Shown piece by piece: positions 1 through 64,000 of a DNA stretch of 64,000 nucleotides. Made by a program: the position numbers and the translations under genes. The notes under the pieces were generated by a model, which was not told where the DNA came from, made no database searches, and saw only the letters and a list, made by a program, of their open reading frames with translations. Origin of the DNA: Cyanophora paradoxa CCMP329 (Eukaryota > Plantae > Glaucophyta); the NCBI GenBank assembly GCA_004431415.1, contig QPMI01000513.1, positions 124,001-188,000 of the forward strand. Reading direction: 5' to 3'. Each line of letters begins with the position of its first letter. Within the stretch, counting starts at the first letter, position 1.

Positions 1-1679
1 TTAAGCTTCTTGCAATTGTTCATGATCAGTGCCGCAATGTATTGCCAGGCTAGATAGCTGGCAAGGTGGTGTATTGGGGGTACAGGCAGACTGAGGTACA
101 GGGGTACAAAGCTACAGGGACTTGGACAGTATATCACTGCTGCAGAATGCTTCTTGGACAGTACGTTCAAGCTTCTTGCCCGCTTTCCTGCTAAGAATTG
201 CCCTTGCTTTGCCAGCCATGGCCAGTATTTAGCACCAAAACTCGATGTTTGATGACAGATCTAGAACATAAATGATCAAACCTTTGAAATACATTGCATG
301 TGCTTCTTTTGTTTTGTTTTGCGATCACTTGTTGTTCATCTTCCTGGCTAAAGCTATAGCTAAGAATATCAAATCGCCCTTTAATTTCTTTGCCAGCCAA
401 GAATTAAACACCAATTGCAAAGCACTATGTTTCATGACAAACCATAAATGATGAAGCCTAGCTTTGGACTACATTGCATCTCGTGCATTGTTTCCTGATT
501 ACATGATCAGTGTTTAATTTCTACATCTTTCATGCACTCAGATCTGTTCTGTTCTTTATGTTCAGTGCTTCAGCTTCTTCTGTTCTGTCTTCACAACTTT
601 AGTACTTCATTCTCATTCTTTGTTCAATTAATACGTAGTAGTAGTAGTAGTAGCGGGCCGTCACGGGGATTCAGGCCCTTCCTATGTGGCGCCGTCGGGT
701 GTCCACATAGGGTGCCCTATTTCCTTGCTGGCGCCCTGGGGGTGGTGGCCCAGGGTCCTGTATGCGGCTCCACTCACTCCCCATGCTAGTGGGTCCCTGA
801 CGGGCCTTGCACGTCCCATTCGGGGCCTCTGCGGCTTTGTCATACCCAGTCTTGCTGGCATGGATGTGTCTACTGCATTTCTCTCTCTCTTTTTTTTTTT
901 AGTAGTAGTAGTATGTAGAAGAAGAATAGCCCACAAGAAATCAAAGATTCCTAAATAACACTGGGGGGGTGCGGGGGGGCAGAGCCCCCCTGCTTGTAGA
1001 TTTAATTTGATCCGACTCGGTGACCCCGAACTTCATCGATTTCATAATCAGGGCCTGGCCATCACGGCATGGCAATCTAATAGCGTGTCCATTGTGCACG
1101 CACAAGCATTCCATGATATGTCAATAGTATTTTCCTATACGATCTCCGGTATCTCATTGATCTAATCGGTTTTCCTATACGATCTCCGGATCTCGAGCTC
1201 CTATCCGATCTTCCTATGTACCATATATTGAAAATTTGATCCGACTCGGTGACCGGGTCCTTCGGACCCCGAAGTCGATCGATGTCAGGGGCTGGTCACG
1301 GGTCATGATATCGATATCGAAATCCGATGACTCGATGATGATCAGTGACTCGGCAACGTGCACGTACACGTACAATTGCAACTGGCACCAGCCCAGCGCT
1401 AGCCTTGTCTAGGTGAAATCGGCGCCAGCCTAAAGCGCTAGCTAGTCGGGAAGAAATGGAGTGAGGTTTCGAAAATCGATTTCGATCAAAATTCACGCAG
1501 CAAGTGGCCATCCGGCCAGGAAAGACAAACCGGCAACTAGCTGAAGATGCCCTGTCTACTTCAAACAATTACAGCAAGCGCTGCCCGCAGTTGTGCAGCG
1601 CCGTGGAAAACTGGCCGGCGCCCCGCGGCAAGGCCGAAGGGCGCGCAGAGTGGCCGCCAAATCAAAGCGAGCAGGCCGC

Positions 1680-2702
1680 TTATGTCGAGAAGTTCTTGGA
1701 GCCGAACACGCCGGACTCCTGGCGCACCTCCTCCGGGACCTGGCGGAGGCACACCGAGTTGGGGCGAGCGAGGCGCGGCGGGACGCGAGGGGCGGCGGGC
1801 GAGGGCCCTGCCTTGGTCATGATGTAGTCGAACACCTCCTTCCAGTTCGGAACGGCGCGGAGCTCAATCTTGCCGCCGCCCCGCACGCAGACGACCATGT
1901 CCGCGCAGGAGCCCAGCGCCTGGACCGAATGTCGTGAGCAGCGCCGGGATGCGGGGCGGGGCAACACGGGCAGCACCTTCTGCACGTAGCGGATGTTCTC
2001 GATGTTGGGGTAGCTAACGTCGAAGCGGTCCTTGCCCTGGAAGCCGCTGACGACGGTCACGCGCCGGTTGGTGATCTTGTACCGGACCTGAGAGCACAAG
2101 ACCGGTCAGCGGTAGGGAAGAAGGAGCCAAAAGGAACAATGCAATCAAGCTAAGGAATAGACGCCGCATAAACGGGCGGGGGACTCGAATGGCGCACCCA
2201 GAGCTGACGAGAGATGGCACCGATCAAAAGCGGGGCGCCGATGATGGAGAGCGTCGCGAAGCTGGCGCCGACAATCTCGCTGAAGTGCGGCTTCAGCTCA
2301 TACACCGTCTCCTCCTCCGGGCTCGGCGGCACCGCAAGGATCTTCTCTGCGCGCGGTCGTGCACGCGGCACGGGCGTCGGACCTCGGCGAGCGGGCGGGC
2401 GTTGGCTATAAGATCAGAACAAGCTCACCGCGAGCGGCGCTGGCGTCCTTCTTCGGCTTCTTCTTGCCGGCGTCGCAGACCACCTCGAAGGCACGAGACG
2501 CCTCGAACGAGCGGCTGGTGGAGGCCTCGAACTGGCGGACACCAGCGACGCGGCGGAAGCCGCTGTACTCCGGGAAGGACTCCGCGTGGGACGGGACGCC
2601 CGCCGAGGTTCCACGTGCGGCCGGCTGGGTGCGCGAGGATGATGCGACGACAGGCGCAATCTGGGTCGAGGGTGACAGCGCAAGGGCCGGAACGAACGCC
2701 AT
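1680..2702 (-). CDS. Plastid-targeted PH-domain (bPH_2) protein of cyanobacterial type, multi-exon
   Basis: Transit-peptide-like start MAFVPALALS. Exon peptides ...LLIGAISRQLW/VRYKITNRRVTVVSG...DMVVCVRGGGKIELRAVPNWKEVFDYI resemble cyanobacterial bPH_2 proteins. Confidence 0.7.
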
Positions 2703-2789
2703 CTGTGCGAAGGAGAAAGCCGCCGAACTTGCACGACTCTGGGGGTACGAGTGTCAAGTCTAACTGCCGGCTTCCATTCCAACTTGGCA

Positions 2790-4192
2790 ATGGCGAAGAC
2801 CTGCGTGATCACCGGCGCGAACCGCGGCATCGGGCACTCGTTCGCCAAGGCATTCCGCAAGCTCGGTGCGCCGGCGGCTGCGCACCGACCGACGCGCGCG
2901 CTCACGCACGCACGCGCGCGACAGGCTACGAGGTCATCGGCACCGCGCGCAAGTCGTCTGACTTCGCCGCGGTGCGCGTGAGAGGGACAGCGCCGCCGAA
3001 AGCGGGTCGACGCTTGCTGTGGCGGCTGTTTAGATCAGAGCTGCCGCTCAGCTTCTATGCCGCCGTGTCTGACGCACCGCCGCGCCGCAGCTCCACGAGA
3101 TCGGCGCGAAGGCCTATGAACTGGACGTGACCAGCGAGGCGTCGGTGAACAAGTTCAAGGCCGCCATCGGCGATGTCCCAATCAGCCTGCTCATCTGCAA
3201 TGCAGTGCGTGGGCCCGGGCCCGCGCTGCGCTGCCTCTAAATCTCGCGCGCGCTGACGCTCGTCGACGCCCCGACGCGTGTGCAGGGCCTCCTGATCAAG
3301 GACGTGCGTCGTTTGTGCCGCGCGCCGCGCCGCGTGCTTCCGAGCGGCGGCCGCGTGCGTAGACCCCGCCGCCGCGCAGGACCTCGGGAAGACGAGCGCG
3401 GAGTCGATGGCCGCCCAGTTCGCGACGAACGCCATCGGGTGCGGCCGGCCGCGAAGGCGGGAGCTCGAGAGGATCTAGGGCCGCCGCCGACCGCGCGGGC
3501 GGGCGGGCGGGCGGGCGCTGAGGGCCCGGCGTGCGCAGGCCGATGCTGGTGGCCCAGGCGCTCCTCCCCAACCTGAAGGCTGCCGAGAAGGTGCCGCGCC
3601 CCGCCGCCGCCCGGCGCCCTCACGCGCCTGACGCGCGCCCGGCAGGCCCGCGTCGTGCACATGACGTCGCGCATGGGTGCGGCCCGCTGCGCCCGCCCCG
3701 TCGAGCAGCCGGGCCGTCGAACCCCCGCAGGGAGTATGGATGACAATTCGAGCGGGGGCTACTACGGGTACCGCGCCTCGAAGGCCGCCCTCAACGCCGT
3801 CGTCAAGAGCATGGCCGTCGACCTGAAGGAGGCCCGCCTCGCCCCGCCCCGCGCCTCAGGGCCTCCCCGCACCCCTGATCGCGCCGTGCCCCTCAGGCCG
3901 GCATCCCAGTGATCGCGCTGCACCCGGGCTTCGTCTCGACGGCCATGGTGGAGTTCAAGGGACAGATTGAGCCTGGCGCGTGTACCCCCTGAAAAATGGC
4001 TCTTGCCCCCTTCTGTGACTGAACTCGCTCGAGATCAGACGCGGCGGTGGAGAAGATGGTGCCCGTCATTGAGGCCCTCGACATCAACCGCACCGGGAAG
4101 TTCATCCACGGTACCCCGTACCCCCCGCTGCCCCAGCCCGTACCCCCCTCAGACCGCCCGCAGGCCTCCAGAACGAGGAGCTGCCGTGGTAG
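2790..4192 (+). CDS. Short-chain dehydrogenase/reductase (CsgA-like), multi-exon
   Basis: [15 protein letters not shown] (TGxxxGIG), catalytic YRASK, ALHPGFV, ends ELPW*. Confidence 0.9.
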
Positions 4193-4265
4193 ACGCCAGC
4201 GGCCCGCCAGTTTTAAATAGGAGTACTGTAATAACGTAAACCCGAAAGCAAAGAGCGAGCGCAAG

Positions 4266-5410
4266 CTATCGCCTGAGCTTGTAGAGGGTGCCGCGGGTCG
4301 TCTCGGCGGCCTCCAGGCGGCCGGCGCCGAGCATGTCGCGCACGTGAAAGCGCGACCCCAGCGGGCTGCTCTTCAGCTTGACGCGCTCCACTTCCTGCCG
4401 GGCGCGGCGCCCCGAGCGGGGCCGGCGGCGTCAGCGCGGGGCGGCGCAGGAGCGAGGGGGGGCCAGGGGGCCGGGGCGCGCCTTGGCGAGCTTCTGGCCG
4501 AACTTGGCCCGCCGGAAGACTGCCGCCAGCTCCTCCCGGCCCCGCACGACCCCCGCGAGCGCCGGCCCCGCCTGCGAGGCGTGAGGTCCAGGCGGCGCAG
4601 AGCGCGGGTTAGGCTGGGGCACCTGGGGGACGGCGAAGCGGTAGGTGCCCATGGACTGCAGCTCGACGCTGTCGCGCACGAGCAGGCCGGCGACCACCAG
4701 GCGCCTGCGGGGCGCGTGGGGTTCGCTCGCTGCGGGAGGAGAGCGTGCGGGGGCGCACGTCACCGCCGCCTCGACCTCCGCCTGCTCCGTGTCCCGCACA
4801 TCCATTTCGAGGCCCTTGGCGAGCTCCGTCCACGACACGACGCACGCGCCCCCGCGGCAGCCGTCCAGCGCGAACCGAGCGAACCGCTCTGAGATTTGAT
4901 CGAGGTCAGCGACGCGTCTCCGCGGCGTCTTGTACACGCATGGCGCACCGAAGAGCGCTCGGTATTCCTCAGGCGCAGTGGCTGCGGCGGCCTCCACGGC
5001 GGCGCGGTAGCGCGAGCAATCCACGATTGCGAAGTCCTCCTTGGCGGGAAGCTTGAGCACGCGGAAGACACCGCGCGCGGCGAGGTCGTCCAGCGTCCTG
5101 TCTACTTCCGTGCGGTCGTGCACGATGGAATACACCTGCGCGTCGCTCACAACTGCGAAACCGCGTAAAACGAGGCGCGCTCACCTGGCTCTTCAGGCAG
5201 AAAGGGCAGGGAAGCGGAAGCGCCCGCTCGGCTTCATTCAAACACAGGCGCACGGCCGCCTCGGTGTCGCTGATTGCCGCCGCCTCGAGGACCGCCGCAT
5301 CTGCTCAACGCGTTCAGCCTGCCGCGGGCGCTCGCGGCACTCCAGTGACTCGCACCTGCTGTGTGATCCTCGCCGATCAGCGTGCGCTGGCGCTTTGCCG
5401 GCCGGGCCAT
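4266..5410 (-). CDS. STK19-like winged-helix protein, multi-exon
   Basis: Exon peptides SQVYSIVHDRTEVDRTLDDL, LVVAGLLVR, YRFAVP, VRGREEL, SPLGSRFHVRDMLGAGRLEAAETTRG fit the STK19 family pattern. Start codon inferred. Confidence 0.65.
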
Positions 5411-5459
5411 GGCTTCACTAGTACCGGTACCGGATCAATTCGGCCCAACTTTGAGCACC

Positions 5460-7908
5460 ATGGCAGACGCGTCTGCCTTCGTCTGCCACAGCGCCTTCCT
5501 GGGAGTACGTCTCAACAGGCCGAGCACATCCGCGCCACTCCAGCCGGCAGCCGCTGGATCGACGCGCCGTCGGCGGCAGCCCGTGCGTGCGCAGGCGGCC
5601 AGCGGCTCCCCGGAGGAGCTCGAGGATTCGACCCGTCGCCCTGCCGTCGGACGGCGGAGAGCGCTGGCCGCGCTCGGGGCGGCGGCGCTCGCGCCGAGCC
5701 TAGGCCTCGTTCAGCCCGGCCCCGCCCTCGCCGGCGCCAAGGGCGGCCTTCCCGGCGTGGAGCGCATCGAGCTCGCGAGCGGGCTGGAAATCAGCCGCGT
5801 GCTGAAAGGATGCTGGCAGGCAAGAGCGGGGGCCGCGCCCCGGCCCGCCGGCGCCCCGCCTGGCCTCACGCCCGTGCACGAACGCAGCTCTCGGGCGGGC
5901 ACGGCCGCGTGAGCCGCGGAGATGCGCTGAAAGACTTCGAGGAGTTCCGCAAGGCCGGCATAACGACGTTCGACACGGTGCGCCTCGGCCCGCCGCGCCC
6001 CGGCCCGCCCCGGCCCCGCCCGTCATGCCCGCCGGCAGGCTGACCACTACGGCCCCTCTGAAGAGCTTATCGGCGACTTCCTCGAGTGCGCGGGGCGCCC
6101 CCCGGCGCCGGCCCCCGCGGCGCCGGCCCCCCGCGGCGCCCCGCCCCGGCCCCCGCCGGCCCCCGCGGGGTGCGCCGCACGGTGCTGACCTGCCCGCTGC
6201 AGGCGCCTGAAGCCCGCGGACCGCGCCGGCGTCCAGGTTCTCACCAAGCTGTGCTACTTTGGGCCGGAGATGGCGTTCAACGCCGTCCCGCACGGCCTGC
6301 CACCGCCCCGCACGCGAAACTTTGAATCCGAATGGTTTGATCCGGCGCGCAGCGTACCAGACGGTGCAGCGGAGCGTTAAGCGGCTGCGCGTGCCGGGCC
6401 CGGTCGACGCGGTCCAGTTCTACTGGGGCGACTACGACGTCGGCAGCTACCTCGACGCCGCCCGCGCCCTCGCCGACATGCGCGAGAAGGCCCGCCCCGC
6501 ACCGCGCCCCCGCCTCTTCGCCCGCGTACCCCGAAGTCGACGCGCCCCCCCGCAGGGCGCAATAAGGCACATCGGCGCGACGAACTTCGACACGCCGCGG
6601 CTCGAGTCGATGCTCGACGCCGGCGTACCCCTCGTCTCGCACCAGGCGCCGCCCCGTACCCCCTCCGGATCGGGCGCCCCCCGGCCGGCTCGAACCCCGG
6701 CGCCTTGCAGGTCCAAGTCTCGGTGCTGGACCGCCGCGTCCACTCGGGCCCCATGGCCGCGTGCGCGCCCCAGCCCGCCCCTTCGGCTCCCCCTGGTCTC
6801 ACGCGGCGAGCCCCCCGCAGCTTCTGCCAGGAAAGGGGGGTACAGCTCCTCGCGTACGGCGTCCTCGCCGGCGGGTTCCTGAGCGACAAGTCCGCCCCGC
6901 ATCACCCCCGCCTGCTCCGGCCGGATCCGTGTCCCCCAGACTCACGCTCCTCGGCGGCGGGGCAGGTACCTCGGGGCGCGGGAGCCGGAGCGGGCGCAGC
7001 TGGACACCTTCTCGAAGATGAAGTACTTCTCGGTGCGCCCGCCCGCCCGCACACCCCGCCAGGCCCCGCGGCGCCGCCCGCGGCGGTCTAGTCGAGTCCT
7101 CCCCGCCAGCGCAACTCCCTCTTCGCGCGCATCCGATCCACGAGGCCTGACGGGCGCCGCCGCGCCCGCGCAGGTCATCCGCAAGTGCGGCGGCTGGGGC
7201 CGGTGGGCGCCGCTCCCTCCCCCCTTCCCCCAACCCTCTCCTTCCCCCCCCCCCCCCCCCCTCGCCTCCCTCTCCCCTCCTCCCAGCCGCCTCGGCGCCC
7301 GCCTCCTCTCCCTCCCCTAAAACGTTTCTTCTTCCCCTGAACGCCCCGCCCCGCCCCGGGCCGGGCCGGGCAGGCTGCAGGAGGTCCTCCGCGCCCTCCG
7401 CGCCGTCGGCGACCGCCACGGTGCGCGCACCCCGGGCCCCCGGCCGCCTCGTGCGGCCGACCCGCGTGCCCCGCAGGCCAGAGCGTCTCGAACGTCGCCT
7501 GCCGGTGCGCCTCCGCCGCCCTTCTCCCATTTCACGCTGCCTTCTGCTGACCGTCCCGTCGTTCCCAGATACGCCCTGCAGCAGCCAGGGGTGCGCCCTC
7601 GCACACCGGGCCTCTCGCCGCCGCAGCGGACGAGCGGCTAGGTCTTACCCACGTACCCCGTACGCCACTCCCTCCCCCGCCGGCAGGTCGCCGGCATTAT
7701 CCTCGGGGCGCGCAACGCGAGCCACGTGCGCGCTCTGGTCTCCTGACGTCTTCAGTCCGTTTGAATTTAATGGAGGGCCGGCCAGGTGGAGGAGCACCGC
7801 GCGCTCTTCGGCTTCGACCTCTCCCCGGGCGACCTGGAGGAGATCGAGGCGGCCGCGCCCCCGACCCTCCCCGGCGACTTCTACGACTGGGAGCGCGGCC
7901 GCGCGTGA
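5460..7908 (+). CDS. Aldo-keto reductase with plastid transit peptide and RR (Tat-like) signal, multi-exon
   Basis: MADASAFV...FLG transit peptide; GRRRALAALG...PALA; ISRVLKGCWQLSGGH, FDTADHYG, IRHIGATNFD, LLAYGVLAGGFLSDK; ends GDFYDWERGRA*. Confidence 0.85.
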
Positions 7909-8121
7909 CCTCGTCGGCCGGCTGCCGCAGTTCAAGAACGGACGATTCAGACTCGGCTGGCGCGAGCTTGCAATTGTGCGGAGAGGGCTGGCAGGCCGGC
8001 GGCCAAAGGTCTCCAGGCCGCGGCGCTAGCAGCGCAATTCACTGTGCATGTACATGTATTGCTCGAGGGGCGCGAGTTTAATGGAGGCGTCGGGGTGCGG
8101 TTGGAAGGGCCGGCGGGGGCC

Positions 8122-11100
8122 CTAGGCGGCGATGCGGAGGCCCTCCGGGGTGGAGGCCGACTTGGTGAGGGAGCCCTGCGGGGCCGGCTCTAGGGCGCGC
8201 CGGCCCTCCCCCACGCCGGCCCCCAGCTTGCTGCCCGGCCAGAGCGGCGCCGTGGGGACGCCCTCGCGGTTCCAGCGGTACTGCGAGAGCGCCTGCGGGG
8301 GCGGAGCTGAGCTCGAGGAAGCGAAGAGAAGCGAGAAGGCGAGAGCTCGAGGGGAAAGAAGGGGCGGGCCTGGAGGCGGCCGGAGGAGGCGTCGGCCTGC
8401 GGGGAGGCGGGTCAGAGGGCGAGCCATCGGAAGCAACAGCAGAGGGCCGGGGAGGGGCCCGGGCGGACGAGCATGGTGACGGTGCGGACGACCTCGCGCA
8501 CGGAGGGCACGAAGAAGTGCGCCCCGCTCACCTGCCCCGCCAGCCCCGCCCCCGTCAGCACCTCGGATCAGCAGCTCGGGTGGGCGACGAGGCGGGGCGG
8601 GGCGGGGCGGGGCGGGGCGCGCGCCTTCTGCTTGACGACGACGGTGAAGACGCCGGCGCCGGCGCACGGGTGCGACGCGGGCTCCGGAGGCACCTTGTTC
8701 TCCTCCGCGTCGCTGTTCCCCGCGCCCTCGGCCGCACCCTCTGGGATCGTCGCGGGGATGATGCCCATCGTCTTTGCGGCGCGCCCCGGCCCGCCCGCCG
8801 GGGCCGTCGATGCGGCCGGCTCCTCGCCAGCGGGGGCGGCGGGGGCCGGGGCGGGGGCCGGGGCGGGGTGGGCGTGGGCCTCGAGGGGCCGCCCCGCCAG
8901 CGCCGCAAACATGTCCTCGTCTGCAGCGGGGCGGGGCAGCTCAGCCAGAGCGAGGCAGACCCCACTAGAAGGAAGCTAGCTTCCACAGCGCTTCTGGGGC
9001 GCGAGAGCTCCCAGAAAAGGGCGACTCGAAGCTTATGACTGAAGCTCCTAGAACGAGGGGCGGGGGCGGGGGCGGGGGCGTACCGGTGCGGTCGTCGCCG
9101 ATGGCGAGGACGAAGTCGACGGGGGGCTCCTCCCCCGCCGCCCCCCGCCGCCCCTCCACCTGCCCCCCCCCCGCCCGAGTCAGACGAGCCGACTTGCAAT
9201 CGAAGGCGCGCGCGGGAGAGGCCGGCACGCCTGCAGGATGCGCAGCAGCATGTTGCCTGCCCCCCCGCGCATGCGTGCGAGACCCCGTCAGCGACCCAGG
9301 CGACGCGCGGGGGCGCCGGCTTGGACGCGCGGGGGCGCCGGCTTGGCCGCGCGGCGCGCCCTTGTTGATGCCCATGAGGCTACGCGGGGCGGCGGTCAGC
9401 GCCCCGCACGCAGCGGCCGCGGGAGAGGGAGAGCGGCGCGGGCGGACCGGACTTCGACGGTCATGTTCCCGAGGAGGACCTGCCGCCCCGCACCGCCCCG
9501 CAGCCGTCAGCCCCGGGGGAAGGGCGGAGGCGGGGGCCTAGGCCTGCTAGCGCCGGGGGCGCGCCTCGACGGGCATGTTGCGGAGGGCGTTCACGAGCTG
9601 CAGCTGCGGGCCGCCTCAGCCGGCGGGGCGCGCGGGCTCGGGGCGGGGCGCACGTGGAGCTCCTTGGCCTGCCAGTCGCCGTACTGCGCCTCGGCGTCGC
9701 GGTAGTGCCAGGTGATCCCCCCCTCCTTCACCTGTATGCCCGCCCCCGCTGAGCGGCCCCGCGCGGGGCCGGGGCGCTTAAGCGTAAGCTTAAGCTTGCA
9801 GGGCGGGCCTCGATGAAGGAGCCCGGGGTGCGCTCGGTGCGGTACTCGAAGATGGGGAGCACGGCGTCGCGCCACGTCGGCGACGCCGCCCCCGCCGCCG
9901 GCAGCAGCTGCCAGTCGTCCTGCCCGCCCAGCCCCGAGCGGCGTCACGCGGAGGGCGCGGTTTAGAGCGGCGGGGCCCGGCCCGGGCCGCGGGGCCGCAC
10001 CGTGAGGAGCATCTCGCGGCTGACCTGCCCGCCCACTCCGCCCCCGAGGCCCCCCGGCACCTGCCCGCGCCGCCTCTCATCGGAGGGAGGGCGGGATGCG
10101 GAGGGCGGGGCGGGGCGGCGGGGCGGGCCTGGCCGCGGCGGGGCCAGCGGTAGAGGAGGCCGTGCTCGGCGGCGAGGCCGACCCCTGCGCCCGCGCCCCC
10201 CGCTTCGCTGTCGAAGGAGGCGGGCAGGCGCTCGCCCGCGCACCCGGGATGTCCCCGAAGCAGTCGGTCTGCGGCCGCCGCGCGTCGGCGCCGGTGGGGG
10301 GCGGGGCGGCGGAGCGGCGGGGCCGGGGGCGGGGGCGGGCGGACGAGGAACTTGCGGTTGCGGCCGGAGACGACGAAGAGGACGTTTCGCGGGTCCGCCC
10401 CGAGCCGCGCCAGCGTCGAGAGCACCTGGCGGGGGCGCTGAGGAGGGGCGGCGCGCCGGCGCCCCGAGTGCGATAGAGGTTGCCTCGGATGGTTCTCGTG
10501 GGTGGTTCTAGAGCATGCAAACAGAGCACGGGCGGGGGCCGGGGCGGGGGCGGCACCTGGGGCGAGGGGAGTGCGAGCTCGGGCTGCGAGCGGTGGGGCA
10601 CGAGGGTGCCTGCAACCCCCCCCGGCTCAGGGGCGCCCCGGCCACCGTCGGGCGGGGCGGGACCGTCGTAGTCGAGGCAGATGATGCGCTTGCGGGCGGC
10701 GCGGTAGCACTCGAGCAGCCGCGCCGGCTCCAGCAGCGTCGGCAGCCCGCCACTCTCCTGCCCCCGGCCCGCCGCCTCGCGCCCCGGAGGGCGGGGCGGG
10801 GCGGGGGCGGGGGGCGGACTTGGCGGGCGCGGGCGGCGTCGCAGACGGTCTGGCGAGCGGGGGCGGGTGAGAGGCGGGGGGAGGGGCGGCGGGACCGGGG
10901 GACCTGGAGCTCCTTGAGGAAGGACTCGCCCCAGTAGGACGACGAGCTGCCCGCAGGCGGGGGTGAGCGCCGGGGGAGGGAGGAGGGGCAGGGGGCGGGC
11001 GAGGGGGCCCACTGCGCGATGACATAGCTGCGCGGCGCGGCGATCGGGAGTCAGACTCGCCAAGTCGGCGGCCCGGACACCGGCGCCGGCGCAGGGGCGT

Positions 11101-14100
11101 GGACCGGACCTCGACGCACCGGTACATCTGAAGCCATCGGAGGAAGGGCGGGCGGCGCGGCGCAGCGCGGCGAGGGGCCCGGTCAGCTCGAGGCCGGGCG
11201 AGGGCAGCCGAGGCGGGCTGCAGGAGGCGCGCAGGGCGGGGCGGGGCGGGCCTTCTCGTGGCGGTAGGCGCGGGTCTCGCGGCTCATCGCGAGCGCCGCG
11301 TGCATCGTGTCCGCCGTCGCCCGCACGTTCCACGCTGCCGCCGGCGGGTTCGGATTGGGAGGCCAGGCGCGCTCTCCAGGGCGGGGCCGGCACGGTTGAT
11401 GCGCATGGCGGTGCCGAGGAGCTGCGCCGTCCCCGCGAACTCCGAGATGATCAGCTGGCCCCGGTTCTGCCCCCCCGCCCGCCCCCCCGCCCGCCACGTC
11501 AGCGCCTCGTCCTGGCGTCTTGGCCGGGGGGCGGCGCGCCTCGACCTGGCAGACGATGTACTCCTGGCTCACGAGGTTCATCCCTGCCGCCGCCCCTCGG
11601 AAATGAGCGTGGAGGCGCGGGGCGGGGCGGGGCGGGGCGGGGCGGAGCGGGGCGGACCGTCGCGCAGGGACGTGATGACGGCCGCGTCGGCGATGCTGCG
11701 AGATGCGCGCGGAATCGAGGGAGTCCAGGGCCGCGGGGGTGGAGCGGGGTGGGCGGACGCGTAGAGGGCCGTCTGCACGTAGACACGTGAGCTCTACGGG
11801 GTCATCGGGGGGTACTGGGGAGGGGGGGGTACCAGCTCTTGGAAGTTCACGGACTGGTTGATGTAGCGGATCGGGCTGCCCGCCGTGGATTAGACCAGCG
11901 GTCTGCAGGCGCGCGCGTGCCAAGCGGACGGGAGGCGACCTGTGGTCGAGGGTGCCGTACGTCGAGTTGACGCGCCCGACGAGCTCGTTCACCTGCCGGG
12001 CCCCCTCACGCCCCCACGGGGCCCGGGCGCAGCGAGCGCGCGGGCCTCGGAGCAGAGGTTCTTGTACTCCTCCACGTCCGTCCGCGAGGGGATCGCCACC
12101 TGCGCCCCCGCCGCCTCGCCGTCGCGGGAGGGCGGGGCGCGGGTGCTGGGCGCGCGGGGCGGGTCCGGGCCTGGACGAGGACGGCGGTGCAGCGGTGCTG
12201 CGGGTACCGCGCCAGCAGGCTCTCGAAGGCCTGCACCCCGCCCCGCGAGCCGCTAAGCCGGCGGCGGGGCGGCGGCGGGCCGGAGGCGGCGGACGAGGAG
12301 CTTGTGGGGGAGGCCCTTGATGTAGTCGAGGCGGTCGACGCCGAGGAAGACCCGCTTCCCCTCGAACTGCGCCGGGGCGCCCGGTTCGCGCTCCACGCGG
12401 GGGCGGGGGCGGGGGCGGGGCGCCTGCTGGCGGAGCTCGGCGATGCGCTTGCGGACGGGGTCCGACTGCAGCGCCGCCAGGAAGCCCCCGGGGTCGATCC
12501 CGATCTGCCGCCCCCGCCGAGTGAGGTGGACGGTGCAGGGGCACGCGCGGGCGCGCAGGGGAGGCCGGGCGCACCGGGTAGATGCCGACGGCGACGCGGC
12601 GGCCGGCGTAGTCGACGCCCTGCGGCAGGCGGCGGTCGCGTGGGCGGCGCAGCGGGCGGGGGGCTCGGGGGGCGCGCGCGCACGCCGGGGTTCGTTGCCA
12701 GGCCCAGAATGCGCGTGCAGTTCGTCAGAAAGTGCTGCCCGCAACTCAGAGCCCGTTCGGTTCACTCGGCGAGTTCAGAGAGTGCACCCGCGCGTAGTCG
12801 TACGCTGCCGGCCGAGCGACGGAGGTGCGTGAGGGGCGGGCGGGCGGGCGGGCGGGCGGGCGGGCGGGCTGGTTTGCGAGGGCGCCCGGGTGCGGGCGGG
12901 ACGCACTGTGGAAGCCGACGAGGTCCGAGGCGAGCACCTGCCGGTTACGATCAGAGGCGCAACAAAGGGGCCCGCGGGGGCGGTGGCGGGGGCCGGCGGG
13001 CGGGCGTGCCCCCTCGAGGATCTGGGTGCGGAACGGCAGGACGCGGTACATCTGCGCGCCGGCCGGCGGGCCCGGGCGATCATGATCAGCTTCGCGCCAG
13101 GGTGGCGGTGGGCGAGCGAATGCAAGCGCAGTGGGCGCCTCGGAGGAGGGGAACGGGGTGTGGAGGAAGAAGCTGCGCATGCGGGGGCTTCAGCGGGGCG
13201 GAGGGCGCCGGGGCGGGGCGGAAGGGGAGCGCGCCCGATGGACATGGAGGGCCGCTTCTCGCGGAGGATCGCCGGCAGCAGCATCAAATGGTAGTCGTGC
13301 ACCCACACCAAGTCCCCCTGCCCCGTCCGGCCGGGCCGCCGCGTCAGGCGCCCCAGGGCGGAGAGAAGCAGCAAGCGGCCCGGCGCGGCAAGCCCAGCCA
13401 GAGCCCGAAGAAGGGAGGGAGGGGGGGAGAGGGGGAGGGGGGGAGGGGGGAAGGGGGGGAGAGGGGGGAGGGGGGGAGGGGGAGGGGGGGGAGGGGGAGG
13501 GGGGGAGGGGGAGGGGGGGAGGGGGGAGGGGGAAGGGAAGGGGGTTTAAGAGGTTAAAGAAGGGGGAAGGGGGAGGGGTGGTTAAGAGAGGAGCTCGAGG
13601 GGGGTTAAAGAGGGGGGGAGGGGGGAGAGACGGGGGGGGGAGGGGGGGGGAGGCACCTCGCGGTAGATCTCGAGCACCGCATCAGCGAACCGCTGCGGCC
13701 GGCCTCAAAAGATTCCCGGGGCGGAGGCTACAAATCGGGGTGGCTGGGGGGCGGGGCGGGCCTCGTTGGCGGCGATGTAGGCCTCCCACATGCGCGAGTT
13801 GAGGCGGCGCTCCTCCTCCGCGTCCGATCTGCCGGCCCCTCGGCTCGCCCGGTCCGGTCCGGCGCGGGGCGGCGAGGCGCGCGGGGCGCGGGGCGCGCTT
13901 GCTGAAGGTGTGGAGGGCCACGTAGTGGAAGAGCTGCCCCTCCGCGCGCGCGCTCAGCGGGGCGGCGGGGCGCGCGGGGAGCGGGCAGGGGCGGGCGCAC
14001 GGGCCAGAGGACCTGGTTGCAGAAGCCGTTGTAGAACGAGTCGGCCATGTCCTCCGGCAGGAACACCTGCCCGCCGGCCTTAGCAGCTGCTGCCGAAGGC

Positions 14101-14759
14101 TCAGGGCCGCGCCGCCCTCGCGCACCGGCCAGTTGTTCAGCTCGGAGTAGAGCCGCGTCTTCAGAGTCTGCTGCTCGCCTTCCGGCACCTTCGCGCGCGC
14201 CCCGCGGCGCAAGTTGAGGCACGCCCCGGCGTCGCGACGACGGGCGCCGGCGCGGCTCCAGCGCCAATTCGTACCTCGATGCCGGGCCAGCCGACCTGGC
14301 GGCCCAGGCAGTCAGACGCGATTCGGAGATCAAAAGCGATCTCGGTGCGCGCATACGTATACGCACCCAGGTGAAGTTGCGGCTCTTGAGGCCAGCCAAG
14401 CCCGACACGAGCTGCCGCACGCGTTCGGGATCGGACGAGGAGCGGGGCAAGGGGAGCCGGCGGAGAAGAGAGCGCGCACGCCGCCCGACGAGGCGCGGAA
14501 GTGGTAGTCCCCACCCTTCTTCGTGATTGTGACGGGCGAGCGGTTGCTGATGACGATCAGGTGGCCCGACTCCAGCTTCTTGTCGAGCGACGCGCGGCGC
14601 TCCTCCGCCGTGGTCCCCGTGTGGATTTCCGCGAGCTGCGCAATCGCTCGCTCGCTCCAGCTCCACGGGGGCAAAGCGCAGAACGAGATCATCGCACCCG
14701 TGCTTGCACTTCCCGGATGCGAGCGAGGAGCTCGAGCTCTGCCCCGCTCCGCTGCTCAT
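8122..14759 (-). CDS. TPS: Trehalose-6-phosphate synthase/phosphatase (GT20 + HAD), many exons
   Basis: LIVISNRSP, FYNGFCNQVLWP, DLVWVHDYHLMLLP, FFLHTPFPSSE, LGVDRLDYIKG, GMNLVSQEY, CLDYDG, FVVSGR, AAEHG, LAIGDDRT. Confidence 0.95.
13410..13655. repeat. Purine-rich (GGGGA)n low-complexity tract in a TPS intron
   Basis: About 240 bp of almost pure G/A between exons ...LEIYR and GDLVWVHDYH. Confidence 0.8.
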
Positions 14760-15342
14760 GCCCCTCCGAAACTTGCACGGACGAGCGCGGGGTCACGTTC
14801 CTGGCGTCACAGTCAAGCGAAACCGCTTGCAGAGCGCCAACGAAACGCCATAGGCGCGGGCGGCTGGCGCAGTCGAGCTCGGGGAGCGCGCGCGGGAGAA
14901 CGGCAGCACAGTCGCATACACATCGGCGCGCGCACCCGGAAGTCTCCTGCAGAAGAACCTCGTGGCCTGCATATGCGTTATGAGAAGCGAGGGCCGCGCT
15001 CCGCAGCGCGCGCCGCACCGAACATGGTTGTCCTTTCGGCACTGGAGCTGCGCCACTCAATTCGCACGCTCAATGCGACTTCTAATCGAACGCAGCGCAA
15101 GCGGGGCGCTCTGGAGCGCTGATCGATCAAGATGAGGTCGCTTGCTGCGGTTCTAGAAGTTGAATACCCCCCGCCGCAGCTCAGCACTGATACCCCCCCG
15201 ACGCGCGACTCAGCGGCGACTGAGGCGACTCCGCGAGAAAGAAGCGTCGGCTGCAGCGAAAAGTTTCACGCGTGAAGCGAGGAAGGCCGAGAGAACGAGC
15301 GAACGTACGCACGCGTTCTGATCAATTCTGCTAGCTCCGCTG

Positions 15343-18300
15343 ATGGAGTGCAGGACGCGCGCCGCGACCCTGCCTATCCTGAACGCGCGAGGCCTAGGTC
15401 CTCTGTATTCGCCCGCTCTGAGCGCCCGCCTGTCATCGATGCAAGCCCGCCTAAGCGCCGTATACGTAGCGCCGTATTGAGCGCTTGTTTACGGTCTTCC
15501 CCGTGATCATAGCCCATTCTTCACGCTCGATGTCAACACTTCCTTCGCCCGAGGGCGCTTGGGTCGTGCTGCGCGATGCCCTGCCCCTGTCCCTGGCTGG
15601 CTGGCTCGAGGTCGCCGTCGAGCTAGCTCGTCTAGTCTTCGACCTGCACGAGCAGTCCCCGAGCCTCCTCCTCGACGGCCTCCGCGTGCGCGCCGTTGTC
15701 GAACCCCGCCGCCTATAGCTGGCGCTCGGCGCGCGTTCTCGTACGCGTGCCACCGCAGCTGCAGGCTGATCGCTTCCTCCGCCGCGCAGCCCGGGAACAT
15801 CCGCGTCAGGTTCTCGTCGCCTGACGGAGCGGGTGCGCGTACAAACATCGCGCGAATCTTAACTTGTCGCCGATCCGCATCCGACTGGCCTCGCGCGCGC
15901 GCTGTGCAGGCGTCGATCTGCGGCTGGGGGCGCCAGGAGCGGATCTCGACCCGGACGCGGCGCGAGGCGAGGCCTTCGCGCACGGTTATACTGCGCCCGA
16001 GCTCTCGGGCCGCGCCGGCGCGAGCGACGGCCCCGACGAGCGCACGGTAGGCCTCTGTTTCGAATTCGATTCCGCCGCGGGCCGGCCCGCGCGCTGACGC
16101 CGGCCCCGCGCCCGCCCAGGACTTGTACTTTGCGGGACTGGCGCTCTACGAGGCCCTCGCAGGCCGGCCGCCCTTCTCGGGGTACACCGCCCAGGAGGCC
16201 GTCCACGCCCACCTCGCCAAGCGGTCCGCACACGCCCCCCCTTCGACTCCTGTTCGGTCTCGAAACAACTTCCCTCCTCAACCCCGTCCAGGCCGCCTCC
16301 TGCCTCGCGCCTCCGCCCCGCCTCGGCCGATCGCGTACCCCGCGTCGTCGACTCGATCCTCGACGTGCGATTTCATACCCCTCCCCGCCCGGGTACGGCC
16401 GTCGCGACTTTCGCCGCAGCGGCTGCTGGCCAAGGCGCCTGCGGAGCGCTACCAGAGCGCCTACGGGCTGCTGCAGGACCTCCTGATGTGCGTGTACCCC
16501 CTCAATCCCCCCCCCCTCCCGAGCCGGCGGCCAGGTGCCTCCGGGAGTATGGGGAGAGGGGGGACGTCGCCCCCTTCCCCTTGGGCGCCCACGACCACAG
16601 GCGCGCCGCGCCGCTTCCCCCGGCCCTCTCGCTCGGGCCCTGCTCGAGCCGGGGGCCGGCAGCGCGAGCCTGGCGCGCGGGGATCGCCTCTACGGGCGCT
16701 CGGCCGAGCTGGAGACCGGCCTCGCCGCCTGCAAGCGCGTCCAGGCGCCCGCCCCGCCCCGCACCCTCGCCCGCCAGCGCCCTCGCGCGACGGCCCGCGG
16801 CAGGAGACGGGCCGCCCCGCGCTGCTGGTGGTGCGGGGGCCGCCCGGGGCCGGGAAGACCTACCTGTGCGCCGAGCTGGGCCGCCGCGCCGCCGCCGCCG
16901 GCCTCGCCTCCCGCGTCCTCGCGGGGAAGGCCGACCAGTACAACCGGTGCGCCTCCCCCTCCGCCTCTTCTTCTTCTGCGGAGGCGAGCGGGGCGAGGGG
17001 GGCGGGCAGGGCGCCCTTCTCGACGTGGCTGCGGGCGGTGGAGGCGCTCGTGGGGCAGGCCCTCGCCCTCCCCGGCCCCGCCGCCCGCGACTGGCGCGCC
17101 GCCTTCGCCGCCGCCCTCGGGGCACGCCCCGCCCCGCCCCGCCCCGCGCTTTTCCCCGGCCGACCGGGGGCAGGAGGACGCGCGGGTGCTCGTGGACGTC
17201 GCGCCGGCCGCGCGGCTGCTCCTCGGCAGCGTGCGCCCCGCCCCGGCGCCCCGCGCGCCCTAGGCCTCCCTCCCAGCCGGTCGCGCACAGGAGCTGCCGC
17301 CGCTGCCGGAGCTGCCGGTGGCGGAGGCGCAGGAGCGCTTCCGGGCGGCCTTCTGCGCCCTCCTGCGCGCCGCCGCCGCCGGCCCCGCCTCCCCCGCCTC
17401 CCGCAAGCGCGGGCCCGACGGGCGCGCCGCCCCTCCCCCGCGTCCTTCCCTCCCGCGTCCTCACGGGGCGCGCGCAGGCTGGCCCGGGAGGGCGTGCCCC
17501 CGGGCTGTCCCGCCCTCATCGTGGTCCTCGACGACTGCCAGGCCCGCCCCGCCCCGCCCCGCCCCGCCCCGCTCTGGTCTCGGCCCTGACCGCCGGGCGG
17601 GGCGGGCAGTGGGCGGACGGGGAGAGCCTGGCGCTGGCGGAGCACCTGCTCGGGAGCGCGGCGCTCCCGCTGCTCCTCTGCGTCACCCTGCGCGACGGAG
17701 AGGCCGTCGACGCCATCGCCGCCCTCGAGTTCGTCGAGCGCGCGAGCGGCCTCCACCCGTGCGCCGAGCTGCGCGCCGCGCCCCTCTCCCCCGGCGAGTG
17801 TGCAGCCCTCGTCCGCGACGCCGTGCGCCCCGCCCGCTCCGCTCCGCTCCTCCGGCTCCCCTCGTGAGGCCGGCGCGCAGCTCGGGTCCGGCGTCCCGCG
17901 GGGGGAGGGCGGCGATGCGCGCGTGGCGGCGCTGGGGGCGGCGGTGCACCGGAAGACGGGGGGCAACCCGCTGCACGCGACCGCCTTCCTGCGCGCCCTC
18001 CACGAGCGGCGCGCCCTCCGCTTCGACCACCGCGCCGCCCGCTGGCACTGGAGCCAGGCCGAGGTCGAGGCCGAGCGGGCGCGCCCGGCCCCTCGTTCCC
18101 CGGACTCCTCCGAGCGGCGCCCTTGATCGACCGCGCGCGCAGGAGGGCGGCACGGTGGTGGAGATGATGCAGCGCCTCCTGCGGGCTCTGCCCCAGGCGA
18201 CCTCGCGCTCGCTGCTGCCGGCGCCCCTCGCCCGCTGCCCGTTCACTTGCATTCGTTCGTCGGTCAGGAGACGCAGCGGGTGCTGCAGGTGGCGAGCTGC

Positions 18301-21300
18301 TGCGGCGCCTCCTTCGACGCCGGCACCCTCGCCCTCATCGCCGGCCTCCCCCGCCCCGTGCGCGACGCGCCAATGCCGCGCCCCACGCCCGACCGACCGG
18401 CCGAGCCGTTGTCGCCGCCGCCGGCAGGCGATCCTGGAGCGGCCGCGGCCGGCGCTGGCGGCGGGGCTCGTCGCGCTGCGGGACGCGTGCCCGGCCGGTG
18501 TGCCCCGGAGGCAAAGCCGGCGGAGGGCTGCGGGGAGGCGGGGGCGGGCCCCCCGGCGCCGCCGGCGCCGCCGGCGCTCGCCGACGCAGTCTTCGTCTTC
18601 CGGCACGACAAGATCCAGCAGGCGCCCAGCAGACTTCGACCCTCAACGCTTGTCGAAAGTTTGCTGAAGCTTGGGCTCGGACTGGGCGCAGGCGTCGCAC
18701 GACTCGCTTGACGCGCGGGAGCGGCGGGCGGCGTGCCTCCGCGCCGGCCTCCTCCTCTTCACCTCCTGCCCCGACCCGTGCGCCCCTTCTATCGGCGTTT
18801 GGGCATGGGTCTCGACGGGGCGCTGCGTTCGAGTCTCGGTCGGGCAGGGCGCAGCTGGAGAACATTTTCGAGGTGGCGAACCTGATCAACGCGGGGCTCC
18901 CGGCGCCGCCGGCGGCCGGCCCGAGCACCCCACCGGCGCCGGTGCTGCTGCTGGCGGCGGGGCGAACGCGCTGGCGGCGCTGCGGGCGCGGCGCTGCACG
19001 GGCTACGCGCGGGCCCTCGACTACGCCTCGCTGGGCCTGGCCGCCCTCCGCATGGCCGAGGCCGCCCCGCCCGACCGGCCGGCGGCCGCCTCGAGCTCGG
19101 AGGCGGCCGCCCCGGGCGAGACGGAGGAGGCGGAGCCGCTGGACCTCGCCTCCCCGCGCTCCGTCGAGTTCGCCCTCCAGGTCCTCCCCGTCGGTTTCCC
19201 CCGATCGCGAGAGCTCTCCGCCTTCTGGAAGTGCCCGAGCAACTCCGACGCGAATTGAGCGCGAGGGAACCAGCGTTCTCGTCGGGCTAGATCTGAAATT
19301 TAGAATGTGCGGCGCTATTAGATTGAGCTTATCCTGAAGGGGCGTTCCTGTTGGGCTGATCGAAGGGGCGCGCGGTGCCAGGTGGTGGTGGCGGAGTGCG
19401 AGCACCTGCGGGGCGGCTTCGAGGCCGCCGCCGCCCGCTTCGAGGCCGCCTGGGCCCTCGCCGCCTCCCGCCCCCAGCGCCTCCGCGGTGCCCCGCGCGC
19501 GCCTCCCAGCGGCTCTCGCCTTCGACTCACGGGGACTCACGGGGGCGGCAGTGTACCGAGGCCGGGTTGCGCTGCTGTCGAGCCAGGGGCGCTTCCGGGA
19601 GAGCTACGAGGCCGGCGTCGAGTGCCTCGCCGCCCTCTGGGGCGTCCGCATCCCCCTCGGTGCCCTCCGGACCCCGCACCTCCCGCACCGTCAGATCTGA
19701 TCTGATCATCCGATCCGATCCGATCGGGTCCGCCTCAGACGTGACGATGGCGGACTACGAGCGGGAGTTCGAGGCCCTCGTCGCCGCCATCTTCGCCCTC
19801 CAGGCCCGCCCCCGTCTGCTTGCAGAGTTCCCCGCCCCCGCTCTTCTCGCGTGCTCTGCTCGGGTGCCGAGGTCCCGCATGCAGGCCGACGCAGAGGACC
19901 GGAGCCCGACGCCGCCGCCCGGGGCGGCGGGGCCCGCTCCGAACCCGCGGGCGGGGCCGGCGGCTCTCACCGACGTCCTCTGCAGCCTCCCGGACTGCTC
20001 CGACCGCGGTGCGCACTCGCACGGAGCGTTTGAATTCAGTTTATATCTCGGCGCCTATGACGCGGAGGGCGGGGCTCGCAGAGACGCTGGATCTGCTGCA
20101 GGTGGCGGGCGAGGCGGCCCTCTCCGCCGGCTACGCCGCCGCCTGCGCCGTCTTCGGCACCATCCCCGCCCGGTCCGCGCGCGTTCCCCCGCTGCACATT
20201 AGCTCCCCAGTTCCGCGGCCCGATGCCGCCTCGCAGGGCCCTACGGCTGAGCTTGCGGCACGGCGTGGGGCCCCAGACGGCCTTTCTCTGCGCCATGATC
20301 GGCCAGGCGCGCACACGCTTCGACGTTGCCCGGGCGCCTGCGCTGGGTGACGGCTGCTCGGGCGCGCAGTTTGGGTCGGTGCTGGACCGCTTCAAGCCCT
20401 ACGCCTTCCCCTTTGCTGAGGTCCTCCGCGCCCCTCTCGATCTGCGGCGGGCCGGGGCTGCAGCTGCCCCGGCCGGGCCCCGGCCCTCGCGCCCCGACCC
20501 GGTCCGGTGCGGCAGGTGTCGATCCGCTTCCTGGAGCGGGACAGGGGCATGCGCCCCCGCAACCGCGTCAACGTGCGGCCGCGCCCGCCTCCGCCCCGGG
20601 CCCGCCCGCGCCGCGTCCTGCGACCCGCCGGCCGCGGACGCAGGCGCTCCTCTGGACATCTATCGCCTCCGTGTGGGGCGTGCCCTACTCCGCCTCCCTC
20701 GCGGTGCGCGCCGCCGCGGCCCTTCGGACTCCCTGCCCTCCGCCAATCGCGACCTCGTGCTTGGCAGTACTCTGCGGAGGGGATGCCGCTGGCGGTGGAG
20801 GCCGGCGCCATGGTCGAGGCCGTCTGCTTCGGCATCGTCCAGGCGCGCCCCTGAAGAGCGAAATTCTAGCGAATTAAAGCGGTTTAGGTTTATTTGTGGA
20901 CTACTTGCCCACATTTATGAAAAGGTTTGTCAAAGTTCTGGCTTGGGCTCGATTATGCCCGCATTCGCAGGTGGTGAACGCCTTCGTCGTCGAGCGCCTG
21001 GACGCCTACGAGAAGCGCCGTGCGCGGCCGCGCAGCGCTTTACTTGCGGGCGCTCTCCTAACTGAACGCCGCCGACGCGCCTTTGCAGTGGAGGCCGTGC
21101 TGGGCCTCTTCGCGCAGACGCGCAGCGGCCTCATGGCCCTCGTCTCCGGCCCCTTCCTTGCCGCCGCCCACGCCCTCCGCGTGTGCTCCGCCCCGGCGCA
21201 GCGCTCTTCTCCCGAGCTTGAGGGGCCGCGGGGGGGCGCAGGGGGCGCCCGACGACGCCGGCCTGGGCCCCTTCGCCCTCCCCGCTGCCGGTGCCGCCGC

Positions 21301-24300
21301 CGGTGGCGGAGCTGGGCGCCGGCCGCTGTGGGCGGAGCTGGACGCCGCCAAGTTCGAGGCCGACCTCGCCTCCCTCCCCATGTGCTGGTGCCCTCCAACC
21401 CAGCGCCCCGGAAAGAGCAGCGGCCTTTTTTACCCACGCGCACGGGCACGGCGGCAGGGCGAGCAGCTTCTACTGCTTCGCGGCGATGGTCCGCTTCTTC
21501 GTCGCCGGCAACCTCCCCGCCGTGCGCGACCCGCCCCTCCCAGCGCGCGGACCTCCGCGTTCCCACGCGTTGCGCGTTTTGCGCGCGGGCCGGGCGGCCG
21601 CTCGGCCTAGTTCAGCTCTCTTAGAATTTCCTGTCGAGGCCTGGGATGGCGGCAGATGTGGCGGGTGGCGGCGGCGTACGAGGCGCTGGGGGCCGACCCC
21701 ATCGACGTCCGCCAGGCCGTCTCCTGCGGTGCGCGCGCGCCGCTCCCCCGCCCCCGCCCCGCCTCGTCTAGCTTTGCACACCGGAGGCCCGATCTCTCGA
21801 GCTTTGACCCCCCGCGCATCCCTGCTCGAGGTTCTTAAAAGAGCGAACGATGAATCCAATAAGCTTAAGCATAAGATTTTGAGGCCGCGCCCGCACGTCC
21901 GGGCTCTCCTCGACGGGCCCTGCAGAGCAGGAGATCTCTCTCGCAATGGGGCTTGCCCTCGGCTCCCGCCTCTCCCCGGGGCCTGCGGCGGCCGGGGCGG
22001 ATCCTGAACCCGGCCCGAGCCCCCTCGAGCGCGCGCGGCTCTCCGGGCGGCTCGCGTTCTACGCGGGGCGCGGTGCGGCGCGAGCGCGCGGGGCCCCGGC
22101 TCGCGCATCCTCACCCTGCGGCGCAGCGCGGGTGAGCGCGGAGGCGGCGCCGCACAACTTCCGCTCCTGGCACCGCCTCCTGCAGGCCGAGCAGGAGCGC
22201 GCCGATGGCGCCGCCCTCGCGGCCCTCCGCTCCTACGAGGCCGCCCGCGCCGCCGCCGAGGAGGCCGGCTGCCGCCTCGTCGCCCTCGCGGCCGGCGAGC
22301 GCGCGGCGGGGCTCGCCGCCGAGTGCGACCTGCCGGCCGCCGCCGAGGGCTACGCCGAGGCGGCCGCCCGCACCTGCGACCGCTGGGGCGCCGCTGGCAA
22401 GGCCGCCGCGCTCCGCGGCAGGCGCGCCCGCCTCCGAGTTGAGGACGCAGCGCGCTTCTGACGCTGCCCCGCAGGCGCCTCCCGCCGCCGCCCGCCGCCG
22501 AGGAGGAGGAAGAGGCGGCGCCGCCGTCGGGTGCGACGGAGGGCGAGCTGCAGGGCGGCGGGCATGGGTACGCGGAGGCGGACACGGCGTCGATGGAGAC
22601 GGGGACGGGGACGGCCTCCTCCTTGGCGGGGCCCGACGCCGGCGCCGCCGCCCCGTCTCTCTCCTCCCTCTCCCGCCCCTCCAGCAGCGGCTGGCCCTGC
22701 TCCTCCGCCCACAGGTCCGACATCGGCGCGCCTAACTCCGATCGAGCGCCTCTGACTTTGCCTGCACGTGCATTTTTCGCGCGCAGCGCGTCGGTGTCGG
22801 CGTGGCAGCAGCACGGGCGGGATGCCGCCACCTCCTCCGCCGCCTCCGGCGCCGGCTCCGCCGCGGGGGCCCGCCGCGAGGTCCTCCGCTCGGGGCCCAC
22901 TGTCGGCCCCGCGGCCGCCGCCGCCTCCCACAGCACGACCCTCCTCCAGGTGCCGTGAGGGCTCGTCGGGGCCCGCGCATGCGAGATCGCGAACGAAACT
23001 CCCGCGCGGCAGGGGCGCTGCTGCTCGCCGGCGAGTCGCCTGCGCCGCTGCGCGCGCTGGCGGAGCGGCTGCTGGCGGCCGCCATCGAGCTCGGCGGCGC
23101 CCAGCGCGGCCTCCTCATCCTCGAGCGCGAGCCGCCGGGTGCCGCCGCCACCGCCGCCGTCGCAGGCCCGGCGCACGTGCGCGCGCGTTGCTGGCCGTGG
23201 GCCCCGCTTCGCTCAAGGCCTAGGGGCGGCAGAGTTTGAGCGCGGCGCGGCGGGAATACTTTGTGGAGGCCCGCGGGGAGGTGGTCGACGCGTGCGCGCC
23301 TTCTGCGCCCTCTAGACTGCAGCTGCAGCCAACACCTGCGAGCGCGTGCGCGCAGGCTCGAGCAGCCGCCCCGCCCCACGCACCGCATCCACGTCGAGGG
23401 CGGCGCCTCGCGGCCGCTGGCGGAGTGCGGGGCGCTGCTGTGCGTGCGGGCGGCGGAGTGGGCGCTCTGCTGCGGGCGCCCCGCCTGCCTCCGCCGCGAC
23501 GCCGACGGGACGAGTGGCGCGCCTGCCCGCCTCCCCGCCGCCCCGAGCTCGCCTAACGCTGCGGCAGGGCGCCGCTGGAGCTGCGGTCGGACCCCTACGC
23601 GGCCGCCGCCGGCGTGCAGTCCCTCCTCGTCCTGCCCCTGCCCCTCCAGGCCCGCCCCGCCCCGCCCCGCCCCGCCCCGCCCCGCCTCCGGATCCAATTG
23701 TGCGATCCGCCCGCCTTCTCTGATCGCCGGCCCGGTGCTTGTGTGCAGGGCCGCACGATCGGCGCAATCTACCTCGAGAGCCGGTGAGCCGGCGCCAGCG
23801 CACGCAACCGGCCGCGGCCCCGCCCCGGCCAGCAGCAGCACTGCTGGAATTTATTATTGATGTGAAATGAGATCGATCTCCGTGCGCGCAGGCTGCTGCG
23901 GAGCGCGTTCACGCCGCCGGTCGTCGATGCCTTCTCCGCCCTCGCCCCGCAGGCGCGCGCATGCGCAGCCTCCCGCCCGCGCCCTCCGGCCCCGCTCCGG
24001 GGGATCCTCCCCCCGAGCCGGCCGAGCGCAGCTGGCGGTGGCGGTGGCGAACGCGCGGCTCCACGCGGCGCTCCGCCGCGCCCGCGACGATCTCGCCTCC
24101 CTCCTCGGTCCGCCCCCGCCCCTCTGCATCCCTTCAGATTTGTGGCTGACGCGCCATCCGCTGCGCAGCGAGTGGTGCGCCACATGCACGCACTTGCTTT
24201 ATTCTCTTAAATTCGAATACTAAGTTCCCTGCTCTCGCAGCGCCCGACGCCATCCTTGCGGTTGACAACGAGGTATGCCGGGCGCAAGCGCAATTTTTAG

Positions 24301-25256
24301 AACTGGAGGGAGCACTTAAAAACATATTCGGATGGCTCACATGGTGCGCGGCAGCTGGCGGTGGCGTTGGCGAGCGGGGCGGCGGGACGCCTGTGGGGCG
24401 GGGCCGGCCCCCTCGTCGGCCGCAGGCTCCCCGACCTCCTCTCCCTCCCCCCGGTCCGCTGGGCTCACCTTTAATATTAGCGATCGGGCCGAGCTCCCGC
24501 GGTCGCGGCTCACGCCTTACTCAGGAGCTCTTCACGGCTCTGGAGGGCCTTCGCGGCTGCGGGGGGCCCGCCGCCGTTCATCTTCGACCTCTGGACCGCT
24601 TCCAGAGAGCGTGCGTGCAACCCGCCGCGCCGAAGGCCCGGCGCCGGCGCCGGCGGCATGAGCGTGGGCCTCTCCGCAGCGTCGCGCACGTGGGCGGGCC
24701 TTCGGCCGCGAGCGGGGCCGGCGCCGGCGCCGACGTCGAAGTCGAGGCGAGCCCGGCCGCCGTCCCGCTGTCCGCGCCCGGCCCGCCTGATCACGGGGCC
24801 AGGTCCTCGTCGTCCCTCTCGAGAGGGGCGAGGCTGAGGGCGACTTCGCGAGCGGCAGTGCCGGCGGGGGGCGTCCGGCGCCGCACGCTGCCGCGCGGGC
24901 GCCTTCCGTTCCTGGCCCACCCCGCTTCGCCGTTCATGGTGAATGAATATTGTTATCTTTCAGCGAACCGCCGCTTGCGACCGCGCGTTGCATTCACGGC
25001 TGACGTCGCGTGCAGTGCGGGTCAACGGCGGGGCGCCGACGGGGGCGGGGAGCCGGCGGGGAGCGGGGAGCCGGCGCCGGGCGCCCGCGTGGCGTCCGAG
25101 GCGTGCGCGCCGGCCGGCATGTGCATCTCGCCCAGCCCCGCAGCCGCGGCTCCTGCGCCCGGCCTTCAGGTCCCCGGCTCCGGCTCCGGCTCCGCGGAGG
25201 TCGGCGCCCCGCCTGCGCGCGCCGCGCATGCGCAACGCGGCCCTCTTCCACGCTGA
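15343..25256 (+). CDS. Large Ser/Thr-kinase-like / AAA (STAND-type) ATPase / GAF protein of the bacterial HstK-like architecture, many exons
   Basis: DLYFAGLALYEALAGRPPF, LLAKAPAERYQSAYGLLQDL, Walker A GPPGAGKT, VLDDCQWAD, KTGGNP, FRHDKIQQA, APHNFRSWHRLLQAE, GAF-like DPY...SLLVLP...GAIYLE. Start and stop approximate. Confidence 0.8.
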
Positions 25257-25430
25257 AAATCTTCCGGGCGCGGTTCCAGCTGTAACTAGTTAATATCTAA
25301 ACACCCCGCATGAATTCCAATGGGGGATGGCGGGATGGTTATGAGAAGGGGAGAAGTGGCAAGGGGAGAAGGGGGCAAATGGGGATACTACGATATCTAA
25401 AATCCGAGTGACAGTAAACAGAAGCTAACG

Positions 25431-26221
25431 ATGAAAAAAGCGCACCACCAACAGAAGCCGGATCAATCTTATCCGATTGGGATCGAAAAGAAGAATTCAA
25501 AGCTCCTGCAGCCGAACTCAAATGGAGCACTGGCATCGCTGCAGGAACTTCTGCGCTCGGGCGAGCACTCGGACTTCACGATCGTGGTCGTCCCTTCGCG
25601 GGCGATCGCCGGTGCGCAGCTGCACTGCGCATGCGGCAGGCGCTTCGAAATTCGATTTGCGCATGTCGGCCTAAAATAACACTTGTGCATGCTTTCACAT
25701 TAATATTTGCGCGCGCCTGCGCGACGCAGAGGAGCAGCCCGACGACGTCGCCGCGGGGTCCCGTGCACGTGCGCGTGGCCCCAAAAGAGCCCGCTCTGGC
25801 GCTGGCGATTCGAATTCTGCACGTGTGCGAATTCCTGTCCACACGCTTGTTCTGAAGGTCCTCCACTTTAAACTTGTACATGTATATTATAGTATTGCGC
25901 ATGCGCATCTGTTCGTATTCCTTGCTGAATTTCGCGAAGATGCGTGGCGAGTACTTCAAACGAATGATGTCTTCGGGGATGAAGGAGACACGCTCGGCAG
26001 AGATGCGGATCAAAGGGCGGCACCCCGATGCCATCCGAGCTCTCGTCCATTACCTTTACACTGACGAGGTGCGAAATAGTTTTTAATCCGCCCCCGCCCG
26101 TATGCATTAGAAATTTTAGATCTCGTACGCGTAAACGTACGCGTCGCTTCAAGTTTTAATTCAATGTATACGTTCTCTGTTTGATTTCCAGGTGAAGGAA
26201 CTCGAGCCCGAACTCTGCATC
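25431..26221 (+). pseudogene. BTB/POZ-domain gene, 5' part, interrupted by the viral insertion
   Basis: LQELLRSGEHSDFTIVV, IPVHTLVLK, MRGEYFKRMMSSGMKE...IRALVHYLYTDE. The last exon VKELEPELCI runs straight into non-host sequence. Confidence 0.75.
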
Positions 26222-26489
26222 AAAAAAATGAGATAGTGGGGGTTCCAGCCCACCCACCTCTTTCTCACCCTCACTCCTCCAAACCACCCCAACCCACACA
26301 CTCCAACGCCTTCCAACACACATTCTCTTCCATCCCTTCGTTACGTCTACCACCACAACCTCTCCAAACCAACCATCCAGCAACCGCTAGGTAGTATCTA
26401 ACGTCTAGTCCGATCGATTTTGCAAAAGATATAGCAGTGATTTTAGGCGGACCCCCAAAGCGCCGGTCTCAGAATAATCTTCAGATACA

Positions 26490-26640
26490 GCTAGACGTTA
26501 ATTTTGTGTACTTTGAATCTAACAGAGAAAACATGTTTAGCTCAATTCTAGACGATATTAATGAGTACAATGAAGCTAACAGAGGAAACACGTTTAGCTC
26601 AATTCTAGACGTTAATTGTGTGTATTTCGAATCTAAAAAA
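26490..26640. repeat. Imperfect ~57-bp tandem repeats in the probable left TIR of element A
   Basis: Recurring CTAGACG..., AACAGAG(A/G)AAACA(T/C)GTTTAGCTCAATTCTAGACG units. Confidence 0.6.
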
Positions 26641-26730
26641 CAAAGAGGTTTCAAGGGTTATGCTACACGTAATTACTATATCATCGGAATCTAATTACAT
26701 ACTCGAGTTCAGGTTCTAGCTAGACGCTAA

Positions 26731-27363
26731 TTATTCCCACCGATGACGTAGTCCAAGTTTAGTGAAACCACTTAACATTGGTTTGTATTCGATCGACGGC
26801 CCGACAGGATCAGCGCTGCTAGAGGCGATGCGCAAGATCGATGTGTTTGCTACAGGTAATTCGCTAGCATTCTCATCCACCTCGGGGATTGCGACGATCG
26901 TCTTAGCAGGAACAGCAGATGATGGAGGAGAAAGCTTTTTATCAATTTTGGTCTTAGCAATCGGTTCGTTTAAAATCTTGTTTTCCATTTTAGTCTCAAC
27001 CGCTATACCAGCAATAAGATCACCAGCACGCTTCTTTGAAATTGTTTTCAACCCAGTCACTGTTTTAATGAAATATCTGCTACGATTACCAGTCTCTGAT
27101 ACATACAGCGGACCATCGTCAGTATCCTTCAGTTTACTAGTTTTGCTTTTCTTTGTCCGCGAATTTGGGATATTATCTAGAATAGCGTTTTCGTCGGCAG
27201 TAAGAGCAAAATCGATAGACGCACCCTCACCACCAGCAGTCCGACGAACTAAAGGATAGGATTCAGTATCACCGCTCAAAAATTCAATATTATTCTTTTT
27301 ATTGGGTGAGTTTGTAAGTTTTCTAGAAGCCGAAGGCAAGTAGCCACTTGTGCTACGCACCAT
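26731..27363 (-). CDS. Hypothetical basic protein (element A)
   Basis: 210-aa ATG ORF, co-oriented directly downstream of the penton gene. Confidence 0.6.
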   Translation of the reverse strand: MVRSTSGYLPSASRKLTNSPNKKNNIEFLSGDTESYPLVRRTAGGEGASIDFALTADENAILDNIPNSRTKKSKTSKLKDTDDGPLYVSETGNRSRYFIKTVTGLKTISKKRAGDLIAGIAVETKMENKILNEPIAKTKIDKKLSPPSSAVPAKTIVAIPEVDENASELPVANTSILRIASSSADPVGPSIEYKPMLSGFTKLGLRHRWE

Positions 27364-27432
27364 TTGTTTTAAATAAGGAACAGAAAAAGTCGACAGACAA
27401 GCTGCCTCGGCTGCGCATTCGCGAAAGTGAAT

Positions 27433-28308
27433 TTAAGCAAAACTGCGATCAAACGGATGAAACTCACTATCTGTGTTTCTGATTGACGAGCGAAGTGATG
27501 CCTTTGTGTATGAAGAATCTTCAATTTCGAACTCGATAACGAATGAGAATTCAGTGTTAATAGCTGCAGTAAATCCATTAAAATAACGTATTGACACATC
27601 AAGTTGTTCTAACTCAGAATTATGATCGACGGAAACAGGAACACGTTCATCAGATGTATATTTGATAAGCTCTCCAAATTTCGCATCGATATGAATCTTT
27701 GCCAACGATGTGTTTGTCCAGTTATTTATTGTGTGAATCGAACCACGAATCTGATCGATATGTAGGAAGAGATAAGTATGATAAAGAAGATCAACAGGTA
27801 TATCGCCAACGATAGCAAACGCATAATCAACAGCATCAACTGTGATTGGAGTATCCAGCTGTTCTGCGGAATCTGTAACAGCCTTTGTGAAGCCGAGCAG
27901 ATTTGCGAGTTCAAGAGTGGAAAACGTCAGAGTAAACTCCGATTCACACAAGATTGTGATTTTCATTGAAACATCATCAAAAACCGTTAAGAACTTGCGT
28001 TGGTAAGTACTCCCCAAATAACTGTATTGTTGTGTTTTCAAAAGAACGTTCATATAATTCGTAAGAGATGTTGGAGTATATGATCCAGCTCGAAATAGGT
28101 TCGTTCTGGTTTTAATTACATTGCTAGGATCGAGCGTAATGGTTGTTATTGAAGCATCAGCAGCTAGATTATACATATTGTGAAAAAGTTCTAGCGATTC
28201 AATTCTAGCCGACTTCACGTTTGCTAACGCCCGAGGCAGATTAATTTTGAAATTCGAGGACGTGCCTTCGAACCGATCTCTAGAATCAACATTTACGCGG
28301 AGTTTCAT
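27433..28308 (-). CDS. Minor capsid protein (penton), element A
   Basis: VNVDSRDR...FKINLP...NVKSARIESLE N-terminal motif, YLFLHIDQI, C-terminal LDVSIR...FSFVIEF; adjacent to MCP. Confidence 0.8.
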   Translation of the reverse strand: MKLRVNVDSRDRFEGTSSNFKINLPRALANVKSARIESLELFHNMYNLAADASITTITLDPSNVIKTRTNLFRAGSYTPTSLTNYMNVLLKTQQYSYLGSTYQRKFLTVFDDVSMKITILCESEFTLTFSTLELANLLGFTKAVTDSAEQLDTPITVDAVDYAFAIVGDIPVDLLYHTYLFLHIDQIRGSIHTINNWTNTSLAKIHIDAKFGELIKYTSDERVPVSVDHNSELEQLDVSIRYFNGFTAAINTEFSFVIEFEIEDSSYTKASLRSSIRNTDSEFHPFDRSFA

Positions 28309-28352
28309 CTTTACAACAATATACGTGAAAATATTCTGTAATATAATATCAA

Positions 28353-29581
28353 ATGGCGCAAGCAGGAACTACTCTGAAAGAGCTCCTAACAACCAAAGGA
28401 TCGAACGAGCTTTATCTATCGCCAGGTCTAACTGTCGGTGTTAGCCCAAAGTTTAAGCCTTTCCTTGAGACGATCCGTCCGCGAGGCAACTCATACGGAT
28501 TCGCACAGACTGCTGCTTTCGACCTTCCGCGCAAGCAACTTCTAAATGGCGTCTCCCTATATTTTAAGGTAACAGTCGCTGGTGGAGCTGCCGCTTCGGT
28601 TCTTCCTAATGGTGCTGGTGCATTTATTGAAAACGTACGCTTTGTTCATGGATCTTTCAAAATGGTAATTCCCGGTGATTGGCTTACAGTGAACGCACTG
28701 ATTGATAACAGCGTCGCATCCGCCAAGCTTTTGCTAGCAGCTACGGCTTTGGAAAAGACGCAGCTCTAGAGATTCTCGATGCTAGCCGAGAGTACGTGCT
28801 GAAGATCCCATCACAGCTTTGGGACAATTCATATTTCCCTCTGCTAGCACTTGCGGATATGCCAACCGTCGAGATTGACTTCCGTTCGGCTGGTGTGATT
28901 GGAACTGTTGCTGATGCTATTGCGACTCTAACGGATTGTGCCCTGGTTTGTCAGTTCGTGAATATTCCTAGCGAAGAGGCAGAGTCTATGCTAAAATCTG
29001 CGAACGAGTCTGGCGGTATTAGAATTCCCTTTACTGAAATCATTTCAAAGCGCTCACGCCAGCTTAAGACGGACGACGCAGGAAACGCTGTCGAAATATC
29101 CCTTGCTAACGTTAGCGGCCTTGTGCACGCGATCCTGATGACAGTGCGTAATGCGAATCACCTGGGCACTCGCAATCATAATTCATTTGCCGGTAACGGT
29201 AACGCTTTGAAGATTGATTCGTTTGAGATCATGCACAATAATCGCACTCTCGATATCAGTAATAAGCCAATCTCTGGATTTGTTTCGAGCTGCTATCATA
29301 TCCCAACTCAATATCGCGGAGCAACAACTGGTAATTCAGCCCTTGGTTTTGAAGACGGAAATGTCTATGGTATTGTGCTTTCGAAATCTGGCAAAGACTC
29401 CCTCCACAACGCTGTCCTCGGCTACACAGACTTCTTCAACTCAAGCAGCAGCTACTGCTCCCTCACTGTCACCGGATGTACAAACACCGCACCAGCTGTA
29501 GTCGATTTTCACGTCCTGCGCCACAACGTTCTCGTAATTAATTCATATCAAATGTCGACTCTAAAAGTAAGTAACTTCTAA
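28353..29581 (+). CDS. Major capsid protein (double jelly-roll), element A; frameshift near 28770-28795
   Basis: Two consecutive ORFs (138 + 261 aa) between penton and ATPase; FDLPR, YFPLLAL, similar to the inner-element MCP. Confidence 0.75.
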
Positions 29582-29582
29582 A

Positions 29583-30287
29583 ATGGATATCAAATTGTTT
29601 GATCCAGCAGAAGTAAAACTTCCTAAACGGTTCTTGTTTGTCGGCCCCACCAACTCGGGCAAAAGCACCTACGTAAAACACGTATTAAATGCTGTAGCAA
29701 ATCAGCTAGACGATATTTACGTCTTCAGCACAACGGCATTTACAGAACAGTGGGACGATACCACTCGCAAGAGCAATATTTATGAAGAATGGGATACAGT
29801 TTTGGTTGAAGAACTTTTAGAACGTCAAAAAGAAAGACGACGCAAGAAAGATGATCGAAAAATAGCAATTGTTTTAGATGACTTGCTTGATAATGACCTA
29901 GTAAACGTCCACAGTGACCGATTAATGCAAAAGCTTTTTACTAGCGGAAGACATTACAATATATCGCTCTTTATCACGACACAACGTCTATGTGGCATTA
30001 GTCCGACGATTCGGCGAAATTGCGAATATGTATGCTTTTCGTCGATTCTATCGAATATTAAAGAGTTCGATTGCGTCTTTGCCGAATACAACGCCGGAGC
30101 GAGTCGAGCAGTTTTAATGCGTCTTTTCCTTGAATGGGGTCATTCGTATCAGGTTTTGATATTTGAAGCCGCGACCGTGGACCGCGTCTACTCTGTTGAT
30201 AAATCTTCTGGAGATTTTTCGGCTCTATCAAGCTTTTTACACGCAAGAAAGCGGCCCGGTCGAAAGCCGGCAACCAATCTTGTCTAA
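29583..30287 (+). CDS. A32-like DNA packaging ATPase, element A
   Basis: Walker A GPTNSGKS, Walker B IVLDD, GRHYNISLFITTQ, IRRN. Confidence 0.95.
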   Translation: MDIKLFDPAEVKLPKRFLFVGPTNSGKSTYVKHVLNAVANQLDDIYVFSTTAFTEQWDDTTRKSNIYEEWDTVLVEELLERQKERRRKKDDRKIAIVLDDLLDNDLVNVHSDRLMQKLFTSGRHYNISLFITTQRLCGISPTIRRNCEYVCFSSILSNIKEFDCVFAEYNAGASRAVLMRLFLEWGHSYQVLIFEAATVDRVYSVDKSSGDFSALSSFLHARKRPGRKPATNLV

Positions 30288-30455
30288 GCAACCAACTAGT
30301 ATATTCTGGTTTAGCTGAGGCAATCCACAAATAGCTTGCGCCCTTGTAAATGCCGAAGCTGATGCAGTGGCATGGTGAAAGTTGTGATCTCCCCGGCCAA
30401 CATATTTCTAAATCTTCAATATCCATCAAAAAGATAAAGGGTGTTATTCCTTCAA

Positions 30456-30992
30456 TTAAACCTGTGGAAAGTTCAGACGCAAGAACAGTTTGTCTGCTTC
30501 AGAAGTATTCTCCAAGACATATGCATCACGAGCACGAGCAGCTTCTTCTGCAGTTGAGAAATTGCCAACGTGCTTCAGGCGACCATTTATTTTATAATGC
30601 GCCTGCCATTTACCACACTGCTGATCGAAGCTAACACCTATGAATCCACTCGAGTTATTTCGCCGCCGATTCTGGTTGAGCTGCTGCTGACGAGCAGTTG
30701 CCACACGGAGATTTTCACGTCTGTTATCCAGTTTGTTCAGATTTATATGATCAACTGTCAATCCGTTTTCGAGTTCACCCGAGATATAGTTATGCAAAAA
30801 CACATTCTTTCTATTGATCGTGGTTCGAGCATATCCATAGTTATTTAAACGCCAGCGAAATCCAAGCATACGCTCAGCGTCATCCTGCGACACAAGTGCA
30901 TAGGCAACTACGACTCCATTTCGACCATTCCTACGACCAGTAATTGGAATTAGAGCAACACCTTCAGGGACATCAGGAATTGCGACCTCCAT
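30456..30992 (-). CDS. HNH endonuclease with C-terminal AP2 DNA-binding domain
   Basis: VDHINLNKLDNRRENLR followed by SSGFIGVSF...KWQA...GNFSTAEEAARARD. Confidence 0.9.
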   Translation of the reverse strand: MEVAIPDVPEGVALIPITGRRNGRNGVVVAYALVSQDDAERMLGFRWRLNNYGYARTTINRKNVFLHNYISGELENGLTVDHINLNKLDNRRENLRVATARQQQLNQNRRRNNSSGFIGVSFDQQCGKWQAHYKINGRLKHVGNFSTAEEAARARDAYVLENTSEADKLFLRLNFPQV

Positions 30993-31127
30993 ATTTCTTG
31001 CGCAGCGAGCTGCTTGTCTGCGACTTTTTTGTTACATTTACAGATTGCATTATCTTTAAGCCTAAAAAGTCGCGCTAATTTGTTATAAAAGGATTTATGT
31101 CTCATATTATTGAGATATAAGCGAACA

Positions 31128-31436
31128 ATGAGTTCTGCAGATTATACTGCTGTAAAGCGTGGCCGTGGACGTCCGCCAAAGGTTCGTCTTTTGACAATGG
31201 ATTCATATGAACCAAAGAAGAAGGGTCGTAAGCCAATAGAGGTAACACCGGAGATTTTAGCAGAGCGACGCAGAAAGAATGCTGAACGGAATCGTAAACT
31301 ACGTCATACGAACGAAACATATCGTTTGAAACAGCTTGCCATCACAGCAAAATATCGAGCTGAAAATCCTGATCGTATTCGGGAGTACCACAGAAATGCT
31401 ATTTCGCGTAGATGTCTTGCTAAAGACGTTGCTTAG
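31128..31436 (+). CDS. Small basic AT-hook DNA-binding protein
   Basis: KRGRGRPPK and KKGRKP, Arg/Lys-rich helix; ATG at 31128. Confidence 0.65.
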   Translation: MSSADYTAVKRGRGRPPKVRLLTMDSYEPKKKGRKPIEVTPEILAERRRKNAERNRKLRHTNETYRLKQLAITAKYRAENPDRIREYHRNAISRRCLAKDVA

Positions 31437-32322
31437 CACCAGCTCTAAGCTTTGGCTCTCCTGCAATCTCAAGCTTCTTGAGCTCTCGATCCTTCCGGTT
31501 TTGGCCGCTGTATTTTTTCGTTTCGATCAATCCCTCGCGTCTCAATCGTCTCTGCTGTCGCATTTTCACTTCTTCTTTTTCGATTCGTGTTTGATCAGGG
31601 AGATCACGAGGTTGACGTATTTCAGATGGTTTAACACGCCTAGAAATTTCCACACCTTGCTTTGTAATTAACCTAACGCGGTTCTTATCAGCGCCAGCAA
31701 CTATGTACGTCTCTTTGCTTGGTTTTGCCAGACCCTTCGCAAAAACACTGCTCTTTGGCTCAAGGATCTGCACCTCCGTGCCAGGTTTAGGCATATTTGT
31801 GTTCTCTCGTTCAATATCGTTCTGTCGCTGTCGCACTTGGTGAAGCTGCTCGGCAACCTGTGTATTTTCACGCATCCACGTTGGTGATCGCTCCTCGCCA
31901 AATGCACTGTGGGCTGTCTCATTGTACGCCTTGACAATTGCCGGCAAACGTGAGAGGAAATGCGGTGATCCACGTGCTTCAGTGTCAGCTTGGATAAGTG
32001 CTCGCAATGTCCTAGCGAACCTGTCGATAATTCCAAGTTTGTTACCTTTAGAAATGTGGTCATCTTTGGCAACATCAGTGTGTATTTTCAACGAGTTCTC
32101 TTCGACCATTGCCCGAATCGCAGCTGTGTTAAAACCGTTGTCGGCGGAGAAACCCCAGATCCCTGGCAGTTGCTCAATCATTTTTGGAAGTTGTTTGAAT
32201 GTTTCTATTTTTCGAACGATAGCGAAACGGGTTGCAATTTCTACGGCCGCAAACAGGCGATATCTCCCAATAAATAATACATCAATTTGCCATGCACCAG
32301 GTGGCGCTGTTAGAGTGTACAT
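31420..32322 (-). CDS. RVE-family integrase, element A
   Basis: WQIDVLF, SADNGF, GIIDRFARTLR, YNETAHSA; starts 10 bp after the pPolB stop. Confidence 0.85.
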   Translation of the reverse strand: MYTLTAPPGAWQIDVLFIGRYRLFAAVEIATRFAIVRKIETFKQLPKMIEQLPGIWGFSADNGFNTAAIRAMVEENSLKIHTDVAKDDHISKGNKLGIIDRFARTLRALIQADTEARGSPHFLSRLPAIVKAYNETAHSAFGEERSPTWMRENTQVAEQLHQVRQRQNDIERENTNMPKPGTEVQILEPKSSVFAKGLAKPSKETYIVAGADKNRVRLITKQGVEISRRVKPSEIRQPRDLPDQTRIEKEEVKMRQQRRLRREGLIETKKYSGQNRKDRELKKLEIAGEPKLRAGAKQRL

Positions 32323-32331
32323 CCTTATTAT

Positions 32332-34996
32332 TCAGACACGATTTTTGTAATGCCCAATAGCCCAGGTGTTGATTTTATCATTATCTAGAAAACGCTTCGT
32401 ATCTAGCGGATGCAACGCTTGACGAGAGGTATTTTGCAGATATATTTCATGTCGTTTCGAACGGAAACCGAGAATTCCTTTGATATCATACGATTGTTTT
32501 TCTCCTTTTTTTGGGCAGACACACCGGAGGAATACATCCCTTGTGAGTCTGTTGTAATATGTTTTTTGAATACCTTTGCACACCTGCTTATCTGTGGAAT
32601 CTTCACGCGAATAATAGTAAGATTTCGGCCGGTTAGCGATCCACTCTGTCATTTGTAGACCATGAAGCTCATCCTTGAATAATCCCGGAGTTTTCCCCAT
32701 CGATCGTAGAGCTCGAACCTCATCGGCTGTCATGCCATCAAAGAATCGATGTGTCTCTGGGTAGTCGCTAACATCCAGCTCATGCTTGATTGAGCGTAAA
32801 TCAGCATAGATATCTTTGGTGCGAACCTCGATGATGAGACTGTCAGTATCAGTTCCAAGTAGCTTAAGCCGATGACCCCAAAGCGGTTTGAGCACCTGAT
32901 AGTAGAAGCGATACATGTGCAGCTTGGACAATTCGAGAATGACAAATCCACAGTAAATTGGTTTATTTAAATTATACTCACTTTTTCGCTTGGAAACGAA
33001 TACAAGGTTCTCTTCGTACATCACCACCTGCTTCAACCGATTTGGTTCGCTGTTTATCTTTGCCAAACGATCACCAGATGTAACAAGCTCGGAGAAACAG
33101 TGTTTTCTCACGTTCTCCATCGTCTTTCCGAATACACTGTTATTCATTAACTTGAAGAGATCCTGTTTGTATTTGTGATCAGCACGCTTGCGTTCACTTG
33201 TATTAAGATCGATGAAATCGTTCAGCCACGCACTTTGTTCGTACGATTAAACACGGTGGATGTTGGTTACAATCATTCCCAGTGTAGTATAAAGCTTAAG
33301 CAAACGCCCATCAACAACATAATTCTTCTTTGGCAACAGGTTTGGAACCAATTTTGGGGTTCTTTCGACTGAAGTAAGCTTTTCGTTGTTAATCATATCC
33401 TGCTGTTGTTTCGATAGATGATCTATGGACACGCACATTCGTTCAGGAGCTAGTGGATAATCTGAGAAATCATCGTGGAGATGGTCAGGCATGTACATAT
33501 CAACTTCTAGAGCATAGCCACGAGGACCATCAGCGTCAAGGTTTTCAACGAACTGCATAGCATCAACATCTTGATCGAGTTTTTCCCAGCGGAAACCTCC
33601 AGTGGGGAGTTTTTGTTTCATAGCAACGCCATACAGATTATTCGCATCAAGGTACATCAGCCACGATTCTTTGCCTGTTTTTTCGTAGTTTTGCACACAT
33701 TCAATCTGGGTTGCTGATTCATCAGCATGCGTATATTTTCCAAATTTCTTTAAAATTGTCGCTGCTTTTGCTGCTTTCTTTTTATTCTTTGCAATCACTC
33801 TTGAACTCATGTCTTTTACGTGTTTCAGGAACTCGTTATCAGCTTTAGCGTATCTCTTTGATATCATGCTGATGCCACCCCTAATTCCTGATTCTATGAA
33901 TCTATACATATCTTGTTGTCCCTCGTGAAAAAGCTCAAGCTTAATTCCTGTGCGTTTAAGAGCAGCTTGCCAAGCGAATCCTGGTGATGATATGAAATAG
34001 CTTGGATCTAATCCATACGTTTCCATGCATGTATCACGATAGTTTTCAAATACATCGGCAAGTAACGAAATGTCAGTATTCATATATTCCATAGTATAGT
34101 CTGATATCGTTCTACATGCAAGCTTTCTCCAAACGATCTGAGCATGTGCGTACTCGTCTTTTGAGCATTTCTTTTGTTTTAGTTCGTTCTTAAAGTATCG
34201 ACGTACAGGTAGTTCTGTTTCTTGAAAACGTTGCCAGCTTGATATATAGCTATATGGATATATCCCTTGCTTGTCATCAACTCGAATCTAGTATCATCCG
34301 GATACATTGTGCGCGTGATCTTCTTCTTCTCCGCTGGGACCGCTTTCGCTAGATCATCCAAACTAGCATTCAAATGTTGCATCGAATCACGAAGTACATA
34401 AATTCCATACTTAAACTGTGATATCTTCTCGCTATTCTGAAAGGTTTGATCAAATTTGATCGAAAGGAGACTCTGCGGGCGGAGCCGGCGTTCGAGCCCC
34501 TTCTTAACCTTCTTTTTCTGCTCTGGGGTCATCTCACGTCCACCGTACTTGCTTTGAAACTCACTTTCGACATGTGCTTGAAACTCAGCCCAAGCTGCTG
34601 AACGGCGGTTTTTGCCAGATGCTATTGCTCTCACGAACAGGTGAAAGTCAAATCCACGACCATTATGAAAGAATATAGGAACAGCAGCAGATTTTGCACG
34701 GCGGCGATTGCAAGCACGACAGGCTGCTCCAATGTATTTACCTGTATCATGACAGTGATCACGGTGCTTGTCTTTGATATCTTTGAACGTGTTTTTGCAC
34801 ATATAACAGTCTGTCGTTGTTTGAAAACACTGTTCCTCTTCCGGATTCATCTGGATTGGTACACTTGCTTTGAGAAGTTCTCTAAATTGTGGTTCCATTT
34901 CGTCAAGCCATTTTACGAACTTATCAGCACAGTCTTCATTCTCGGAACCCATACATTTAAATGAAAACTGTTCGCCTTTCGAAGATACAACCAGAC
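32332..34996 (-). pseudogene. Protein-primed DNA polymerase B of element A, 3' part (frameshifted, cut off by element B)
   Basis: RDHCHDTG (EndoVII-like), ExoII FHNGRGFD, ExoIII YMNTD, YLDANNLYG, MNNSVFGK, TDTDS across three ORFs. Confidence 0.92.
34991..34996 (+). repeat. Left 6-bp target-site duplication CCAGAC
   Basis: Identical hexamer at 62483-62488 immediately outside the TIRs. Confidence 0.95.
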
Positions 34997-36104
34997 ACAC
35001 ATAGTAAAATGCGGAGTTTTAACCCTCGGCTTATCTTAATTGATTTTGTTGATATATCTCGTATATTCTATTTCAATCAATCGATAATCTGTGTATATCT
35101 TATCGAATATTCATTTATTTCGTTTATTTTGTATTCTTTTCGATATTTTATCGTAAATTTCTCTTATTTTCCGATTAGTCTTACTGAGTCTATCGATAAT
35201 CTGTATATATTTCCGAATAATATAACTGAATCTCAATTAGATCTTGCCTCTGGTTAAAACTCCGCATTTTACTATGTGTGATTGGTCTAAAAGTTAATTG
35301 ATTTAATCGATATTATATTCATGTACTTTCTCGATTAAAATTTAATTAAATTTAATTCATTTAATCGGAAATATATCGCTAAACTCGATTAAGATCCATA
35401 AATGATTCATTTGTTTATATTAACAAATCGATCTCTTATTGAATTCAATCGTAATTATACATGAAACTTATATGATTTTATCATTGTTTTGTTGAGTCTA
35501 AGGGGGGACCCTTAGAAAATTGGGTGTGACAGGTGTGACAGGTGTGACAGGTCAATCCCAAGGAAAGTCCTAGTGAGAAATTGATTTTTAAAATCCACGG
35601 GATAAACCTGTCACACCTGTCACACAAACCATATTCAGTAAGGACCTCATATATTGTGAAAATCTCAGTGTTAGTTGTTGTTAAATCTTTCAGGCAGCAT
35701 TTATTTGTCAGGCATTAAATCTATCGATTTTCATAAAGTATTTTATTTTGGCTAAGTCATTGTTTGGATTAACAATGAAATTTCAATTTTATAAAAGTTT
35801 TCTAAAAAGGTGCCTGACAATGCCTGACATACTATATTAGTGCCTGACAACTATATTATAGTGCCTGACAAACCATATATGGTAATACTATATGTTATAA
35901 CCTACTTTCTCAGTGTTAGTTGGTGTAGTTGATTCAAATAATGCATTTTATACTCTGATTCATTGTTATTTCCTGTGAAATTTGAGTCAACTCAACCCAC
36001 TTAGTCAACCCTTGCATTGAATTCGTAACAAAATCCATATACTATCGATTAATATGAGTCAACCTTGAGTCCACTTTAATAATAGGGGAATCTTGGGAGA
36101 TGCT
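34997..36104 (+). repeat. Left terminal inverted repeat of element B
   Basis: Reverse complement of 61379-62482, with single-base indels in homopolymer runs; begins ACACATAGTAAAATGCGGAG. Confidence 0.95.
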
Positions 36105-36120
36105 TATTAGATGCTATTAA

Positions 36121-37506
36121 TTAGCTAGTTTTGGTCCTTTCTCTTAGTGTTCTTTGAGGTTTAGGGGCTGTATATGACTCCTTAGTAGTCTGAAAGTCAT
36201 TATACCATCTTTGGCTATTCACTTCTGAAAGTTTCTGTGTTCCTGCTATAGTGAGCTTTTTGAGTTCCCTGTTAACTTTGCCAGCCTTCTCCTTTCTAGC
36301 CTCTATCAAAGGCTTATCTGGGACTTCATTAGCAGCTTCTATGCCCTCTCTCCTTATAGAAGCATCAACCCTAGCTTCCTCTTTGGCTTGCTCTAAGGCA
36401 TCCACTGTAGGGGCTTCCAGATACTCAACTGCATTCACAGGCAACAGCTCATGGAAAGCAAACCTGTTATCTATGATCTCTCCAGTGGGACTCTTTAGCT
36501 TAAACTTAAAGCCTTCTCTACTATCAACAGTGTAAACCATCCTAGACCAATTGTTACCCTGTTTAGCAAATGGGTTCTTCTCTACTTTCACTCTAACAAA
36601 CATGCCAGGCTGCATGGTATCAAGATAAGCTATTGATTTCTTGAATCTTTCATCTTCTAATCCTACTATATACCTATAATGCTCCTCTGTAGTTTCACCT
36701 GGCTTCATCTTAGTAGCTGAGTGAACTGTATTATTGTAATTAAACTCAATATCACCCAACACATCAAAGAATCTAGCTGTGTTATTAGCTATGCAATAGT
36801 TTGTGATCAGTCTCTTAATCTGCTTGTTAAAGGCTTCAATTCGACCTTGGCTTCTATGGTCAGCAGTTCCACTCACTTGGTGTTCTATGAATTTACTAGA
36901 TAAATACTCCTGGAATATTCGATTTTGGAATTCACTCCCAGCATCTGATTGAACTTTTACTATGGGTCTTGCCACTCTCATTTCAAGCTGTTTAAATGCA
37001 GCTAATGTAGTGAGAGCTGATTTATCCCTTATAGGTATGATATACCCAGTTCTCAGTGTTGATTCCATTGCAGTCATAAAGGTATCATAGCCATTGTTTT
37101 GTTTCTTATAAGCTGGGAAAAAGAGCAAATCAATCACATAGGTATCAAGGGGTTGCCTAATTGGGACCATGGGATCTCTCTTCCTAGATATAGCAGGTGC
37201 ATTGATCTGAACTACCTCTTGTTTTTTATAGAACTCTTGCAACTGCTTATAGGATTCATCTGGTAACTCAGCCCTCATAGCTTGAAGCCCTTTGTAACCA
37301 GTTCTCACATCATAGAATCTCTTGGCAATCTTGCTTGTTTCTTTCACTGCAATAGCAACTGGAATCTCTACTGGGACAAGCTCTTTCATTTCAGACTTTT
37401 TTACAATTCGAGATTCCCCCTTTTCCTCCTTTGGAACTGTGATGGGCAGTAGGTTTCCTTGCAGTTGCTCAGTGGTTCTCCTAACTATTCTTCCAGTTGC
37501 TGGCAT
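36121..37506 (-). CDS. RVE-family integrase, element B
   Basis: DDE triad YVIDLL, QSDAGSEF, GRIEAFNKQIK; YNNTVHSATKMKP. Confidence 0.95.
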   Translation of the reverse strand: MPATGRIVRRTTEQLQGNLLPITVPKEEKGESRIVKKSEMKELVPVEIPVAIAVKETSKIAKRFYDVRTGYKGLQAMRAELPDESYKQLQEFYKKQEVVQINAPAISRKRDPMVPIRQPLDTYVIDLLFFPAYKKQNNGYDTFMTAMESTLRTGYIIPIRDKSALTTLAAFKQLEMRVARPIVKVQSDAGSEFQNRIFQEYLSSKFIEHQVSGTADHRSQGRIEAFNKQIKRLITNYCIANNTARFFDVLGDIEFNYNNTVHSATKMKPGETTEEHYRYIVGLEDERFKKSIAYLDTMQPGMFVRVKVEKNPFAKQGNNWSRMVYTVDSREGFKFKLKSPTGEIIDNRFAFHELLPVNAVEYLEAPTVDALEQAKEEARVDASIRREGIEAANEVPDKPLIEARKEKAGKVNRELKKLTIAGTQKLSEVNSQRWYNDFQTTKESYTAPKPQRTLRERTKTS

Positions 37507-37509
37507 CTC

Positions 37510-40500
37510 TTAATTAAAAGGAACAGAATTAATACCATCTGGTAAGATGTATCTCTTTGCATCAAAGCAGTTTAGGGCAACCCTTCTACTCACAGTGTCT
37601 ATTATTGTGTGATCTGCCCTTCTTTTCTGCTTTGCAGTCACAGTCTTGCTGATACCTGCAAATAAACACTGTTTAAAATCATTAAATTGGAGTTCCTCAG
37701 TTGAAGTCCCAGAGAGCTTACTCCTCTCAATCTCAGCAGTTCTGAAACTGTAAACTTTTGCTCTCAGACCCACATACTCCAATATAGCAGAGCCAGGCAT
37801 TTCATTTTTGTATTTACCTGGGGTCATTCTGGAATCACCTCCAAGGTCTAATGCATAGGATATATTCTCTATATCTTTTTGTAGGGTCTTAGATTCGATA
37901 TATAGACAAAAGGAGTCAGTATCATGGAATAGTAACTTTGCTTTTGTCCATTGGGACCTTACAGTATCATAGAAGAACTTGTAGTTATGCAGTTTGGCTG
38001 CATCCAGAACATAAGCCCCAATAGCAACTGGCTTATCTAGCTTCACATGCTTTGTGTAAAACTCAAAGGCAACTGCTTTTTCGTTTATGGGACTTGTTGA
38101 TTTCACCAATGGGGAGGCTGCATATTTCATAAACAGTTTCTCACTGTTTGCAATCTTAACCACAGATCTACCTCTGCAAGATTCAATGCATTTCCCATAG
38201 ATTGAGTTATTCATGAGTTTATAGAAATCAGCCTCGAATTTATTCACTGCTTTCCTTCTCATCTCAGTATTCAGCTCAATGTAGGGTTTCATTACAGGAG
38301 CCACAGTAAATGATAGGACCCTGTGAACCTTCTTTAGTTTCACCCCTTTGTCCAACAGATACTGTAGAAGAGGCTCAGAAATCACATAGTTGGTCACAGA
38401 ACCAAAGGTTGCAGTTAGCTTAGGGGTCTTATCAAGCTCTTCTCCTGAGAGATCTAATAGGCTCTTTTGATATTGTGATAATTCTGCATATTCTACTATT
38501 TTCTTGTTAATAATTAGGGGGAAATCACTGTGGTCTAGATATAGCCTAATTGGGTAATCCAGATCAACTTCCAGGAAACTGGATCTGTTATCTTGTGGGT
38601 TGAATTCGGTCTCCCATCTAAAATCACCAACTGGAATTGGCTGACTCAAACAGTAGCCATACAAGTTGTTAGCATCAAACAGCATTATATGGGAGTTCTC
38701 ACCATCAGCCTCAGCATACCTACAAGGCATTGTTGCAAAGCCACCCCTGATTCCCCTCTCAACAAATTCGTATTGCTCTACATCACTGATGAGTTCTATT
38801 TTTGCCTCGGTGGTCCTAAGCATAGCATCCCAAGATAGCCCAGGTGCAGATACATAATGAACTGGGTCAAGTCCATATACTGAGTGTGAAAGCCTTCTGA
38901 AAGCCTGGAATTTGCTCATTAACTCATCTACATCAGCAGCCCCAAAGTCCATAAAATTACTTGCATCAATGAACTTGTAAAGACCCCATTGCAATGAAAG
39001 GTATTGATCAAAGTTTTTCGAAAGGATTTCGATTCGCTTTTTATCACCCATGCCTGCTATTTTTCTGAAAATGAATGTCCCACAGTCATCCATTTGGTCA
39101 ACAACAACTGCAACTTTGGTTTGCTTTGAGATTCTCCTATGGAGATTGCAGTTTCTGCATGCAGGAGCAATGTAATGACCTGTGTGGTGGTCATGATCTC
39201 TGCATTTGAAGTTCTCCTTGGTGAACCTCTCACTGCAAAGGTAACAGTGTTTAGTAGCCCTGTAAACAGCCTTTTGCTCATCTGTGAGTTCATTCATGGG
39301 AATATTGGTAAACAGAAAATCGATCAGCTCTCTTGCTTTGGACTCCAAGCATTCAAAGAGACCTCCCATTGGATCCTGCCCCTCAAATCGAAAATCTTGA
39401 ACATCTTCCCCAGTGACTACTCTAAGGTTCACTGCTGAGACTTCCCTCTTGGATTTCGATGCATCAATGGGGATGCTTCTATGTTCAATCTTGCAGTAAA
39501 CCACAACAGGAAGCCACACAGTTTTCCTGAGGTTTTTCAGTCCAAACTCTATTGTGGTGTCAGGCTTAGGGGTGATTCCCTTTGAGAGTCTCCAATCAAT
39601 GCATCTGTTTGAGTCCACATGAGCAGTCAGTTTAGCCTCAGACCTGAATCGAGATAAGCATGTATCACAGTAGTGTAACTTTTGATCCTTGGTTTTATCA
39701 AGGGCAACTCTGAGAAGTCTTGAAAGGGACATGATAGTAATATAGTGACCATTCCCTTCATCATCATGAATGAGCATTAGATTAATCTTTTGCTTTCTGC
39801 CTGGGTTGCTGGATTGATGTAGGGGATATATAACATCTCCATCCATTCCAAATATGTTTATGCTGATGCCTGCATTTTGAGATTCGAATTTATCAATGAT
39901 TTCAGCATCACAAGGAACAGGGAATGGGATATTGTCGAAATTGAGAGCCAAAGGATTGTATGTGGTTGGTGAGTATTTCCATTTGCGATATTGTGTAAGC
40001 TCACTTCTCTTGTGGGAATTTACATCTTTCCTATGGATCCATGCCAAAATGGCATTTTCAAAGCAAGAATCATCAATATTTCGAATATTCACTGTGGCTC
40101 TCTTGGCTGCAATTGATTCTGGTGTTTTAACATAGCAGCCACCAGTTGGGGCATAACTCATAATAGCAACTCTGAGCATTTCGATTCTCTCCAATCGATA
40201 GCTATCAACAACATTCATCTGCTCCTGACACATTTGGGCTGCTTTATTCAGCTCAGTTCGAATATTTCTCGATTTGGTTAATACAAAATAATCGCTGTAA
40301 ATGTATTTCGATATCCAAACCTGTGGATTGCTGACTTTTACGAACTTGCAGATAAACGATAAGCGAACTTTGATTGCCCTGAATTGATCCAGACTATCTC
40401 TTAAACGTTTTGGTAGAGAGGTTGCAATTCTATCTAAATATTCAATCACATCAACAACAACTTCCCTTCTGGCTCTGTATGTGAGCCAGCGATATAATTC

Positions 40501-40755
40501 ATTCATAGCTGTTCCATCTTCCGCCTCTGGTTCTATTTGCCTCAGGCGATCCAGTTCATCAAGAGTTTCAACTTTATCATAGAGGTTATTGGCTTTTCTG
40601 GTTAATTTTGCTAAAGTGGGTCTGCCCCTTGAAATAAATCCGATTTCCCGGTCATATTCAGCCTCTGTGATTTCATGGGCTGCATACAGTGTTCCCAGTA
40701 ATCCCATGAGTTCCCATTTCTTCTCTCTAATGAGTCTGTTGCTAATTCGGGGCAT
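37510..40755 (-). CDS. Protein-primed DNA polymerase B, element B (intact ORF, degenerate exonuclease)
   Basis: FDANNLYG, KLMNNSIYGK, HDTDS, GLRAKVYS; RDHDHHTG EndoVII-like motif. Confidence 0.95.
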   Translation of the reverse strand: MPRISNRLIREKKWELMGLLGTLYAAHEITEAEYDREIGFISRGRPTLAKLTRKANNLYDKVETLDELDRLRQIEPEAEDGTAMNELYRWLTYRARREVVVDVIEYLDRIATSLPKRLRDSLDQFRAIKVRLSFICKFVKVSNPQVWISKYIYSDYFVLTKSRNIRTELNKAAQMCQEQMNVVDSYRLERIEMLRVAIMSYAPTGGCYVKTPESIAAKRATVNIRNIDDSCFENAILAWIHRKDVNSHKRSELTQYRKWKYSPTTYNPLALNFDNIPFPVPCDAEIIDKFESQNAGISINIFGMDGDVIYPLHQSSNPGRKQKINLMLIHDDEGNGHYITIMSLSRLLRVALDKTKDQKLHYCDTCLSRFRSEAKLTAHVDSNRCIDWRLSKGITPKPDTTIEFGLKNLRKTVWLPVVVYCKIEHRSIPIDASKSKREVSAVNLRVVTGEDVQDFRFEGQDPMGGLFECLESKARELIDFLFTNIPMNELTDEQKAVYRATKHCYLCSERFTKENFKCRDHDHHTGHYIAPACRNCNLHRRISKQTKVAVVVDQMDDCGTFIFRKIAGMGDKKRIEILSKNFDQYLSLQWGLYKFIDASNFMDFGAADVDELMSKFQAFRRLSHSVYGLDPVHYVSAPGLSWDAMLRTTEAKIELISDVEQYEFVERGIRGGFATMPCRYAEADGENSHIMLFDANNLYGYCLSQPIPVGDFRWETEFNPQDNRSSFLEVDLDYPIRLYLDHSDFPLIINKKIVEYAELSQYQKSLLDLSGEELDKTPKLTATFGSVTNYVISEPLLQYLLDKGVKLKKVHRVLSFTVAPVMKPYIELNTEMRRKAVNKFEADFYKLMNNSIYGKCIESCRGRSVVKIANSEKLFMKYAASPLVKSTSPINEKAVAFEFYTKHVKLDKPVAIGAYVLDAAKLHNYKFFYDTVRSQWTKAKLLFHDTDSFCLYIESKTLQKDIENISYALDLGGDSRMTPGKYKNEMPGSAILEYVGLRAKVYSFRTAEIERSKLSGTSTEELQFNDFKQCLFAGISKTVTAKQKRRADHTIIDTVSRRVALNCFDAKRYILPDGINSVPFN

Positions 40756-40867
40756 AGTTCCTAACTTGTTCCTACTAAAAGGGGAGGTTTTAAATGGGGA
40801 TATTCCGAACGCGAAAATACTTAAAGGAATTTTTATATTGTATATATATAGAAGCCAAATAGCAAGA

Positions 40868-41185
40868 ATGAATCCGGACGGTCAAAGAACGCTTAGTATT
40901 TCAGCCATCATGAGAAGTATTAAAGAAAGAAATGAAACCTGTGAAAACTCAGAATATAAACGAATTCTATGCAGTTTATGTAAATGTGATGAGACTAGCT
41001 ATGATCAGTTTGTATGTGATCAATGCTTCAAGACAGTCTGTATTGGATGCATGAAACAGCAAGAGGAAATAGTCGGGAATACAAAATGCCCATTCTGTAG
41101 AAACACATTACAGTATCCAGAGTTCACCTTGTACAACATTCTGGACTACAATGCATGTGATGTTGAAACAATTACATTTGGCTGA
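40868..41185 (+). CDS. RING-finger protein
   Basis: CSLC...CDQC...CIGC...CPFCR; ATG at 40868 follows a TTAAAG/TATA motif. Confidence 0.75.
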   Translation: MNPDGQRTLSISAIMRSIKERNETCENSEYKRILCSLCKCDETSYDQFVCDQCFKTVCIGCMKQQEEIVGNTKCPFCRNTLQYPEFTLYNILDYNACDVETITFG

Positions 41186-41236
41186 GCAACAAAAAATGAT
41201 TTAAAGAAAATATCTTCTATATAGATATATGTAAAA

Positions 41237-41887
41237 ATGTCATGCCCAATCTGTTTCAAAACTATTCAAAGGAATACAATCATTGAGCTTGCTTGTGAGC
41301 ATTTCTTTTGTGAAGCCTGCATTATAAAGTATATATATAAGGTTCATGACTCTAATGAGGTATCCCTGCTCTACTGCTGCACACAGAAAGCTTTCAGACA
41401 GTTTAAAGGGTACCCAGAAATGATGCTTGCAGAGAGCAACTATTGCATATCATGTCCTCTTTGCAGGTGTGAATATTCATTTCTTTCATACATTGCAAGG
41501 ATTTCACGGACAAATCCTCTTGAACAACTCATCTGCAAGGTGTGGTTTAGAGATGAGTTCTATGATCTTGGTTTATGTCATTATTTGACAGATGAAAATC
41601 AGTTCTATAACTATATTCCGTTGTGTGATAGGCTCCATTGGGAAAAATGTGAAAGTGTAAAAACAAATTTTGCGAATGATGTCATCAAAATGTTCAGTGA
41701 TCGCAAACACAATGAATACCACATGTACAAATGTGATTGTAAGAAGCCAATCTGCCCAAAGGTCTTTCCTGTGCCATCAGCAACATGTGATTGCAAACAA
41801 CATGCAAGCCCTGAGGAGTTTGAAGAAATGTTGCTTACATATTGTTCAAAGAAATATCCAGAAACCACAAAACAAAAAATGATTTAA
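41237..41887 (+). CDS. RING-finger (C3HC4) Cys-rich protein
   Basis: CPIC...CEHFFCEAC...CPLCR. Confidence 0.85.
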   Translation: MSCPICFKTIQRNTIIELACEHFFCEACIIKYIYKVHDSNEVSLLYCCTQKAFRQFKGYPEMMLAESNYCISCPLCRCEYSFLSYIARISRTNPLEQLICKVWFRDEFYDLGLCHYLTDENQFYNYIPLCDRLHWEKCESVKTNFANDVIKMFSDRKHNEYHMYKCDCKKPICPKVFPVPSATCDCKQHASPEEFEEMLLTYCSKKYPETTKQKMI

Positions 41888-41924
41888 AGAATTCTCTATA
41901 TATATTAAGAGAGACAGAGGAAAA

Positions 41925-42179
41925 ATGCCACTCAGTGAAGCCCAGAAGAGAGCTATGAAGAGGTACCAGCAAACTGAAAAAGGTAAGGCTCAAATCAAAA
42001 AGTTTAACGAAAAAATAGCCACACAGCTTAGAGATCTATATCAAACCGATGATACTTATAGAGCCATGAAAATAGCCAGTTCATGTCAGCGAAAGTATGC
42101 AGCCAATGCAGTCTGCTTTGTAAAATATTTATATGATGTCCCTTACTCAAATCGAGGGAGAAAATTGAAACATGTCTAA
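41925..42179 (+). CDS. Small basic hypothetical protein
   Basis: 84-aa ORF MPLSEAQKRAMKRYQ, preceded by the shared upstream motif. Confidence 0.65.
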   Translation: MPLSEAQKRAMKRYQQTEKGKAQIKKFNEKIATQLRDLYQTDDTYRAMKIASSCQRKYAANAVCFVKYLYDVPYSNRGRKLKHV

Positions 42180-42391
42180 ATTATTTTTCCCAGCATATTA
42201 CTAGGCTGGGGATATGCTGTTTATTCGCTGAAATACCCATTCATCCTTTTTGTATCTAAACCACTCGATATATCATGTGGATAAATTTCGTAGGGATACT
42301 TTCTCGATTTCCAACAAAAAATGATTGGGGGACCCAAAACTACTTAAAGAAAAATCTTCTATATATATAAAAGGGACCCCGATCGCTGAAA

Positions 42392-44719
42392 ATGAACGCC
42401 AAACAGACTAAATCGCTCAAATCGCTCGCTAACTGGCTCAGATCTGATGAGGATCTAGCCAAAAACATGATTATCCCAGTGAAACCTGACAGCAAAGACC
42501 CTGTTTTCAAGCATAAGGGAGGTGCTTGGTCCTGGGAAAAGTATGAGGAAGCGCTGGCAACTAATCAGTATGTATCTTGGGGCATTCTGCTCTCAGACAA
42601 CATGATGGTTATTGACTTTGATGATGAGGAGGACTTTGAGAAATTCCGGGATATGTTTCCTGATGACTTTGATGCCAATCAGCCCATGGCAAAAACTAAA
42701 AAAGGCTATCATGTCTACTTTAAACGACCTGAGGAGTTCAATAAACTCAAAATTACCGATAAGGCTCCTGGCTTTAAAGGCTTTGAGAAGGTTGACCTGA
42801 AAACAATCACTGGAACTGGAACTTCTGGACTGATCAATGTGTGTCCCAGTGTGAACAAGGCTTGGGTAATCTCCCCATGGGATGATACCTGTGATTTCAA
42901 TGAGCCTACTGATGACTTCAAAAAGTGGATAATAGATAACTACATCTATAAGAGTGAGTATACTGCTAATGCTACCTCACATGATGAACTGGAAAACAAT
43001 ATTATCAAAGAGCTGGTGGATATGGGATTTATGCATCCCAATATAATCTCTAAAACTGAACTTGGCTTTAACTTTGATGCTGCTAACAAGGGACTCAATT
43101 GCCCATGCTGCAATGGTTCACATGAATCGAATAACTGGTATGTTATGAAAGCTAAAGGAGATGATAACAAATACATTGTGTCAAGCTACAGTGGAAATTG
43201 CAAAAAACGATTCATCTGCATTGGAATGCAATCTGATATCTTCAATCTTATAGATAAATCCGCTGGTTCTGGTGGCGCTCATTATGATGTGAGTTTAGTA
43301 TGCAAAGAGGTTCTTAAACATACATGGAGATACTCCAAAAAGTCATGGTTCAAACTCAATACTGATACTGGGATTTGGGAGCATGATGACACAAACCTAA
43401 AGATTTACCTAGATATAAGCCGTCTTGTTGTCCCCCAATACCTTGGAAGGGCTGTGCATTATAGTCAAAGAGCTTTAAAGGATGAGGAAAACAAAGCAGC
43501 TTTCGAAGAAAGATCCAAAACATTGATGACCATTGCCAAAAATCTTAAACAATCAGGATTTCGCAAATCCCTTCTGACTGACTTGGTCCCACTGCTGAAT
43601 GATGATGAATTCTTTGAGAAGATTGACACAGTTCCATATGTGATTGGATTCGAAAATGGTGTATTTGATCTGACCACTATGACTTTCAGAAAGGGTAAAC
43701 TGGAAGATATGGTGAGCAAGACTGTGGGTTATGACTATACTGAAAATGTAGACCCCAAGAAAATAGAGCATCTCAATCAGATTTATAAAGAGATTGTGGA
43801 TGATCCAGCAGAGCGAAAGTATCTTCTGGCATCCATTGCAATTGCCCTTAGTGGATCAACTAAATCCCAGAAGTTCTATATGTGGACTGGTGCTGGTGCT
43901 AATGGTAAATCACTTGTTCAGGAATACTGCAAACAGATATCTGGTCGTTATTACAGCCCTCTCGAAATATCCTATTGGACTAAGCCTAAAAAGAACTCAT
44001 CAGAGGCTACTCCTGAACTTGCCAAACTCCTTGGAAAGCGACTTGTATTCAGTAATGAGGCTGAAGATGGTGATAAACTGCAGATCTCCAAGATTAAGGA
44101 GGTCACAGGTGGAAATGAAATGACTGTGAGAGCCTTGTTCAAAGACCCAGTTATCCTTACCCCAATGTTTCAGGTCTACATTACAACTAATGACAATTTG
44201 ACTATAAATAAACCAGACTTTGCAATTCAAAGAAGACTTTCCTATCAGAGATTCAATAATATATTCAGAGAGAAGCCAGAAGCTGGTCAGAAGAAAGCTG
44301 ATCCAACTCTGTTCACACTTCTTCACAATGATGATGAGTATAAGATGGCTCACATGAAGATATTACTGGATATGTGGAAGAACAAAGAGGTTGAAGAGAT
44401 CTTAAGAAGTCCCCCTCAATCGATTATTGAACAGGGAATTAACTTTATAGCTGAAAATGACAAGATTGGTGAATGGCTTCGAGATAATTTCGAGGTTACA
44501 CATAATGCTAACGACTTTGTTTCCAGTGATATCATTTACAAATCATACAAAAGTGTTGATGATAAAGTTGAATGTGTATCTGTTATGAAAAGAGTAAGGG
44601 AGATCTTCAATGTAAAATCAGAAAGAAAACGAGTTAATGGAATTCTAGCCAGAGGATATATTGGGATTCGAAAGATAACAAGGGTTCAGGAAGACAATGA
44701 AGATGATGCCGAATATTAA
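42392..44719 (+). CDS. Primase-polymerase (Prim-Pol) fused to a D5-like SF3 helicase
   Basis: GILL...VIDFD and TKKGYHVYF primpol motifs; CPCC..H zinc motif; IGFENGVFDL; Walker A GAGANGKS; AIQRRL. Confidence 0.92.
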   Translation: MNAKQTKSLKSLANWLRSDEDLAKNMIIPVKPDSKDPVFKHKGGAWSWEKYEEALATNQYVSWGILLSDNMMVIDFDDEEDFEKFRDMFPDDFDANQPMAKTKKGYHVYFKRPEEFNKLKITDKAPGFKGFEKVDLKTITGTGTSGLINVCPSVNKAWVISPWDDTCDFNEPTDDFKKWIIDNYIYKSEYTANATSHDELENNIIKELVDMGFMHPNIISKTELGFNFDAANKGLNCPCCNGSHESNNWYVMKAKGDDNKYIVSSYSGNCKKRFICIGMQSDIFNLIDKSAGSGGAHYDVSLVCKEVLKHTWRYSKKSWFKLNTDTGIWEHDDTNLKIYLDISRLVVPQYLGRAVHYSQRALKDEENKAAFEERSKTLMTIAKNLKQSGFRKSLLTDLVPLLNDDEFFEKIDTVPYVIGFENGVFDLTTMTFRKGKLEDMVSKTVGYDYTENVDPKKIEHLNQIYKEIVDDPAERKYLLASIAIALSGSTKSQKFYMWTGAGANGKSLVQEYCKQISGRYYSPLEISYWTKPKKNSSEATPELAKLLGKRLVFSNEAEDGDKLQISKIKEVTGGNEMTVRALFKDPVILTPMFQVYITTNDNLTINKPDFAIQRRLSYQRFNNIFREKPEAGQKKADPTLFTLLHNDDEYKMAHMKILLDMWKNKEVEEILRSPPQSIIEQGINFIAENDKIGEWLRDNFEVTHNANDFVSSDIIYKSYKSVDDKVECVSVMKRVREIFNVKSERKRVNGILARGYIGIRKITRVQEDNEDDAEY

Positions 44720-44760
44720 ACAAAACGATTGATGATTGAGATTTACATATATTTTTATAG

Positions 44761-44880
44761 CCTTACTGAAAATGGTTTGTGTGACAGGTGTGACAGGTCC
44801 ATCCCAAGGAAAGCCCTGGTGAAAAGTTGATCTTCACAATCGATGGGATAGACCTGTCACACCTGTCACACCTGTCACAC
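44761..44880. repeat. Internal copy of the TIR iteron-like palindrome (GTGTGACAG)n-spacer-(CTGTCACAC)n
   Basis: 2+3 nonamers here; 3+2 at 35524-35625 and 2+3 at 61857-61957; spacers homologous. Confidence 0.9.
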
Positions 44881-44948
44881 CTATCGGAAAAGACCAAAAT
44901 TTGACAAGAATACTTAAGGCTTACTTGATTGTGTATAGTGAAGACAAA

Positions 44949-45170
44949 ATGGCAAAGACTCTTGATGAGATGACCATGACTGAGTTAGATAAATGCATAA
45001 AGCATGGAGATATAGGGGCATATATCGAAATGTCACAGAGATTGATAGGTTACAATATGTATGCAGCTAAACCAAAGAGAAATAGATCAGTAAACATTCA
45101 CATTACTGTTTCAGTGTCTGAGAATGCAAACAAAAAACAACAAAAGCATATTTACAAAAGTTATCTGTGA
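44949..45170 (+). CDS. Small hypothetical protein
   Basis: ATG at 44949 (MAKTLDEM) after an ACTTAAG...TATA motif. Confidence 0.45.
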   Translation: MAKTLDEMTMTELDKCIKHGDIGAYIEMSQRLIGYNMYAAKPKRNRSVNIHITVSVSENANKKQQKHIYKSYL

Positions 45171-45257
45171 CTTGATTGCAAGTATAAAGCCAATTCCTTT
45201 GTATATATTTTTATAGCTGCCTCAGTAGCATACTGAGACCGCTTTTTCTCAATTTTC

Positions 45258-45503
45258 TTATAGACCTGGGGTTCCATTGCTACTATCAGTTGGCAAATAA
45301 TATTTAATCGGTCTTCCTCTGGGTCTCTGCTCCTCTTTTTGGGCTTTTCTGCGATAATAGGATGCCAGGGCTTGCTGCTTCTTATACTCTCTATATTCTG
45401 GGTCCTCTCTATATCGTTTCTGCATTGCGAGTATGTGTCTAATAGAACCCTCAGTAACAGGTTCATCACTGGTAAACTCGATTAAACTAATAGTATCCTC
45501 CAT
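45258..45503 (-). CDS. Small basic AT-hook-like protein
   Basis: KRYREDPEYREYKK...RPRGRP. Confidence 0.55.
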   Translation of the reverse strand: MEDTISLIEFTSDEPVTEGSIRHILAMQKRYREDPEYREYKKQQALASYYRRKAQKEEQRPRGRPIKYYLPTDSSNGTPGL

Positions 45504-45819
45504 TTATATTCCCAGAGAAAACGTTTTCTGCTGGCAGAGAACTTCTCCTTGGATACTCCTGTTGCTCATATGTATACTCTGTGGGGTCTGCTGGCATTGA
45601 CTCCACAGAAACTGTAGACCTCCTTCTCTCTCTTGCTTCTGAGGCATTATCCTCATTATCTGACATCTCAAACTCCACTGTTGTCTCACAACATCCACTG
45701 TGGCAATTGCTCACCACATGCAGACTGAACATCTCGAAGAACTTTCGTATTATGTCCATATCTCTAATAAAACAGAGATAATTAAAGCCAAACTCGTCTT
45801 TTATATACTGTTGGGGCAA
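45487..45819 (-). CDS. Hypothetical protein
   Basis: ORF filling the gap between co-oriented genes; start uncertain. Confidence 0.4.
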   Translation of the reverse strand: MPQQYIKDEFGFNYLCFIRDMDIIRKFFEMFSLHVVSNCHSGCCETTVEFEMSDNEDNASEARERRRSTVSVESMPADPTEYTYEQQEYPRRSSLPAENVFSGNINGGYY

Positions 45820-46516
45820 CTCCCTTTTCTACTTCAGCTTTGGTGGCACCAGGTTCAATGTTTCCCTTTTGGGTTTTTGTTTTCATTTCATCTACTGCCT
45901 GCTCATCGATTTGGTTCTCTTTCTTAGCAATAAACTGTTTATCTGGGACACCAGTGATTCCCATTTTATAAACTTCCTTTCGAAGCATCTCCTTTAGCTT
46001 GGCTCTCTCTTTCTTCTCAGTAACATACTGCTCCAAGGCACTTGATTTGGCTTCCAGATCTTTGAGTTTAGCAGTCATCTCATCCCATTGAGCCTTGGGA
46101 ATTCGATGAATATTTTGAGTGGGAGCAGTCTTGTATGTGACTTCACCAGCCATAGACTGAATTACCTTGTCTGATTCCTTACTAAGACCCTCACCTTTGC
46201 GAGCCAGTGAAAGATCTTGCAAGCCTAAACCTTTGTCATCAGCAGCCCCAATAATTCGCCTGGCACCCTCAGCAACAGACTTCATCTTTGCTGTCTCAGG
46301 GGAAATGTTCAGTTGGTCAGCAGTTGAACTTTGTGGGGCTTTGTCATCGACTGATTCCTCATAGGCAGCATTTAGGGGGTCTTCTTGGGGTTGTGAGGGT
46401 TTGATTTCGTTCATACCATTGAATTGCATTGGTTCAGTGTTAATAGATCCATTGTTTCCACCACCTGAATAGCCAACAGCCCCAGCTGGGATCCCTATTT
46501 TTCGTTTGGGAGGCAT
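45782..46516 (-). CDS. Hypothetical charged protein (possible core protein)
   Basis: 244-aa ORF starting MPPKRK, downstream of the ATPase. Confidence 0.65.
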   Translation of the reverse strand: MPPKRKIGIPAGAVGYSGGGNNGSINTEPMQFNGMNEIKPSQPQEDPLNAAYEESVDDKAPQSSTADQLNISPETAKMKSVAEGARRIIGAADDKGLGLQDLSLARKGEGLSKESDKVIQSMAGEVTYKTAPTQNIHRIPKAQWDEMTAKLKDLEAKSSALEQYVTEKKERAKLKEMLRKEVYKMGITGVPDKQFIAKKENQIDEQAVDEMKTKTQKGNIEPGATKAEVEKGVAPTVYKRRVWL

Positions 46517-46630
46517 TGTATCTTTATTAGAATGAGAGATAATTTTATAAACCGCGTTTATATCGCATCAATTTATTGCTATGGACTTGGCTTTTCACTT
46601 CTTTGGGGGCTTCCTCTTTCTCTGGTGGTT

Positions 46631-47326
46631 TCAGTTCATCTTCTTTCTTTTTGGCTTTCTGTGGAAGCGAGGAAATGGGAAGTCTTTGACAAGCTCAGCT
46701 TTATCTACAAAGTATTTAACTGAGTAGCCAGCAGAGGACCAAACGATATACTGATAGGAGTGGACATATTCTTCAAACATTTTGTAAAAGTCCTCCTTGT
46801 TTCGCATTATATTGTATTCTTCCTCTATGGCTTCAAGTTCTTTGCGATTAGCAGCACTCAGGAAAACAGCATAATCAGAATTAACTCGAATAGTGGAAGA
46901 GACTTTTCTGAGTTTCTGTGTAATGCAGATAATGGATATTTTCGAATGTCTGCCCCTACTGTACAGAGATGACACCACCTTGTCTCTTGTTAAATCAATT
47001 ATCTCATTATCAATTAAATCATCTAAAACAACACACATGTGGTTCACAGGTTCACCTTTTTCGATTTTCTCCTGCCTTTCATCCAAAAGCTTTGAAATGT
47101 AACCAGCATCCCATTTACCAAGTTCTACTGTTGCAACCTCTCTCCAGAAATGATTAAAGCTGGTCCCACTCACAACTAGGACAACATCAATAACTTTGGC
47201 ATCATGTAATTGCTTTAACCAATACTTTACACATTCGCTTTTTCCCGTACAACTTTTGCCTATAAAAATGGCTCTGAAAACACCTTTTATCATTTCAGAA
47301 ACATTAAACTCTTCTAAATCTTGCAT
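46631..47326 (-). CDS. A32-like DNA packaging ATPase, element B
   Basis: GKSCTGKS, VVLDD, GRHSKISIICITQ, IRVN. Confidence 0.95.
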   Translation of the reverse strand: MQDLEEFNVSEMIKGVFRAIFIGKSCTGKSECVKYWLKQLHDAKVIDVVLVVSGTSFNHFWREVATVELGKWDAGYISKLLDERQEKIEKGEPVNHMCVVLDDLIDNEIIDLTRDKVVSSLYSRGRHSKISIICITQKLRKVSSTIRVNSDYAVFLSAANRKELEAIEEEYNIMRNKEDFYKMFEEYVHSYQYIVWSSAGYSVKYFVDKAELVKDFPFPRFHRKPKRKKMN

Positions 47327-47385
47327 TGTTGTAGATCTTCCTAAATAAAGACAGATAAAAATAATGCATGGAGACTGAATATGGT

Positions 47386-48752
47386 CTATAAATTGATTCT
47401 ACGAACACCTGAACCGTCTATAATGAGGAAACTATGCATTAAAGCGCGAACTTGAACATTGATTGTCTTATCTGTGGGCATGTAGAGTGTGAGGAATGAA
47501 GATGAGGAATTTGTCAGGTCAACAAATCCACTTTGAGCAATATTTCGAATCGCCTTCTCTCCATCAATGCAGAAACTTAAACCTGAAAGGACATATTTAT
47601 CTGCAACCTTATCCATGTTAGAGCATTTGAAGGCATCAGCAATTAGCTCAGCTCCTTTGAGTAGAGAAATTGGCTCAGTGGCATAAAGTCGTTGTCCATT
47701 AATTTCAACAGTGAAAGTAATATCTTTGGAGTTGGCATAGGTCTTAAGAACACTGTGGGAGCCATTGGATTTGTCAACAGTCTCATAATCACGAACTGAA
47801 ACAAGCAGAGCATAGACAAGACCTGAGATTTGAGAGAGGTTAATTCGATTGGGCTGGGCATTGCCCTTGGCAGGGAAAGCAATGGCATCTACAAATCCAA
47901 TATCAAGGGAGGGAATAGCCATGCCAGTAGTCTTTACTTTTTCAATTACAGTAGCGAAAAGCTCATCAGAAACATTAATAGCATGCATGTAAAGGCGAGG
48001 AGAAGTAATTGAAATAGCAGGGGTTGTTGCACCAAGACTGAAAGTGGTGATGTTTTGACCAACATGGGCAAGTGTAGCATTAGCAGTATCACCAAGACCA
48101 TCATCTTCTGTCTTATCAGCAACTGTCCCACCAACAACAGGGAGAGAGCGACCACCATAGGAAGTTTCAACATAACCCTTTCCAGCATCCTTAAACCAAA
48201 CAGTAACAACCATTTCACCAGATAAAGCACCAAGGGGAAGGTAGTGATTTAGCCAAGGCACAGGGATTTCAACGAAAATGAGCCACCAAGTCGGTTGGTT
48301 CCATGAGCAGGGATTCCATGAACCATGCCCATTGAGCGTTTCTTTTTAGCTAGTTGATCCTCCGAATAATAGACCAGGGGGAAATGAGCAAGGAAATCAG
48401 AAGGAATGTGGTAGGTGTAAGATCCATAGGTAATTTCAAGTCGCTGAACTAAAGCACCAACTGGGCGAGTGTATCCATTGCGAACTAGATCTTCACCAGC
48501 AAAAGTGATTTCTGGTAGGTCGAAAGCAAGTTCGAGTTTTCCACAGAAATTGTAGCGAGGTAGCTTGAAGGAAATGCGATTTCCAACATTATTCTCAAAA
48601 GTATTGCTGGGATTCACAACAACTAGAACTGGCTTAGACTTGGATTCGAGACCAAGCATAAGGGAGTTATCCAGGAAAAAGGCTTTCGCCTCTTCTGGGG
48701 TTGTTAGGGCTTCTTTCAGCGAAAGTCTTTGAAGAGTGGAAGTGATATCCAT
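47386..48752 (-). CDS. Major capsid protein, element B; frameshift near 48255
   Basis: Two overlapping ORFs; ISFKLPR, YLPLGAL, INLSQISGLVYALLVSVR parallels ISLANVSGLVHAILMTVR of the element A MCP; lies between penton and ATPase. Confidence 0.8.
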
Positions 48753-48805
48753 TATATTCTCTTTTATTATACTGCAACATAAAAAATCTACCAATGATCC
48801 TTAAT

Positions 48806-49816
48806 TTATGCGAAGCTTGTAATAACTGGATAGGAAGGGTGAAGCTGCGACATTCTCATCTTAAAGTATTCATAAACTGGGTCTCCTGCTGGCTCATCAC
48901 CATAGCGAATTTCAAAGGTCAGATGAACAGGTTGACCCTCAAAATCAATTGGTTCATTTACAGCATTAACAATATCAACCGAGAAAGTGGATAATCCAAC
49001 CTTTTTATTATAGTATTTGTAAAGTGGGTGAGCTTCTGTTGAATTGTAAACAACATGCTCACCATAGTCTTTATCAGGGACCACTATTTTGTGAAAGTAA
49101 CCAGTCAGAAGACCATCCCCACATTGCACCAGATCACCCAGCTCCTTTACTCTCACAAACAAAACACTGTCCCTGGTCTTCTCAGGCTCAAAAGAAGATA
49201 AAATACCGTTTACTCGAGTCCCAGTAAAGATACCATCAGTGAGAGCATCATAAACTTGTGATTGGATTGAGGAATTGCCATATCTTCCAGGATCAAGACC
49301 AAGCAGTCTCCCTGAACTCAATAGCTTTTGAATTGTTTGCAGGTTTGGATTTACAGCAAGTGAGAAAGCCAGGTAAAAAGGTTTTTCGGAATGGAATACT
49401 ATTCGTTTCAGTGACTCATCCCATTTGCAGCGAAGAGATGGTTTAGGATTTTTTAAATCGAACTTTTCATTAATAACATTCACCAGTTGTTGGTGGCTTT
49501 GAATGGGGGCTTTGCGACTTATAATGATTTGTTTCCACTGTTCAAAGTCCTCAGCTGGGCGAACTGTGGGGATACCATCAATTCCAGCTCCCGCATATTG
49601 TTCAGAATAGTAAATACTAAATGAATTGTCAATTGTTACATCTCCAACTTTGGTTTCACCACTCACCATAGGGATGCTGTTATAAAATTCGGCTGATACC
49701 AGTCTCACAGCCCTCACATTCTCATAAGAACTTGGGAGTCTAGCCACAAAGCTTGATGTGGGACCATCACCAGAGATTGTATTAAATGAGCTAACCTCGA
49801 TGTAATCCACAGGCAT
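48806..49816 (-). CDS. Minor capsid protein (penton) 1, element B
   Basis: FVARLPSSYENVRAVRLVSAEFYNS; LFVRVKEL; IDFEGQPVHLTFEI. Confidence 0.75.
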   Translation of the reverse strand: MPVDYIEVSSFNTISGDGPTSSFVARLPSSYENVRAVRLVSAEFYNSIPMVSGETKVGDVTIDNSFSIYYSEQYAGAGIDGIPTVRPAEDFEQWKQIIISRKAPIQSHQQLVNVINEKFDLKNPKPSLRCKWDESLKRIVFHSEKPFYLAFSLAVNPNLQTIQKLLSSGRLLGLDPGRYGNSSIQSQVYDALTDGIFTGTRVNGILSSFEPEKTRDSVLFVRVKELGDLVQCGDGLLTGYFHKIVVPDKDYGEHVVYNSTEAHPLYKYYNKKVGLSTFSVDIVNAVNEPIDFEGQPVHLTFEIRYGDEPAGDPVYEYFKMRMSQLHPSYPVITSFA

Positions 49817-49845
49817 TCTTCTTTTATCTATATTTATATATTAAA

Positions 49846-50778
49846 ATGAATCGACTTGTTAATATTGATAGCAGGGATAGAAGCCAAGGACAAAATGAAA
49901 ACTCTTACAGGGTCACTCTCACAACTCCAGTAGAGAGACCAAGGGAATGTAGGGTTCTCTATGCAGAGATTCCAAACAGTATCTATAACAGTGTGGGAAC
50001 TGATCATCTAACAGTTCAGTTTAATTACCAAGATGGTTCATACAATGAAATCATCACACAGAAAGTGTATCCCCTTCCCAGTGGCTACATTAACCAGGGT
50101 CATTTTGGGGTAACACACCCTTATAATTATGGGCTGAACTATTCAAGCTTCCAAACCATTGCAGGCAAAACTGTGTTTTTTGAGTTCAAGATATTCTACA
50201 ATCCAACTACCTATAAAGTGGAGTTTTACAGTAACCATGAGTTCCGTTTTATTGCAAGCAACAAGCGAATAGGGAAGCTTTTGGGTGTGAGTTCTACTGA
50301 ATACACCAATGGTTATTATAGCACTCCTCCTGCTGGTGGATCTCCCTATCGACCTGAGAACCTTTTAAAGTATGATGGCAAACCTATTACACCTGATCAC
50401 CCAGCATGGGGAATCACCTTCTCAGGACCCAGACTCTCCTCAAAGCCCTTGCAGTATTATTTCACCAGTAATAAGATGTCTGATATGAATGCTGAGCAAT
50501 ATCTGTACATGCATATTAAAGAGCTGGTCCCCTTTGCCAGCAGACACAATATAATTCCGAAATCGCAACCACAAAACCAGGGAGCTATCCTAAGATTGCA
50601 ATTGAGTAAAGATATAGGTGGCTATGTTTACCATAGTGGTGAGCATGCAGAATTTATTCAAATCAATGACAGAAACCTGGTGATAAGGGAACTCACAGTT
50701 GAGTTTAAAGATTACTTTGGTGAACTGATTGATATGAATGGAATCGATAATTCGTTTCAGTTGGAGTTTATCGAATAA
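49846..50778 (+). CDS. Minor capsid protein (penton) 2, element B
   Basis: VNIDSRDR...YAEIPNSIYN; YLYMHIKEL; IDMNGIDNSFQLEF. Confidence 0.8.
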   Translation: MNRLVNIDSRDRSQGQNENSYRVTLTTPVERPRECRVLYAEIPNSIYNSVGTDHLTVQFNYQDGSYNEIITQKVYPLPSGYINQGHFGVTHPYNYGLNYSSFQTIAGKTVFFEFKIFYNPTTYKVEFYSNHEFRFIASNKRIGKLLGVSSTEYTNGYYSTPPAGGSPYRPENLLKYDGKPITPDHPAWGITFSGPRLSSKPLQYYFTSNKMSDMNAEQYLYMHIKELVPFASRHNIIPKSQPQNQGAILRLQLSKDIGGYVYHSGEHAEFIQINDRNLVIRELTVEFKDYFGELIDMNGIDNSFQLEFIE

Positions 50779-52323
50779 AGGCACCTGTAAAGTCAACTCT
50801 CATTGTGGGAGCATTCACATACACAAGGGGATAAATGCGAATATACTTGATTCTCAGAGAATAACCTATGTAAAAAGCATCCTTGATGCTGAGAGGGAAC
50901 CCACTCAATAGAGCCATATCACCTGAGTTGTGAGCATTGTTAATGTTCTCACAGACATATATTTTGTTTTGCCCATCTGATCGAATAAAAGACCAGTTGA
51001 TCCCATCAGTGGATGTTGCCACATTGAAAGTCTTAATAAAAGCATTGGTGTCCCCTGATCCATAGGCAATCACAGAAGAGAGTTCAAAAGTATATGGGAA
51101 AGCAACTTGAAGGTATTCAGTGGGGTTTCCCATATCTGCTCAGGAGCATAGGCTCCAGCTTCCCAGCCAAATGCTGAAGGTCTAGCCATGAAAGGCTCTT
51201 TACCTGTCACAGAGGATGATGCAGTAAAGGCATCATCTGCAAGCTGATACCAATTAGCATCTAAAGGAGGTGACTCTGTGAGAGTGGATGAGATGTAAGC
51301 CTTTGTAGGGTTCTTTAGTTCATAGTTTGCTACTAGTAGGCTGCAAAGCTTATTAATCATATCATTGTTTGCTGCAATGTATGTTTCAGTGAATGCTAGC
51401 ATATCTGGGATCTTAGAAGTGTCATCAAGGGAGCTTACTATGTGATTTGGAAGAGGGACTGATAACCTATAGTATCTCCCATAATCCTGATCATAGTTGT
51501 AGGGTAACAACTCCTCCATCTTATCAAGGGCAGAAAGCTCACTTGCAGCCATGAGCATGTTAATCAATGGGCTTCCATCTGTTGAGGCAATCCATGAGAG
51601 AATGCCCCAGCTGTTTACAGTCTCATAAGCATAACCCACATAATCAGACTCTAAATGTGGGTCCACCTCACCACAAGAGATACTTATTACTATAATATCA
51701 TCATCATCACTGTAAATCTTCTTTGCATGGCTGTAACCACACACACTGGGATTATTGTTTCCCGAAATGGCACCATCAATGAGACAGACAAATACCCCCT
51801 GATTGAAATCAACAATGCTTACAGGAGAGAAATATGTAGGAGCAGCAGAAGTAGCCCTAGCAGCAATCTTACAAGGCAGAAAGCTGTAATTGTTATCATT
51901 TGTGATAAATATTGGTTTCATATTCTGAGTATCAAAGGATGTAATCACAATGTCCTTTAGGGAATCCTGTATTAGTGATTCACCAGTAACTGAATTGATT
52001 GCAGTCTCCAAGGGTCCCACATCATACTTTGTGTTAAATAGGGCATTTTCGATGATATTTCGAGGATTTGCAAAAATCAAGGGCAGTTGAGTTAGGTAAA
52101 TGTTGTGTAAATCGTTTGCTGTCAGTTTAGGTTCACCTGGTTTATCAGGATGTCTTATATTCAAACCTATTGCAATGATCCCACCAGTGGAAGTTCCACT
52201 CACAAGATCCACAAGATCGATTATTCTTCTTCCAGTTCGATTTTCGATTTCTTTGAGCAGCCTGGTTATGATAATGCCCCTTGCACCTCCCCCTGATAAA
52301 GACAGGCAGATTTTCAAGGGCAT
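50768..52323 (-). CDS. Patatin-like phospholipase fused to an F5/8 type C (discoidin) domain; frameshift near 51130
   Basis: GGGARG, GTSTG, ATSAAPTYF, DGA; then FTASSS...EYLQV...STDGINW...YIRIYP...MRVDF. Confidence 0.88.
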
Positions 52324-52366
52324 CTTTTACTTATCAGGAATTTTATAAATCCATATAGTAAAAGCC

Positions 52367-55300
52367 ATGAGCTTCAATTACCCACCCAATCTAGAAACCA
52401 TTCAAGATGATAATGCAAGCAGCACCAAGCATGTGAACTTTGATAATATTAAAGTAAAGGGTTCAGTTTCGATTGACCACAGTTCCGATAATTCATCCAA
52501 GACTCAATCAAGGGAGCATGCTTTATCTGTGAATCAAACCGATCCAGATAAGGAGGAAGTCAGTGTTGCTTTTAGCTTGGGTAATGTGAAAGCAAACCAA
52601 GTGGCAGAGATCAAAGCAACAAGAAGGAGACCTAGGAAACTAAAAACCAGTGGCACTCACCCAGATATACCTTCCAGGTTTGATAGTGGTCGATTGATTT
52701 TCAATGTTCAAGATGAGCAGGGCAAACAGAACACAGCTTTGCGAATTTACAATGAGGGCAGCATTGCAAAAGCTGAGGTCCCCCAAGTATTGCAAGTGGG
52801 TCCCATTGCCAATACAAATCAGGTCTCCTACACAAATGATGTCTACCCAAGGATATTACATATGACTTTGCAAGGAATGAGCCTTTTGGGTTCTTTACTC
52901 CAAAAGATGTCCATCAAAAAAAGCCATCAATTACAATCAACAGTAGCCCCAGTCAGCCAGTAGCAATCCATTTACATCCTGATCTTGTTGAAATGGATAG
53001 GCACCTTTTGCCTTTGTATAGCAATGTGAAAGACCTTGGAATTCGAACCAGGCAATGGCGAAATATCCATGGCAGCAATGTGTATGCAAATGGTGAGAAG
53101 CTTGTAAGTGAGAAGACCATAAGAGAGATCTTTGAGTATTATGGACCTGTCCCAGTTCCCTTCCCTCTTCCATGGGATCCACCGGATTTAACACCGAAAA
53201 AGCAACCAGGCAGAGAGTACACAGCAGATGAGACAGTTCCTTTTGGGCAACACATTGTTAGTTGGGAGCAAGTTCGCAATAAACCTATAATTGAACCAAG
53301 AAAGCAAATAGATGAGCAGTATTTACCTCCTGAAGTCGATATATTAGAGCTTGATGAATATCAATTCGTTCCAGATGAGGAAGAGTATTTACCAGATGGT
53401 TTTGACCCACAAGAATATGAATATGATCAGTTTGACCCCAATGAGGAGGAGATACTACCAGATGGCTTAGATCCCCAAGAGTTTGAGTATGAGCAGAACT
53501 ATGAACCTGATGAGGAGTATTTGCCAGATGGGCATGATCCACCAGCTGTTGATTATGAGCAACCTTATGAACCCATGAGGAATTATTACCAGATGGATTT
53601 CGACCTGAGATCTGGGAGTTCTTTCCTGATTATGAACAAATTAATAATAAACCTGCAAAGTATCCCCAGAGGATCACAATCATGATTGGGATGAGATCTT
53701 AGGGAAACCAGAGAAATATCCACCAGAGGATCACAGACATGATTGGGGAGAAATTGATGGGATTCCAACTGAGTTCCCACCAAGCAAACATGAACATACT
53801 TGGGATGAGATCAATGACCAACCAGAATTTGCAAAAGTTGAGCCTCTTGCTACTCTGGGAGTTTCTCTTTACCAGACTTGCAATGTCCCTGAAAGGATCT
53901 TTTTGAATCACCACTATGTTCATGTGAATGGGACACTTGCGAATTCAGCTATGAGAGGACCACTTCATATTAGGACATTACCAGGCTCTTATAATCCACC
54001 ACCTGAACCAGGAGCAACCATACCAAATATCTTTGTGTCAAGCTACATGGAGGCTGACATTCCCACAGATACATTCAGAGTCCAACAGACCCAGCAACCT
54101 ACCAAATTACAACTCTGCTATACAGGTTCATGTAGCAGATGTAAGCAGTCTAGATGGATCAAGACCAATGATAGTTTTCAGTCGAGATAAATATTCCTAT
54201 ATTCCCATAGTGGGAACTGCAAATGATAACTATGGGAGGGCAGAGCTTGCATGGATTAAAACAGATTATGGTGGGGTTCTGGAAGCCAATCAGAGGATGG
54301 CTGCAAAAAACATACACAACGAAAATATTTCGAGAGTGGTCACAGAGGATTACCTTACTGCAGTAATCCTTGTTAATTTTGTAACCCTTGCTATGCTTGA
54401 TCAATTTATTACAGAAGCTGAACTTGCAGCAGAACTATCCAAATATCTCCCTCTTGTGGGTGGGACAATCACAGGAAACCTCACAGTTAATAGTAATATT
54501 TACAGTAGCAATATAGAGACCAGCAATTTGAAAGTAAATGGAATCCTCACAATTGGCTCTTGCAATTTCAATACCATGAATCAGGTTTACGAAGAATGGT
54601 ATGATGTCCCACCAAGCTTTGATCCAGCATCAAATATCTCGAACTGCATTTTTGCTTGGAAGGCATCAGGAGTACCAGGTCAATCAGCAATGTATACAAC
54701 TATAGTAAGCAGAGTCCCGAATTCAGTTGTTCCAGACTTGTTTATCTCCGGAGCCAGTTCCTATTACACCAATCCCGAAATCAACAACCAAGTTAGTGTT
54801 TCAAGCCCAACAGGCACTTTTTATGCATATACCTCTGCTACAAGAACTATTGATTTCTCAAATGGGCTTACATTTTTCTTTGTGGGAAAATATCATCCAA
54901 CTGCCTCTTCTATGCAAGTTCACTTGAGACTTTACAGAAGCGCCTTTCCATCACGATATTGTTATTATGGGGCAACATCTTCTACTGCTATTGGAATGAA
55001 CCAGTTCACTATTAATGGAGCATCCCAAAACGCCCAGTTATTACGGTTCCTTCTTTAATAAATACATGGTATTACACTGACCAAACAATTACTTCCAGCA
55101 GCTACACAGTCGGGTTAAATGGAGTAGATATTGAACACTTGTAGGAACAAATTATCTACCAGATAATACTGTCAATCATTTCGGATTTGGTAATATTGTG
55201 AATGGTGGTATTTCCGAGTTGATTGTTTTCAATAGGGCTTTGACAACTTCTGAAAAGAATGCTGTGAGGTATTACATTCAACAAAAATATGGATTCACTC

Positions 55301-58300
55301 ATACCCAGACTCTGAATATTTACAGAGGATTAAAAATAACCTCACCTGATACTGTAATAGATTACCTTACAGTTACAAGCAATGCAAATTTACCACATCA
55401 TCCAACCTCTAATGTGGTTCAAGGTTGGATTCAAAATCACACTCACACAAAAGCCCAGATTACAGATTTTGCCCATACTCACACAAAAGACCAAATAACA
55501 GATTTCGCCCATACTCACACAAAAGACCAAATAACAGATTTCGCCCATACTCACACAAAAGACCAAATAACAGATTTCGCCCATACTCACACAAAAGATC
55601 AGATCACAGATTTCGCCCATACTCACACCAAAGATCAGATCACAGATTTCGCCCATACTCACACAAAAGACCAAATAACAGATTTCGCACATACTCACAC
55701 CAAAGATCAGATCACAGATTTTGCCCATACTCACACCAAAGATCAGATCACAGATTTCGCCCATACTCATTTATGGGAGCATATCACAAATCCTCCATTA
55801 ACCTTCCCACCTGATTCACACACTCATGATTACTCAACAATAACCAATAGCAACCACAGACACCCTTGGAGTCAAATAGATGAACAACCAACTTTTGCAT
55901 CATCAGGCAATATTTTGACAGACTTTACAAATGGTGTGAGTCTCTACCAGAGTAATACCATACCTGAAAGGCTACAACTAAATGATTATTATGTCAATCG
56001 AAAAGGCATTGATGGAGGGACCACAATGGAAGGTGAATTATACATCAAACAACCAACAAGAATCCAAATGATTTCAGCAGGTGGTGTTGGGGTGATTGAT
56101 ACCAAACCAGGCATCTTCTTAACAAGTTATTATAATGAGGACATCCCATTGACATCAGGATTACCACCTCTCCCATCTGATCCAGCAGCATATGATGACA
56201 AGGATGCCATTATGCAAGTAAATGTAACAGATGTCAGTGCAACTGATGGCTCCAGACCTAAAATAATATTCAGTCGATCCAAATTCAATTATGTCCCACT
56301 TGCGGGACAACCATCAGATAACTATGGGAAATGCGAAATGTCCTGGATTAAAACATTAGCAGGAGGAGCCTTAGAAGTCAATCAGAGGATGGCAGCAAAA
56401 AACTTACACAATGAGACCCTCTCTGGTGTTGTTACAGATGATTATTTAGAAAACAAAGATTATGTAACAAATACAGAATTACAATTAGCTCTTACAGATG
56501 TTGTAACAGATACCGAATTAACAGCAGCTCTTGGGAATTATTTACCTCTTACAGGTGGAAATGTAACAGGAACTGTGAATGCTACCACTTTACAAATTGG
56601 TGGAACCACAATACCAAAAGGTTACGATTTCGACCAATTAGATGTGGTTTCGACAGATAGAAGCGCAAATAATTGGAATTTGAATTGGGTCGCAAGAACA
56701 GGACAAACAGGATGTTACACAACACCACATAATGATGAAGATTGCAGTGGTTGTTGGATGAGGTGGACAGTTCCAGAAGGTATGAAATCGTTTTACATTC
56801 AGCATATGCCGTGGGCGAATTGTCGATATTATGATATCTACGGGCAAACAGCCAATAATTACCAGCATTTCTTAAAACGTATAAATGCATATCAGGGAAT
56901 CCAGGCAGTTAATCAAGATGGGACACATAATACTGTTTTGTTTGCCTCAATCAATTGTGAGTTTTACACAAAGATATACATTCAAGGTCGAAAAGGTCGC
57001 ATTCATCTAACGGGTGTTTTCGGTTGGAGTAGACAGAGAGCAACAGATAATGAATTGGGCATGATCTCTTGGGATAATGTATTTAGTAAACCATCATTTT
57101 ACTCAGCCGCAGACCTTCCACAAACCGCAACATGGCCAACAAATACATGGTTAAAATCAGTAGATGCAGTCGAGCGAATTTGGTTTGGTAATGGTCAAAC
57201 AACATATATTCGAGGTTATGAAAATGGTGATGGTGTATCTGTCGAATTTAGAAACTCAGCGGATGCAGCAATCTTAAAATCATATGGTAACGGTAACTTT
57301 TGGGTGAATAATACTATTACAGCATCCACTATTAATGCTACTACCAAACTCCAAATAAACGGTAATGATGTCCCAAAGTTTCACACAGCAGATAAAACAG
57401 TAGGAGCAATTGAGTTTAATAGATGTTCTCAGGGTTGGAGCTATCACTGGGGGACATCATGGGATCCATATTATAATTATGGTTCATATGTCTATAATGA
57501 TCAATATGATGACCAAACTTCTACCGCTTGGATGGACTTCGATATTCCCGATGGATACCACACAGGAACAGCATTTTTAACTTATTTACCTTGGCAAAGC
57601 TCACGACTTTTTGAAATTTGGGGAGTTAATAGACAAGGAAATGAAGTTTTTATTACATCAGTGAATAGTTATCAACCATACGCCACATCTCCTGATAATA
57701 ACCATAGTGGTTTAAATAATGTTCCTATACATCTTGGTAATCGATTTCTCACAATTCGAATTAGACCAAAGATTGGAAGAGTTCATATTATGGGTATAAG
57801 TTACATGAAAATATGGGTTGGACATAGTTATGGCGGTCACACCGGTTATATTCATTGGAATAATGTTTATAGTAAACCAAATATCTTAACAGGAACTGTG
57901 GGGACTTGGTTTAGTTCAAGTGATGGATATAATCGTATCCATTTCGGTAACCAAACTTCTACATATTTGAAAGGAGGGGGAGATATTCCCCTTGTATTCC
58001 GAAATGAACAAGATACTGATATTTGTTACATGTATCATGGAGGATGGATGTGGATTGGAGGTTATTAACACAAGGAAGTGACATAAGATACAAAACCGAT
58101 ATTAAAAAGATATCCGGCGCTCTTTCAGCAATAGAGAAATTAGAGGGAGTGAGTTTTAAACGAATTGGAAGTGAAAAAGATGGAGTTAAATTAGGTTTAA
58201 TTGCACAAGATGTTCAAAAGGTAATACCAGAGGTAGTTAATGTTAAAAAAGACGATGGCTACCTATCTCTTGAATACACAGGTTTAATTCCAGTTCTCAT

Positions 58301-58379
58301 TGAAGCTGTGAAGGAGTTGTCCCAAAAATGCAAAGATCTACAGGATCAAATAGACCAAATTAAAAATGTCAAAGTATAA
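52367..58379 (+). CDS. Large modular fibre/spike protein (several frameshifted ORFs) ending in a peptidase S74 intramolecular chaperone
   Basis: HxH/W..I..KP tail repeats, YLPLxGG motifs, LamG-like ELIVFNRALT...KYG, C-terminal SDIRYKTDI...GLIAQDVQKVIPEVV...LIEAVKEL. Could be one gene or 2-3 genes. Confidence 0.75.
53330..53580 (+). repeat. Acidic coding repeats (PDEEEYLPDGxDPQExEY)
   Basis: About 3-4 imperfect units in ORF 52993..53685. Confidence 0.75.
55438..55761 (+). repeat. Nine 36-bp tandem repeats encoding HTHTKDQITDFA
   Basis: In-frame; variation almost entirely synonymous. Confidence 0.95.
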
Positions 58380-58382
58380 TAA

Positions 58383-58688
58383 ATGGCGACCTATCCTCTT
58401 GGTGGAACCACCTATTCTACTGAGCCAGTTGCGCTTTCTTTTGATACAATCACCCTTGTAAACGCATTACAAACAGTTGAAAAAACGATTCAGCAAACTA
58501 ACAAGCTCTCACCAGTTGTAAATGAGTATAAAAACCTCTTGGTTAATGTCCTTGCTCAAGCTGCATATGGTGACCCTGTTGCTAAATACAATGAGTGTGA
58601 TAACAACATTAAAGCAATGACATCCAACCTGCAAGTTCTTTCAACTGTTTACCAATCCCTTGGATCGAATTTAATCACTTTGGCTTGA
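58383..58688 (+). CDS. Hypothetical helical protein
   Basis: 101-aa ATG ORF starting 3 bp after the fibre stop. Confidence 0.6.
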   Translation: MATYPLGGTTYSTEPVALSFDTITLVNALQTVEKTIQQTNKLSPVVNEYKNLLVNVLAQAAYGDPVAKYNECDNNIKAMTSNLQVLSTVYQSLGSNLITLA

Positions 58689-58727
58689 TGGTAGTTTATT
58701 TTTCTTTCCTTCTTAGTAAAAGAAGCC

Positions 58728-59568
58728 ATGGGTGAATATAATCGAGTTCAACTTCCAATATATTCCCTTGGATCCCCTGCAATGCATTTTCGCCAGCATG
58801 AAGTTAATGATGAGGTTCGTGGTTTAGAATCCACAGAGAGACCCAATTCCAATGGTAACTCCTTTGATAAGAATTCGATTATTCGAGTTAAAGAGCTGAG
58901 AGCTGATAAGAATTCTGGTGTGGTTAAAACAACTCGACTTCTTGTCACCAATGCTAACTTCTTCCAGCCTACAAATGGAGGTCCTGATGCTTACAGTGTT
59001 GCCCTGAAAGCCCTAGATTTCGACAAGAATACTGCTGCTGTTACTGTGAGATCAGGAGGAGCATTTATTGGGGTGGTTGCAGAGTGTCAGGTCAACTCTC
59101 ATCCTCCATTTCGTATAATGATGTCCAGATACTCTAGAGCAAAATGTGGAAGACCCCAACGAATTCGATTATATACTCCTGTCGCACAGCAGCCATTAAT
59201 TCAATTTTACATTGGATATACTGTTACTCTTGAAAACTCGGAATTAATTGAAGGAACCAAAAGAGTACTGAGAGGTCTTGCGATTCCATCTGCAATGCTT
59301 TCCCTTTGTAGAGCCAACAACAATCAAGTAGGTCATAAATACTATTTCAATGTTCAGGGATATAATCATTTCGGTTATGGCTACTGTGTTTATAATAATA
59401 ATTTCACCTTTGACTTGTTGTTACAGATATTGGGTTATATACTATAACTCTTATCGGTTTGAGAACAGATATAGCCGCTGTATCAGCTCTTAGAGGTGTA
59501 ACTCCTGATACTCTTTCAGTTACAGGGTTTTACCAAGAGCCAGATGTAATTGATGACCCAACCCCATA
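58728..59568 (+). CDS. Hypothetical protein, paralog 1 (probably frameshifted)
   Basis: ELRADKNSGVVKTTRLLVTNANF, shared with the next gene; end approximate. Confidence 0.55.
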
Positions 59569-59591
59569 AAAGATATATCCTTTAATGTAAA

Positions 59592-60422
59592 ATGGCAGAG
59601 GCACCACACCAATAGAGCGAATTATAACACCACAGCTATCATTAGCTGCCCAGCAAACCATGTTCTACAGCATGCTACCTTTGATGATGTAGAGGGTCTC
59701 CAATCGACAGAGGTCCAACCTACAATGAACACCTTTGGTTCCACCATAAACTGAGATTACAGGAACTCAGATGTGATAAAAATAATGGAATAGTTAAGAC
59801 AACTAAGCTACTTGTTACCAATGCAAACTTTTCTGCTCATTATGGAGACCCAGATAGCTATGGAGATCCTCTTTCTACTTATTCTTTTGAATCTAGGTCG
59901 GAGCTATTAACTGCAAATCGGGGGGAGCTTATATTGGTGATGGTCTTAGGTTGGTGGGCTGTTGGAGCGCCTCTATTTGTGAATGATCAACCCAATCCCA
60001 TTGATCCTAACACAAGAATTCGAACCTATGTCCCCAGCATGAATGCCCCATACATTATAAAGATATTCCCCATTGTTGTAAATGAACAAACAGCAGTAGT
60101 AGACTCTCTTGTTGAAATTGGTGACCACTACAAGGTAGTTGTGGATATTCCGCCAGATGTATATGCTGTATGCCAAGTTGAAGGTGGAACTCCCAACTTT
60201 GCAGTAGTGATCACCCCATATGATAATTTCGGAATTGCTTATCATGGAGTCAATTTCGGTTTGGAAGACTATCAGTTTCTTGTGAGAGCCACCAAGTTTG
60301 GTATCTACAAGTGTGTGATGTTTGCAGAGAGAACCGATTTTATTGCAAAGCAGAATACCTATGCTGAATACTATGGGACAAATCGATATTTTCCCATTTT
60401 TGGGCAGGATACTGCTCCATAA
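59592..60422 (+). CDS. Hypothetical protein, paralog 2 (frameshifted)
   Basis: Hand translation of about 59760-59830 gives ELRCDKNNGIVKTTKLLVTNANF; continues into ORF 59934..60422. Confidence 0.55.
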
Positions 60423-60444
60423 GAATATTGGTTATATATAGAGT

Positions 60445-60717
60445 ATGGATAGTAAAACAAAAAAGTTTATTGATGCTGCTATGACAGTTCATGGTAAAGA
60501 TAAATTCGATTACAGTGAGACACATTACATCAAAGCTCAAGAGAAAGTATCTGTGAGATGTTTGCAGTGTAACAAGGTGATCCTTACATATCCATTTAAT
60601 CATGTGAAGGGATCAGGGTGTAGGGACTGTAACAAAAGAAAGAGTCAAGCACACAGGAAAAGGACTACTTCATCAATCACAGTGGAATATAGGGATGTTT
60701 GCATTAGGTTCGATTAG
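60445..60717 (+). CDS. Small zinc-ribbon protein of the type seen as repeats in viral endonucleases (DUF723-like)
   Basis: FI.AAMTVHGKDKFDYS...CLQC...NHVKGSGCRDC. Confidence 0.7.
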   Translation: MDSKTKKFIDAAMTVHGKDKFDYSETHYIKAQEKVSVRCLQCNKVILTYPFNHVKGSGCRDCNKRKSQAHRKRTTSSITVEYRDVCIRFD

Positions 60718-60746
60718 GTTTAATTAATTTTTCTAAGGTATTCTTA

Positions 60747-61144
60747 ATGGAGACTCAATACAGAGGCTTTCATGTTATGCTTGATTACAAAGCTAAATCA
60801 GCTATAGCAACAGGTAATGAGCATGTTAGCTTCCTAGGTAATTGGATTATGGGAACCTTGAACAAGCAGTATTGAGACAAGGTATTAGGATTGTTCATAA
60901 GCATTGTGAGATATTTGATGGCAAACTATCACCTCCTGGTTTTGCATTGGTTCTGCTATTAGATGAAAGCCATTGCACAGCTCATTGTTATTCCAATGAA
61001 GGCATGTTAGCAATTGATATATTCAGTTGTGGTAAAGAAGCTCAGCATAAAACACAAGCAGTTGCAGATGAGATCGATAAAACAATGAATTTCTTAACAT
61101 TTGAGAAGACTGAGAGACATAAACATGATAGATTCCCGTTTTGA
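60747..61144 (+). CDS. speD: Pyruvoyl-dependent S-adenosylmethionine decarboxylase (prokaryotic class 1B type); 1-bp frameshift near 60858
   Basis: METQYRGFHVMLDY N-terminus plus PPGFALVLLLDESHCTAHCYSNEGMLAIDIFSCG, containing the ESH autocleavage motif. Confidence 0.85.
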
Positions 61145-61378
61145 TGGGTTTCTATAATGATAAACAGGGTAATTTACCTTTTTTATTACAATGGCAATCG
61201 TTAAAAAAGGATATAATATATCCTTTCCTACAATAGCTTTATACAATGATTTTCTTTCTACAGTAGCTTTTGTTACAATAGAATTCTACTGTATGATGTA
61301 GCCGAAATATGAATGCACCCTACATTAAGCAATGTCAAGTATTTCGAATACTATTCGATTTCCTTACACTAAAACCTC

Positions 61379-62482
61379 AGCATCTCCCCAAGATTCCCCC
61401 TATTATTAAAGTGGACTCAAGGTTGACTCATATTAATCGATAGTATATGGATTTTGTTACGAATTCAATGCAAGGGTTGACTAAGTGGGTTGAGTTGACT
61501 CAAATTTCACAGGAAATAACAATGAATCAGAGTATAAAATGCATTATTTGAATCAACTACACCAACTAACACTGAGAAAGTAGGTTATAACATATAGTAT
61601 TACCATATATGGTTTGTCAGGCACTATAATATAGTTGTCAGGCACTAATATAGTATGTCAGGCATTGTCAGGCACCTTTTAGAAAACTTTTATAAAATTG
61701 AAATTTCATTGTTAATCCAACAATGACTTAGCCAAAATAAAATACTTTATGAAAATCGATAGATTTAATGCCTGACAAATAATGCTGCCTGAAAGATTTA
61801 ACAACAACTAACACTGAGATTTTCACAATATATGAGGTCCTTACTGAATATGGTTTGTGTGACAGGTGTGACAGGTTTATCCCGTGGATTTTAAAAATCA
61901 ATTTCTCACTAGGACTTTCCTTGGATTGACCTGTCACACCTGTCACACCTGTCACACCCAATTTTCTAAGGTCCCCCTTAGACTCAACAAAACAATGATA
62001 AAATCATATAAGTTTCATGTATAATTACGATTGAATTCAATAAGAGATCGATTTGTTAATATAAACAAATGAATCATTTATGGATCTTAATCGAGTTTAG
62101 CGATATATTTCCGATTAAATGAATTAAATTTAATTAAATTTTAATCGAGAAAGTACATGAATATAATATCGATTAAATCAATTAACTTTTAGACCAATCA
62201 CACATAGTAAAATGCGGAGTTTTAACCAGAGGCAAGATCTAATTGAGATTCAGTTATATTATTCGGAAATATATACAGATTATCGATAGACTCAGTAAGA
62301 CTAATCGGAAAATAAGAGAAATTTACGATAAAATATCGAAAAGAATACAAAATAAACGAAATAAATGAATATTCGATAAGATATACACAGATTATCGATT
62401 GATTGAAATAGAATATACGAGATATATCAACAAAATCAATTAAGATAAGCCGAGGGTTAAAACTCCGCATTTTACTATGTGT
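61379..62482 (-). repeat. Right terminal inverted repeat of element B
   Basis: Ends ...CTCCGCATTTTACTATGTGT, followed by the TSD. Confidence 0.95.
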
Positions 62483-62488
62483 CCAGAC
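62483..62488 (+). repeat. Right 6-bp target-site duplication CCAGAC
   Basis: Matches 34991-34996. Confidence 0.95.
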
Positions 62489-63945
62489 AGCCGACTGAAG
62501 CAATCACATGCAAACCTTTTTTTTCGGTCTTTCCACTAATGCAGGGAATCGGCATTGTAATAGTCTCTGAATCAGCATATCCGACCAGACGTTGGCGGAT
62601 TGTGTACTCATAGTTAATAAACTTCTGGATGTGAGCTCCTTTTTTGGGCAGAACATCTCGTGCGTGTTCATCGCGTTCGAGACAGCGGTCATATTTAAGA
62701 TGATTTTCAAATGCTTGATCTGAGCTAAAACCGACCTGGCAGGCTAAGCAATAGTGCTTTGCATTTGATTCGTTCTTTCGGAACAGTCGTGAGACGCTCT
62801 TAATCCAGAGGTAATGCCCAACATCGTTTCCCTCCCCAGCCGCACATACAGTATTGGATTGCGTCTCTCGCAGCACTGATATGGATTGGTATGATATCCT
62901 GCTTATCTAGAGCAGTTGTATAAACGCAGAGTTTGACGTTATTTGCTTGCTCGAATTTGGTGAACATCCTCGAGTCAAGCGGTGTCGGATATGTAAGCAT
63001 TGAGCAGTCCAGCGATGTCTCGTGCTGGCGGTAGTTCCTGCATGCCGAGAATCAACACCTTCGCCAATGGATTGCGAGCAGAAAGGACTGCGTATTTAAA
63101 GCACTCGTTGTTCGGTGCATTTATATTGATAAGCGCGTGCTTGTCTGAGAGCCATTTTGGCAGTACAAAGCCTCGGCCACGGCCACCAATCCTTCGGAAA
63201 TAGCGCACAGTTTTAAAGACCAGATACACCCACGTGTCAAATACTGAGTAATCCCTGCTTTTCTCTTCCGAGATCATGTCTAATTCTTCGAGCTGTGAAC
63301 GCAAGGCCGCCTCAATGCTTGTCCCTGGTTCGATGCGATCGAAACGACGATGTTCAATAACGATAGCGATCGTAGAATCTGTCTCTGGCTTTCTGTAGAC
63401 ACCCAATCCAGAGATTTGTAGTGCAATGCCCATTCTTGACGTCTCTGCAAGATTTACCTGGGCGCTTACGAATGATATAGCATTCTGTTTGAAAAGTTCG
63501 TTGTTTTCAAATCTGGCTTGCATTGATGTTACACGTCCTGATCCGCGTGGTAGCTGATATTTCCACTCTGCATATCGCCCGTCAAGCGCTGTAGTCGTAG
63601 TCCCGTCGTTGATTTGAACATCATCTCCGACGTCAACCTCAGGCAGCTCGGCAAAGCCACGGACGATCTCTGCCTGCCCTCTGCGATCGCTAGCTCTAGT
63701 CGACGACCTGACACAGGACGCGTTGGTCTAGGAAGTCGAGATAGTTCGTTCAATAGTGAAGCGTATTTTTCCAACGTTGTATATCTTGTTCTCGATCCTT
63801 GCGCTGTAATTCTTAGCAATTTATTTTTGAAGGCACCATGTATGACACGTAGATTGTACAATGAAGTCGTGAGCGCTTCGATCTGGTCTTTAATACGGGC
63901 TGACCGGAAGCGCCGAGTCGCTGCATTATTCTGGGTAACGTCCAT
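62483..63945 (-). pseudogene. Protein-primed DNA polymerase B of element A, 5' part (frameshifted)
   Basis: LPKWLSDKHALININAPNNECFKYAVL, GHYLWIKSVSRLF, YCLAC, ExoI GYADSE; joins in frame to 34996. Confidence 0.88.
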
Positions 63946-64000
63946 TGGAAGTATATATCACAATTTTTTTGATTATTTTAAACGCAACTTTACATAGCAA

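What the first reader, a model, noticed from the sequence alone, without database searches (positions are those of the whole stretch)
34991..62488. A complete endogenous virus inserted inside the DNA polymerase gene of a related endogenous virus, which itself appears to interrupt a host BTB gene
Seen: TIRs at 34997-36104 and 61379-62482, flanked by CCAGAC on both sides. Deleting the insert plus one TSD gives, on the minus strand, CAT GTG ATT GCT TCA GTC GGC TGT CTG GTT GTA TCT = HVIASVGCLVVS, joining ORF 62475..62876 to ORF 34179..35000 in frame. The site is shortly downstream of the ExoI motif (YADSE). The two viruses are relatives: both have pPolB directly followed by integrase, similar MCPs, and integrase tails sharing RREG...RELKKL.IAG. 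The inner pPolB-INT cassette has the same orientation as the one it disrupted. Known: 6-bp TSDs are the Polinton RVE-integrase signature. Inference: B either inactivates or parasitises a competitor, or simply favours AT-rich islands in a very GC-rich genome; precise excision would restore A.
Basis: partly seen in the sequence, partly recalled or inferred. Interest (0 to 1): 0.85.

Follow-up and report, generated by a model that had tools for sequence, protein, structure and literature searches.

The report
Algal virus nested in another's polymerase
A 27.5-kb Polinton-like virus sits inside the DNA polymerase gene of a distantly related one, in what is likely the alga Cyanophora paradoxa, and the landing spot is likely chance because that genome carries hundreds of such viruses.

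Summary
Observation confirmed. Element B (34997-62482) has 1.1-kb inverted repeats without substitutions and a 6-bp target duplication, and splits the pPolB gene of element A in frame. Public DNA runs hold the uninterrupted A sequence at this site (3 of 4 runs). No listed contig bridges either B|A junction. A itself cuts a single-copy BTB gene.

The host is likely Cyanophora paradoxa: both capsid families are already listed for it, with 366 capsid hits in two clusters. Random insertion predicts about 0.5-1 such B-in-A-polymerase events, and other B ends run into GC-rich DNA, so targeting is unsupported. A and B share only 22-32% amino-acid identity. Nested Polinton-like viruses are described in Halocafeteria, and this scan noted a similar nesting in another genome (e1-7908313).

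This repeats a pattern described for mavirus.

The parts
34991..34996 (.). Left copy of 6-bp target-site duplication
62483..62488 (.). Right copy of 6-bp target-site duplication
34997..36104 (+). B left TIR (1108 nt); its first 283 nt form a hairpin closed by a perfect 28-bp inverted repeat; holds a GTGTGACAG palindromic array
   Evidence: (z -9.3)
61379..62482 (-). B right TIR (1104 nt)
36121..37506 (-). B RVE integrase, 461 aa, open frame
   Evidence: PF00665 E 2.6e-4, below cut-off; transposase PHROG E 3.5e-10
37510..40755 (-). B protein-primed DNA polymerase B, 1081 aa, open frame; ExoI/II/III residues lost and about 93 aa deleted; polymerase motifs kept
40706..41887 (+). Two B ORFs with Cys-rich fingers (second is RING-type)
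   Evidence: RING hits for 41237-41887 only
42392..44719 (+). B Prim-Pol/D5-like primase-helicase, 775 aa
   Evidence: PF09250 (E 4.9e-5), PF08706, PF19263; PHROG primase E 7.5e-61
44737..44881 (.). Internal copy of the TIR's GTGTGACAG palindromic array, separating B's replication/integration genes from its capsid genes
   Evidence: (I5, I6, I14)
46631..47326 (-). B packaging ATPase
   Evidence: PF04665 E 2.3e-12
47386..48752 (-). B major capsid protein, one frame break near 48270 (no reads laid there)
   Evidence: 55-63% to P0001; family listed with HHpred MCP hits in PMC10120064 Table S2
48806..50778 (.). Two likely minor capsid genes of B (48806-49816 minus, 49846-50778 plus)
   Evidence: weak similarity to A 27433-28308 (E about 1e-4); weak PF19254 hit; minor-capsid label is inferred
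50768..52323 (-). B patatin-like phospholipase followed by an F5/8 type C domain in another frame
   Evidence: PF01734 E 4.8e-20, PF00754 E 2.5e-7
52367..58379 (+). B fibre-like gene region in several frames, ending in a peptidase S74 chaperone; 36-nt tandem array at 55366-55863
62483..63945 (-). A pPolB, 5' part (includes ExoI YADSE), in several frames in the window
32332..34996 (-). A pPolB, 3' part (ExoII, ExoIII, polymerase motifs); frame break near 34263, in-frame stop at 33247-33249
31420..32322 (-). A integrase, 300 aa
   Evidence: 26% to B integrase, E 6.8e-7; hits beside pol in 4 of 4 IMG/VR loci; no Pfam hit
30456..30992 (-). A HNH-AP2 endonuclease
29583..30287 (+). A packaging ATPase
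   Evidence: PF04665 E 1.9e-11
28353..29581 (+). A major capsid protein, frame break near 28722
27433..28308 (-). A likely minor capsid gene
   Evidence: label inferred
26222..26251 (+). Inferred left end of A: single-copy contigs stop at 26250-26251, which puts the start of multi-copy DNA near 26222 if contigs overlap by 30 letters
   Evidence: table 8; inference
25431..26221 (+). Single-copy spliced BTB gene cut by A; exon 25940-26068 matches BTB positions 33-75 of 110, and the next exon (26192-26221) has 10 codons before A begins

Best explanation
A complete, likely recent Polinton-like virus (B) lies inside the pPolB gene of a second, distantly related endogenous Polinton-like virus (A), likely placed there by B's own retrovirus-type integrase at a site likely chosen without regard to A. 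Shown: the TIRs, the 6-bp duplication, the in-frame split, and uninterrupted A copies in public runs. Inferred: B's integrase makes a staggered 6-bp cut, as Polinton integrases do (established knowledge). Also inferred: with hundreds of B-type and A-type copies in a 100-Mb genome such nesting arises by chance, and it is kept because hitting a provirus costs the host little. The insert parts ExoI from the rest of A's polymerase, so this A copy likely cannot replicate by itself. B encodes its own integrase, polymerase, ATPase and capsids and would not need A. B's polymerase is predicted to lack proofreading and to work with a separate primase-helicase.
For: TIR/TSD anatomy. Empty site in 3 of 4 runs. 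A contig identical to A over 34526-34997 runs on with 7 letters that do not fit B (X12 record 16). A contig of another run starts exactly at 34997 with 235 other letters before it (X15 record 18). Of 4 other B right-end flanks shown, 3 are 73-87% GC and 1 is 53% by hand count, and that fourth flank has no match in the window. With 272 and 94 capsid hits in 99.9 Mb (PMC10120064 Table S4 row), the expected number of B-in-A-pol events is 1.05 (P of at least one 0.65), or 0.53 (0.41) if only half the pairs have this order. The pol gene is up to 40% of the visible A. No DNA similarity between A and B beyond two 28-32-nt hits. No sequence-specific integration found for mavirus-like elements (PMC8547959 passage). 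Nested PLVs are common in Halocafeteria.
Against: No genome-wide map of B sites was possible (no genome held), so enrichment in viral DNA is not excluded. The flank sample is 4 rows, biased towards single-copy DNA and towards flanks that resemble this one. The chance estimate assumes that every capsid hit is a whole element with a pol gene, that the two clusters are the A and B families, and that the host is C. paradoxa; I did not see the table's column heads and read the columns from their arithmetic. No listed contig bridges a B|A junction.
Confidence: 0.72

Rival explanations
1. B's integrase has a soft preference for AT-rich or provirus-type chromatin, so it lands in resident viruses more often than chance without recognising A.
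For: The site is in 43-46% GC DNA against 74% host DNA. Ngaro retrotransposons show strong bias for endogenous virophages (91% of type 1; PMC8547959 passage). 14 nested viral elements in Halocafeteria.
Against: 3 of 4 other flanks seen are 73-87% GC. One event needs no bias.
Confidence: 0.18
2. B targets A-family polymerase genes to disable or exploit a competitor.
For: The insert splits an essential gene of a near-identical multi-copy family, and most other breaks in that gene look like assembly errors, so A may have been functional when hit.
Against: A single event, expected by chance. Other B ends lie in host-like DNA. B is self-contained and shares no DNA with the visible A. The shared orientation has a one-in-two prior.
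Confidence: 0.06
3. The nesting is a misassembly of two high-copy repeats.
For: Both families are multi-copy, the window carries many one-base errors, no listed contig bridges a junction, and PMC10120064 section 7 warns of false consensus in such regions.
Against: A misjoin would not duplicate exactly 6 bp on both sides of B's true ends and leave A's sequence otherwise equal to the empty site seen in public runs. The contigs laid drop rare variants, so their silence is not absence.
Confidence: 0.04

Closest known systems
Endogenous Polinton-like viruses of Cyanophora paradoxa (Bellas et al. 2023, PMC10120064, supplement Tables S2 and S4)
   Same: A's capsid is near-identical by eye to gene_58741; B's capsid is close by eye to gene_64235 and 55-63% identical to gene_47449 (= P0001). 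366 capsid hits in two clusters.
   Different: The main text has 0 hits for 'Cyanophora' or 'nested'; the rows I saw list capsids, not this arrangement or the polymerases.
Nested PLVs and virophages of Halocafeteria seosinensis (bioRxiv 10.64898/2026.07.28.741278)
   Same: Whole viral elements inside other viral elements (5 PLVs, 9 virophages); palindromes in the TIRs next to the TSD.
   Different: Different host. Section 8 does not describe a PLV inside another's pPolB gene. There, palindromes go mostly with non-pPolB replicases; B has both pPolB and a primase-helicase.
Tandem and multi-replicase polisuviruses (bioRxiv 10.64898/2026.10.13.758929, section 13)
   Same: Two replicase classes in one genome, and internal repeats that set the replication genes apart from the capsid module. 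One example, EVE_QPMI01_83, bears the prefix of the C. paradoxa row in PMC10120064.
   Different: Described as tandem or transpoviron-like elements; I cannot tell whether that contig overlaps this locus (figure not held).
Mavirus pPolB with remnant exonuclease plus separate SF3 helicase (Krupovic et al. 2024, PMC11161782 passages)
   Same: Loss of exonuclease together with a helicase gene, next to an RVE integrase.
   Different: B's closest pol homologues are exonuclease-intact polinton-type enzymes, its helicase is fused to a Prim-Pol domain, and no protease was found, so this is likely an independent loss.
Polintons/Mavericks
   Same: pPolB, RVE integrase, ATPase, capsids, long TIRs, 6-bp TSD.
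   Different: No maturation protease among the ORFs scanned; B ends in AC...GT here, whereas AG...CT ends are what I recall for Polintons; B carries fibre, patatin and primase-helicase genes.

Membership tests
Polinton-like virus (B) | [quoted passage not shown] | tested here: inconclusive
   No Pfam hit; the single-sequence fold of P0001 failed (pLDDT 34). Homology to proteins with HHpred MCP hits of 92-98% probability in PMC10120064 Table S2 supports it indirectly.
Polinton-like virus (B) | A32-type packaging ATPase | tested here: met
   PF04665 E 2.3e-12
Polinton-like virus (B) | 15-40 kb with TIRs | tested here: met
   27,486 bp, 1.1-kb TIRs
Polinton-like virus (B) | Minor capsid protein | tested here: inconclusive
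   Two candidates, weak similarity only
Polinton/Maverick (B) | Protein-primed family B polymerase | tested here: met
   PF03175 E 1.9e-13; model pLDDT 86.3, top structural hits phi29 polymerase E 1.9e-18; exonuclease motifs lost
Polinton/Maverick (B) | RVE integrase and 6-bp TSD | tested here: met
Polinton/Maverick (B) | Adenain-like maturation protease | tested here: not met
   No protease hit among 41 ORFs scanned in Pfam or 27 in PHROGs; short or very divergent ORFs could be missed
Mavirus-like virophage (B) | Virophage-type capsid and protease | tested here: inconclusive
   No protease found and no virophage capsid hit. By my reading of the head row, Table S4 places both Cyanophora clusters under 'Iterative HMM searches', not 'Virophage'. 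No direct profile comparison was run.
Virophage lifestyle (A or B) | Dependence on a giant virus | not testable with these tools
   needs infection experiments
Polinton-like virus (A) | Capsid, ATPase, pPolB, integrase | tested here: met
Polinton-like virus (A) | TIRs and TSD | not testable with these tools
   A's other end lies beyond the window and no genome is held
BTB/POZ gene (host) | BTB domain | tested here: met
   PF00651 E 5.2e-6, 27.1 bits over cut-off 20.5; best PDB hit KLHL22 E 0.0018

The most novel reading that the evidence does not exclude
The B family steers its integration into resident Polinton-like viruses and so disables a competing viral family inside the host genome: virus-against-virus warfare by insertion.
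Probability: 0.1. Interest if true: 0.7.

Novelty: new member of a known kind. Interest (0 to 1): 0.3.

Why it matters
As it stands this is a clean, datable three-layer stack (host BTB gene, then A, then B) of a kind already reported in another protist. It shows the order of invasion of two viral families in a likely glaucophyte host, and that one-base assembly errors can make intact-looking proviruses appear decayed. If B sites proved enriched in A elements, it would be an example of targeted antagonism between endogenous DNA viruses that my searches did not find described. The side finding, a high-copy family whose polymerase lost proofreading while carrying a separate primase-helicase, offers a likely independent test of the proposed trade-off between exonuclease and helicase in these viruses.

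Tried and rejected
Whole-genome mapping of B sites: no genome held. Junction-spanning contigs: none among the rows listed (thousands of rows not shown, and contigs drop rare variants), so no verdict. Expression: no RNA holder listed; the one possible RNA run laid (X15) may be DNA. Summed contig depth (host about 30, A about 240-2300, B about 3900-18900 in X1 apart from one low bin) is not a copy number and is used only as a hint that both families are multi-copy. BTB tests used a reference one base out of frame; their blanks mean nothing, and the test was redone. Single-sequence fold of the capsid homologue P0001 failed. Close relatives of B's pol: best 38% in JGI metagenomes, 34% in IMG/VR; a search with P0007 gave one 30% locus, so the gene neighbourhood of P0007 is unknown. 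Five window proteins are not in the exact-match collection. That several other B flanks begin like this TSD was rejected as a target motif, because only contigs that resemble the window's flank are long enough to be laid. 'A was already decayed' was my first reading and was dropped once the extra breaks matched homopolymer errors. Paper searches found no description of this locus; bioRxiv supplements and all figures were not available and may hold one. Searches of earlier scan notes by place, by sequence and by words on the exonuclease loss were blank.
Full report
Observation. The window has a 74% GC, intron-rich left part and a 39-46% GC right part from about 26.2 kb. Inverted repeats at 34997-36104 and 61379-62482 match in 1102 of 1102 aligned columns; a global alignment has 8 one-base gaps, all in homopolymer runs, and no mismatch. 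CCAGAC flanks both ends. The polymerase pieces on either side are in the same frame and align end to end with homologous pPolBs, the break lying between ExoI and ExoII.

Independent reads. Fourteen public runs hold half or more of the sampled words of 30500-40400. I laid 5 different runs as contigs. In 3 of 4 DNA runs a contig covering 62483 onward is preceded by the window's own 34975-34990, or its last 10 letters, so uninterrupted A polymerase genes exist; those listed differ from this copy at 5-6 of about 120 positions. A contig identical to A over 34526-34997 runs on with 7 letters that do not fit B. Another contig begins exactly at 34997 after 235 unrelated letters, which confirms B's end at another site. 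No listed contig bridges a B|A junction; the contigs drop rare variants and most rows were not shown, so the junctions rest on the TSD and the exact match to the empty site.

State of A. In the window A's polymerase has several frame breaks besides B and an in-frame stop at 33247-33249; its capsid gene is broken near 28722. Public contigs carry one extra base at 28722 and 34263 (3 of 3 DNA runs) and at 62841, 62855, 63036, 63063 and 63676-63677 (4 of 4 runs). The places checked lie in homopolymer runs, and at 34263 and 63676 the contigs are otherwise identical to the window. These are likely assembly errors, a problem that PMC10120064 section 7 describes. The stop is covered only by a contig with 35 other differences, so it is unresolved. 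Single-copy contigs end at 26250-26251, which puts A's left end near 26222, ten codons into an exon that follows a BTB exon (PF00651, positions 33-75 of 110, E 5.2e-6). A therefore cuts a single-copy BTB gene. My earlier BTB tests were out of frame and are void.

Host and families. The only database hit of B's capsid C-terminal part was P0001 (55%, 1 of 1022 candidates), a Cyanophora paradoxa protein. Table S2 of PMC10120064 lists six C. paradoxa capsids, one near-identical by eye to A's and one close to B's; Table S4 gives 366 hits in two clusters of 272 and 94 (I read 99.9 Mb and 7.3% from the arithmetic of the row, not from column heads). The host is thus likely this glaucophyte alga, and both families were already catalogued. 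A and B are distant: ATPase 32%, polymerase pieces 27-30%, integrase 26%, capsid 24-29%, likely minor capsid 23-26%, and only two 28-32-nt DNA hits. In a tree of the palm region (37 rows: both window pieces, P0007, 4 IMG/VR proteins, and 30 of the other 119 homologues, the top 8 plus 22 at random) A groups with B and P0007 at 95/80, with a long-branch warning.

Targeted or chance? B encodes an integrase, polymerase, primase-helicase, ATPase, capsids, patatin and fibre genes, so it would not need A. If every capsid hit marks a whole element, random insertion gives 1.05 events of one family in the other's 4.1-kb polymerase gene (P of at least one 0.65), or 0.53 (0.41) if only half have this order, about 5 in 20-kb A-type elements and about 20 in any PLV. 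Four other B right-end flanks were shown; by hand count they are 87, 77, 73 and 53% GC. This small, biased sample argues against strict targeting or a strict AT preference but cannot exclude enrichment. I could not map sites genome-wide.

B's polymerase. Of 125 aligned polymerases (B, 4 from IMG/VR, 120 database hits), 118 keep all six exonuclease residues scored, 2 keep five, 3 are N-terminally short, and only B (1 of 6) and P0007 (0 of 6) have lost them; the span before the palm is 30 residues in these two against a median of 123. Among 63 rows reaching ExoI after adding metagenome loci (B, P0007 and the 4 IMG/VR rows counted again), 55 keep all six, 6 are partial frames, and only B and P0007 show the loss. 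A keeps all three motifs. The model is confident (pLDDT 86.3) and matches phi29 polymerase. None of 85 fetched loci has a hit to B's primase-helicase (many are short contigs). PMC11161782 states that exonuclease loss goes with helicase gain in mavirus and PLVs (passages), so B is likely an independent case of a described pattern. No joint was listed over this part of the gene, a weak hint that the deletion is family-wide.

B's ends. The first 283 nt of each TIR fold into a hairpin closed by a perfect 28-bp stem (z -9.3). A GTGTGACAG array occurs 15 times (0.19 expected), five in each TIR and five at 44779-44880, just after the primase-helicase. Palindromic TIR ends and internal repeats around replication modules are both described. 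A role as replication origins is my inference.

Literature seen. PMC8547959, PMC12220804, PMC11161782, PMC12721341, PMC12747079: passages. PMC10120064: passages, section 7, and rows of supplement file 2. bioRxiv 10.64898/2026.07.28.741278: passages and section 8, which reports 5 PLVs and 9 virophages inside other viral elements. bioRxiv 10.64898/2026.10.13.758929: passages and section 13. PMC12220804 also notes discoidin-patatin fusions in glaucophyte and rhizarian PLVs and S74 fibres. Searches found no account of this locus; figures and preprint supplements were not available. AG...CT Polinton ends are recalled, not from a call.

Verdict. Real, cleanly resolved, and of a known kind. Likely an untargeted insertion (0.72); soft bias 0.18, targeting 0.06, misassembly 0.04. 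Interest 0.3.

Noticed in passing
window 37510-40755 (-): B's pPolB lacks the ExoI, ExoII and ExoIII residues and about 93 aa; only P0007 (45% identical over residues 300-800) shares this among the homologues examined.
   Followed up: yes
window 34997-35279 and 62200-62482: Each TIR end is itself a 283-nt unit bounded by a perfect 28-bp inverted repeat, so each end carries two copies of the terminal sequence.
   Followed up: partly
window 44737-44881: Internal copy of the TIR's GTGTGACAG palindromic array, between the replication genes and the capsid genes.
   Followed up: partly
window 62476: In 2 of 4 runs one B-like end stops 6 bp short (ending in ACT) and runs into GC-rich DNA: a truncated copy or a subfamily with AG...CT-type ends.
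   Followed up: no
window 62551: In 3 of 4 runs a contig matching A's pol from 62551 onward is preceded by 255 or more letters absent from the window: a diverged A variant or another insertion 68 bp from the B site.
   Followed up: partly
window 30456-30992 and 41009-41675: A's HNH-AP2 gene and B's RING gene region show much lower summed contig depth than their neighbours, a weak hint that they are optional in their families.
   Followed up: no
window 55366-55863: 36-nt tandem array of about 10 copies in B's fibre-like region.
   Followed up: no
window 25431-26221: The BTB gene is 52% GC against 74% for neighbouring host DNA, yet single-copy and spliced.
   Followed up: partly
window 1-1300: Low-GC stretch (46% in the first kb) with short GTA runs and a repeated 25-nt motif near 1005 and 1235; possibly the end of another mobile element.
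   Followed up: no
window 1683-5180: Host genes with bPH_2, short-chain dehydrogenase and Stk19 matches; the bPH_2 gene starts with what looks like a plastid transit peptide (recalled pattern).
   Followed up: partly

Follow-up and report, generated by a model that had tools for sequence, protein, structure and literature searches.

Loss of the exonuclease has already been described, in passages of PMC11161782, PMC12721341 and PMC13215967, for mavirus's protein-primed DNA polymerase of family B (pPolB) and for the pPolB-S1H type. The polymerases of mavirus and EMALE virophages lack a working exonuclease and occur with an rve integrase and an SF3 helicase on a separate gene (parts of PMC11161782 and PMC13215967), features shared with the polymerase described here, polymerase B of an endogenous virus in Cyanophora paradoxa CCMP329. 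In mavirus the exonuclease domain is largely gone, whereas polymerase B keeps a scaffold of ~200 aa with an EndoVII insert and so is not of the mavirus type; its helicase carries a PrimPol domain, unlike that of mavirus and EMALEs; and its closest homologues beyond one protein, P0001, are ordinary Maverick/Polinton polymerases at ~30-35% identity, not mavirus. The pPolB-S1H polymerases (Tlr1-like; PLVs and transpovirons) resemble polymerase B in exonuclease loss, in keeping the terminal-protein (TP) domain and vOTU protease and in pairing with a helicase (PMC11161782, in part), but they have no exonuclease domain and carry an SF1 helicase fused at the C terminus, whereas polymerase B has a full polymerase module, stops after the thumb with no helicase domain and is paired with an unfused SF3 helicase.

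In architecture polymerase B matches Maverick/Polinton pPolBs with an EndoVII insert, sharing the order TP-vOTU-Exo(EndoVII)-Pol, motifs A, B and C, an rve integrase, terminal inverted repeats (TIRs) and a 6-bp duplication. Unlike these polymerases, which we take to be 'group 2 / beta', it lacks the ExoI Asp, the ExoII Asp and ~94 aa. The fold is common with phi29 DNA polymerase (PDB 2pyj, 2ex3, 1xhx) at 15% identity; phi29, unlike polymerase B, has a separate terminal protein, and it proofreads and needs no helicase (PMC6351526, in part). Two-replicase PLVs and virophages provide a further parallel in combining a pPolB with a primase-helicase, internal repeats around the replication genes and terminal palindromes (sections of 10.64898/2026.10.13.758929 and 10.64898/2026.07.28.741278); the word 'exonuclease' is absent from both main texts, which do not describe the state of these exonuclease domains. 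Searches of the main texts of the open literature found no description of an EndoVII-bearing Polinton-type pPolB with a dead, internally deleted exonuclease, and the accessible part of PMC10120064 makes no mention of exonuclease.

Two nested polinton-like viruses and the inner polymerase

We analysed a window of 64,000 nucleotides (GCA_004431415.1, QPMI01000513.1:124001-188000; positions are counted from its first letter). GC content is ~74% in the first 25.5 kb, which is eukaryotic DNA, versus ~40% in the remainder, and the low-GC part consists of two polinton-like viruses, one nested inside the other:

34997..62482, no strand: element B, endogenous polinton-like virus of 27.5 kb, delimited by TIRs, target duplication and GC contrast
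34997..36088, no strand: left TIR, ~1.1 kb (right copy 61397-62482)
62200..62482, plus strand: terminal fold-back, mirrored in the left TIR; its stem is perfect over 28 bp and takes in the last base
44737..44881, no strand: internal diverged copy of the TIR TGTGACAGG/CCTGTCACA repeat block, from repeat comparison
36121..37506, minus strand: rve-type integrase (PF00665, scoring under the curated cut-off; the element's ends show a 6-bp duplication)
40706-41185: second Cys-rich ORF, near the RING gene
41237..41887, plus strand: RING-finger protein, from domain search
42392..44719, plus strand: PrimPol and SF3 (D5-like) helicase fusion, 775 aa (PF09250, PF08706, PF19263; Walker A GAGANGKS)
46631..47326, minus strand: A32-like packaging ATPase, from domain search
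47386..48752, minus strand: likely major capsid protein, split over two ORFs (Capsid_NCLDV clusters 0.96, low recognition score)
62488..63945, minus strand: element A pPolB, 5' part, frameshifted (vOTU and ExoI motif)
32332..34990, minus strand: element A pPolB, 3' part (ExoII, ExoIII and motifs A-C), with one frameshift and one internal stop

Element B is flanked by a 6-bp duplication, CCAGAC (34991-34996 and 62483-62488), and is inserted in the pPolB gene of element A, directly past the ExoI motif. The outermost 510 nt of its TIR are complementary to the right end at 100%, and the TIRs, target-site duplication and integrase are those expected of a polinton-like virus. The arms of the terminal fold-back are separated by ~227 nt (z -10.9, 0/200 shuffles). 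The internal repeat sets the integrase, pPolB and PrimPol-helicase apart from the capsid genes. We distrusted the two joints 35561-44844 and 44795-35518, whose sides are short and lie in a repeat. Assignment of the major capsid protein draws solely on Atlas features, and the candidate is 24% identical to its counterpart in element A. Element B further encodes a weak minor capsid candidate (DUF5901 match, E 0.0065), a patatin lipase and an S74 chaperone domain, and no Pfam match to a Ulp1-like cysteine protease was found among 34 ORFs scanned (small ORFs in part). Frameshifts elsewhere in the window affect the polymerase of element A and the capsid and lipase genes of element B. Summed contig depth is ~3x higher on the pPolB than on the PrimPol-helicase; it neither measures copy number nor allows genes to be ranked, and we gave it no weight.

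Polymerase B is encoded next to the integrase, all on the minus strand:

37510..40755: pPolB, 1081 aa, composed of a TP-like domain, a vOTU, an exonuclease remnant that carries an EndoVII insert, and a polymerase (PF03175, PF02945, models)
40198..40215: TP-like domain, loop N181-Y186, predicted to be the priming loop, between helix 165-180 and strand 186-200 (model)
39745..40065: vOTU protease, which retains its catalytic pair Cys231 and His337 (C231 present in all of 62 rows)
39484..39501: ExoI remnant VYCKIE, with K422 for the first Asp and E424 kept (motif alignment)
39142..39279: EndoVII-like zinc insert, D520-H521 and C536-N537
39073..39105: ExoII remnant VVDQMDDCGTF, with Q554 for Asn and G559 for Asp (motif alignment)
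38920..38967: deletion junction DASNFMDFGAADVDEL, ~94 aa absent, F604 and D608 standing where ExoIII has its Tyr and Asp
38656..38676: polymerase motif A DANNLYG (D694, Y699)
38191..38220: polymerase motif B KLMNNSIYGK (K846)
37912..37923: polymerase motif C DTDS (D945/D947)
37708..37719: thumb K-L-S-G, with S1015 in place of the Lys of a conserved KG (alignment)

The gene is a single open frame of 1081 codons, and the description in a first-pass annotation of an uninterrupted ORF with these three polymerase motifs is borne out by the frame and by the motif positions. A KxY motif, KVY (K1000), completes the motif set of the pPolB family. Its N-terminal TP-like domain is followed by a vOTU with catalytic Cys and His, as in Polinton-type polymerases, and this dyad is retained in all nine exonuclease-dead proteins described below, as are the D-H and C-N pairs of the EndoVII insert. 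The insert is equally found in exonuclease-intact relatives.

In TP domains the priming Ser or Tyr is located in the helix-strand loop (PMC11161782 section 6, in part), which in the model makes S185 a candidate linking residue. Polymerase B and P0001 both read D-S-Y here, in a loop that falls 4 aa short of the usual GSGW loop, and their PLAPE motif is altered to PLIINK / PMILTK. The loop of polymerase B has no Gly; Gly or Pro is found near all linking residues covered in that part of PMC11161782. Protein priming in element B is not secure, because the priming loop is short and without Gly/Pro and because the ends fold back; terminal palindromes are linked mainly with non-pPolB replicases and hairpin priming in part of the Halocafeteria preprint (10.64898/2026.07.28.741278).

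The exonuclease remnant of polymerase B

The first-pass annotation, comparing the two polymerases of the window, regarded polymerase B as proofreading-dead, with eroded exonuclease motifs and a collapsed block of 80-90 aa beside intact polymerase motifs. We re-read the quoted motifs of both polymerases from the sequence and found them where they had been placed, those of element A at 62582 (GYADSE), 34673 (FFHNGRGFDFH) and 34086 (YMNTDISLL). Element A is nevertheless no intact comparator: element B interrupts its polymerase gene, in which several frame changes and an internal stop also occur. In polymerase B the first ExoI Asp is lost to Lys422, and ExoII has Gln554 for Asn and Gly559 for Asp. 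The erosion is less complete than had been proposed: E424 is kept, and F604-x-x-x-D608 aligns with Y-x-x-x-D of ExoIII. The collapse is real and slightly larger than estimated. The span from the DS strand to the F-x-x-F-R motif measures 19 aa in polymerase B versus 338 nt (~113 aa, across a frameshift) in element A, and the median across 268 other homologues is 113, so that ~94 aa are missing. The lost block includes the first half of the ExoIII helix and the KG-x-YPY motif, which presumably corresponds to phi29 Kx2h. Two of the four exonuclease carboxylate positions are acidic in polymerase B (E424 and D608) and none in P0001, whereas the ExoII Asp and the ExoIII Asp are each present in 266/270 aligned rows; polymerase B thus falls short of the four carboxylates of an exonuclease. 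Because all four are needed for proofreading (PMC3511435, in part), polymerase B probably does not proofread and would therefore copy with a higher error; mutator activity would follow from known family B biochemistry.

An AlphaFold2 model of residues 386-1081 of polymerase B, from 66 rows most of which have the full domain, reaches a mean pLDDT of 94, also across the junction. In this model the remnant of ~200 aa, on which the annotation had called for a structure prediction, folds, and D608 lies just ahead of a shortened helix 609-627. The fold comes closest to that of phi29 polymerase (Foldseek E 6.9e-19; VIA Z 21.1, 482 aligned residues, rmsd 3.0) and the next family follows at Z 10.7; the model has a phi29-type fold with TPR1/TPR2 insertions, and a beta-rich segment follows motif B. 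The model of residues 1-400 shows a TP-like domain, in which residues 165-180 form a helix and 186-200 a strand, and its top viral folds are the polymerases of adintovirus and MELD virus and that of mavirus (Polinton-type). A sequence search of the PDB with polymerase B returned nothing significant.

Comparison with other copies argues strongly that the deletion is genuine. P0001, a Logan protein, is 46% identical to polymerase B over its whole length and has the same 19-aa span; its exonuclease motifs read VIYAQIK / HDLATYG / IEPRN, with K at the place of E424 and N at that of D608. Fourteen runs contain 63-67% of sampled words from the replication region, and four of them, one of which may be the window's own source, were compared over 38750-39650 as short Logan contigs. 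Contigs bridge the junction in three of the four (X1, X14 and X20) with at least 31 letters on each side, represent at least two haplotypes and have no insert at the junction; X15 gave no coverage there. No gap, joint or loose end at the junction was listed in these runs over that interval. Among the best-supported 40 of 49 differences between sister copies in the interval, 32 are synonymous. Within residues 415-615 the differences listed divide into 23 synonymous versus 7 replacement, against an expected synonymous share of 0.20-0.26 (P<=1.3e-8), and the dN/dS comparison for which the annotation had asked gives an omega of about 0.1 in the remnant. In the polymerase gene 11 of the 12 differences listed, from a table with 523 further rows, are synonymous; two of the 12 are shared with the 38750-39650 set. 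This synonymous excess indicates that the polymerase and the exonuclease remnant are both under purifying selection. No RNA origin is on record among the runs containing the replication region; contig pieces in X15 and X20 were rejected as evidence of expression, the RNA label there being a guess.

The frameshifts in the element A polymerase and in the capsid and lipase genes of element B could suggest assembly error or decay of a single dead copy. We give this reading negligible weight and regard it as already refuted, since the same deletion length occurs in a 46%-identical protein of different source, the junction is bridged in three runs of different studies, and the open frame is kept with its synonymous excess. 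Neither alternative acids completing the Exo site nor a sister copy with a normal Exo domain appeared in these sequences. With P0001 sharing the deletion and lacking all four carboxylates, with close copies that bridge the junction and with variants that are mostly synonymous, the proposal that polymerase B is without proofreading while still a polymerase is well supported at the level of sequence.

Nine exonuclease-dead polymerases and the thumb lysine

Spans below 80 aa occur in 5/270 aligned proteins: polymerase B, P0001, P0202, P0238 and P0143. We excluded the last, which retains HNLKGYD and RKG and resembles a gene model in which segments were skipped. P0202 and P0238 were added from the best 150 of 26,813 matches in a profile search of 1.84 billion representatives, and a search with P0238 added P0277-P0281; of 112 further proteins the span could be measured in 84, and these five alone had a short one. 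The resulting nine exonuclease-dead proteins fall into lineage I, comprising polymerase B and P0001 with a span of 19 residues, and lineage II, with 31-37 residues in P0238 and P0202 and similarly short spans in P0277-P0281. Lineage II keeps the GSGW and PE motifs and reads HG for HN. The deletion was seen in none of 85 metagenome loci (46 of 64 parts scanned), many of them too fragmentary to read, and a further profile search gave a single weak match and missed P0001 itself, so that it was uninformative.

The thumb KG is absent in 9/9 exonuclease-dead proteins, whereas the Lys before Gly is kept in 209/212 other homologues; two of the three exceptions are exonuclease-intact proteins with A-A-G. 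In phi29 the thumb coordinates the polymerase and exonuclease sites (PMC1475753, in part). The comparison flags the thumb lysine as co-varying with proofreading, and the nine proteins define a natural minimal deletion of the pPolB exonuclease domain.

We favour two origins of the deletion on the aligned sequences, with tree methods in disagreement. A careful mixture tree of 33 rows, built on polymerase columns only, has two origins in 200/200 bootstrap trees, and the joined tree on these rows is 21.5 log units worse (AU p 0.054). FastTree on 125 rows joins all nine proteins (0.92), and for a quick 40-row tree the AU test likewise prefers the joined topology (p 0.87). The trees took in no mavirus sequence; the best sequence matches of polymerase B are Polinton-type. 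Branches to the exonuclease-dead lineages are long, some exonuclease-intact rows are equally long, and the homologues were chosen as best matches. Long branches were rejected as proof of a mutator on account of those equally long rows and of the best-match sampling.

Helicase pairing and alternative readings

In mavirus and PLVs exonuclease loss is accompanied by helicase gain, for which section 10 of PMC11161782, in the part concerned, offers fidelity compensation as the reason; we infer that unwinding may be a reason. Somewhat better than evenly, we favour the reading that exonuclease loss is a fixed trait of this lineage and that polymerase B likely still works as the element's replicative enzyme, though prone to error, and likely depends on the separate SF3 helicase for opening the DNA. 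ExoI and ExoII have lost their catalytic Asp residues, and the KG-x-YPY motif and half of the ExoIII helix are missing; polymerase motifs, the vOTU dyad and the TP fold are retained. The TP domain, with Ser185 as candidate, would prime at the TIR ends, and the vOTU would cut the TP off. By analogy with phi29 the remnant would, together with TPR2, wall the template tunnel and would also carry the EndoVII insert, and strand displacement would be weak without the exonuclease metal ligands. The phi29 template tunnel consists of the exonuclease domain and TPR2, and metal-ligand mutants are defective in strand displacement (PMC6351526, in part), which would account both for the kept scaffold and for the need of a helicase. 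Unwinding, and perhaps re-priming, would fall to the PrimPol-SF3 helicase, whose gene lies 1.6 kb away, and the thumb lysine, if it served primer transfer to the editing site, would have become dispensable. Partial accounts of yeast Pol epsilon and Pol delta report that exonuclease loss favours strand displacement, the opposite of phi29.

A division of labour with the PrimPol-helicase, as the first-pass annotation suggested, is therefore plausible and has a published precedent (PMC11161782 section 10, in part), but at this locus it appears as co-occurrence at one place, element B (n=1). No helicase or primase family was found in 67 of the 78 ORFs of at least 230 aa at 15 of the 16 control loci of at least 9 kb, all of them partial (9-16 kb) and with an ExoII-intact pPolB. 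For the context of the other eight exonuclease-dead proteins, viral-contig scans with P0001, P0202 and P0238, together with alignments, gave one exonuclease-intact locus or nothing; a genome-contig scan for exonuclease-dead loci gave nothing, and a PrimPol-helicase scan no locus. The loss itself is real and lineage-fixed, and it probably represents an early stage of the known pattern of exonuclease loss and helicase gain, reached convergently. That pattern was conceived from end states (mavirus and pPolB-S1H); the nine proteins would show an early step with the rest in place, probably taken twice, and make the proposal testable on near-matched pairs, exonuclease-dead versus exonuclease-intact, that are ~30-35% identical and share one architecture.

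Polymerase B could also be self-sufficient, displacing strands through TPR2 at low fidelity, with the PrimPol-SF3 protein an independently acquired second replicase in passing module turnover. This is a possible account, clearly less probable than reliance on the helicase. The TPR2 region is intact, and for EhDNApolB2 of Entamoeba strand displacement is credited to TPR2 alone (PMC3511435, in part); replicase swapping and mosaic or transient two-replicase genomes are described in parts of 10.64898/2026.10.13.758929 (section 13), 10.64898/2026.07.28.741278 and 10.64898/2026.06.19.733378; and the internal repeat at 44737-44881 would suit module exchange. That repeat, however, encloses the pPolB and PrimPol-helicase together and does not separate them, the account fits the published pattern of exonuclease loss and helicase gain more poorly, and 15/15 partial exonuclease-intact loci are without a helicase. 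We consider it unlikely that polymerase B is specialised for ends, through TP priming, fold-back extension or end filling at integration, and that PrimPol-SF3 does the bulk synthesis. The perfect 28-bp fold-back is of a kind found mainly with non-pPolB replicases (10.64898/2026.07.28.741278, in part), and the shortened TP loop and changed PLAPE common to polymerase B and P0001 point the same way; against it, the whole polymerase fold is retained and the synonymous excess runs along the whole gene, and lineage II is exonuclease-dead yet keeps GSGW and PE, so that exonuclease loss needs no change in priming. The annotation's suggestion of an end-filling or protein-priming-only enzyme is for like reasons not favoured: palm, fingers, TPR2 region and thumb are present, and 482 residues align to phi29 polymerase.

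T4 endonuclease VII cuts mismatches and branches, and the EndoVII-like insert might do likewise on mismatched or branched DNA, partly replacing 3'-5' proofreading, so that polymerase B would be no strong mutator. Conservation of D-H and C-N in 9/9 proteins and purifying selection on the remnant that carries the insert are consistent with this, but the insert is equally present in exonuclease-intact relatives, so its retention needs no new role, its activity is putative and the branches to the exonuclease-dead lineages are long; we judge such a transfer of editing very unlikely. Residual exonuclease activity through E424, D608 and the nearby D553/D556/D557 is harder still to credit. E424 and F604-x-x-x-D608 align with the ExoI Glu and with ExoIII, but Lys stands at the ExoI Asp, Gly at the ExoII Asp, and KG-x-YPY is deleted; P0001 keeps none of these acids except an Asp at the first ExoII position, and a Polinton-derived polymerase was made exonuclease-deficient by one Asp-to-Ala change in ExoIII (PMC3511435, in part). 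A composite scheme, a little less improbable than the transfer of editing, would have the same proofreading subdomain excised more than once, with the thumb lysine lost, and the EndoVII insert, its active site kept, now editing or resolving ends alongside a helicase-primase partner and fold-back priming; correction by such a replicase would proceed through endonucleolytic cuts in place of 3'-5' excision. Were polymerase B a true mutator, a multi-copy endogenous virus family would be copying ~27 kb unedited, which bears on the speed of its diversification.

Priming loop and exonuclease domain of the polymerases

The pPolB of the inserted element B and P0001, a homologue with 46% identity and the same exonuclease deletion, share a shortened terminal protein (TP) priming loop, in which GSGW is reduced to DSY (40198-40215 on the minus strand in B), and the PLAPE motif is altered in both proteins. 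GSGW and PLAPE are each retained in lineage II, the seven other exonuclease-dead proteins. One further homologue, P0216, carries a full-length exonuclease domain, yet its ExoII motif has Asn replaced by Gly and Asp by Ala; judged from these substitutions, P0216 possibly represents an earlier stage of exonuclease inactivation. Homologues P0227 and P0243 are exonuclease-intact and have the thumb A-A-G seen in lineage II. Loose ends in sequencing runs X1, X14 and X15 at window positions 39080-39162 reveal that the same organism also carries a sister family of B-type polymerases that is more diverged. A separate locus, L001, encodes a Tet/JBP-like dioxygenase (5892-6767) within a pPolB-rve element.

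Ends and internal repeat of element B

At each end of element B, the terminal base is part of a perfect 28-bp fold-back stem (62200-62482, mirrored at 34997-35279), whose arms are separated by about 227 nt. The fold-back makes these ends candidates for self-priming, and the element encodes a pPolB as well. A diverged internal copy of the TIR block TGTGACAGG/CCTGTCACA lies after the PrimPol-helicase gene (44737-44881, compared with 35523-35667); it may act as an origin or a binding site, or be what remains of a module boundary.

Element A and the structural genes of element B

Element A additionally encodes an ATPase and a split capsid gene, and its pPolB retains intact exonuclease motifs, but the gene is frameshifted and interrupted by element B. 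Several structural genes of element B are split into two or more ORFs, which may reflect either read errors or decay.

Features of elements A and B
26000-34996 and 62483-64000: element A, right end beyond the window
30456-30992: HNH-AP2 endonuclease of element A
31420-32322: integrase-like ORF of element A
47386-58379: region containing the split capsid, patatin/F5-F8 lipase and fibre genes of element B
55366-55863: 36-nt unit repeated about ten times in tandem, within the region of the fibre genes of element B
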